Shown: piece by piece, positions 1-42,248 of the stretch
Numbering within the stretch: the first letter of the stretch is position 1
Layout: each line of letters opens with the position of its first letter
Assembly (NCBI GenBank): GCA_013115145.1
Contig: JAAPAO010000292.1
Span: 1 to 42,248 of the forward strand
Direction: 5' to 3'
DNA length: 42,248 bases
From: Perkinsus chesapeaki ATCC PRA-425
Lineage: Eukaryota; Protista; Perkinsozoa
The notes under the pieces: model-generated
Database searches by the model: none
What the model saw: the letters and a program-made list of their open reading frames with translations, nothing else
Told to the model about the DNA's origin: nothing
Program-made: the position numbers and the translations under genes

Positions 1-311
1 ACCGAGGTACTCCTTCAGGAAGGCCTGAGCATTGGGGACTATAGCATAGAGTGCTAGACGTTCCCCAAACTCTTGGAAAAGTATGAAGATAACAGCGTTA
101 AGCATCGGCCTCTGGTAGTAATGGTACACATTACCAGATGTGTCGGTCCATGAGAGGGAGTCTCGTTTAGCTGGCATTCAAGTTAAAGGATACAACTAGA
201 AAGTACAGTCTAGAGCAGTCAATTCCCTTCACGAAAGCTTTGCAATGCGTGAGCAAGGTGCACGTGGCTTCCTGCGTTGGGGAGCATCGAATGGGTTGCT
301 TCCCCGGGCAT
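1..311 (-). CDS. POT/PTR2 proton-dependent oligopeptide transporter, 5' part (runs off the window's left edge)
   Basis: Minus strand 170->1 reads ...RPMLNAVIFILFQEFGERLALYAIVPNAQAFLKEYLG, containing the POT TM1 ExxER motif. Probable ATG at 311 and a 62-nt GT-AG intron at 171..232 with matching phase. Confidence 0.8.
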
Positions 312-1049
312 TGTATATATGCAGGTTCTATCGTGGCTTCACCGAAGCCACTGGGCGCAAAATAAGTCCACATTCATAAATTCCTTACCGCGCTTTCTCT
401 AGCACACGACTTTCGGATTGTCTCTCATTTGAAGTCACGCATGTTTTCCAACCTTTGTTACGGTAGCTCCTGGATCAGGAGCCTTGATACTGACATGTTT
501 CCATGTTTACCGCAAAGCATGCGAAGTGTCCTCTACCATATTCCGGTCGCAATACACTTTCTGACTTTCAGACTTCTTCCACTAATCAAATACTCCGGAG
601 CTGAACAACGTCTGTAAAAAAGCGAACCTCTGCATCGAAACTCGATGATCGAATCTGTCACACAATCTCATGTCACCGCAATTGTCTCGCGCTACGGCAT
701 ACGATAGATCATTAGCTATTGCGTTATCGTTGTTTGTTCTAGGTAATAACTTTACTTGACGCTATAGTATTTAATCAGCAACTAGTATATGGTGCTTTCG
801 ACCCGGCTGTCTCTTCGTTGCCGATCTACTTGGACGGAATTGTCGTTTTGAACCCGTTGTGTCAGGGCGACCGAATTGCCACGGTGACACCTCGGTCACG
901 TTTATAAAGAGGTAGGTAATAAGCATTTGTGAGCTTATTTATTAGCGTAGGCCAGGTCATTCTATGGGCACTAGCTCGATATTAGTTGTGCTATGATTTC
1001 TATACAACTTAACGAGTGTAGAAAGCTGAGAATGGTTATCTTTGCCTTT

Positions 1050-1388
1050 GTAGTTGCCAGTTTGCTATTAGCTTCGTGATCTACACAGTTGCACGCATAC
1101 GTTTGGGTTGGAACTTCTTTCTGGCACTCAACGCCCTTGGAGTGTCATTCAAAAGGAGTAGAGGCACCAGCGTCACTCATTAGGAAATGGAGGTTTAGCA
1201 GCGATATAGCAGCTGATCGGTACCTAGGCACCATTTCTACAGATGCTGGGCATAGTTATGGAGCACCCGTCTACACCCAACTGGTGAGCCAAAGTGGAGT
1301 GCAGAACGGCATTGGTGCGGCTGATAATGTGCATTTGCACAACACTGTCCGCACATACTTCACTGCTTACTTTCTGTCAATGATTTAA
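1050..1388 (+). CDS. Probable exons of an unidentified protein (3' end)
   Basis: Last exon reads GTISTDAGHSYGAPVYTQLVSQSGVQNGIGAADNVHLHNTVRTYFTAYFLSMI*. Against the duplicate near 13984-14088, four of the five differences in the conserved part are synonymous in this frame. No family recognised. Confidence 0.35.
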
Positions 1389-1800
1389 ATTCGATGGTTC
1401 GTTCGCATCAATTAGAATACTCGAGTTGCAACTCAATACTCACATCCGACAACAATTACGAGTTATGATATAAAGGCAGTCGCATGCTCGTTGTTATGCA
1501 ACACAGACTGATTAGCGGCTCCGAGGCGGGGAAGTCGCCGTGTCCATTATGAACTTCATTAAATCGACATCGCTTATAGGGTACTGTCCGGCTTGGCGAA
1601 GAGGAGATTCTCCGACCGTATTCGGTCTCGTTGCAGACAAACCATGCTTGATAAGGAAACTGACAACAGTGCTCGAATATGATGCCAATGAATGTGGATT
1701 ATGCACGGTAATCATACAAAATATCAAATCGGTTTTGCAAAGTTTTCAACACTTGAGCGGAAGAATCTTCAAGCTCATACTGCACGTATGCTCGCACACA
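1232..1800 (+). repeat. ~570-bp direct repeat, copy A (copy B at 13925..14507)
   Basis: Long near-identical stretches, e.g. gtgagccaaagtggagtgcagaacggc... through ...ctcgcacaca, in both copies. Confidence 0.97.
1512..1800 (-). pseudogene. Orphan 3' fragment of the ankyrin-repeat gene (duplicate of 14212..14507)
   Basis: VVSFLIKHGLSATRPNTVGESPLRQA is ankyrin-like. Homology to the second locus stops at 1800 and no upstream ankyrin exons follow. Confidence 0.6.
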
Positions 1801-2202
1801 TCCTGCCTGGGGAACTTGGCTGCTTGGGCACCCAGGAGACCTGGGATAGGTTCGTGAATTGTTCCGAAAATGAGTTGGGTTTGGACATATTCAATGTTTG
1901 AATGATCGACGCTCTTAGCCACGGCTTGCTGGGTCAACCCAAAGGGTCGCCCCTTAAGGGAAACGTAGTTCGGGAATGCCGCTACTGCTAGCAACTGATC
2001 CGTGCCAAACGGGCTCCACTTCTCCAAATAACTTCCGATCGTAAACAAAATCCTTACGGTGCTGTATATAAATCTCAGCCGGTCCCTCTATGCATGTTCC
2101 CCTGCTTCCCCTGGGTATTTGCCTTCTTCAGCGCCTTATTCAAGGCTTCATAGGCCTGTTTACGAGAAGCTAGATTGGTTTGTAGAGCGAACCGAGCGTT
2201 GA

Positions 2203-2490
2203 GCTACTCAACGGCGTTGAGTAGCCAACTGGGCTTCCTGGAAAACTTCAGCTTCCTGGGCCGATCAAACCTTCCTTCCTTAGTAAGGAATCCTTACTTG
2301 ATCGAACTGGCAGTCATATTTCTTGCAGAAATGTTCTGCAGAATTGTAACATTCAATGCTTTCCTAAGGAAAGTTTCCTTGCATATAATTTACCGAAGTC
2401 ATGTGATGATTGATGATGTATACTATATACAACTCAACCAAGCCGGAATAGTCAATGGTTTCCAAATGAAGTTAGTTAGAATTTCTAACT
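2203..2490. repeat. Cluster of palindromic hAT-type excision scars
   Basis: Perfect 22-mers at 2276-2297 (T=TTCCTTAC) and 2359-2380 (T=CTTTCCTT). Degenerate copy at 2318-2339. Palindromes with a 1-nt spacer at 2203-2225 (11-bp arms) and 2474-2490 (8-bp arms). Confidence 0.8.
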
Positions 2491-2510
2491 GGGAAAAAGC
2501 TAATGAAAAA

Positions 2511-5450
2511 CTAGTCTGACGAGAGGTCAGAATCAGAGTTCTTCGAAATCTTGTCAACGCCCTCACTTTCGTCCACAGAAGCAGCACCTGCCTCGGCAGC
2601 ATTACGAAATCCCGGAAGCCTCGGCCGGTGGAAGTCTCGAGGGCCGGACAGTTCAGGATGCGGCTGGATAGCCAGAGTTCGATCTATCACTGTCGAGTGA
2701 ACTACATGTTTCTTGGCAAACTTGGATGATTTCTTCCGCCTGAAGCCAGTGAAAGATTCTGGCATCCTATCAAGGCTTGCCACCAAGAAATGGTCGACAT
2801 TGGAGGCTGAAAGCCCCAAGCTATTCCACATTAAGAGAGATTCATCGGCAAGCCCGGCATGACCAAGATGGCGACGAGCATCGCAACCATTCAGCGTAGA
2901 GCACTGAGCCTCGACAACACTCTCGCAGTGAGTCTTTAGGGCCACACACGCAATCACGAAAATGCAATCCTCACATCCACCATAGAGCCGAGACTGCGTG
3001 TGAATATCGGCCCAAATAGCGCCCATATCGACCATCTCGCCAGGCGGAAGTGGTAAGCAATTGGCGCGGATGCGGTCGCGGAGCTCTGCGTACTGAAGTT
3101 TCAATGCTTCAATACCAGGTTGCTCTTGTAGCTCGGGTTTGAACCCAATGACAAACTCAGCAACCACGCCGAAGAAGTCTATCGGACTTCGCAGGGCGGT
3201 CAGATCTTCATGAAGACCGTAGCTGTCGAGGAGATAGTCATCACGGTGTAGACAGATCTCATCACGACTTCCTAGGAGTGCTTCTCCGCTTAGACACTGG
3301 CAACAAGCTTCCAGCCACTTCGGGGTGTCTTGAAGAATCCTCCTTTTCAGCGCGGAAATGAGCTGTTTCATCCAGTCGATGCAAAACTGCAGTGACAGTT
3401 CGAAAATCCATGGAGATATGGGCGATAGATCCACGCCCTGCCAAGACCGTCCAATGAAGTCGATATCACGAAGAGTGGGTAGAGCATCTACGGAAAAGTA
3501 CCGAGGTTCTAGTCCTTCGATGTGCGCCGCTCTAGGGTCAGCGAGCTCGCTCACAACATCTCGGAGGGTCTCAACCTCTGCGCAGGCAATAATCAAGGTA
3601 TCCCGTAACGCATGCACTGCCGTGATAACTTGCCAAGGCCTCCGGTTCACAGCCTGTGCAGTGCATGAAACACCTGCTATGATGTTCATGACGTCATAGC
3701 ACACAGCGAACTTTACAAGCCAATCTAGTTTCTTGACCTGGGGAAAGTTGTCTACGCTACAGATGGCTCTGAAGTTCTGCACAAAGTTACGGTATACACG
3801 AGCCTCACTTGATGCCCATCGTGTAGCCGAGAAGGCCAGAGGAGCTGCAAACCTTACACCAAGCTTGGACGCCTCATCTCTGAGGTCCTCATATGCATTA
3901 CCGTGCCTGGACGGCATAGCGGGATGTAGCACACTTCTGACATCAGTCGTTCCCTTGTGCGAATCGTTGATAGCTAATTCTATACGATGCGCTACACACC
4001 ACGAGTGGTACAACTGGTCAGCGTCACAAGCCAGAGCTTCCCTCAACCGGCTCCAGACACGAAGACCGTGATACTCTCCGTCTGTCGCCAGGGCCACCAA
4101 GTTACTCCGCAACTGCTCCTCATCGAGGCCGAAGCACACAAGAGTGTCCACCAAGAGCTCGGTCAGTCCCTCACCCGTCTTATCAGTTACAACCGGGGCT
4201 GATAAGAGGTACGCAACGATTTTCCCGCGTACAAGTACCATCCCACAAGTAGCCTGCAGTGTGCGACGCTGCACCGTGACCTTGTCGCAACTCGCCGCAA
4301 TGGGGCTGCTGCGACCACCAAAGCAAGGCTGGCGGTCCATGAAAACCGCTACCATCCTAGCTTTCATCTCGGCCACCATGGCTCTAATGAAGGTTGGCAG
4401 AAAATGAGTTCTGGAATGATTCTTATCACCGAAGATAACCCCATTTTCAGCCTGCAAAGCCAGTGGACGCTCAAACGAACGGTGGCTCTGCCCTTCACAG
4501 ACGCTGAAATAGGCCGTCCTGGCAACGGCTAGCGCCTCATTTCTCCTTGTGCTCGCAACCCCGGAGTCAGCAATTGCCACTGATCTAATATGGGTAGCCA
4601 CATCTAAATGCTTCTTCAATGAAGACAAGATATCTCGCTGACGTTCCGGAGGGGGAATCTCAGTACCAAGGAGAAATATGCCGATACGGTCAAAGCTTGC
4701 AGGTCTCTCGTTGCGCGGGATAGACCACTTATGGAGATCACATACGGTACAGCGAATCTTAAGTGAAACCTCGTCAAGTTTGAATGGACCGATGGCACCG
4801 ATACGACGACAGAAATCGATCTCACGTCGGTGAGAGGCATCCCTAGACAGATGCTCATCTAGCTTGGCTGTGAGTCTATCGATCTTCTGAGACTGAGCCA
4901 TGAGTAGACTTGCCAATCCGGTCGTACTGAAAACATTGGCTGGCACCGGAGCTTTCTGGCCAATCGGGCTTGCCGTTTTAGGACGTGCGGGGGCCGCAAG
5001 CTTTGGTAAGACTTGAGGAGGTGAGGCAGGTCCTCGTGGTAAGAAAGGAGCATCGCTTCCCCGAGCTGGGCGGCAAGGTGCAGGACTAGCCGGAGCCCTG
5101 GAGTGCGCTGGAGCCCCAGGAGTTGCCGGGCCACTCTCTGGCTCTTGCGAACCTCGGGAGCCACCTCTGGCGGGGGAATTCAGACCTTTGAGAAACAACA
5201 AATACGTGACTGGAATTAGACGCCCAGGCGGTTCTCCCTTACTTTCGCTCTCCCTCTCACTGCATGTCCTTTTTCTGGGCAAAGGCTTGAACATATCTTT
5301 CAAAGAGCGTTGTCCTTTCTCAGTTTTGTATCTCTCTGGCATACCAGGATGGTGCTTATTGAAATGATCATAAAGACGGAAGTTGTCCTTTCTGCCCTTG
5401 TAGTCGCAATAGTAGCATTCGAGGGTTTCCTTCGACGGAGCGCTTGACAT
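2511..5450 (-). mobile_element. hAT-superfamily DNA transposase, apparently intact (979 aa ORF, or 960 aa if the 57-nt intron 5186..5242 is spliced)
   Basis: N-terminal CxxC..H...HH Zn finger. Candidate catalytic motifs SCDKVT, ATDGE, CVAH (CxxH), SATRW and C-terminal CESVVEAQCS. In-frame gtaagg...ctcaaag intron at the same position as the intron in the second copy. TIRs not found. Confidence 0.88.
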
Positions 5451-5565
5451 TTGTACGGATGAGTGTTAACACGGAGATAATAACTCTGACAATTTGGAGT
5501 ATTTTTCCGACTTGGAAGTTTTAACTGGTCGCCAGCAGGCCCACCTCCTTTCAAAGGATTGGTTC

Positions 5566-5964
5566 ATACTATTAAGTTAATAGTATTAACTTGAAGTTGA
5601 TAACTTCATAGGTAGTAGTTGGCAGTTACTAGCAACTACTCATAAACTAATATTTATACTAAATGCCCGTGCCGCATGACTGACTCCGGCGTCAATTTCT
5701 GTAAAGCTTTGTTAGACAGGCTCTTTCTCGTGCGGAGATTGCGCTCGCGTGCGGGGGTATGCAACACACCGTGTACTTGCGTGCAATGTTTTCAGCCGAG
5801 CTGCTTGGGACTCCCAAGCTGTGAGAGAATCAGGAATCCTGATTCAGGATTCTCTCCCAAGTTGGGAGAGAATATATAAAAATCACCTAATTGGGCGGAG
5901 TTCAAGAGGCATCTCTGGGCTCAACCAGGTTGAGTCAACCTCTTCAACTAGGTTGAATCAACCT
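5566..5964. repeat. Dense cluster of palindromic excision scars upstream of the hAT ORF
   Basis: Perfect 22-mers at 5569-5590, 5829-5850 and 5920-5941. One-mismatch copies at 5586-5607 and 5943-5964. 1-nt-spacer palindromes at 5803-5819 and 5849-5873. Confidence 0.85.
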
Positions 5965-6060
5965 CGAGAACCATGCTGCAACAGAAGTGCTGTTCATGCC
6001 GCACAGATTCTCCGTCATCTATTTCTTTCCCCTTTTGGGCAAAGACTTTTTTACCTTTGA

Positions 6061-6248
6061 TTCCTCCCTTTTCTTTCTCCCTCTCTTTTTGCCTCCTATC
6101 ATTTCTCTTTCCCTCTCTCTTCTCTCTTTTCCCCTCTCCCCTTCCTTTCCCTTTCTTTCCTTTCCCTTTCTTTCCTTCCCCTTTCTTTCTTTCCTTCCCC
6201 TTCCTTTCCTTCTTCCTCCCCTTTCCTTCCTTTTTTCGTGCCTTCCTT
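6061..6248 (+). repeat. Polypyrimidine (CT-rich) low-complexity tract
   Basis: 6102..6237 contains only C and T (136 nt). Confidence 0.95.
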
Positions 6249-7298
6249 GGCCACAGATGTGGCCGAGGGGCCCAGTTTTCCACCGCACTGCTCAACGCTG
6301 GCACTCCATCCGAGTACTTGTAACTTACAAGTTTGTGTAGCACAAGATATTGTGTGTAGCGTAAAATAGTGTGCTTGTAGGGAGCGCACGTTGTGTGTTG
6401 GTTGCACCACCCGTGGCAGTTTCGGGGTCATCCGGGGTTGAGTTAGTCAGTTGAACTCGCAAAGCTAAGATGTCTCTATGGTCGAGACTTTCATGGCATC
6501 TTCGCAGTTACGCAAGGTTCCAAACCTCTAATTTTTCGTTTCCTCTTTGGGAGGCGCCAGTCTTGCTCCTCTGAAGGCGATTGTCTAAGGAAGACTCTCG
6601 CTACTCTTAGGAGCATCCTGGCCCTGCGATACCTCATCGGAGCGTTCTAGCAGAACTTACTCCTGATCCAGGTATCGCCTCTTCTCAAGCTCCCGGAGAG
6701 GAAAGCGGTTTTAGTAAGCGCAAAACTTCAGAATTACTATTTTGTCTGTTATAAGAAAGTAGCAATCAGCCCATTCACCAATTCTTCAGGGCCTAGAAGT
6801 ATCATACTTCAAGTATGAGACTCTACTGTGAGCCTTCACAGCTTTGGGAGCCTAACGAGGCGTGACCTTATTAAAACTTTAGAACAGTACAGGGTCAAAG
6901 CCAGATTCGCTCCTCCGTTTTGCGCCTATCGTGAACGTGTCTTTGGGATTGTGCGTCTCGGACACATCTTATCTTCGAAGGCGGAGCACCCCTTGCACTT
7001 TGCAATGTGCTAATCCTACCCGATTGTGAGCCTTTAACAGTCAAGAAGACTCTTCTTGAAAGAGCATGGGTCAGCTCCCTACACACATTCCGAAACAGTC
7101 TAATATCACGATTACTTCGAGCAACGTCGCGGTTAACCCTATCTAAGTCAAGTGCTCTAGCTCGCGCCTCATTTATCGAGAAAACGCCGTGTGTGTATGA
7201 CCGAGCATCTGCCATAGTAGTGCTCTAGTGGTTCTTAACCACATCAAGAATGGGAAAGGATCGTCTCGCGTGACGATGGATTAACGAGTCTCAGATGG

Positions 7299-7320
7299 AT
7301 CACTCAGAGTGATTCACTCT
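7299..7320. repeat. Perfect 22-bp excision scar (T=ATCACTCT)
   Basis: atcactc-agagtgat-tcactct. Confidence 0.85.
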
Positions 7321-8258
7321 GGTTCTCACGGGTGCGCTTCATCATAAGAGCGAGAGCCGAGGCCCCTTGGTTTGTATAAGAAGATGAGCTTGATGAAGAG
7401 GACATTTCAACTTGAAATTTTCAAGCACGCGTGCCAAATTGACACATGGATTATTCGATTGAAAAATTTAATTCACCCTTTGCGGTCTAGGTCCGCGGCG
7501 ATTATCCGTATAATATACGATAATCGCCCAATTCCCTACATAACTCGGCAGAAGGATCCGCACCATCGGTTGAAAATGATGGGTCGCCCGGCTACAGGCT
7601 TTCCGGGAGGTAGAGCTTAGGTACCGCAAGGGGGGGGGGAGAAGGTAGTCTTGTATAAGACATTCTCACTATATAATATAAGACATCTCAACAACGTTGC
7701 ATGATATTAATTAATTTTCCACATTTTAAGCAATCACAGGAATAACATTTTCACGTTGACTGCAAATGCTTTGATGTTTTGATGCAAGACTGCTGAACAG
7801 TCACTGGTCTAATTACAAGAGACAAAAGGCAAGGACCCTAAAGCCTTCTGGAGGCCAGACCCTAAACTCTCTGGAGTCCAGAGCCTGGACTCCGCACAGA
7901 TACTGGACTCAATCGCTTTAACAACGTATTCGAGGATGCAGTGTGCGCCCAAATTGGAGCTCAACTCGGCCTCATTCGAGATACTCAGGACAAAATACTG
8001 GTGGCACTGCTGAGAAAAATCTCGTAAGACTGGACTGAAACCAGATTTATACCGGTACGGTGATGAATCATAGAATCACTAAGAATCACTCTAATCATGA
8101 CGCTGCCGAGTTGCATGGAGCACCGCTAGAAAACATTGATTGATTATCAATAACGAAGGTAATGCGAGGAGCGTATGCAATGTGAGATTACAATCGCATT
8201 GTTCGAAGTATGATAGCTTGAACGACTAACAAAACTCTTAGACAGCATCCATGCGCGC

Positions 8259-11200
8259 TCAGCGCGCCCTGCTACGGAGCGTGCCAGCTGTACAATTCCC
8301 GGGAGGGAACTTCATATGTCGCTCCCGTTTCTGCCTTATCCACGTCTTTATATGACGGGCTTCCAACTCTCGACACTCACGGACGTCGGCTCCATCCTAA
8401 ATGTTATCGTGAAAGGAGTCAACTTGTCTGCCGGCTTACCTCATCTCTTGAGAACATAAGATCTGAGTGATGTGCTCCGGTGTCCATTATGACCGATACG
8501 ACAGATGTAGGACATGGCATCACTGTGCAGTCTACACCTTGTGGGACTTCTCCTTCCGAGACGGAAACTGAGAATACAAACATAACAGTAAGTGTGTTTC
8601 GCAGTGTTACAATATTGAAGTACGCAGAAAACGTGCTAAATTATCAAAATAAAAAATTGAACGAAATTATGCAAAAACTGCAACCCAGTTTCGCTCTATC
8701 CAATCCAGTCTTGCAGCTACGCCCTAATTACTAGGGTGCTTGCAAGGAGAAAATCGAGCATGAACATGGCTAGTATGGAACATGCAGATTTAAATAAGCA
8801 AGGAACCAATGAAAAGGTATATAGAGGCTTACTAACATTAAGATAACCTGAAATGCAATATAATGAAGTGAATATGTTTCTATTATATACTATTAAGTAT
8901 AGTCCAGTCAAAACTGACTGAGTTAGTCATGATATATCTGTAAGGGCACTGTTAGATCTCACCTACCCATGGGTCGAACTTTCCATTAGTGAAGACAACG
9001 TTACTCATACTGGCCACAGCGTCCGCCATATTCCTCACGAACTGTAGGCTGGCCCGGGCTCTAGTAGTAACGCCATAACTGCAGAAAACTACATTCTAAA
9101 CCAATCCAGTCCGAGAAATGCTACATCTGTTTGCAGTCTGCCTTGTACGAGTCCATATCGAACTTATTGGTCGGCCAGAACATGTCATTCTCTGTACCCT
9201 GACCAGAAACGTGATAGGGACAGAAACGACCGGGCATCGCTGTAGATCAGCACGACAGCCCACCTGGTGAAATCCCCATGGCATCTGCGTGCACTCTTGG
9301 AAGCTGTAATCGCCTTCGCACGTATTTGGATAGTGGAATTCCATTTTGCTGAAACGATTAGTATATTCAAATAAACAAATCACCTCATGCTTAACTTACG
9401 TAGCATTGACGCACTCGGCGTTTCCCGAGGCATTATAGTAAATGTTGAGCGATTCCGCCAACGCTCGCAGGCGATCCTGAGAGTACGAAGGAAATTTCTA
9501 ATGTGACAAATGGTGAAAGCGAATCCGTTTTGGAAAGTTTCTGATAATCTTAAATATTTTAGCAGCTAAAGAAGCGTCTCACCTATACCCTCTCACCTTA
9601 TCTGTTCGAGCTTGTTCGAAGGGCGCGCATGCCGTACGAATGGGATTGGCAGGATAATATCCGTGACCACCTGTAAAATAGTTACTAGGATAAGGGTAGT
9701 TACCTAAAATAAGACATAAAAAGTTACCAAACATTCTGTGATGTCGCATTTAGCCGGCCCATTAGAGAGAACACTAGGCCGGATTCACTTAAAAGGTTCC
9801 GGGGCTGGTCAGACCAGCCTAATCTAGAGGCACATAAGAGCTGCAGCACTACTATCAGCCTTGAACTTACCCATGGCAAAGTACGTCCAAGCACAAGGCG
9901 CTGCCGAAGCAGCGAGAAGCGCTGTTAGGTGATGTGAAAGAGCATCAGGGCACCCCCTAATGGATCAATAACACTCCTGTGGAGGCTCAACTTGTACTGT
10001 AAGCGCCAAAACCGATCCGCTTCGTCCTTGAAGCCCTGCCATGCTCCCTGTGATGGTCCAAGTTCCTCAACCAGCTTCAGTGTCGCCTTCAAGTTGAAGG
10101 CTTCAACCTAAAAACAATAATGGGCCGATACTCAGTTCGTGCTAAAACACTTTAATGCTTGACATTGTCGTAACTGTTGTTAATTATGTACCACTCATAT
10201 GAACGCGTAGCCGGTCATTAATAAGTACTAAACATAATCTTCCCGTCGGTGCTCCTTTTTATCGAGGCAGCGGAAAAAAGCCAAAGGTATTGACAAGTTG
10301 AATAACCGAGGATGGAGATGCGATCAATTCGTCAAGATCAAACACCTACGAATTCCCGCTTCGTTGTTTCAATGGCAATATTCATTCGTCCCACGGAATC
10401 AGAGTGCAAGGGATGAACAAGCAGTCTTCATTGCATTTCGTCATCAAACGGGGATAGACTACAATAATGCACGTCGCCTCGGTATTGTCTTACTCTCTCG
10501 CGCATACGGGTCCAGCAGCTCGAGTTACTATCTCAGAAAAGGCGCCCATGCTAGGCTCAGGTGTAACACCGCCAATTGCGAAAATTGGAGCTGAGGAAGC
10601 GATGGCGCCGTCAACTAGGTGGGGATACCTGCCAAGGAACAATTGACACCTTGTCAATTTCTCTTAATGTACGAGCCTGAAACTGGGGCTGATCTACAGC
10701 CACTGCTGCGGGATCAGTGATGCATCACAAGGTGACCTATCGAATTCAATCAATCTCGATATAGCCCTTTGCGAATATTTGATGCAATACTTCGACCCTA
10801 CGAGCGAATGTGTAATGAGAAGAATTTTCTGCGTGAATGTGAACAGAATAAGAGGCTGCTTACCTGTAGCGGAATGCGCTTGCAAGCATACCACCATAAC
10901 TACCGCCAAAAGCGATGGTAGCGGTCGACGGTGGTAGAGAGTTCTCAGCAAATATGTGATCGATTAATACCTATAAGAAGCTATACACATCTTCGCATCC
11001 TTCGCTTCAAGACGATACTCACCGAGTAATCTCCAAGAGCTTGCTCGATAGTTAAGTAGCGTTTGCAATCAGGAGTCCCGTTTGGGTACACTAAGCTTTC
11101 ACCATAGTAGCGATGCTCGGCAAATACCAGCATAGCTCCTAGTTCGGACCTAAGAGACAATGAGTACGTCAGATTCAGTCAACGAGCAATAAGAGTATAC

Positions 11201-11547
11201 ACAGCGAGATTTGCTTACCCAAGCTCCCACATGAGACCTGTATGGTTGACATATAATTCCACTGACCCTTCATTCCCAGCATAAAAAAACACAGGTCCTC
11301 CTGGGCGGTGAAAGTCGGAATATGTAAAGTATCTAACGGGCGTCTCACGAATAATGCAACCAGGCAGAAGATTCCTTTGTTTGAGATCTCACCTTTGGTC
11401 GAATTTGCCAGGATTTGCATCGACACTGAACGAAAAGTGATCTCGATCTTGACGCAACCACCTCTCAGTACAGTTGGCCACGGTTGGTTGCCAGCTGAGT
11501 GGCGCCGCTTCAATAAAGCCGACGAGTAAGACAAGGCCTTTGAACAT
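8259..11547 (-). CDS. Multi-exon S28-family serine peptidase (lysosomal Pro-X carboxypeptidase-like), probably frameshifted by a scar at 10086-10107
   Basis: Spliced exons give MFKGLVLL...QDRDHF...FDQR|YF...GPVFFYAGNEG...EHRYYG...QALGDY...FGGSYGG...YPHLVDGAIASSAP...AMGNYPYP...ECTQM...NDMF...SNVVFTNGKFDPW...GAHHSDL...KTWI. These are the S28 signature motifs. Confidence 0.92.
10086..10107. repeat. Perfect 22-bp excision scar at an S28 exon start (T=CCTTCAAC)
   Basis: ccttcaa-gttgaagg-cttcaac. Confidence 0.85.
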
Positions 11548-12659
11548 GTAATATTATGAAAGAGAAAACTGATGAGGGCGTGAATATCAGGTATAAAGCG
11601 CACAGGTTAACGTAGTTGGATCATTCTACTTGAGGATGGCTGAACTCAACACGCTCGCTAAATAGCTGTAGGGGCCTTGTTGGCGTTGAACTCGACATGA
11701 TGGAGGGAAGTGAGATAAGGCTCTTATCTTTCATTGAAAGAGATGTGGTGAGGCCGACAGCTTGGAAGAGCTAAGCATCTGCACGCATGCGGGGCCCCAT
11801 GGCGAGGAGCACATAATATCTTTCGCTGTTCGCTGCGTGATTCGGGCTCCCTCTCGGAGAGGGCCTCTCCCAATTTTAAGCTAGTGCGCGGACGAACAGG
11901 TAGGATTTTAATATGAGATACACGAATTGTATTGAAGTAAAATCCACCAGTGCACCTCTCGGTCACGCACGCGTGCGCATTGTTCACGTCACGGGATTCG
12001 AGGATCAAATGTGTTGGTGAGTCAGCCGAGTCTGGTGACCAGACTCTGGCCTTGACCCAGCCATAACCCCTCCCTTGAAGGGGGGAAGAGGAGTCTCGCC
12101 AGTTTTAGAAGGACATATGACGAGATACCTCTATTTCCGCATAGCTGCTCTGTGTTTTTCCTTAGTTCTGAGAGTAGAGACATTTTTGTGCATGCATGCA
12201 AGTGTGAAGACAGTTTCTTGTGTAACGTTGTTCTCACAAGATAAGTCTGTAGTAGATGTGTCAATCATACAGATGTCAGTCATCTCACAGTGCAAGCTGG
12301 TACATAGACGGTGTAACATAGTCCAACTCGTAGGCAGTCAAACCTTGGTCCAACCTTATTTCGTACAGCGTAATTCATGTGGTATATATACCGTATATCG
12401 TACAGTTGCGACTCGTACAGTTTCAGCTGTGTTTGCATCAGTTGGTGCAGTATTATTTTGTCTCGTTGCACTTAATACAGTATTATTCGGAACAACTTTG
12501 TAAGGTACAGTTACAAGTGTTACAACTGATACAATGCCAGTTCGTGATGCCATTGATTTCACTGAGCGTGAATCTGCAGTGGTTAACCCTAAGTTGGACT
12601 CCACGAAGATGGTTTTATTAACAAACCTCAAGAAAGTCCTCAGTGGTTTTCCGGGCTAC

Positions 12660-13330
12660 TCTGACACTCTACGTCAGCTAGATTGTACCCTTACGTCAGG
12701 TCTTCAGTTCAAGAAGCATCTAAGCGGAAGACTGGTACTCGCAAAACAAATTGGGAATATGGCGTTACGGCAATGTGGGGCACTCATGGGGAAGAATCGA
12801 GGCGTCTCTGTCGGAATCTTCACCGAAATATACAATAAAATACTACTACCAATCATTCTATATGCCCATGAAATATGGGGAGGAACTATTGCAAATAAAA
12901 CCGTAAGAGAAGAGATAGATCTTTTGGGGGCTAGCTTCCTTATAAGAGCTTTAAGGGTTAGAAGGAGTACACCCCGTCCACTACTATATATTGCCTCTGG
13001 AGTGACGCCACTATCGCGATTGGTAGCAGAGAGAGTAGTTCTGGCTCACATCCACAAAAGGCCAATGGACATGCATATGAAAGGGAGGGTAGGCTGAACC
13101 TACCAGGTTCTACCAAATTTCGAGAGCTGCTGGAGGAGTGGGGCTTCCCCACCACTCATCATTACTGTGAGGATAATACACCTGGAAAAGTTGTCAAACC
13201 CGCTGATACCAAATTTCGTCTTTCTCTATTGAGAGATTACCATATTGTTAGAATGGTATCCTCTTTATCTGAAGTTCAGATTCTGAACCCTTGCGACACA
13301 ATACGAAAATACGTGACGCAATATGCCTAG
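12660..13330 (+). mobile_element. 5'-truncated, frameshifted non-LTR retrotransposon fragment (RT thumb/connection region)
   Basis: LDCTLTSGLQFKKHL...KNRGVS...IYNKILLPIILYAHEIWG...LRVRRSTPRPLLYIASGVTPL matches the LINE post-RT pattern. No YADD core is present. Continues in another frame to ~13330; a (GTT)n run lies at ~13445-13460. Confidence 0.75.
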
Positions 13331-13551
13331 CATAGTGTGTGACATTACTGCCGTACGTTGGGCTCTACCGAAGCCTTGTTATGGCTGCAACACTTGTCCA
13401 GATCCCGCACTTGGAATCCCGAAGGCGCGGGAGTACAGGAGAAGGTTGTTGTTGTTGTTGTTTGCCTGTATTTGTCTCCGCTTGTACTGTACGGAATAAC
13501 ACTGTATGACGTACAGTGTATGTGTGGATACTGTGCAAAAAGACGATACAA

Positions 13552-13905
13552 TACTGTAGTACAGTTACTGTACGAATCGTAACTGTAGGGCTCAAAAGTG
13601 TATGTGTAGCAACTATAGTATAGTCACTATACGGATAAGGCCCTTATCATAAGGGCTACACGAATAGGTGTTCTGCGACCTTGCATTGTATGATATGATC
13701 CTCACTCCGTAATGTCCATCATGAGACTTCTTATTTTCCTCCAATGAATTTATTAGCCGCCGAAAGCATCACGCATAAAGGTCTTGAAGAAGGCGGTTCC
13801 CTGAGGTTTGAGGTAACCTCAATGAGGTGCTTTGCTGTGCTATGATTCCAGTATAACTTAGTCAGTGTAGGTAGCTGAGATTCTCAGCTACCTGCACTGA
13901 CTAAG
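13552..13905. repeat. Cluster of near-perfect excision scars plus a 24-bp-arm hairpin
   Basis: One-mismatch 22-mers at 13552-13573, 13611-13632 and 13808-13829. A +1-base variant at 13634-13656. Hairpin at 13857-13905. Confidence 0.8.
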
Positions 13906-13924
13906 GAGGCACAACATTAGGTAG

Positions 13925-14507
13925 CATTTCTACAGATGCTGGGAATAACTATGAGGTAACTGTGGAATAACGATGCGCAAGTGGTGAGCCAAAGTGGAGT
14001 GCAGAACGGCATTGGTGCGGCTGATAATGTGCATTTGCACAACACTGTCCGCACATACTTCACTGCGTATTTCCTATCAATGACTTAAATTCGATGGTTC
14101 GTTCGCATCAATTAGAATACTCGAGTTGCAACTCAATACTCACATCCGACAACAATTACGAGTTATGATATAAAGGCAAGCGCATGCTCGTTGTTATGCC
14201 ACACAGACTGATCAGCGCCTCGGGGAAGTTGCCGTGTCCATTATGAACTTCATTAAGTCGACATCGCTTATAGGGTACTGTCCGGCTTGGCGAAGAGGAG
14301 ATTCTCCGACCGTATTCGGTCTCGTTGCAGACAAACCATGCTTGATAAGGAAACTGACAACAGTGCTCGAATATGATGCCGATGAACGTGGATAATGCTA
14401 ATGGATAATGCACGGTAATCATGTTGTCGAACAAATCAGTTTTGCAAAGTTTTCAACACTTGAGCGGAAGAATCTTCAAGCTCATACTGCACGTGTGCTC
14501 GCACACA
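13925..14507 (+). repeat. ~580-bp direct repeat, copy B (copy A at 1232..1800)
   Basis: Direct sequence comparison with copy A. Confidence 0.97.
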
Positions 14508-16100
14508 AAGCGAATAGTGTGCCGAATAAGAGAATTAAACTGAATATATTCTGACGATTCTGTAAAGTAACTTCTAAATGTCGAGTGAATAAGTCGAATT
14601 GGTATCCCATGCTTAGTCTAAGCTATTTACTTGATCATTTCCTTCTGTTCGCTCGTGCAGTGCTCCTCCGATCTCGACGCACGGACACAATAATGGAGAG
14701 CTGTGTTGCCGAGATTGTCACTCTGCAGCACATTGGCATAATAGTCGTCAACTAGCTTCTTCAGATCTCTTGCCGTCCCTGCTGACTACTATACAGACGA
14801 CAACAGCGATCGGTACCATATCGAGCACACAATAGCAGAGCTGTCCTCCCATGATGGTCCTTTGTTGAAATCTCAGCTCCTTCATCTAGTGCATGCTCAA
14901 CTGCTTCCTTCGGGTATCCGCCTTTATCAAAACCTTGCTGGATAATTCCCCTCAGCACCAGCGAACTCTCCGACAATCGCGCTGACGCGGTCGATCTCGC
15001 TGTAAGTGGCGGTCTACTCGAGGCTGCATCAGTAGCAGCAGCATGTACGGTACACCCGGAAAGCTGAGAAAGTACCGGTGAGAGCGGTATGGCTGCTCCG
15101 CCGAGGGACTTACCATCTCCAGCAACGCTTCCGCTACCTCTGGATGAGCGTTCCCCCGAACCGCCAGCTGTACTGGAGTTTCACCGCTCTTACTGGGAGC
15201 ATGTGGCTCAGCATTTGCCGCAATTAATAGAGATACGATGCCTTTTACCTATCCTTTAGCGATCTTAAAGGAGACATCCTATTTTTTTTGATTTCCACGG
15301 ATGTGAAACACCAAATATGCATCTAGCCTATCAGTGTCGAAAAAAGTCCCTAATGCGGATGTGTAATATGAATTTTCACTAGAGTACAGTCTGAAAACAA
15401 ATACGTTCCTCCCAGGAGCATTAGGCGCTTCTCTACGACTCTCCACGAGAAACACCCACGGACAAAGTACTATGGGGACTGTTTCTCTCTTTGCGAAGAC
15501 TCCTTCGGAAGGAGTCCTTCCCTATTTGTCGTCGAGTACTTAGAATGTCTACTTACGTCCTCCAACACACTCCACCCGCGCTTGCTAAATATAACCATAC
15601 AATGTTCTCTGCGGAGCGCTCAAGATGACTGCTTTCTTTGGTTACTATTATTTTCAAGAGAAAGTATGTAACAGACCACTAGACCACTACCAGGAGTTCA
15701 CCTGCCCGGGCGACGGCTTCTCCTTCCGCCTAGCCACGAAATGGAGCACACTGAATCGACCCTTATCGCATATCGTTGGATCCGCCCCCATACTCACACA
15801 TTGCTCAACCTGCAACCGACGGGCCAAGTCCAGACTGCTCAGCCGACATCTCCCCTACTTGTTTCTCACTCCCCCATCGAGCGAGCCCCATCAAAGCAGT
15901 CCTGCCGAAGTGATCCGAGCAATTCACTACTTCAGAATCCAATGCGCGGAGCAATCTAAACGAGTCTCTGTCTCCTCCGTTTTCGATTTCAATTATCACT
16001 TTTCTAGCCTCACCGAGGCCTGCTTTTCACTGTGATTGTCGTGCAGCGCCGCGATGAGCTCCTCTATTTTCTCCCGACCACTTGGCGGTTTCTTCGACTG
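14212..16100 (-). CDS. Multi-exon ankyrin-repeat protein (5' end uncertain, may be damaged)
   Basis: Ankyrin-like segments NCSDHFGRTALMGLARWG, VSMGADPTICDKGRFSVLHFVA, AANAEPHAPSKSGETPVQLAVRGNAHPEVAEALL, DEGAEISTKDHHGRTALLLCARYG, SDNLGNTALHYCVR and LIKHGLSATRPNTVGESPL. Confidence 0.75.
15500..15521. repeat. Perfect 22-bp excision scar inside the ankyrin gene (T=CTCCTTCC)
   Basis: ctccttc-ggaaggag-tccttcc. Confidence 0.85.
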
Positions 16101-16517
16101 TGCCAGCGTACCAAAATGCACTTTGCAAAATGATTATTTACCAACACAACTCCCCGCGAGTTCTGAGTAAATGGTGACTCATTAGCCAGCAGTACGGCAA
16201 CACGAGCTGCTTCCATAGGAGGCGAACGCCGTTAGAAGCCGGGAATAGTGGGCAATCAGCGGCCCGGCCTACCGTACAGTCGACTTAATCACACACAATG
16301 GTTGAATGATACTCGGAAATCTTCAAGCAGTGCTACACACCATAACCCTCCCGAAGAAGGGAATGGCGGTACTGAGGTGGTTGAACAAAATATTCTTGGG
16401 GATTAGCCCGATGGAATGGAGGAACAATCCTCGAAGAAGGAAAAGGCAACTCGGCAGCGATAGCAGCAGCTGACGGTGGTCCTTCATCCTCTTGAGAAAC
16501 TATCGCGATTCATCTTT

Positions 16518-18545
16518 TTACATCCGAGGGGCGAAGATGGGGACGATCTCCTCGATATGATCCTTCTTCTTGAGAACAATCTGAAAGGATAACAATAATA
16601 AAAACGAAGGAGGCAAGAAAACGCTATTGGATCACTTGAAGCAAGGAGCAAACAAGCGGTTCTTTTGAGTGAAAAACACCTACCGACAAACAACAAAGCA
16701 AGAACGTGACGAGCACTGAATGAAATAAGTCGAAGAATAAATGGAATGGAGCTAGAAGGGTGGAGTTGATAGAATTAAAGAACTAGCATTAATACAGCCA
16801 ATCACATACAATCGATACAATAGAGTCAGTCAAAACAATTAAATAACAAACTGAGTAGATTAACATATCTTTTGAATGGATGGTAGATTATGTAAAGAGC
16901 AATAAATCATTATGTACAATCTCAATGTCTAGATACTTACCATATTAGCCATCCATTCAATGTTCTTCATCTCCTGAATGCGCAGCTTAACCCAAGAGTA
17001 GATGATACCATAATGATACTGTTGCTCGAAGGAGTTCTCGTACATGCGCACCGACTCGACGTACAAGAGATCCTCAATGGACTTATAGCGGCCTTGAGTA
17101 GCCTTATCGACCTTTGAATCACGGTCGTAGAACTGCTTGCACTGATCGTACAACTGAGCGTACCTAACCATCACAAGAAATGAAACAATATCGATCATGG
17201 GAGCTAAGCCAGCTCACTTAAGATAGGGCTCCAAAGCGGCACGGACGGCAGTATCACTGGTAGCCTTCATGAGCTTGTCGGTTCCCTCGGGATAAAGGTA
17301 GCTAAATAAAAGGTAATAACTACTACAAGCAATCAGCAGCGACGACGAGCCTACCCGAAGTCGGGATAAAGAGCGTTACGCTCATCCAAGTTCTGAGGGG
17401 TTCCTAGAGGGGAGTTGAGGGAGTTGAGGGTGACCATAAGGACCTGAAGCAGCATACTGCAGTGGATGGATAAGTCCAAGATCCCTACTCTGTAATCGGC
17501 CTCGGTCTTCAGAATGTTGCCCATCACCTCGGCGGTGTCGCTGTTCTCACTGGTGTTCTCGCAGAAACGATAAAAACTCTCCATCCAGCACTTCTTCAAG
17601 AACTGACAAGGACCGCGAATCAACCTCCAAAATATCTTATCGTTTCAGCCTACATTCCTGAGAATCTCGAGATCGGTCTCAGTGAGGACGCTGTGAACCT
17701 CGCCGTGAGAGACAACGGCAGTGGCGCCCTGAGGAACGCCCTGAGCTGACGCGCCCTGACCTTCAGTGTGGGTGTGGACGTGCTTGGAATTGAGGAACTC
17801 CTCGAAGTAACTAATAATAACGGCTATTAGGCTTCAAGACGCCATATGATCCTTACGGTCCCAGAGGAGTGTCGATGAGAATGGTGCGGTAGAGATCCTC
17901 GTAACCATGAGTGAAGTCCATACCAGGAATGGTCTTCATCTCCTCGAAGTATCCAAGGGGATCGCAACGAGCAAGAAGTTCCTAGGGGAAGGAAATGAAC
18001 TAGAGCTTGGCGACGGCGGTGGCAGCTAGCTACCTTAGGATTCTTGTTGTTGATGGTTCCCTGAATAAGCATCACCACATTATCAATCATGGCCTCTTGA
18101 CGGACGTAATCCATGAATCTGAGAGAAGCCATGTCTACCGAATTGGAACGGTTGTTGGCGTCGTCGTCGTACTTGGCCATCTCTCCGACGGACTGAGCTC
18201 TGACGTAGTCGAACTCCTCGGCCAAACGCTCATGGCACTTGCGCATGATAGTGGAAACCTGGAGGAAGGGCTATGGCGAGTGGTGCTGAGTGGTGCCCCT
18301 TACCTGGAGAGGACTGGGCTCATCCTGCAAAAAAGTACCGTAGTCGGTATCCTCTAGGGCTGTTCGGAGATCTGAGAAGAAGCTGGTATGAAAGAGCGAT
18401 GCTGATAGACGAGCGAGTTACCTTCAAGATTCTCTCCGTTGGCAATACGACGGTAGTCATCGCCGGTGAGGAAGCCGGAACGAAGGCCTCTTACGAGACC
18501 CTCTCCGAATCCATCATCGATATTGAAGTAAATAAGATCAGCCAT
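16518..18545 (-). CDS. vma6: V-type proton ATPase V0 subunit d, multi-exon
   Basis: MADLIYFNIDDGFGEGLVRGLRSGFLT...RFMDYVRQEAMIDNV...WMESFYRFC...EVMGNILKTEADYR...YHYGIIYSWVKLRIQEMKNIEWMANM...DHIEEIVPIFAPRM*. Confidence 0.95.
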
Positions 18546-19414
18546 GGGGAATGGAGAACAACTACTGACGATCTTTCTGATACAAAAACCGTAAAATATC
18601 TCCGCACTAATACGCAGATTGTGTGGCGTCCTTCAGCTTCGTAAAAATCCATCAATCAACTCAGCCATTTTGCGCTTAGTCCCGCGCTACATCAAGAACG
18701 CGAGGATACCCGAAACGATAGCAACACCACTAGAACGCTGCCAATTTCCTACCAACGGGAACAGCTTGCGAAGTAGCATTATGGCAGCACCAACATTTTA
18801 GCTATCATGACCTCTGTCGCACCAAATGTCTCTCCAGCGTCGGCCCTAGGCAGCTGCTCAGCGTTGGCTGAGGCAATCTTGCTATCTCGAAGTTTCTTAA
18901 CGCGTGGAGTGCCTGTCGCGCGAGCCATTCTGATCGATTTTTTCCTTGTCGGCCTTGTCCCCGAGCGATGGGCGAAAGGAAAAGGGTTGTATGGTAAATT
19001 AAATGGTGTATTGGAAGCCTTGCTGAGGGTTGTTTTTTCGTGTTAGAATTGGTTTTTGGTGTCAGGGCTCCTGCCCAGGGGCCCTGGGGACCGTCGTCAT
19101 GTTCCTTGGTGGACTTTGGAAAAATGCAGCCAGTCGATTACACATATTAGAATGAAGCTTCTTGGGAGCTTGATTTTATAATCGAATCTGATTAGGACGA
19201 CTTTTCGCTTCTCTGGATTCTCGGGGTCGATGACATCCTCCCAGGAGTCGTAACCCAACATATGATTCTTAATGCGCTCTGGAAACGCTCCACTTGGTAT
19301 CTATCTACATTCGCGCCACGCCTGTGGGTCCTTCAAAGGCTTCTAGGACGGAACTTTCCAGCGTTCTCCTATATTTTATATCTTTAGTGTTTTCGTGTTA
19401 ATTGGTTTTCCGCA

Positions 19415-21465
19415 ATGGGTGGATTGCTATCGCACCCTGTCACCGCTGTCCACATGCAGCGACGCGCCAATGACAAATTCGCGTGTGGTGTTGCCACTCT
19501 ACAAGGCTGGAGAGTCTCCCACGAGGACGCCCACTGTATCGATCTCGAATGGGGCTCCACGCAGAAGGAAGGCTTCTTCGCCGTGCTTGACGGTCACACC
19601 GGTGACGATGCCGCAGAGTTCGGGTCTAAGGAACTGCCTAAGCAGCTGGCGGAATCAGCTGGTGACCCGGATGATAGAAGTGTCCAGGGAATTCAGGCTG
19701 GGTTCTTGGCGACCGATGAGGCTTTGAGGCAGACCAACTCTGGCGCTGGAGCGGTTGTCGTTGCTTCAATTGTAAGCTTAAAAGGGCTGAATGGCGATTT
19801 GCAAGAATAACGACTACGGATTATAGCGGACCCTTTTGGTGGGCGGTCAAATTATATATAGAGAGGATCTTCGCGAGAGAGGATTCTTGTCAAGGATACT
19901 GTGTGATGGGCAAAGTCTTGCTCACTGACAGTGTCCGTGAAATATATATCGTATTTCAATTGCTAAGGGGCGTGGAGGGAGCGAAAGGGAGGAAAAGCGC
20001 GAGCACCGGGGCTCGGTGAGATTGTCGTTAACAGAGTTAGGAAGTAGTCTCGACCAGTTGAATGTTTTCAAAAGGGGCACTTCATGCTGCTTCTCTCCCA
20101 GTAATATATTTCATTAATAGTATGATAATTATAATTTTACATAATATTAATAATTATATTATTATGTACTACAAATATATTATACATATCTACATTCTAT
20201 GTGTTACACATATACATTCTATTTAGTAGCTCGCTCGATTATTATAGTCTTTGACAGTCTTTACTTTCGTCAATCACTTTTCGAGAATCGAAGAACACTT
20301 TTCGGTCAAGTCTAGTTGCCAACTTTCAATGACGTGTGAAGTACTTGGAAGCCTCCGACTCGTTTCATTGACGAGAAAATAATATTGAACATTTGCACAA
20401 TTTCATACCGAACTTTTCTTTCATCGTGATTAGGTGACACCCCTCGAGAACGGCAAATACAAGGTTACCATCATGAATGCGGGCGACTCTCGCGCTCTGG
20501 TGTTCTCTGGCAAGCATGTCGATATGACCAAGTTGGACCGTGCTCAGGAGGATGTCACCAAACAACTGTGCACAGATGACAGCACCGACGCCAGCAGCGA
20601 CAAGGGCTTCCTTGGCGGGGGAGATCCATTGGGCTCGAAGAAGAATCTTGCCAGCTTGAGTGAGGGAGACGTGGGCCTGTTGGCAGCCACGAAGGACCAT
20701 AAGCCTGACGATCCTGAGGAGAAGGCTCGAATTGAAGAGGCTGGCGGTTTTGTCAGTCAGGACGACCCCGCTCGACTCTGTGGAGTTTTGGCGTTATCTA
20801 GAGGCCTGGGCGATTTCGCGTACAAGGACGACGCAGACTTGCCGGCAGAGAAGCAGAAGTGCATTGCAGTGCCCGATGTGAAGGAGGTCACGGTTGAGGC
20901 GGGCGATTGGGTGGTGTTGGCCTGTGACGGAGTTTTCGATGTCATGTCTAATGAGGACGTCGCGAGGGAGGTTATGGTGCGCGCGGAGAATGGGGAAGAT
21001 CTCGCCGAGGTTGCCATGGAGATCCTTCAGCGTTGCTTGAATTTGTTGGACTCGAAGGACAATATGACGTGTATGATAGTGCGTGTGGGGGCGAAGGAAC
21101 TCGGCATGGAGACGGAGATTCCGGAGGAGAAGCAAGAGGAGCTGCAACTAGGTGGCTACTCGGATCCACAGAGCTTGGCTCCAGGCATGGCCGAGAAGTA
21201 TCAAGCATTCTTCAAGAAGGCGGGCTTCAGCAAGAACCCTGCTGCGTGCAGCACCTGTTCGAAGGTTTACCGTCATATGGCTCAATGTCCCTGTAAGAAC
21301 GCTGTGTATTGTGGAGTTAACTGCCAGAAAAGAGGTTGGAAAGACCACAAGAAGGTCTGCAAGGCGGCCAAGCCTGCTGTGAGTTCGCCGATGGCTGGGA
21401 ATTCCAGTCCAAGGGCCTCCAGTAAGAAGGGCCATCATGGCGGCAGTCATGCGAAGAAGCGCTAA
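19415..21465 (+). CDS. PP2C/PPM protein phosphatase with a C-terminal MYND zinc finger (intron 19772..20433)
   Basis: MGGLLSHP start, QGWRVSHEDAH, FFAVLDGH, NAGDSRA, DHKP, LALSRGLGDF, VLACDGVFD, DNMT, then CSTC...CPCKNAVYCGVNCQKRGWKDHKKVC. Confidence 0.95.
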
Positions 21466-24192
21466 ATACCGGGAGACATGTTGTATGCCGCAGTGGCTGG
21501 GCGACCGAGCGCCACCCTTCTGGTCTCCTGTACATAGGAATTCCTTTCGTTTTCTACTATTTTTTCGGGTAGGCGGAAGCGGCTCGTTGTTATTGTGCTT
21601 ATAGTTGATCTCCTCTTTGTAACATACACTGTAGGCCTCAATAAGGGCGTTGGGTTGGGAGTTTTAATCAATGGCGGTGTAGGTATCAGACTAAGTTGGT
21701 CTGGTGCAAAAAAATGACGAAAATTCGGAGATTTTTGCGTCTCAAATTGGCAGTGAGGGAGTGAAGGCGACAGATATCATAACACTTTGGGAAGAGGTTC
21801 ATTTCTGGGCAGCACGAATGGGACCATTCGCGACCTGGCGTTAAAGGACACATTTGGTAATGTGGGTTGGAGGGCAAGGCAAGACAGGAAGTGGTGGTAG
21901 CATATGCTTATACTCTTGAAGAACGTATTCCCTCTCTTATAACTTTTGAACATATCCTAGCGGACCTTTCACCCTTCGTTGAGGCCTTATGATCCTCTGC
22001 TATTGCAGAACTCTTATATAGCTGCTGTTCTATTCCCCACTGTCTCGTAGTACTTGACATGGTTGTTGACGTCTGGGCTCAACCAGTCGACAACTCCGCC
22101 GGCCCTATGGTACCGGAGGCCATGAAACTTTTCGTGAAATCCCGATCACCGATGCTACAGTGGTGAGGTCCAACTTGAGGGAGAAATTCTGCTTCATTTC
22201 GATGATAGGGGCGACACCCCTCTCACACCGAAGAGGCTCTTGGGAATGCTGGATGAGGCTGGGATAGACCAGGTAGTCGGCCGCCCCCAAAGTGCTTCGT
22301 ACGATGCCTCCTTTGGCTCGGCAATGGTGGTATTTCAATGCTAATATTTCTGCTAGCACCCGTGGGAAATATTAAATGAAGTAAGGTAGATATACCAACT
22401 CTCTTTGAGCTGTCAATATTGTGTTATTATTTCTTCGTGACATTTTTCGGAGCGCCTCCGGGGCATCCTGTGATAAGTCATTGCAAGAATCACATCCGTT
22501 GGCCGGTTGATGGCGCCGCAAGATGCACTCCTTTAAGGTAGAGAAACGCCAAAATCGTTTCCGTAGAATTCCCTCACCTCTCGGCAAATATTCGGCAGGT
22601 TTGGGACCTAGGCCGAGACTCGTTGTGGGAGGGAAGGGTGGCTTGCTATGGCAGCAATCCCATCCAACTGCTCAATCAGCATCATCGTTACTCGCTCTTC
22701 ATAAAAATCCTAATATATCCTCTCATTTCAGATGCTACTCTCAGCATGGGTGCGTCCAGGTGGCATCGAGGCCGTCAGCAATGATACAGTGAGGACCTTT
22801 GTCAGGGCCGCACCCGATAGATTCTTTGGTGAGGTGGCGGAGGGAACGGTGTGATACAGTCTGCATAGTAGTGGCATGTCACGCTGCTGGGAAATTCTTC
22901 GCCTCAAGTCGAGAGCCCTGGATGACTATTTTGCCGATAGGATCATTTGTGGTAGATTCCCGCGCTAGGAATTATGTTATACGGCAATTTGGCGAGGAAA
23001 TTACGGTATGTGTTGAGTTGGTGGCGGACACCCAGCTCACACGGGCATAAAAAAGTATTGTGGTATAAATAACTGTATAAGAATCACGAGGCTACATCAT
23101 CCGTGTATCACTGACTGATACGTAAAAACTGTGTCTGCAATCCCGAGAAAATTGCAGCTGACAAATGGTATAGGAGGAATGTAGCATCCGACCAGAGGAC
23201 GAGCAGTGATGCCGTCTCCGTGGCGCGGGTTGTATAGTTAACTAGTACAACTACTTGCTCCTTGAGCGTGCATCTTATGAAGCTCAAAGATACGGCCGTA
23301 AAGGAAGGACGGTTCCTGAGTGGATTAATGACTTAGTCACTCGTTTTTGGTATCTTTTAAAACGCCGAATACTTCAATGTCCCCCAGTCTGTATTCCTGG
23401 CCTCCCATCACCGAACTCGCGTCTGCCAGTGATAAGGAGTGGCTCCGCTTAAACTTTCATTTGAGACGCGGCATACCTTCCTGTCGCTGCCGCGTCGCTG
23501 GGGCACGGCTGAACGGGCTCGTTCCATCCGAGGGACAACCAGAGAGCAGAGATCTGCGCCAATGTGCTTGCGCCGGCAGCGCAATTTTTGCACGCATGCG
23601 TCAAGATCTGGAGCCACCATGGGAAGTTGCCACCGCGCCAGGCGCGGGAATATCTGTGGGCCTTCCTTATTCGAAGTATTGGATCCCCGGATCAGCTCAG
23701 CGCATGCTCGTCTGAGAAATGCAGAGACCAGCGAGATGTCTGAAAATCTTACTAAGCACTGTGGGATTCCCAGCGATTTTCCGCGCCCACCGGATGTGCG
23801 CGGATACTATGCTGACGATTCGCGAGGGTTTAACCGAACCGTAAGAAGCTCGCTCTTGCTCTTCGATATGTAGACGAGACGCAATTGGCCAAATGGAGCA
23901 CCATGCGTTATTTATCCCTCGAAGCTACTTGACTGCAGTTGATAGGGCGCAAATGGGACCTATTCGGTGAGGAACATCTACTCGGTCGATAGTCTTTTCT
24001 ATGCAGCCCCCGCGAGAGTCTGAGAGCTTAGGCATCCGATACTTTAGACTCGGAAATTTCTGGATAGGTGCTAATTTTGGAAGCTCGATGAGAGTTGGCA
24101 CTTTCCAGTGCCAGGCATCCTCTGGATTCCAGTCGTGAAAGTGTGGGGCACTTCAAGTGGGGCGCTGAACTATTGATGGTCGGTCTTTTCAG

Positions 24193-25051
24193 GACTGGCC
24201 GCCGTGGATTTGGATCGGCCAGTGGAGGCTGCCAGACTTATAGAGAAAGCCGTGAAGGAAGACGGCTTTGTCGGTAGGGAAGGGCAGTTCCTACTAGTGC
24301 GCATTTGGCATGCAGGCGGGATCTGATGGTCAGGTGTCAGAATAATGCCATGGTTGTGGGACCGGCCGCCGACGCATGAAACATATTATCCGATTTATCT
24401 CAAGTGCGTTGAACTTGGCGTGCCTGTTTGCACTCAGGTAAAAATGCCGCCTAGGCGCGGTTAGTGTTCTCAGGTGGGCCACACAGGGCCAGCTAAGCCG
24501 AGCGACACAGGGAGGCCGATACCTTATATAGACAGAGTTGCACTGCATTTCCCAGAGGTAGGGAAAGGGCGCAAGTTCGAACCCCGGTGGAGGCATTTTT
24601 CAGCTGCGTATTGTTTGCGGTCACATTGGGCATCCGTGGCTGCACGAAATGATGTCGGTTATGTGGAAGCATGAGAATGTGTTCTTGGACACGAGTGCGT
24701 ATCTTCCTAAAATGTACGGCAGAGATTTGGTGGGATATCTTCACACCAATATTGGATCCAGAAAAGTAATATCTGAGATGGGGAAGATTACGACGGTATT
24801 TTAGAGTGTCCCTTAATTTGTCGTTGGTTAGCTGCATTATTGAAACCAACCGGCCCCGTATGGCCTTTGTGTAAGCATAACTGCAGGTCATGTTTGGTAC
24901 CAACTTCCCACAAATCGATTTGAAGAAGTGCATGTCACAGGTGGAGGATCTAGAGTTGCCAGCCGAGATCAAGAACCGTTTCTTGACGGAGAACGCTCGG
25001 GGAGTATTCCGTCTGCCTCAGCGTTCGACCGTTATGAGTAGCCGACTTTGA
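24193..25051 (+). CDS. Amidohydrolase_2-family metallohydrolase (confident core; the 5' exons were not resolved)
   Basis: Spliced: GLAAVDLDRPVEAARLIEKAVKEDGFV|...RIMPWLWDRPPTHETYYPIYLKCVELGVPVCTQ|VGHTGP...GRPIPYIDRVALHFPE|LRIVCGHIGHPW...NVFLDTSAY...|VMFGTNFP...NARGVFRL. Confidence 0.88.
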
Positions 25052-25413
25052 GCTTCTAAACATGAGTACTTTTTATGACATGCAATTGCACTTGCGTTTC
25101 GCGTTCGTCGCTGGTGAGCCATCTAGGTTTACACAATGGTCACCGGCTCATGATGATGATATCTGTTCTTGGGCATTGTTGGGCATCTTCATGGTAGCTT
25201 TAATCCTTTCCGTTTAGCCAGGTGCGCCTCCCTCGCCATAACGTTACATATTAAAGCCTTGTACAGAAGATGATGTTCATACCGCGTGCGTGCAAGGCCG
25301 GTTGAAACTCCTGGCTTTACTTCTGTGGTAAATCGGCAACTTCCCTGCACGGTTATATGAAGCTTGCAAGAAACTGTCTCACCTGTTCTTAGCTCGGTAC
25401 AGTGTATTGTTGA

Positions 25414-28176
25414 ATGTCCGGTGCTTCTGACCCGTCCCAGGGGCTGGGCCCGCTCTCCGCGTCACAACCTTCCGCGTCACGCCCTGTGACGCCACCAGCA
25501 GCGAGCGGCCCCTCCTCGGCGGCTGCCTTGGCGGCTGCAGCAGTTCTACTTCAGCAACATCAGCAGCAATCGGGGTTCGGGCAGCCTGGAGGTCTTGCGG
25601 CGGGTGACGGTGTTAATAAGGAGGGTCCTGGAGATGACCCAAGAGTTGTTGATGAAACATTTATGAGATGTAAGAAGATCCTGATAGGCTCCCATTGGTC
25701 AGATGCTTCCTCGAACGATTAGTTCTTGTCTTATTCTGAAATAGGGAATTCACATCCGCACATAAGAGTACTAAAGGTGTGTACTCCACAGAAGGGTGCA
25801 TTAGAGACAGTGCTCCTTGTACGGGAACTACAGGGTGATGCGTGATGGGCCCTTTTTTCCGCATCATCCTGTATGTAGCTTGTGAAAAATTCTAGTTTCA
25901 TAGAACTCCTGTGGAGCAGTTTCAATGGCTAAAATCGTGAGATCTTGGTCTGTCTTTTGTCCTGCGGAGTTTTCCGGTACTAATGTATCCTTCCTACCCC
26001 TCAGCTGCCCTTACGGTCGCGCCAGTCCCACCTGGTGACTACACCGAGGAGGAGAATGCGTACTTGGTGGAGCAAATGATTAAACATAGGTGCGCATAAC
26101 GTTTGGTTCATGCGAAGTCAGGGAGTCTATGATAATTATTCGATTATGCATGCGGCATTGCAGCCATTATATCGGAATTTACGTTGCTGTCTGTGAAGTT
26201 TCGGGATCGATTCTTGCGGTGATTTATTTTTAGAGGATTGGCTTGCTGTTGTGTGTAGGGCGCAGTTGAAGGGTAAATTTGAGGGAATGGTGCGAGCAAG
26301 AAATAAGATATATCAGATGATTGCCGCCTCGATGAACAGACGCTTCCCCAACGCTCAGCCTAAAAGTAAGGTAGATGAGTCATCCAGGATGACTACCTGG
26401 GACTTGTGCTCCATACGCAGGGATAGTTACTGGTAACCTTGAACTTTACAGTTCTTATATTTCTTTTTCACAATCACCCGAAATTCAAGCTTACATGAAG
26501 CTTGAAGTTTTGGAAATAAATTTATATCGGGTGTACTTGATGGTACTTATAATCATTACGATTATAACTTTCGTATGGTACTTGTGTAGCAACCACACTA
26601 TAGTTCATTGGGGTAAGTGCAATCGAGGGACGGTGCTTCTACGGAGCCATACAGGGACTTCAGATGTGTCAAGGAGGAACTCCTTTAGCGTATCTTTCTT
26701 TGAAAATATTTCCTACATATTATTACATTTGGAGACATGTATTAGGACTGTATAGGAGAAAGAATTACCTCAAAACTCTCATTTTTGAGGAAGTTACGGC
26801 TGCCCATCGATTCTCCCTCTCTAGATGACCGGTACTGTACATGAACTTCTTTGGGAAAGATTCTTTTCTATGGCGAATTTCATCATATCTTAACAAAGTA
26901 GGCTCCTTCGGTTAGACATCTCCTCCAGGGAAAGTAAATGTGAAGCCATCAGTGTTGGCACTGCTGGAAATAGGTTGTGGATAGGGAAGTGGACCTCCAA
27001 TAAATATTTTCTACCCAACTCCATATCAACATCGCTTATATCTCTCCTTCTTCTCAGTTTCAATATATAACTTTTCATTTCTTCTTAGCTACTTCTTATC
27101 AAAAGGCGTCCCTTCTCCTTCACCGCCGCCGCCGGAGAGTGCATATCTACGAGGCTTGATGACTACATGTTCAGGCACCCTCGAGGTGAAGCGAAGGATA
27201 ACATGCTTGGTGGAGCGAGTTCGTCGAGGAGGAGGCGACAAGTACCCCCACGATCACTGGCACAACATACTCACACGGGAGTATCTCAATTGGCATCCCA
27301 CGTCTATGCCGTCCAGCGCAGACGGCAGTCCTAGACGCTCGGCTGGTATGAGCGGCGGAGGCGGCGGCGGGTCGAGTAGGAGGAGAAGGAAGTCACGCAG
27401 CAGTCGTAGTGGTGAGTTTAGTGGCGGCTTGTTTGGTCAGTGCTCGATTCAATTTTATACTGTATATGTATAGTGAAGGAGCTGTACCGTTTCCTACTAT
27501 TTAACTTCATCTCGAAGATTCCGAAACTTTCGTCATTAGCTCCTTTGTTGGAGTGCTGAACAACAAAGGGGTGCATCATGCGAAGAGAAATTGTATCTTT
27601 CCACTGCTTCTTGGAAGCTGGAGGGCTTTGAGATGAGCGTTAGTAGACTCAGCCTACGGACGCTAAGAAATTCAACACTAAGAACAATTGGTGCTCTTCA
27701 TTGGCTTCTCACCGCTCGAAAGCTGGAGAGCTCCGAGGTGAACGAGATTGCACTTAGCGTGCATGATAATTCTGGTGCTACCTCATATGAGCTGAAAAAT
27801 ATCTTCGACCGCTCACCTCGTTAGTGCTGGGAAGAGCAAACCTGGGGGAAGTTCGACGGATTGTTTAGTGTAAAAATTATTGCACTTCTCAGAGTACAAT
27901 TATGATTCGGAATCGACATCATCGGCGGAGCATCTTTTGGATGGCTCGTGGGCCGAAGACGGAGGCCACATGTCGCTCGAGAAACTTCTGGACAAGAAGG
28001 CTGAATTGGAGATAGCCTTGAAGCAGTCTGAGCTTGTTAAGGTCAGGCTCGAGAGAGAACTGCTGGCAATGGAAACTAAGGAGGCGATGGCCGCTGGCGA
28101 GGTGGCAGCAGCAAGCACGCCTGATGTTTGCCCGCCAGTTCAGTCATCCGTGTCGCCTCAAGATGCAACCTTTTGA
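25414..28176 (+). CDS. Multi-exon putative Myb/SANT-like (trihelix-type) DNA-binding protein with a C-terminal coiled coil
   Basis: Ala/Gln-rich N-terminus. Exon GDYTEEENAYLVEQMIKHR followed by RNKIYQMIAASMNRRFP resembles SANT-like helices 1-2. Basic RRRRKSR stretch and coiled coil LEKLLDKKAELEIALKQSELVKVRLERELLA. Exon joins only partly resolved. Confidence 0.5.
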
Positions 28177-28705
28177 GATTATGATAGGGGCGTATGAGTT
28201 TTAGTGGTTTGCAATGGGGGCTGGCATACACGACGGGCATCGCCACCTTCTTGGGCTCTGGTATACCTTACAGTCGCTTGGGCTCTGGGGGATATGTTGT
28301 AGAGAAATGAGTTAGCTGGCTCAGAGAATTGCGGTACTTGGTTGAATAATAGATGGGAATGATTGGGGCATTTCGCTGGCGATTTTGTATTTTACAGCTC
28401 TGAAGGGCGAAAATTCACAAAAATGTCCCGGAATCGCCGGGACAAAAATTGCCAAACTTCGAACCGGGCTAGCTGATACCGAATCTCAGATATAAAGGAG
28501 ATGTATGCCACACCTGCCAACTGGCAGGTGGAACGCATTCCTCCTTCACGTCCACGTCTGGGAAAAAGCTTCACAAACCTGAAAATGAAATATTGGACAA
28601 TTTCAACTGCGAGTGAGCGAGCAATTGGCCAGAGAGTCTTTTCTGAAGCAGCATTGTGAATTCCAATTCACCGAATTCTTATCACTCGCTTCTGCTGCTG
28701 CTGTT

Positions 28706-30191
28706 ATGTATCTACAATTACCGACCGCTGCAGTCTTCATGGCCGCCACCTTCTACTACAGGTATAGTGGACTTTTTCCGCCAAGCGAGACTAAGATTCT
28801 GGATGGGAATACAACCGATGTCGAGAAAGCCGAGCACTTGAGCGATGTCACCAAGGTGGTTGTATTTTACGCTCATTGGTGCGGGCATTGTCAATGGATG
28901 GCTAGAGACTTGATTGGACATTTCGACGATATCACTGCTGGTGTGTCGTTCTATGACAAGCATGGTCTCCCGCGGATTGTCGCCTTTGACTGTGCCAGTG
29001 ATACTGTGAGCTTCTGCTATCACCAAGGGGTGCCGGCCTACCCGGAAATGGTCACTTACTTTGATGGGAAGAAATTCGGTGACCCTTACTCTAAGCATAG
29101 GAATATTGAACCGTGGAAGTATATATATAATATGTTGCACCAGAAGTCGAACTCTACTACCACAACAACTACAACTACAGCTCATCCAACTGGCCCTAGT
29201 ACTACAACAACTACCACTACGACTACCACTACGACTACTAGGACTGCATCACCAACTCCAGGAGGAGGCAGCATCTTTCCCCACGAAGGGAATGTGACCT
29301 ATGAGATGCGAACTCTGGATGGAATGCTGGCATTCGCTGCGGCGCTGGATATGGCGACATTCACCGTACCGAATCAGACTCTGGCATCGGAGAAGATAGA
29401 TATTTTACAGAAGACGATCCTTCCTGTTGTTGTCGCTGTGCACCCGGACCAGGACTTCCGGCAGAATGTGTCCAATTTTCTCAAGAGTATCACCGACGCA
29501 CCAAAGCCTATTGACAGGGACGCATTTATGACATTGCTTAACGAACTTGCACCGAGCGCCATGAGAAAACAGCCGGACATTTTTTGGAAGCATTGTGAGA
29601 ATTTCAATTGTGGGCTGTGGCAGCTGTTCCATGGCCTTACACTGGGGGTGGAGAATGGCAAGTCGAGCTACAGCTCTGGTGAAACTGTGATGGAAACTAT
29701 TAAGTCCATTGTGCAAAATTTTTTCCTCTGCGCAGATTGCGTGGAACATTTCGTGGCGGCGTATGATGCTTGTGCTGCCGATAGATGCACTATGAAGCAT
29801 CCTGATAGGGAACATACTGGAATGTGGCTTTGGAGATTTCATAATATGGTTAATAATAGAACCAGTCATGAGAGAGGAATAGTAGGCAAGGATACAGCTT
29901 GGCCTACTAAAGATGAATGTAAAGATTGTCGAGAGTACCCATGTGGAGGCGGCAATTTTACCTTCAACGAATGCGCTGTTATGAACTTCCTCCAGCAGTC
30001 ATACACCCGGCCTTGTTCGCATCCCTCTCCGACGTCCCATTCGCCTACCTCATCCAAGCAGAGCTCAGCTGACACTATGGTGAGTAACAGCACCCCCTTC
30101 TATGGATAACTTTCAGCATTTTCAGATCTCACTGAATGCTTTGATTTATGTCATCATCACCGTGGTTCAGTTCGTGGTATTCCGAGCCTAG
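28706..30191 (+). CDS. QSOX-type sulfhydryl oxidase 1 (single thioredoxin domain, Thr-rich linker, Erv/ALR domain, C-terminal hydrophobic exon)
   Basis: FYAHWCGHC; CGLWQLFH...CADCVEHF...WLWRFHNMVNNR...WP...CKDC. Intron after 30079 (gtgagt) leads to the exon ISLNALIYVIITVVQFVVFRA*. Confidence 0.9.
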
Positions 30192-30751
30192 CAAGTAAGT
30201 CTCATAAAACCTGCTTTTCTGAACCATTTCTTTCAGGCGCCTCCGGAGCTTCACGACGGCTTACGCTGTCGGTTGGCCTTGTCCAACGTGGGGTGCCGCC
30301 TTCCTGCTCTTTTCGTCCATCTCTTTTTTATATCGTATTCGCAAGTCATGTCTGCAGGGATGCCATTCGGGTTCCTCCATTCGACGCCTATGCGAAGCCG
30401 TGGCGTAGAGCTCCGCCGTGCATCTTTGTATGTGCCCGAAGCCGCGCCTGCGTAGTAGGGGCTGTACCAGTCAGTGCTTGAATGCATCTCGCCAAGTCGA
30501 GTTTATTTTTCCCCACTTTATTGACAAGTATAGCAAGAGTTGCGTTGAGTTTGGTGTAGGAAGGATGCTCCGCTAAGACTACCTTTAGTGGATACGGCGA
30601 GTCCAGAAGGCTGCATGGCTTTGGCACAACTCTCTGGAAATGCACTCTCTTCCACTCCTAGCGGAGCACCGTTCTTTTGGAAAGTGTCCGGCCCTTTGGG
30701 TTAAAGTCAGGCGATGTCATCTACGCTCGCCGGAGTCAGTTTTATGTCATA

Positions 30752-32152
30752 ATGCCATCACGAGTCCTCGAAGTCATTGTACAGTGGTCACTTCGGCTCT
30801 TCGTGGTTCATGGAATAGTCGTGGCTGTCACGGGGAGGCCACTCCGCGAAACTGGTTCTCTTTTCCCAAAGAACTCGTCCGTCGTTTTGGAAGTATCAGG
30901 AGACGACTTCAATTCAACGGTTTCCTCCTCGGTTGGCAAGATTGTGCTCTTCTATTCCCACTGGTGTGGCCACTGTATCCGATTCGCACCCGAATACGAG
31001 CGCATGGCGAAGTCTCTTGGCTCTGCTGCAATGTGGGGAGGACAGGAGCCGAGGATCGTAGCGGTCGACTGCGCAGTGCATACCGTCGTCTGTCACTCCA
31101 GCCATATTCGGGGCTTCCCGAGTGTCATATTCTACCGGAATGGTCGAGAGCAGGAATCCTTCGATCGCCGTGGCAACGAGACACTCGAAGGTTTCGCCAG
31201 GAAGGTGCTTCAGTTACGGGTGACAAATGTTGGGCCCAATCCTCCCTTGCCGACAGTTTCTTTGCCTTCTATCGGCCACTATGAGTCTATAGCGCCTTTT
31301 GGTGACGGAAAGAGTGTTTTCGAACAAGAGGAAGGAGTATCTTCCAAGGAGCGTATCTTCGACGCGGAACTGTCGTTCGCTGTACTGCTTGATGTGGCCA
31401 TGCCTCATGGCGGCGACAAGGCGTTGTTGATAAGGAAAATGGGGGTCCTGAAGGAGCAGATACTACCAGTGGTGGCAGTCAGCTTCCCTGACGATCTTTT
31501 TAGAAAGAAGGTCACAACAATGCATGAGACTCTCGGCGATGACCTGGTCGAGGACCAGGAAGCGTGGACAAGGGCTCTGGACGCTTTCTTCCCAAAAAAC
31601 ATGCGGGGAGCGCCAGCGAAGTTTTGGAAGCATTGCACCCAACTCACTTGTGGTTTGTGGCAGTTCTTCCACGCTCTCACTGTTGGGGTCGACCGCGAGC
31701 AGGCAGCTGATAGGTTTATGTGGCATGGGGGAGGAGAGGCGCTGAATACAGGGGCATCTGTGATGGCGTGCATTCGAGCCACTGTTGCCGAATTTTTGTT
31801 ATGTCAAGATTGCGTGGAACATTTCGTGGCGGCGTATGATGCTTGTGCTGCCGATAGATGCACTATGAAGCATCCTGATAGGGAACATACTGCAATGTGG
31901 CTTTGGAGATTCCATAATATAGTTAATAATAGAACCAGTCATGAGAGGGGAATAGTAGGCAAGGATACAGCTTGGCCTACTAAAGATGAATGTAAAGATT
32001 GTCGAGATAAAACGTTGGCCGGCACAAAGGTTTTCGACCAAGCGAAGGTCTATCGTTATCTGCTTGAAGCGTATGGCCAGCCGCTCGCTGCTACAACAGC
32101 TTCATGGGAGGTAAGAATGGAGGACAGAAACGGGGGCCATTTTCAGCGATAA
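30752..32152 (+). CDS. QSOX-type sulfhydryl oxidase 2 (tandem paralog)
   Basis: Hydrophobic N-terminus, FYSHWCGHC, CGLWQFFH...CQDCVEHF...WLWRFHNIVNNR...WP...CKDC. The 3' end could be spliced at gtaaga near 32111. Confidence 0.9.
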   Translation: MPSRVLEVIVQWSLRLFVVHGIVVAVTGRPLRETGSLFPKNSSVVLEVSGDDFNSTVSSSVGKIVLFYSHWCGHCIRFAPEYERMAKSLGSAAMWGGQEPRIVAVDCAVHTVVCHSSHIRGFPSVIFYRNGREQESFDRRGNETLEGFARKVLQLRVTNVGPNPPLPTVSLPSIGHYESIAPFGDGKSVFEQEEGVSSKERIFDAELSFAVLLDVAMPHGGDKALLIRKMGVLKEQILPVVAVSFPDDLFRKKVTTMHETLGDDLVEDQEAWTRALDAFFPKNMRGAPAKFWKHCTQLTCGLWQFFHALTVGVDREQAADRFMWHGGGEALNTGASVMACIRATVAEFLLCQDCVEHFVAAYDACAADRCTMKHPDREHTAMWLWRFHNIVNNRTSHERGIVGKDTAWPTKDECKDCRDKTLAGTKVFDQAKVYRYLLEAYGQPLAATTASWEVRMEDRNGGHFQR

Positions 32153-33134
32153 TGGGACTCTTTAAAAGTTCAGCTATGATTGCGACGCATTCGCGGTTGA
32201 TGGTTTATGGGCTCCGTCAGCTTAAAGTGCTTCTGCGAGAGATCCGGTCGGCTTAGGGGAAATAGTTGTAGTTTGTAGTTGGAACACATATGGTCGTAGA
32301 TAATAATATAACATGTGCACCAACAATCAATACTGAGTCTACTAAAATGGTGTCCGTCTTCAAAAGACTATAAGGTTGTCATTACATCTTACATCTTGCA
32401 AATTACGTGTAGTCCCGGTTTAATACACAAAGTGTCGGAGGGAACATCGATCCACCGTAGAGTGACGCTGACGCTACTCGGCTCCAGTCATTCAATTATG
32501 AATTTATTTTTATTTAGGTATTTCTATTCCCCCAATTGCTACTGTGGGTGCCTATGGCATGTCTGATAGGGTTTTACTGCTTCCGACGTAAGAAGCTTCC
32601 CAATTTAAATGACCGACAGCGGTCTTATAAAGAATGATGCATCCTTTTGCAAGTGTATTGCTAACTGCAACTTGGTACGCGTTAACCTCTCATGCATCAT
32701 TCAGCTTATTAAATCATTTTGCCAGCGTATCTGCTAAGTACAGAAATTGCTCGTTGTTGTTCAATTAGGAGTAACGACTAGTGTCGCGCAAGAGAACATC
32801 GGGGATCAGTGTTACAGCCAGCATACACAGTCGCCTGGGAGCCTTGATAACTTAACCGGTGCGCTCCCCATTGCTGACCAACTGCTTCTAGGGAACGTTT
32901 CTGTCAAAGAGAGGGCTTTTACTATGGCTCGTATATTCCTAGAAGAGCCGTGATATAACGGAATCACGCGGAGCTCTGTACATTGATAATACTGTATGTT
33001 GCACATTTCGGTTCGGTTGGTTTCAAACGTTAGAAGCTACAATTGATCGTGGGACACGAATCTCACTCAACCAATATAATGATATTAATTCGCTCTACGC
33101 AACAGACAGAGCCATCGAGTACCTCCAATCTGAA

Positions 33135-35533
33135 GTGCGGACGACGAGGCTTCCACGGCAGCACTTGGCAAACAACCTCTGCAACACTCGACTCGGAGGA
33201 GGTTCAGGTCACCAATACTGCATGTTGTTCCCCTTCATTGCCAGACTCCCGAAAGGCCCTCCGAAAGCCAGCATGCAACGAGGCGAGCGTTCACGGCCAT
33301 TACCATATTTAGTTCGCGTCCTCGAGAGGGAGGCTTCTGTTCAATTGGACAGAATGCGTTGATTCCTGGTACAATACAACGTTTGCCTTTGACTTCGTTA
33401 AGCGAGCCCGTGTAGGTAAAATAATAAAAGTGAAGAGGCCAGGTGCAACAGCGCTGAAGCCGAAGACGTTCGTGGTCGATGACATTGTCTTTGCTGATGC
33501 ATTGGCTCAAAGCTTGAAGCCTCAAAGTGATTGTTGCACACGCCATAGTTTGGCAATTGCCGATTTCACAAGATGATCCAGGAATGCCCGAAAGCTCTTG
33601 ACGATCCATCTCCAGACAAACTAGTCGCTCAATTCCATGCACTTACTCCAGTCGCAATGCATTCAGATTTACCGCTGACATTAATTCGAGATATTGAGGA
33701 AGTAACGCGGTCCGGAGGGGAACTGGCTGTTGTTCATATTGGCGCTCGGGGAACCGACGGCAGCTCTCCGCAGATGTGGGGACTTCAGGACGGAAAGAGA
33801 CCAGGCCTCGTCGAGTAAGGCATATTGCGGATCCAGTCACAATACGTATGAGTAAGCCATGTTTGTTTTAAATTGCCAGGTTGTGCTGCCAACTGGCACT
33901 GTCCTGTGCTTGGAGTACACATGAGCTCAGGACAGCTAAAATAAGTGCAGTTAAAGCCAGTAAGTCGCGAGTTCAATCGAAACGAGAAACCTGAGCGCGA
34001 ATAAGAATCTTCTTCTTGATAGTGTAGCTACTTGAGCAGAGTGAACGCAATTATATTCCTGGTGTACTTCAAGAAATCCAGCCTTCTAAATCCGACCCTT
34101 CTGCCGACACTGATGGAATTCTTCCAGAAAGCACATCTACTGTTACCCAGTAGTTGGAGTACTCATACCCATAGTCTTTGAAGCTCAAAGGGTCTCACAA
34201 CATAGTTCAAACTTTGAACATATCTTGGATTCTGCACAATTGGATGATAACTCGCTGACTCTTCGATGAGCCCCCTAACCTTGCGTGTTTCAGTGATCTG
34301 CTCATGTTGAAGAAATAATCTTCCCCTGATAACGCTACGTGCCTGTGTCCATAGGTATCTTGACGGAACTTTTGGCCGACTGTCTCGTCTCACCGAACTA
34401 CAATAAATCCCTAGTGGTTCGTGATCGAGGCCCTTTTATGGGGTTTTGTGTCGATGGCGGACTCTCAGAGGTTTGTGTAACTTCAGAAGATGATATAAAA
34501 GTAGGAATGACACTCGCCGACATTTGACAGAGATGACCGTAACGGCTCATTTTCGGGACTCACAGATTGCTGTCATGTTCGGGATCCTGACGATGTTTGT
34601 GATTCTCCCATCAGGCAGCCGTGGCCATCTCTGGTAGCAATATTCGGAGTTCGGGTACTTTTCTCTCTGGAGGCAGGACACGAGTTGATAAACGCGCCCA
34701 TGCACTGCTAACACTCTCTTTAATGTAATTAACTTATCAAAAACTCCGTCGCGATTTTCCCAATGGAGGTATTCCTTCAAGCTCCCCTCAAACTCAGATT
34801 CGGAAACGGTGTGGGATCACATCGTCTGTCGAAAATACACTTCTTGGACTTGGCTGGCGCCGAACATGGAAAAGGTGGTCTGAACTCCTGAATAGTTTTT
34901 CCTTGTCTGTGTGAATTTAGGAGCAGCTCCCGCGGTACCTCGAGTTGCACAGAGAAATGATGGTGTGCTTCCGAGAGGCCTGTCAGGTGGCAATAGTCGA
35001 GATGATTTCACCTTGAAGGCATTCCACAAGATTATCCACAACCTTTCACAATCCTTCAACACATCCACTACCCGTCCTGTTGTGGCCGGATGGAGAGACT
35101 CAAAGTTGACCAGACTATGCCAGTCGGGCCTAGGAGCAGGAGGCAAGTCTGATTAGCTTCATACGATGTGGGCATCCACGAAATGCCAGGTCGCGGTGTC
35201 GTCCTCATTCCGATCTCTTCTTCTGCCGATGACTTTGGAGAATCATTGGCAAGCCTCGGCTTCCTAGAGAAGCTGCGTGCATGCGAGAGCAGTTCCTCAA
35301 GGATAGACACGCGGGCTTACAATTGCAACCCAGCCGATTCCTTCGCGAGCCTTGAATCTGAGATAGCCCGTTTGGCTTGCTCAGCCGGTCTCGATCATTT
35401 TGACGTGGGGGCGCTGGGAAGTTCAGATGTCACTATATCGGCCCTTGACTCGGCTTCCGAGCATCTCCGCAATAAATTGAGGGAGCGTGAGCTCTTTTCA
35501 CAGTTCTTAAGTGCCCATCATGCAAGGGCTTAA
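33135..35533 (+). CDS. Multi-exon kinesin-like protein with a degenerate motor domain (ends approximate)
   Basis: Kinesin landmarks in the correct order: HIGARGTDGSSPQMWG..PGLV, DGGLSEVCVTS, DKRAHALLTLSL, CVNLGAAP, FHKIIHNL, WRDSKLTRLCQSGLG, ISSSADDFGESLASLGF. Confidence 0.72.
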
Positions 35534-35754
35534 ACTGCTCGAATCCACCTTGGGATTCTGCCATGGACAACCGTCGTTGAATCGCCAACTCTTGGGTTGA
35601 GTCTTCGTGGTGCCGCGGTTCGTCTTTCCTTGCAATCTACAATTTTCAATATAATTTTCGGCTTTGTAATTTTCTGGATCACCGGCACTAAAGTAGCTCG
35701 TATAAGTGCAGGAGTGGGGGGTCTTTAACCTGAATGCTTGATGGAGTACCAATT

Positions 35755-35776
35755 CTCCCGAATCGGGAGTCCCGAT
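35755..35776. repeat. Perfect 22-bp excision scar (T=CTCCCGAT)
   Basis: ctcccga-atcgggag-tcccgat. Confidence 0.85.
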
Positions 35777-36099
35777 TCCGAATTTTGGACTAGCTCCTCT
35801 ACCAACCGGGAATCCCAGAGGACGGAGCACTCTCACCAAAGGAACCCATTAACCATTTGTGACACCAATAGAATGGTTTGGCGTTCTCCTCCTTCACTTG
35901 GCCCATCAAAGCTCGCCCTACGTCTCACTTGTATCTCGTGCGCGAGGCTTGAACGATCAATCTTATTGACAAACTATCAACGCAATCGAGGATCTATGGA
36001 GACTTGATAGTTGACTAAAAATTGGGTGTTATAAAATCCGGAAAGGACTCATTTGTTCTATGTCATTGAGAAGAGGAGAATATTCATCTTGGGAAGATA

Positions 36100-36516
36100 T
36101 CACAGCATCAGGCGCATATCAGGGAGATGATCCTCTGTTCCAGTCTGATTAGGAGGGAGTTGTGATAGACCATAACCGGTACAATCATATAGAGCTTGAG
36201 GGCAAGGGGTATTTATGTTACAATCCCAACACCTCTTATCACCAACGCCGTAGGTCGAGCATGTTGTGAAACATTTAGGGAAGGTGCACGCACCAAATGT
36301 AGCGAAACAATCGGTACACCCGGCAGATAGAGCCCAGTGTTTGTCATTTTTCATACATTGTTCGATCGAAGCTTTCTGACCAAGGTTAGTCATAACACAT
36401 CCAGCCATGAAGTTACTGAAGTGCACACCATACTTCTTCCAAAAGGCTTCATCAGAGGGGGAACATTGGCCAGCTAGGGCCGCGGTTAAAGCAGCAGTTA
36501 CAATGATAACCCTCAT
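36100..36516 (-). CDS. Small secreted cysteine-rich protein (138 aa, intronless)
   Basis: Signal-peptide-like MRVIIVTAALTAALAG followed by a CxxC/CxxxC-rich domain. Confidence 0.8.
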   Translation of the reverse strand: MRVIIVTAALTAALAGQCSPSDEAFWKKYGVHFSNFMAGCVMTNLGQKASIEQCMKNDKHWALSAGCTDCFATFGACTFPKCFTTCSTYGVGDKRCWDCNINTPCPQALYDCTGYGLSQLPPNQTGTEDHLPDMRLML

Positions 36517-37300
36517 TTTCTAGTGCGAGGTGGAGAAGAGCGCCATTACTAAAGTAGACATCAGCTATTCTTCAGTGACACTCGGGTGGTCACTGCCGGG
36601 AATACTAGGCGAGTTCTCGAGGCAAGCCTTAGAATAGACCTATCTGACGTTTTGCTACACCGTCGGATGCTCTGTATGGCTCTGACAAGTGAGCCCCAGG
36701 CTTAAAACTGCTGATAGGTGTTTGAGTGACGAAATTAGTAACCACGGGAATCGTATTCGCGGTCGGTCACACCAGAATTCGTGACCGCCACAGCTAAACG
36801 CGGACCATCCAAAGTTTGAGTTCCAAACGCGTGGGCCGCGCGCAAATCAGGTATGATAGTATTGACCATCACCCTTGACAGTAACCGATAGTTGAGCTCA
36901 CGTTGGCAGTCGATATTCAACTGTGACTCTGTCGCAACCGGACTACTGGATCTACTGAGACTACGAAGTTCTTTACGATTGATCCTAGTGCGTTAGGAGC
37001 GAGGAACTTGGTAACCCTTGAAAGCTCCATTAAAGCTGCATCGAACTCATACTATTGCATCTGGGTTCCAGCCTACATGCAATACTCCCCACTCATACAC
37101 ATGTTTCAAGACATGGCGAAGGGAGACAGGCTGCCTGTCACAGGCATGCGCGGCACCTGGCCGGTTTTTTGGCGGCGGGGTCGGGCGCTGAACCATGAAC
37201 TCTAGCAAATAAGAGCGTTGCCACCGTAAGAGCTCGGTAAGACACTGGTAGGGTAATCGAAGTGCGCAGTGGTTGGCTAATACTGGTAAACCTACATAAC

Positions 37301-37851
37301 GATCGGTGACACCGATCCATGTTACCGCCGGTGATCCATGTCACCGATTCGGTGATTCACCCGTCTGAAAAACTCCTGATCAGAGACGATCTCATCTCAG
37401 GCTGGAAGCTCAGACGGAGCTCGAGGGCAACAACTATTCCTCGTGAATAGGCACGATGTCCAGAACATTCGGCATTCTATTTTTGCGAAGATCCCATTAA
37501 TTTACCCAAGTTGTACCACTTGTGATGGGTTATCCAACATAAGCACTACTCATCGAATAGTACTCCCCGTGACCCGCACACTTGCAGTCGTCGTCACCCC
37601 GCATGAGCAGTGGTCGGCAGCTAACGGATGACGTCAATGCGGAACGCGTGAGTTTGAGCCTCCATTAGCTTAACAGCGCTTGATTGCAGCCCTCACGTGA
37701 CAGCCCTCCCAAGTTGGGAGTCCCAACTCACTATCCCCGGAGTCAAATGTTTCACTCTCAATGATGCAACGTTTGTGTGATGACCGAATCAGTCAGACCG
37801 ATATGCTTCAGCCAATACGTTGTGGACGGAACCCAGTGGGTTCAACCCACT
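37301..37851. repeat. Cluster of excision scars and 1-nt-spacer palindromes
   Basis: Perfect 22-mers at 37706-37727 (T=CTCCCAAC) and 37829-37850 (T=GAACCCAC). Palindromes at 37301-37317 and 37341-37361. Confidence 0.82.
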
Positions 37852-38170
37852 CCTCGCGCGCTAGTCGAGCGCTCCCCTCCCCCGGCAGGGCCCGCCGAGC
37901 TTATGTTCTAGAGAGGAATGCATTCTGAACCAGTAGTCGACGTAACACTTAGTGCCGTCCGACGGAATCCGGAGATTTAATTTACGGTTTACATTCCTGC
38001 GCCGTCCCAACCGCAGTGCGAGCCTCGTACTCGCATAGCGTAAAGTTCATATTGAGCAGCTTGGGTTGAGCCTGTCGTTATGGGATCAGCAGGGTGCCTT
38101 CTCGCTTCATCGAGAGCCTAATCCCGCTGGCCATGAGTCAGAACTCACACTCAGTTCAACCAAGCTTTTG

Positions 38171-39693
38171 ATGTATACCCTACCTTTTATTATCACATGC
38201 ATCGTATCACACGCCGATGCAGTCGAGGAGTGGCAGCCAGCTGATGGGAACTGTCTCGGAGACTGCAAGGAATGCTACGAGTTCCTATCTCGACCAGTGC
38301 TACCGCATGCCGGAGCTCGTGGATATCTGAACGTAAGGGCAGGAAGTAATGCCGATACGCATAAGAGTCGCTTCCCATGCTATCCTAGGGCACAGTATAT
38401 GATAATCTTAGACTGTATAACTTCGGCTGCTCGGAACAGCAGTAACTTACTGTCAGCATGTACAATACATTCGTCATCGATAGAAATTCAACAACTGTTC
38501 CTTATGCGTTCGAGGTTTACACACAAAGTAGAGAGTTGCCCGTTCCCCACCGGTGTCTTGAACTATAAGCCATATTCAACAAGGGAATTCCTAGTTGAAT
38601 TTCTCGCTTCTTCTTTTCTAAATCTAGTTTTTCCCCTCAGTCGTCGCTCTTTGGGATCGAAGTGCTCAGCAGATTCGTATCCGACCCGGAAGTGTGTGAC
38701 ACTAGTGTCCTTCATCTCATTCACCCACTCCATAACGTCCGCACTCTATCCGCATGTGGTGCCGATCTAGGGGTAGCGATTGCTCAGTGCTGCCAATCAA
38801 CCCGGCAACTTCTATCTGAGATCTTCCCGATGGCGGTTGCCTTGAGTGTACGAGAGGCATTGGATCTGGAGCGTGCCACTAATTTATTGCACAGAACTAA
38901 TCAGTTAGTCGATGAGTTTGCTACCAAGATGACGAGCCTTGTTTCGAATACGACTCTGAGCGTAGATGATCTTATCCCCGAATTTGTGAAAACGATAACA
39001 GCTGTATTAACAATACCCGAGGGAGTGTCGATTCAAAGCACTCTGCAAGCAAGCGGTTACTGGAGACAGTTTATGGAGCAAGCGCAACTCACGTTCGCTC
39101 TGAGTGAACTCTATTCCGAGATCGTCACCGTCAGTGGAAGCTCGGCGACTTTAGATGGCATTCCCCCTATACGTTGGAGCAACGAGATATATGGTCGCCA
39201 CTGGGATGTTGTGACCCACCTGTTCAGCGAAGCTGGAAAGAGGCAGAAGACTAGCTTTGTCGAGATTGGCATGGCCTGTGGTCCAAATGGTAAGGTTCTA
39301 TTACAGAGATATCCACAGTTAAATGAGTATATTGCTATGGATCCAAACCTCAACGAGGACGCTAAGTCAGACTTCATTCAGTTTGGCCGTCGTGCAATGA
39401 TATATCACAATACATCCAGCGAAGTGGCAGAAGTTATTCCTAACGAGTCGATAGATATGCTCTTCGTTGATGGTCCACATACATACAACAATGTTAAGAA
39501 CGATCTAGAGCGGTGGTATATGAAAGTGGCCCCGAACGGCGTTGTAAGTGGACATGATTTCACTTGCCAACATCCGCCTTTGATGTGGGCTGTAGTAGAA
39601 TTCGCACGTTCTGTTGGAGTTGAATACATCAATGTTAGCATGGATGGTGTCTGGTGGTGGATAAAGCATGATGTAACTAGCGATTTGAGTTGA
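38171..39693 (+). CDS. Class I SAM-dependent methyltransferase (Methyltransf_24-like) with a signal peptide or anchor
   Basis: MYTLPFIITCIVSHADA start. C-terminal FVEIGMACG, IDMLFVDGPHTYNNVKNDL, VAPNGVVSGHDF. Short introns in the 5' part. Confidence 0.85.
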
Positions 39694-40016
39694 TACAACC
39701 GACGAAGGCGTTGAGTTATACTGAGCGACCGGAGCGGTACGCTAATGATGCTAATAAATGATACTCGAATTATATCATGGTAGGATGCTCCTAATAGGAT
39801 GTAACTAGGAAGAGTCCGGCAGTGTTTGCAGGGGAATACGCTGATCAGTCCTATCTTTTCGCAAGGGCTTATTGCCGGGCCGGCGAGTGTAGGAAAATTT
39901 GCCGCATCTCACCAACGCTTGTTGGTGAGGAAGTTCAAGGCGTGAGGAAATTTCTCCGGGAGAAGAGGGGAAATCAGTTTTTACAGGTTTGGCCCAGACT
40001 GTGGGGGCAAGAACTA

Positions 40017-40038
40017 CTGTACTGAGTACAGTGTACTC
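40017..40038. repeat. Perfect 22-bp excision scar (T=CTGTACTC)
   Basis: ctgtact-gagtacag-tgtactc. Confidence 0.85.
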
Positions 40039-40236
40039 GAAATTGAAACCATGCAGAATGGAGGCCATAATGTCTCGGAAAAGTGTGATTACCACCTCTC
40101 ATGGAACTCATGGTATAGCCATGACACTAGCGTGCTCGGCTCCTATCCGTGTCAAGGTGCCCAGAGCGCTGCCACGTACTCTCACTTTGCTTTCCATGCC
40201 TCATGCGATCAAACGATTTACTCTACCACAATATAA

Positions 40237-42020
40237 ACGGCCTCACGCGAGCAAGTTGAGTGTTTTTACTGCGGAAAACGGGACCGCAAGGATAACCTTA
40301 AGAAGAACAGACATTTCGAGAAGCACCATCGAGGGATGCCCGAGAGATACAAGCCCTATGGAGGGGCCGTGTCTCTCCATGCATTTCTCCCGAAGAAACG
40401 CACCCGACAGGAGAGTGATAACGAGCTTGAAGGTAAGAAATTCCGGACAGACTCACAAACCAATTTAACGCCTGAAGCGCATTTACTTCGCGAGATGGTA
40501 TAGAACGCTACGCACGCTACGGGCCTGATATAGGATACATTGCTCATGACTTCTCAGTTGCTTCGAGAGAAAACAAATCGACCAAAGGCACTCCTCCACC
40601 CGCTTCATCTTCGCCTTCATCTTCATCTTCATCATCCTCTACGGCTGCTGCCGTTGATGCCCCTGCCCTCCCATCCATCGTCGTGAAGAACGATGATCCA
40701 CTGGAAGTTGCTCAGCATATCCCATCGAGTGAGCTAGATTATCCGGCTGATCAAGAGCTCGAGTCGCCAAAGAGCCAGAGTAAGGTGTACCCTCTTTTCA
40801 ATGTTCCAACCACAGTACATGGCATGCTTAAATCGCAAGGCGCAACACTGAAGTCTCATACCGAGCTTCTCAAGTCCATCGAGCAAAAGCTCTCCGAAAT
40901 TGGCGCCACCGAACAGAAGCGTAGGAGTGTCATCGACTTTAAGAGGGAGATTATCGCTACTGGCTCCTACACGATAAGTGAAGTCTTCCAGGAGGTGGAG
41001 TGCAAGATATGCGCATTGTATAAGCGGTCTCTCCTTCATGGTGAGAGACCAAGGGGAATCTCGAGGATCGGGGTGTTCCGGTTCAGTGATGATTTCGATA
41101 GCGTCAAGCGGCGAAATTTGCTCGGGTCCCTCAGGGAGCATCTGACCACCGCGACTCAACTCAAATGCGCCAGGCTCGCAGAGCTCGGACGGACGAGTGT
41201 CGATAGATCCGCTGAGCTCGCTCTCGCGAGGTGTGCCTACTTCTGTGCGCTTGAGGGCCTCAGTGGTTTGGCGTACGAGCGCTTACTTGCTCTGAACTCT
41301 CTCAACGGAGTAGATATCGGCGACCAGGGGCACTCCAGGAGGTCATTTCTGGCTGGTATCACGAAGGCGATGGTGCTGGAACTGAAGGACCGAATTCAAT
41401 GTCTCTTCACGAAGAAATGGGCCTGTTTCAAAGGCAGATGTTCTCCAATAGCTGCGAGTTGCGATAAAATGAGCCATCTGCTGAGTAAGAGTGAGTAAGG
41501 CGATCACGTTAGGTAACCTTGCGACGGAGAACGTTACAGCCTGTTGCCGCTCTCACAATGGTTGCGGGGGTCGTAAAGCCATACCTGCTTAGCGCACCCG
41601 TTGCCGTGGCCAAAACTGGGGATTCACTTTGCACCCTCTTAACGACTGCTCTCGAAGAGTTTTTCGAGCGTGATTTCCTGGGACGCTATATCGTGGGCAT
41701 CGCTACTGATGGGGAGTACCACAATCTCAGACTAGGGTCACGCCTTAGTGACTCCCTGGGAATAGAATCCGAACGTCTCTCTCGCAGCTGGTGCGTTGCC
41801 CACAGATTAGAACTTGTTTGTAATGATCAGGGTTGTACATTCGGGAACAATTTTTTTCTTCCCAAGAATTGTTCCAAGGAATAAATGGGAAGAAAGAAAA
41901 GTTGGTATTGTGCCGGGGAACAATGTAAAAAAGGGAACAAAAAAGCCGCAGGCTTGAAATTTTTTTACGATTGTTTTTTTTGGTCAGAAATGAGGCTTAA
42001 ATTGTTATTTTGCAGCATAA
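40237..42020 (+). pseudogene. Second hAT transposase of the same family, damaged and truncated
   Basis: ECFYCGKRDRKDN...HFEKHHRGMPERYK, SPIAASCDK, YLLSAPV, ATDGEYH and WCVAHRLEL are homologous to 2511..5450. ACG stands at the start position. Introns at 40433..40557 (GT-AG) and 41469..41512 (AT-AG). Frame breaks after ~41830. Confidence 0.82.
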
Positions 42021-42248
42021 TTCCCACTGATGAAAAGGGTGAGATCAGTTCCTCTGCTCAGTCTGTTCAGGTTTCTCTGGAGGGAACTTTGGTTACGGTC
42101 CGTTGGGGAAACGTTCGTGCAATATGCATGTAGAGTGCACAACCTAGTGCTGGGAACAGATGCGACACGAGTACGCCCATTATGGGGCCAGGGTGACCCA
42201 TAGGTCTTCCTCCACACCGTTAGCCTGCTCTTCCGACACGGCTTAAAG

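What the first reader, a model, noticed from the sequence alone, without database searches (positions are those of the whole stretch)
633..40038. Stereotyped 22-bp scar T(1-7)+revcomp(T)+T(2-8): a record of hAT excisions repaired by one fixed route
SEEN: 12 perfect copies at 2276, 2359, 5569, 5829, 5920, 7299, 10086, 15500, 35755, 37706, 37829 and 40017. Each has a different 8-mer: TTCCTTAC, CTTTCCTT, CTATTAAC, ATCAGGAT, CTCAACCT, ATCACTCT, CCTTCAAC, CTCCTTCC, CTCCCGAT, CTCCCAAC, GAACCCAC, CTGTACTC. One-mismatch copies occur at 633, 5586, 5943, 7869, 13552, 13611 and 13808. Each perfect copy fixes 14 positions, so about 1.6e-4 are expected by chance in 42 kb under uniform composition. Position 2 is T in 10/12, position 7 is A in 7/12, and all 12 have at least one of the two. 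ESTABLISHED: hAT elements make 8-bp TSDs, Ac-family targets follow nTnnnnAn, and hAT transposases (Ac, Tam3, Hermes) leave hairpin-sealed donor flanks that give palindromic footprints centred on the complement of the terminal base. INFERENCE: both flank hairpins are opened symmetrically, and the two revcomp-TSD overhangs anneal to give a uniform +14-bp scar. Known footprints are usually heterogeneous. A dominant symmetric product at this density points to a specialised or NHEJ-poor repair pathway, and could serve as a genome-wide marker of past transposition.
Basis: partly seen in the sequence, partly recalled or inferred. Interest (0 to 1): 0.92.

Follow-up and report, generated by a model that had tools for sequence, protein, structure and literature searches.

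The report
Uniform 22-bp hAT transposon excision scars
This oyster-parasite (Perkinsus) DNA is peppered with identical-format 22-bp scars that are best explained as marks left when hAT jumping genes cut themselves out, giving a readable record of past jumps and of an unusually uniform DNA-break repair.

Summary
The window has 18 perfect copies of T(1-7)+revcomp(T)+T(2-8), not 12. It also has 11 one-mismatch and about 12 two-mismatch copies. Shuffles give none, and unit lengths other than 8 give none.

The organism is Perkinsus, P. chesapeaki or very close. The same scars occur in independent P. marinus and P. chesapeaki assemblies.

The hAT reading is well supported:
- ORF 2511-5450 has a Hermes-transposase fold and the D, D, E, CxxH and RW motifs.
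- Its relatives sit in elements with CAG... inverted ends and perfect 8-bp target duplications.
- In the window the element's own left junction carries the predicted half-scar.
- In diverged sister copies, every perfect scar is copy-specific. Five scars face a spacing of exactly 8 bp in the other copy, a 14-bp difference. Imperfect scars are sometimes shared.
- T follows nTnnnnAn.
- Scars crowd into and around the hAT copies.
- Shorter hairpin-type footprints are at chance level, so one product dominates.

Not shown: an occupied allele turning into a scar, and the "NHEJ-poor" idea. Symmetric hairpin opening is not required.

The scan noted this scar in two other windows of this genome. I found no paper describing it. 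I class it as a new variant of a known kind.

The parts
2276..2297 (.). perfect scar, T=TTCCTTAC, inside 3' non-coding end of the hAT element
2359..2380 (.). perfect scar, T=CTTTCCTT, inside the element end
5569..5590 (.). perfect scar, T=CTATTAAC, inside 5' non-coding end of the element
5829..5850 (.). perfect scar, T=ATCAGGAT, nested in an older compound palindrome 5804-5872
5920..5941 (.). perfect scar, T=CTCAACCT, followed by a near-copy at 5943
7299..7320 (.). perfect scar, T=ATCACTCT
10086..10107 (.). perfect scar, T=CCTTCAAC; lies on the first bases of an S28-peptidase exon (minus strand); sister copy L007 has one T-like 8-mer
11849..11870 (.). perfect scar, T=CCCTCTCC; sister copy L007 has exactly the single 8-mer CCCTCTCC
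15500..15521 (.). perfect scar, T=CTCCTTCC
35755..35776 (.). perfect scar, T=CTCCCGAT
37706..37727 (.). perfect scar, T=CTCCCAAC
37829..37850 (.). perfect scar, T=GAACCCAC
40017..40038 (.). perfect scar, T=CTGTACTC, at the second hAT-like remnant
633..654 (.). scar with one mismatch
5586..5607 (.). one-mismatch scar abutting the scar at 5569
5943..5964 (.). one-mismatch scar, T=TTCAACCT
7869..7890 (.). one-mismatch scar, T=CTCTGGAC
12030..12051 (.). one-mismatch scar (new)
13502..13523 (.). one-mismatch scar (new)
13552..13573 (.). one-mismatch scar
13611..13632 (.). one-mismatch scar, directly before the perfect scar at 13634
13808..13829 (.). one-mismatch scar
26372..26393 (.). one-mismatch scar, the only one between 15.6 and 35.7 kb (new)
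37781..37802 (.). one-mismatch scar (new)
2226..6290 (-). autonomous hAT-like element, with the 3' tip damaged
   Evidence: Its ends align with the intact P. marinus and P. chesapeaki elements.
2511..5450 (-). 979-aa transposase P0001
   Evidence: No Pfam hit. The AlphaFold model has pLDDT 79.7. The top 12 PDB matches are all Hermes transposase. The D389, D457, CxxH 485-488, R544-W545 and E843/E847 motifs are present.
6275..6290 (-). 5' terminal inverted repeat CAGTGCGGTGGAAAAC
6291..6298 (+). right target-site duplication CTCAACGC
2203..2225 (+). left junction half-scar: flank GCTA + CTCAACG (TSD bases 1-7) + G (complement of TSD base 8) + reverse complement of the flank; an 11-nt-arm odd palindrome
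2226..2246 (+). rearranged remnant of the 3' inverted repeat (only TGGAAAAC is kept)
40243..41884 (+). second, degenerate hAT-like copy (37-57% aa identity, broken frame); ends not defined

Best explanation
The 22-mers are excision footprints of hAT-superfamily cut-and-paste transposons.

Proposed route:
1. Insertion duplicates an 8-bp target T.
2. At excision the transposase nicks one base into each flank and seals each flank into a hairpin. The left end reads T(1-7) then the complement of base 8. The right end mirrors it.
3. The host opens both hairpins several bases from the tip. This exposes single strands that are complementary to each other across revcomp(T).
4. The strands anneal, gaps are filled and any flaps are trimmed. 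Every event then ends as T(1-7)+revcomp(T)+T(2-8), which is +14 bp relative to the empty site.

Shown here: the pattern and its specificity to 8 bp; the hAT elements, their fold, ends and 8-bp duplications; a half-scar at an element junction; the 14-bp presence/absence at homologous sites; the target bias; and the clustering at hAT copies.

Inferred: the hairpin opening distance, the annealing-based joining, and that the resident family (rather than another hAT family) made most scars.
For: (1) Pattern. The window has 18 perfect, 11 one-mismatch and 12 two-mismatch copies against about 0, 0 and 0.4 expected, and none for other unit lengths. Pooled over 128 kb of Perkinsus DNA there are 38 perfect copies and again none for k=6, 7, 9 or 10.

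(2) Geometry. The 7+8+7 layout is what a one-base-offset flank hairpin predicts. Published Ac/Ds footprints are palindromes centred on the complement of the base next to the element, with arms up to 20 nt in yeast and frequent microhomology (PMC5873905).

(3) Elements. Intact elements were found in P. marinus L001 9284-13341 and P. chesapeaki L005 74-3901. Both have perfect 8-bp TSDs and CAGTG/CAGGG inverted ends.

(4) Transposase. Fold search returns Hermes transposase as the top 12 hits, with E down to 2.6e-9. The CxxH and RW motifs are present.

(5) Junction. The window element has right TSD CTCAACGC. Its left junction reads CTCAACG+G+CGTTGAG..., an odd palindrome.

(6) Homologous sites. 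Five scars face a spacing of exactly 8 bp in the sister copy: window 11849, L007 4810, 6212 and 6694, and L003 1968. The spacer equals T at window 11849, resembles T at L003 1968 and L007 4810, and matches T at only 3-4 of 8 positions at L007 6212 and 6694. Three more scars face a single T plus an unrelated nearby indel. All 6 perfect scars compared are copy-specific. The two shared scars are imperfect.

(7) Target bias. T at position 2 or A at position 7 occurs in 64/138 cases against a 26% background, p=2.7e-7. This matches the Hermes target nTnnnnAn (PMC10368747).

(8) Location. Ten of 39 scars lie in the 1,125 bp of non-coding element ends (P=5.6e-8). The remaining scars lie closer to hAT copies than random positions do. 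L001 (3 of 4) and L005 (4 of 4) show the same concentration.

(9) Single product. Partial-palindrome footprints are at chance level.

(10) Age spectrum. Counts by mismatch number are flat at 18, 11, 12 and about 15. This fits steady formation followed by neutral decay.
Against: No site was seen in all three states (empty, occupied, scar), and no non-autonomous element with these ends was found in about 128 kb. The ratio of scars to resident elements is therefore very high.

The three real TSDs (CCTAGACG, ATTCCCTT, CTCAACGC) fit nTnnnnAn only in part, and three is too few to judge.

The transposase family has no Pfam or PDB sequence match, so its hAT membership rests on fold and motifs.

Language-model neighbours are Buster/ZBED5-like. 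From memory, that branch prefers nnnTAnnn, and only 5 of 69 scars show it.

Most loci were fetched through hAT proteins, so the density and clustering estimates are biased.

At some empty sites the 8-mer differs from T more than the flanks differ.
Confidence: 0.85

Rival explanations
1. The scars are junctions of programmed or very frequent somatic excision by a domesticated hAT-type enzyme, as with ciliate eliminated sequences. The sequenced cells would carry scars while a germline-like genome carries the inserts.
For: The geometry and the link to hAT enzymes are the same. The product is strikingly uniform. Resident elements are scarce relative to scars.
Against: Scars show a graded decay series, and the older imperfect ones are shared between diverged copies, so they are inherited as scars. 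Perfect scars are copy-specific, as expected for sporadic events. Autonomous copies with intact ends and TSDs remain in the assemblies. To my knowledge, Perkinsus has no known nuclear dualism.
Confidence: 0.04
2. Another 8-bp-duplicating, hairpin-forming transposon group, or a different hAT family from the one encoded here, made most of the scars.
For: The resident family's neighbours are Buster-like, whereas the scar target logo is Ac/Hermes-like. Other readers noted further hAT-type elements elsewhere in this genome (untested).
Against: Scars concentrate inside and next to copies of this very family in three independent elements. The window element's own junction carries the half-scar.
Confidence: 0.07
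3. The scars come from a replication or repair error with no transposon involved. One candidate is a double template switch, in which the nascent strand copies the opposite strand and returns.
For: Template switching can create inverted-then-direct triplets. Longer odd palindromes with arms of 9-24 nt also occur in the window.
Against: Such errors have no reason to use exactly 8 bases with a one-base offset, yet lengths 5-7 and 9-13 give zero. They would not show nTnnnnAn or cluster at hAT copies.
Confidence: 0.03
4. The pattern is an assembly or sequencing artefact, or a selected functional hairpin motif.
For: Palindromes can be produced by library artefacts. Hairpins can have regulatory roles.
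Against: The scars are present in independent assemblies of different species and dates: P. marinus GCA_000006405.1 and P. chesapeaki GCA_013115145.1. Mutated copies are shared between diverged paralogues. Every copy has a different 8-mer, so there is no sequence-specific motif. One scar disrupts an exon.
Confidence: 0.01

Closest known systems
Ac/Ds, Tam3 and Hermes (hAT) excision footprints
   Same: Both TSD copies are kept except for the base next to the element. There is a palindromic (P-nucleotide) insertion centred on the complement of that base. Microhomology is used in joining (PMC5873905).
   Different: Known footprints are heterogeneous: 28 types were seen among 128 events in Candida, mostly with 1-3 nt palindromes. 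Here a single product, with the whole inverted TSD as the overlap, is the only hairpin-type footprint in excess. It reaches about one recognisable scar per kb.
Hermes transposon (hAT superfamily)
   Same: It shares the 8-bp TSD, inverted ends starting CAG, the nTnnnnAn-like target bias, and the RNase-H fold with an inserted domain. The CxxH and RW motifs are also shared.
   Different: The protein is about 10% identical and 979 aa long, against 612 aa for Hermes. It has no Pfam hAT dimerisation-domain hit and belongs to an unannotated family with 286 detectable relatives.
V(D)J coding joints (RAG) and Transib footprints
   Same: Flank hairpins are opened off-centre to give P nucleotides.
   Different: From general knowledge, RAG and Transib make the hairpin exactly at the border and Transib duplicates 5 bp. 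They would give even palindromes and a 5-based unit. Here even palindromes are absent and k=5 gives zero.

Membership tests
hAT superfamily transposon (the elements) | 8-bp target-site duplication | tested here: met
   Perfect 8-bp TSDs flank L001 9284-13341 and L005 74-3901. In the window element, 7 of 8 bases match and base 8 is complemented.
hAT superfamily transposon (the elements) | Short terminal inverted repeats beginning (C/T)A(A/G)NG | tested here: met
   The ends are CAGTGTGGTGGAAAA, CAGGGTTGGAAAAT and CAGTGCGGTGGAAAA.
hAT superfamily transposon (the elements) | Hermes-like RNase-H fold transposase with an insertion domain | tested here: met
   The top 12 Foldseek PDB hits are all Hermes, with probability 1.00 and about 550 aligned columns.
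hAT superfamily transposon (the elements) | Catalytic D, D, E plus the CxxH and RW motifs | tested here: met
   D389 and D457 are invariant. W484-C-x-x-H488 and T543-R-W545 are present. E843/E847 are conserved among the sequences that reach the C-terminus. The spatial clustering of these residues in the model was not checked.
hAT superfamily transposon (the elements) | Sequence match to the Pfam hAT dimerisation domain (PF05699) or related models | tested here: not met
   There was no Pfam hit for P0001 or P0002 at E<=10, nor for the 40 relatives scanned at E<=0.001. There was no PDB sequence hit. This is a sequence-detection criterion, not a mechanistic one.
hAT hairpin-type excision footprint (the 22-mers) | Both TSD copies retained minus the element-proximal base, with a palindrome centred on the complement of that base | tested here: met
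   This is the definition of the pattern. Palindromes with a one-base centre number 59 against 3 expected, and even ones 0.
hAT hairpin-type excision footprint (the 22-mers) | Homologous empty site spans 8 bp (a single 8-mer in place of the 22-mer) | tested here: met
   Five scars face an exact 8-bp spacing, and three more face a single T with a nearby indel. The spacer equals or resembles T in three of the five; at L007 6212 and 6694 only 3-4 of 8 bases match.
hAT hairpin-type excision footprint (the 22-mers) | The same site seen occupied by an element flanked by T | not testable with these tools
   No occupied allele was available.
hAT hairpin-type excision footprint (the 22-mers) | Target preference of the family (nTnnnnAn) | tested here: met
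   64 of 138 half-sites fit, p=2.7e-7. The real TSDs number only 3, which is inconclusive.
hAT hairpin-type excision footprint (the 22-mers) | Direct demonstration of excision producing the product | not testable with these tools
   This needs an excision assay or read-level data.

The most novel reading that the evidence does not exclude
Perkinsus resolves transposase-made flank hairpins by essentially one route. It opens them far from the tip and joins them by annealing across the full inverted TSD, rather than by tip-proximal opening and classical end joining. This route has run steadily for a long time. The genome therefore carries tens of thousands of datable scars, a built-in log of transposition. 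These scars are a major source of 14-bp insertions, gene knock-outs and new hairpin-forming sequences in introns and promoters.
Probability: 0.35. Interest if true: 0.75.

Novelty: new variant of a known kind. Interest (0 to 1): 0.62.

Why it matters
Transposon footprints are normally too varied to recognise without knowing the donor site, so past cut-and-paste activity is almost invisible in genomes. Here the footprint is uniform and self-identifying. Each event can therefore be counted and roughly dated by its mismatches, and its target can be read.

This gives three things:
- A genome-wide record of hAT activity and local hopping.
- A natural readout of how an alveolate parasite opens DNA hairpins and joins breaks.
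- A measurable mutational load. About 1.3% of this window is inserted scar sequence, and at least one scar hits an exon.

It also reveals a large hAT-like transposase family that sequence databases do not label.

Tried and rejected

2. The duplicated segment 1225-1800 / 13918-14507 contains no scars, so it says nothing either way.

3. The intergenic region between window 36517-38350 and L003 873-1716 is not homologous, so the scars there could not be compared.

4. The L004/L003 pair at L003 1419 shows a single T in L004, but the downstream flank differs. I left it as ambiguous.

5. A scan for TIR plus 8-bp TSD pairs in the window gave only chance-level candidates.

6. No matching 3' inverted repeat was found for the window element. 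Its tip is rearranged.

7. The ends proposed for the second hAT remnant (39885 and 42219) have no matching TSD.

8. My first semi-global scoring of collapsed against full scars was mis-set and was replaced by an anchor test.

9. Literature searches for Perkinsus hAT footprints, Perkinsus palindromes and Perkinsus Ku/NHEJ returned nothing relevant.

10. Rfam and tRNA scans of the window were empty.


Full report
**The observation.** It also finds six more perfect copies, at 6796, 7404, 11849, 13267, 13634 and 37125. I then counted the minimum number of substitutions needed to fit any T. On that count there are 18 perfect, 11 one-mismatch, 12 two-mismatch and 19 three-mismatch copies. Order-3 Markov shuffles give 0, 0, 0.4 and 4.4. 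The same construction with unit lengths 5-7 and 9-13 gives no perfect copy.

Palindromes with arms of at least 7 nt and one central base number 59 against 3 expected. Even palindromes number 0 against 2.8 expected. About 39 non-overlapping sites have two mismatches or fewer.

**The organism, and whether this is an artefact.** The 979-aa ORF at 2511-5450 (minus strand) is 68% identical to a Perkinsus marinus protein. Other window genes are 91-95% identical at DNA level to P. chesapeaki contigs. The window is therefore P. chesapeaki or very close to it.

The same 22-mers occur in several independent loci:
- P. marinus locus L006: 11 perfect copies in 22 kb.
- P. marinus locus L001: 1 perfect copy in 23 kb.
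- P. chesapeaki locus L007: 7 perfect copies in 12.9 kb.
- P. chesapeaki locus L003: 1 perfect copy in 3.7 kb.

A 17-kb P. olseni locus has none. Pooled over 128 kb there are 38 perfect and 31 one-mismatch copies, and none for k=6, 7, 9 or 10. Independent assemblies, and mutated copies shared between paralogues, rule out an artefact. Two other first-stage notes report the same scar in other windows of this genome. I did not test those.

**The transposon.** The ORF has no Pfam hit even at E=10 and no PDB sequence hit. An exhaustive search finds 286 relatives. None of the 40 I scanned has a transposase Pfam domain.

An AlphaFold model built on their alignment has mean pLDDT 79.7. Its top 12 Foldseek PDB matches are all Hermes transposase, with E from 2.6e-9 to 1e-5, probability 1.00 and about 550 aligned columns.

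The alignment shows several conserved features:
- A CxxC...H...H zinc finger.
- Invariant D389 and D457.
- W484-C-x-x-H488, which is the hAT CxxH motif.
- T543-R-W545, which is the hAT RW motif.
- E843/E847, conserved near the C-terminus.

A scan for inverted ends next to 8-bp direct repeats found two intact elements carrying relatives of this gene:
- P. marinus L001 9284-13341: TSD CCTAGACG on both sides, ends CAGTGTGGTGGAAAA.
- P. chesapeaki L005 74-3901: TSD ATTCCCTT on both sides, ends CAGGGTTGGAAAAT.

In the window the 5' end is at 6275-6290 (CAGTGCGGTGGAAAAC on the minus strand), followed by the TSD CTCAACGC at 6291-6298. These are hAT-type transposons by fold, motifs, ends and duplication length.

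**A half-scar at the element's own junction.** At the other end of the window element the flank reads GCTA-CTCAACG-G-CGTTGAG-TAGC (2203-2225). That is TSD bases 1-7, then the complement of base 8, then the reverse complement of the flank. A rearranged remnant of the inverted repeat follows. This is the product expected if the transposase sealed that flank into a hairpin one base inside the TSD and the hairpin was opened about 11 nt from its tip. It ties the odd-palindrome geometry to an identified element.

**Geometry.** By hand, a hAT-type cut leaves the following. On the left, the strand reads a1..a7 joined to a8' a7'..a1'. On the right, read on the top strand, it is a8'..a2' a1' joined to a2..a8. 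The two unfolded extensions overlap exactly over revcomp(T). Any pair of openings whose overhangs overlap, followed by annealing, fill-in and flap trimming, gives 7+8+7. Without the one-base offset the product would be 8+8+8. Symmetric opening is therefore not required.

Published Ac/Ds footprints are palindromic insertions centred on the complement of the base next to the element. Their arms reach 20 nt in yeast, and microhomology is seen in most joints (PMC5873905).

**Presence and absence at homologous sites.** Two P. chesapeaki contigs are diverged copies of parts of the window. L007 matches window 8097-12226, an S28 peptidase gene with introns. L003 matches 38.4-39.9 kb. I anchored 40-bp flanks on either side of each scar and measured the spacing in the partner copy.

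- The partner spacing is exactly 8 bp for window 11849, where the partner reads CCCTCTCC, identical to T. It is also exactly 8 bp for L007 4810, 6212 and 6694 and for L003 1968.
- A single T-like 8-mer plus an unrelated nearby indel faces window 10086, window 9804 and L007 6965.
- Two scars, L007 5112 and 7072, are present in both copies. Both are imperfect.
- All six perfect scars in the compared regions are specific to one copy.

Scars therefore arise as 14-bp insertions at a pre-existing site, in both lineages. Older ones carry more mismatches. The flat spectrum of 18, 11, 12 and about 15 copies with 0-3 mismatches is what steady formation with neutral decay predicts. That last point is an inference.

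**Target and location.** Symmetrised over 69 scars, T at position 2 or A at position 7 occurs in 64 of 138 half-sites, against a 26% base frequency (p=2.7e-7). T is depleted at position 1 and C is enriched at position 3. Hermes prefers nTnnnnAn (PMC10368747).

Ten of the 39 window scars lie in the 1,125 bp of non-coding ends of the hAT element (P=5.6e-8). The other scars lie on average 4.5 kb from the nearest hAT copy, against 7.9 kb for random positions. In L001, 3 of 4 scars lie inside the element ends. In L005, 4 of 4 do. This fits local hopping and self-insertion. The caveats are that coding density confounds the distance test and that most loci were fetched through hAT proteins.

Nested and chained scars at 5804-5964 and 13502-13655 show repeated hits at the same place.

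**One product.** Footprints of the form T(1-7) + p bases + q bases of revcomp(T) + T(2-8), with p+q<8, are at chance level. Among recognisable hairpin-type footprints the full 22-mer stands alone. Deletion-type footprints cannot be recognised, so 'dominant' is relative to what can be seen.

**What is not shown.**
- No occupied allele at a scar site was seen.
- No non-autonomous element with these ends was found.
- The repair-gene content of Perkinsus was not examined, so the NHEJ-poor idea is untested.
- Language-model neighbours of the transposase are Buster/ZBED5-like. From memory, that branch prefers nnnTAnnn, which only 5 of 69 scars show. The resident family may have its own preference, or another hAT family may have contributed.

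**Comparison and novelty.** The mechanism class, hAT hairpin footprints, is known. The new points are the uniform product using the whole inverted TSD, its density of about one recognisable scar per kb here, its presence in both Perkinsus species where enough DNA was sampled to judge, and the unlabelled transposase family behind it. Eight literature searches found no description of any of this.

**Verdict.** The finding is real, the hAT reading is supported with confidence 0.85, and I class it as a new variant of a known kind.

Noticed in passing
window 10086-10107: On the minus strand this scar covers the first 8 nt of an S28-peptidase exon, just after a tttttag acceptor. With the same acceptor the reading frame stops after 5 codons. 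Collapsing the 14 bp restores a frame that matches the L007 paralogue.
   Followed up: partly
window 6000-6240; L001 9324-9564: A long CT-rich low-complexity tract lies inside the 5' non-coding end of the hAT element. It is present at the same place in the P. marinus element.
   Followed up: no
window 13857-13905: This is an odd palindrome with 24-nt arms (96% complementary) and one central base. It is much longer than a scar and may be a long hairpin-derived product.
   Followed up: no
window 1225-1800 and 13918-14507: A segment of about 580 bp is duplicated at 95-97% identity. It contains no scars and differs by a 13-bp tandem duplication.
   Followed up: partly
window 2097, 8072, 18278, 25169, 40505, 41482 and others: There is a modest excess of short tandem duplications of the form X-n-X, with 7-9 nt units and a 1-2 nt spacer. 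They lack the complement signature. They may be footprints of another transposon type or slippage products.
   Followed up: no
window 28613-30109 and 30677-32152: Two tandem genes encode a thioredoxin domain plus an Erv1/ALR domain (QSOX-like). They share an 89% identical 257-nt block.
   Followed up: no
window 20434-21465: This gene encodes a PP2C phosphatase with a C-terminal MYND zinc finger.
   Followed up: no
L006 12070-12091: A perfect scar lies inside the 3' end of a truncated (702 aa) hAT-like gene of P. marinus. One hAT copy appears to have been damaged by the visit of another.
   Followed up: no
L003 and L004: The 1.4-kb contig L004 joins the end of L003 to its start. This suggests a tandemly repeated unit of about 3.7 kb in that P. 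chesapeaki haplotype.
   Followed up: no

What the first reader, a model, noticed from the sequence alone, without database searches (positions are those of the whole stretch)
10086..10107. A scar appears to knock out the S28 peptidase, and removing exactly 14 bp restores the frame
SEEN: the upstream exon ends in phase 2 (...gcg aga ga|gtaagac, donor at 10493). The next acceptor (ag at 10108-10109) is followed immediately by the scar. As written, the spliced frame reads E-L-K-P-S-T-stop (TGA at 10089-10091). Collapsing the 22-mer to one T gives ...VCARELKATLKLVEELGPSQGAWQGF..., an open helical continuation. The two nearby alternative AGs also hit stops. INFERENCE: this independently shows the scar is a +14-bp insertion into a pre-existing site and that these scars act as frameshift mutagens.
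Basis: partly seen in the sequence, partly recalled or inferred. Interest (0 to 1): 0.78.

Follow-up and report, generated by a model that had tools for sequence, protein, structure and literature searches.

The report
Transposon scar frameshifts a peptidase gene
In the clam parasite Perkinsus chesapeaki, a 14-letter scar of the kind left by a departing jumping gene sits at the very start of one exon of a peptidase gene and shifts its reading frame; this is a classic type of mutation, new for this organism, and whether the gene is truly dead still needs RNA data.

Summary
The 22-mer at 10086-10107 (minus strand) follows acceptor AG 10109-10108. With the conserved donor (last exon base 10494) the frame reads E-L-K-P-S-T-stop.

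The window is a whole Perkinsus chesapeaki contig. The gene is S28 peptidase FOL47_005227.

- **The scar is a derived +14 bp.** Five homologous loci keep the same phase-2 intron: two P. chesapeaki paralogues, two P. olseni loci and one P. marinus locus. All have 8 nt where the window has 22. The 8-nt reading is gap-free against all relatives.
- **The scar class is real.** The window holds 18 exact and 41 near-exact scars, only for 8-bp targets. Targets show the hAT nTnnnnAn bias. This scan has already noted the class more than 20 times on other DNA of this genome.
- **The lesion looks recent.** Every other exon is intact, catalytic Ser, Asp and His are present, dN/dS is 0.29, and there is no rate acceleration.
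- **"Knock-out" is likely but unproven.** No RNA run exists. Two weak cryptic donors restore the frame, and the public annotation uses one. Both delete a cysteine invariant in 122 of 122 homologues.

Footprint frameshifts are classical, so interest is moderate.

The parts
10086..10107 (-). 22-bp scar: first 7 nt of the target, full inverted 8-mer, last 7 nt of the target (target GTTGAAGG). It replaces the first 8 nt of exon 6, a net gain of 14 bp.
   Evidence: The 8-nt state is seen in five homologous loci.
10494..10628 (-). S28 exon 5 (R-YPHLVDG...GPVCAR-E). It ends in phase 2 at the conserved donor GA|GTAAGA.
   Evidence: PRCP alignment. Pfam S28 profile positions 134-150. Donor score 7.9 bits. 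The same donor is present in paralogue L004.
10108..10493 (-). Intron 5 (386 nt), canonical GT..AG. Its position and phase are conserved in all five homologous loci.
9998..10107 (-). Exon 6 as it stands, with the scar at its 5' end. The downstream part encodes ATLKLVEELGPSQGAWQGFKDEADRFWRLQ.
10089..10091 (-). Premature TGA reached under canonical splicing (..CARELKPST*).
10502..10507 (-). Cryptic phase-0 donor GTATGC. It restores the frame exactly (-14 +14) but deletes VCARE, which includes the invariant Cys.
   Evidence: Score 0.6 bits. Also present as GTATGT in paralogue L004.
10523..10528 (-). Cryptic phase-0 donor GTAACT, used by the public gene model P0004 (net -21 nt). Its GT comes from an Ile-to-Val codon change seen only in this copy.
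   Evidence: The other loci have ATA, ATT or ATC at this codon.
9957..9997 (-). Tiny 41-nt intron 6 with non-consensus donor GTACAA. It is conserved in paralogue L004.
   Evidence: and the sequence.
8259..11547 (-). Whole S28 peptidase gene (FOL47_005227), about 14 exons. All exons other than exon 6 are intact. Catalytic GGSYGG Ser, NGKFDPW Asp and GAHHSDL His are present.
9804..9825 (-). Second, older scar (2 mismatches) inside intron 7 of the same gene.
2511..5450 (-). Intact 979-aa intronless ORF, probably hAT (Buster/ZBED5-like) transposase-derived. It lies 2.8 kb downstream of the S28 gene on the same strand, and scars hug both its ends.
   Evidence: Atlas features and structure; a lead only. 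(single P. marinus orthologue, 68% identity). No Pfam or PDB sequence match.

Best explanation
A cut-and-paste element with an 8-bp target duplication, of hAT type, once inserted at the first 8 nt (GTTGAAGG) of exon 6 of the P. chesapeaki S28 peptidase gene FOL47_005227. It later excised.

The proposed repair route is as follows.
1. Excision left hairpin-capped flanks.
2. The hairpins were opened far from their tips.
3. The two 3' tails annealed through the 8-nt inverted copy of the duplication.
4. This gave the fixed product: 7 nt + inverted 8 nt + 7 nt, a net +14 bp.

The first 7 exon nt and the whole 3' splice site are unchanged, and the conserved donor is strong. The main transcript should therefore carry +14 nt, shift frame and stop after five codons (..CARELKPST*). 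That loses most of the non-catalytic middle region and the catalytic Asp and His. The allele is most likely a recent null, tolerated because at least two other S28 paralogues exist.

**Shown:** scar geometry, polarity (+14 derived), frameshift under the conserved splice sites, integrity of the rest of the gene.

**Inferred:** hAT origin, the repair route, splice choice, loss of function.
For: **Geometry and abundance**
- 18 exact scars, only at k=8.
- 41 near-exact scars against about 0.25 per shuffle.

**Polarity**
- Five homologous loci have 8 nt at the same exon start behind the same phase-2 intron.
- The 8-nt reading is colinear with the paralogues and fits a stretch that is indel-free in nearly all of the 122 homologues aligned.

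**Frameshift**
- With the canonical donor, no AG within 45 nt restores the frame.
- The canonical donor scores 7.9 bits; the cryptic donors score 0.6 and 1.8.
- The cryptic isoforms delete a Cys invariant in 122 of 122 homologues.

**Recency**
- The scar is perfect (0 mismatches in 22).
- All other exons are open, with Ser, Asp and His present.
- Lineage-specific amino-acid changes: 15 in the window copy against 18 in the paralogue.
- dN/dS against the paralogue is 0.29.

**hAT type**
- 8-bp targets show T2/A7 at 49% against 26% background, p=2e-6. This is the Hermes 5'-nTnnnnAn-3' preference (PMC10368747).
- The palindromes are centred on the complement of the base next to the element end, as in Ac/Ds footprints. 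In yeast those footprints have palindrome arms of up to 20 nt and usually show microhomology (PMC5873905).
- A hAT-like ORF lies 2.8 kb away.

**Selection**
- All 5 scars in paralogue L004 are intronic.
- No scar lies inside the hAT-like ORF or the Pfam-supported ORFs of the window.

**Fixed in the sample**
- The contig across the scar has the same word depth (about 61) as its neighbours, and no scar-less contig was laid.
Against: - There is no RNA evidence at all, so splice choice and transcript decay are inferred.
- Two cryptic donors restore the frame. Perkinsus uses some non-consensus donors (GTACAA, GTAGCA).
- The GT of one cryptic donor is a change specific to this copy, which could be compensatory.
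- The absence of any decay elsewhere in the gene is what a still-functional gene would also show.
- No occupied site or TIR-bounded element was found in the window.
- The nearby hAT-like ORF has no Pfam or PDB sequence match, and my AlphaFold model was unusable.
- The only read set is probably the assembly's own source.
Confidence: 0.65

Rival explanations
1. The gene is still functional. The scar is tolerated because splicing has moved to a cryptic phase-0 donor, as in the public model P0004. The mRNA then stays in frame and the scar encodes VEAFN.
For: - Both cryptic donors give an open, correctly phased exon 6.
- The annotation uses ATA|GTAACT.
- That GT exists only in this copy.
- The rest of the gene shows no decay.
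Against: - The cryptic donors score 0.6 and 1.8 bits against 7.9 for the intact canonical donor just downstream.
- Both isoforms delete the Cys that is invariant in 122 of 122 homologues, and they alter a stretch that is indel-free in nearly all of them.
- P0004 is a poor ab initio model. It also skips exon 2 and exon 7 and misreads the last exons.
Confidence: 0.2
2. The 22-mers are not footprints of a mobile element. Instead they are repair products of 8-bp staggered breaks made directly by a resident, possibly domesticated, hAT-like nuclease, or by fold-back template switching during end joining. The effect on the S28 gene would be the same.
For: - No TIR/TSD-bounded element was found around the hAT-like ORF.
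- That ORF is single-copy, with one 68%-identical orthologue in P. marinus, like a host gene.
- Scars hug this gene in both species.
Against: - The exact one-base offset, the strict 8-bp length and the nTnnnnAn target bias are what integration followed by hairpin excision predicts.
- A nuclease that only cuts would not be expected to leave a duplicated target.
I did not check that note.
Confidence: 0.12
3. The 14 extra bases are an assembly or sequencing artefact.
For: The only run that holds the stretch is probably the assembly's own data.
Against: - Independent contig building (Logan) reproduces the scar with no differences.
- Scars avoid exons and ORFs, decay with mismatches, and show a target-site bias.
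- Scars also occur in the separate P. marinus assembly GCA_000006405.1.
Confidence: 0.03

Closest known systems
Ac/Ds (hAT) excision footprints in maize, Arabidopsis, yeast and Candida
   Same: - 8-bp target duplication.
- Flank-hairpin intermediate.
- Palindromic (P-nucleotide) insertions centred on the complement of the base next to the element.
- Microhomology at the joint.
- Footprints in exons give stable frameshift alleles.

Sources: PMC5873905 and PMC5499845. The maize mutant alleles are textbook knowledge.
   Different: - Known footprints are heterogeneous and mostly short. In Candida the longest P insertions were 3 nt. In yeast, 47% had palindrome arms of 3 nt or more.
- Here nearly every scar is the one maximal product that uses the whole 8-nt inverted duplication.
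- No active element or excision event has been observed in Perkinsus.
Hermes transposase target choice
   Same: Preference for 8-bp targets of the form 5'-nTnnnnAn-3' (PMC10368747). The scar targets show T2/A7 at 49% against 26% background.
   Different: - The bias is weaker than a strict consensus.
- The enzyme responsible in Perkinsus is not identified.
Lysosomal Pro-X carboxypeptidase (PRCP) and DPP7, peptidase family S28
   Same: - Exon-wise, colinear Pfam PF05577 matches.
- PRCP (3N2Z) and DPP2 PDB hits.
- GGSYGG Ser, Asp, His and the conserved Cys are all encoded.
   Different: - This copy carries a +14-bp lesion at the start of exon 6.
- It is one of at least three paralogues in P. chesapeaki.
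- Its substrate and role in the parasite are unknown.
Long P-nucleotide coding joints in V(D)J recombination when hairpin opening is off-centre
   Same: Hairpin-capped ends opened away from the tip give inverted copies of the flank. This rests on established knowledge and was not tested here.
   Different: - Different enzyme system.
- Those joints are variable, not one fixed product.

Membership tests
Peptidase family S28 (PF05577) | Sequence match to the family profile, colinear over the gene. | tested here: met
   - Exons match profile positions 17-53, 55-100, 106-131, 134-150 and 374-390 in order.
- Single exons mostly score below the whole-protein cut-off; their sum is about 100 bits.
- The annotated product P0004 carries PF05577.
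- PRCP and DPP2 PDB hits.
Peptidase family S28 (PF05577) | Catalytic Ser (GxSYxG), Asp and His present. | tested here: met
   GGSYGG, NGKFDPW and GAHHSDL are all encoded and aligned with the paralogues.
Peptidase family S28 (PF05577) | An intact reading frame giving a full-length enzyme. | tested here: not met
   - With the conserved donor and acceptor, the frame stops 5 codons into exon 6.
- Only weak cryptic donors restore it, with loss of the invariant Cys.
hAT-type excision footprint | 8-bp target-site duplication. | tested here: met
   The scar rule holds only for k=8: 18 exact cases, and none for k=5-7 or 9-12.
hAT-type excision footprint | Palindromic insertion centred on the complement of the base next to the element end (flank-hairpin signature). 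| tested here: met
   The 7 + inverted 8 + 7 geometry places both palindrome centres on the complemented terminal bases. This matches the description in PMC5873905.
hAT-type excision footprint | Target preference nTnnnnAn. | tested here: met
   46 targets: T2/A7 at 49% against 26% background, p=2e-6. Consensus taken from PMC10368747.
hAT-type excision footprint | The unscarred ancestral site has a single copy of the 8-mer. | tested here: met
   Five homologous loci have 8 nt at the same exon start. These are paralogues or relatives, not alleles of this locus.
hAT-type excision footprint | A hAT transposase and TIR-bounded elements in the same genome. | tested here: inconclusive
   - The 979-aa ORF groups with hAT/Buster families only by ESM Atlas features and structure and by motifs read by eye.
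- No Pfam or PDB match.
- The AlphaFold model was unusable.
- No TIR/TSD pair was found around the ORF.
hAT-type excision footprint | Excision observed, or an occupied allele at the same site. | not testable with these tools
   Only one DNA run, probably the assembly's source, holds the locus.
Pseudogene | Relaxed constraint or further disabling changes. | tested here: not met
   - dN/dS is 0.29 against the paralogue.
- Lineage-specific changes are 15 against 18.
- No other stop or frameshift was found.
- The lesion is therefore young, or the gene still works.
Pseudogene | Loss of a functional transcript. | not testable with these tools
   No RNA run is available.

The most novel reading that the evidence does not exclude
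The scar has been taken into the coding sequence rather than killing the gene. A copy-specific Ile-to-Val change created a new phase-0 donor (ATA|GTAACT). With it the +14-bp scar is read in frame as VEAFN in place of a 12-residue segment. Excision footprints together with a splice-site shift would then be a source of new exon sequence in Perkinsus.
Probability: 0.1. Interest if true: 0.6.

Novelty: new member of a known kind. Interest (0 to 1): 0.42.

Why it matters
- **Polarity of the scars.** The coding frame and five homologous loci give a check, independent of the scar pattern itself, that the Perkinsus 22-mers are derived +14-bp insertions at single 8-bp sites.
- **Cost to the genome.** The process that makes them has recently hit a coding exon. 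It is therefore a live or recently live source of loss-of-function mutations in this shellfish parasite, not only a feature of spacer DNA.
- **Annotation quality.** The public gene model threads around the lesion. That warns that scars can distort annotation in this genome.
- **Evidence for a hAT origin.** The target-site bias (nTnnnnAn) adds a test of the hAT origin that does not rest on the scar geometry.
- **General principle.** Footprint-induced frameshifts have been known since the Ac/Ds work, so the principle is not new.

Tried and rejected
- **Scar-less allele.** Laying that run's contigs at 85% or more likeness showed none. It did show a paralogous locus.
- **Alternative acceptors with the canonical donor.** All fail.
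- **Exon 6/7 boundary.** My first guess (donor GTGTTA) was wrong. Paralogue L004 shows a 41-nt intron with donor GTACAA.
- **P. marinus model P0002.** It seemed to lack the exon. The exon is in the DNA and was merely skipped by the model.
- **hAT-like ORF.**
  - Pfam on the whole protein and on pieces gave no hAT match; only weak, sub-threshold C2H2 zinc-finger hits at the N-terminus.
  - PDB searches by sequence and by profile found nothing relevant.
  - An AlphaFold2 model from a 2-sequence alignment had pLDDT 31 and was unusable, so no fold search was run.
  - A TSD+TIR search around the ORF found nothing convincing.
- **Synteny.** The S28 gene is not next to the hAT-like gene in P. marinus.
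- **Ribosomal frameshifting.** The frameshift decoding known in Perkinsus is mitochondrial (PMC9550989, listed). I considered it and set it aside because this is a spliced nuclear gene.
- **Literature.** Searches for Perkinsus hAT footprints found no paper.
- Exons were searched by reference one at a time. Only a few codons either side of candidate junctions were joined locally, to read the frame.

Full report
**What is there**

On the minus strand, the S28 exon ending ..GCG AGA GA is followed by GTAAGA (last exon base 10494). A 386-nt intron follows, then the acceptor AG at 10109-10108. Immediately after it comes the 22-mer GTTGAAGCCTTCAACTTGAAGG, at 10107-10086.

The 22-mer has the form X[1-7] + revcomp(X[1-8]) + X[2-8], with X = GTTGAAGG. 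Read with these splice sites, the frame gives ..VCARELKPST and a TGA at 10091-10089. The two AGs inside the scar also lead to stops. Two AGs further on stay open but end the exon in the wrong phase.

**The scar class**

A mechanical scan finds 18 exact 22-mers of this form in the window for an 8-mer target. It finds none for targets of 5-7 or 9-12 nt. With two or fewer mismatches there are 41, against about 0.25 per shuffle.

This scan has already described the class on more than 20 other pieces of the same genome. The class is therefore not new here. I treat those notes as leads only.

**Organism and gene**

The annotated product of this locus is P0004, "hypothetical protein FOL47_005227 [Perkinsus chesapeaki]". 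Its only contig is 42,248 nt long, so the window is the whole contig JAAPAO010000292.1 of GCA_013115145.1.

- Single exons match Pfam Peptidase_S28 colinearly, at profile positions 17-53, 55-100, 106-131, 134-150 and 374-390.
- The exon before the scar aligns to human PRCP (3N2Z) and DPP2.
- Laid as separate fragments on the Perkinsus paralogues, all 14 exon fragments that I defined are present and open. They include GGSYGG (Ser), NGKFDPW (Asp) and GAHHSDL (His).
- The scar is the only lesion.

**Polarity of the change**

I fetched five homologous loci:
- two P. chesapeaki paralogues (L004 for P0022, L005 for P0023)
- two P. olseni loci (L002, L003)
- one P. marinus locus (L001)

All keep an intron at the same place and phase. 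In all of them the exon begins, directly behind the AG, with 8 nt: GTTCAAAG, GTTTAAAG, ATTTAGAG, ATATAAAG or GTTCAACG. These are followed by the conserved ..TGAAG.. stretch. The window has 22 nt in place of the 8.

With a single 8-mer the window reads CARELKATLKLV. This is gap-free against:
- CAREFKETMKLL (P0022)
- CAKEFKATLKLI (P0023)
- CAKRFRDTLKLV (P. olseni)

In an alignment of 122 S28 homologues the Cys is invariant (122 of 122). The ten residues after it carry no indels in nearly all sequences. The 14 bases are therefore a derived insertion in this copy.

**Does it knock the gene out?**

The first 7 nt of the exon and the whole 3' splice-site context are unchanged by the scar.

I built a donor weight matrix from 38 Perkinsus S28 introns:

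| Donor | Last exon base | Score (bits) |
|---|---|---|
| Canonical GA\|GTAAGA | 10494 | 7.9 |
| Cryptic CCC\|GTATGC | 10508 | 0.6 |
| Cryptic ATA\|GTAACT | 10529 | 1.8 |

The median score of the 38 training donors is 8.9 bits.

Both are phase 0 and both restore the frame. The first does so exactly (-14 +14). The second gives a net -21 nt.

The public model P0004 uses the second and reads the scar as VEAFNLK. That model is poor elsewhere: it skips exons 2 and 7 and misreads the last exons. Its choice is therefore not evidence of real splicing.

Both rescue forms delete the invariant Cys. I therefore rate a null allele as most likely (about 0.65) and rescue as possible (about 0.2). No RNA run exists in the index for this organism, so this step is an inference.

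**Age and state**

- The scar is perfect.
- The gene shows no acceleration: 15 window-specific against 18 paralogue-specific amino-acid changes at 262 polarised sites.
- dN/dS against L004 is 0.29 over about 380 codons.
- No second disabling change was found.

As a rough inference, about 1.4 kb of coding sequence without a single new stop suggests the lesion is younger than about 0.05 substitutions per site. The dS between the paralogues is 0.38.

In the only run that holds the locus, the contig across the scar has the same word depth (about 61) as its neighbours, and no scar-less contig was laid. That run is probably the assembly's own source. The scar looks fixed in that culture, but this is not independent support.

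**What made it**

The geometry is what the hAT flank-hairpin model predicts.
1. The first nick, one base into the flank, puts the complement of the terminal target base at the hairpin tip.
2. If both hairpins are opened at least 8 nt from the tip, the two 3' tails are complementary over exactly the 8-nt inverted duplication.
3. Annealing and trimming then give 7 + 8 + 7. This derivation is my inference.

Published Ac/Ds footprints have palindromic insertions centred on the complement of the base next to the element. In yeast their arms reach 20 nt, and they usually show microhomology (PMC5873905). Flank hairpins are shared by hAT, Transib, RAG and MULEs (PMC5499845).

As a new test, I took the 46 targets inferred from scars in the window, L004 and L005. 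They show T at position 2 and A at position 7 in 49% of cases, against a 26% background (p=2e-6). This is the Hermes 5'-nTnnnnAn-3' preference (PMC10368747).

Scars avoid coding sequence:
- All five scars in paralogue L004 are intronic.
- None lies in the hAT-like ORF or the Pfam-supported ORFs of the window.

**A possible enzyme next door**

An intact 979-aa intronless ORF lies 2.8 kb downstream on the same strand (2511-5450).

Evidence for a hAT link:
- The ESM Atlas places it with hAT/Buster-type families (Dimer_Tnp_hAT, DUF4371, FAM200-ZBED5) by features (0.91) and by structure (TM by query 0.36-0.55).
- Read by eye, it has hAT-like WCVAHRIELA and ATRWASS motifs.

Evidence missing:
- Pfam and PDB sequence searches fail.
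- My AlphaFold model was unusable.

The assignment is therefore a lead.

The ORF has one orthologue in P. marinus (68% identity, full length) and no other relatives in the word search. I found no TIR/TSD pair around it, so it may be domesticated.

Scars hug it in both species:
- In the window, four within 235 nt downstream and seven within 520 nt upstream.
- In P. marinus, two within 330 nt upstream and a perfect one 88 nt downstream.

**Verdict**

- The "+14 into a pre-existing site" reading is confirmed.
- "Frameshift mutagen" is confirmed for the conserved splice sites.
- "Knock-out" is likely but untested.

Footprint-induced frameshifts are classical, so I file this as a new member of a known kind, of moderate interest. 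Its main values are the independent polarity proof, evidence that the process is recent and costly, and a warning about gene models in this genome.

Exons were searched singly, by reference. Only a few codons either side of candidate junctions were joined locally, to read the frame.

Noticed in passing
window 2511-5450 (-); L006 10001-12920: An intact 979-aa hAT-like ORF with a single 68%-identical, full-length orthologue in P. marinus (PMAR006353). It has no detectable TIR/TSD. Scars cluster tightly at both its ends in both species. It may be a domesticated transposase and the source of the scars.
   Followed up: partly
window about 40243-41827 (+), running towards the contig end: A second, diverged hAT-like sequence. 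It is 32-57% identical, in pieces, to the first ~490 residues of the P. marinus hAT-like protein. It is split over ORFs 39989-40468 and 40683-41498, and a scar at 40017-40038 lies inside the first ORF.
   Followed up: no
window 8259-11547 (-): The public gene model FOL47_005227 (P0004) is wrong in several places. It skips exon 2 (YFTYSDF..LMWELG) and exon 7 (GCPDAL..YFAMG). It reads through the 41-nt intron. It uses donor TGG|GTAGGT instead of the phase-1 donor G|GTGAGA, and so ends early in the wrong frame.
   Followed up: yes
window 9957-9997 (-); L004 4425-4468: A tiny 41-44-nt intron with the non-consensus donor GTACAA, conserved between the two P. chesapeaki paralogues.
   Followed up: partly
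window 6243-6298; L006 9276-9335: A stretch of about 50 nt upstream of the hAT-like gene is conserved between P. chesapeaki and P. marinus (tblastx 80-90% over 16 codons). It is the only conserved flank found.
   Followed up: no
L004 (P. chesapeaki paralogue locus) versus L001 and L006 (P. marinus): Scar density differs strongly between species in these samples. L004 has 14 scars with one or fewer mismatches in 8.6 kb. P. marinus L001 has none in 10.8 kb, and L006 has three in 22.9 kb (four with two or fewer mismatches).
   Followed up: partly
window 1-16000 versus 16000-35000: Scars are very unevenly spread: 32 of 41 lie in the first 16 kb and one lies between 16 and 35 kb. That scar-poor stretch holds the PP2C and two tandem thioredoxin-Erv1 (QSOX-like) ORFs.
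   Followed up: no
window 10523-10525 (-): The codon GTA (Val) in ..SEIVTR.. is ATA, ATT or ATC (Ile) in all five homologous loci. This single change creates the GT of the cryptic donor used by the public model.
   Followed up: partly
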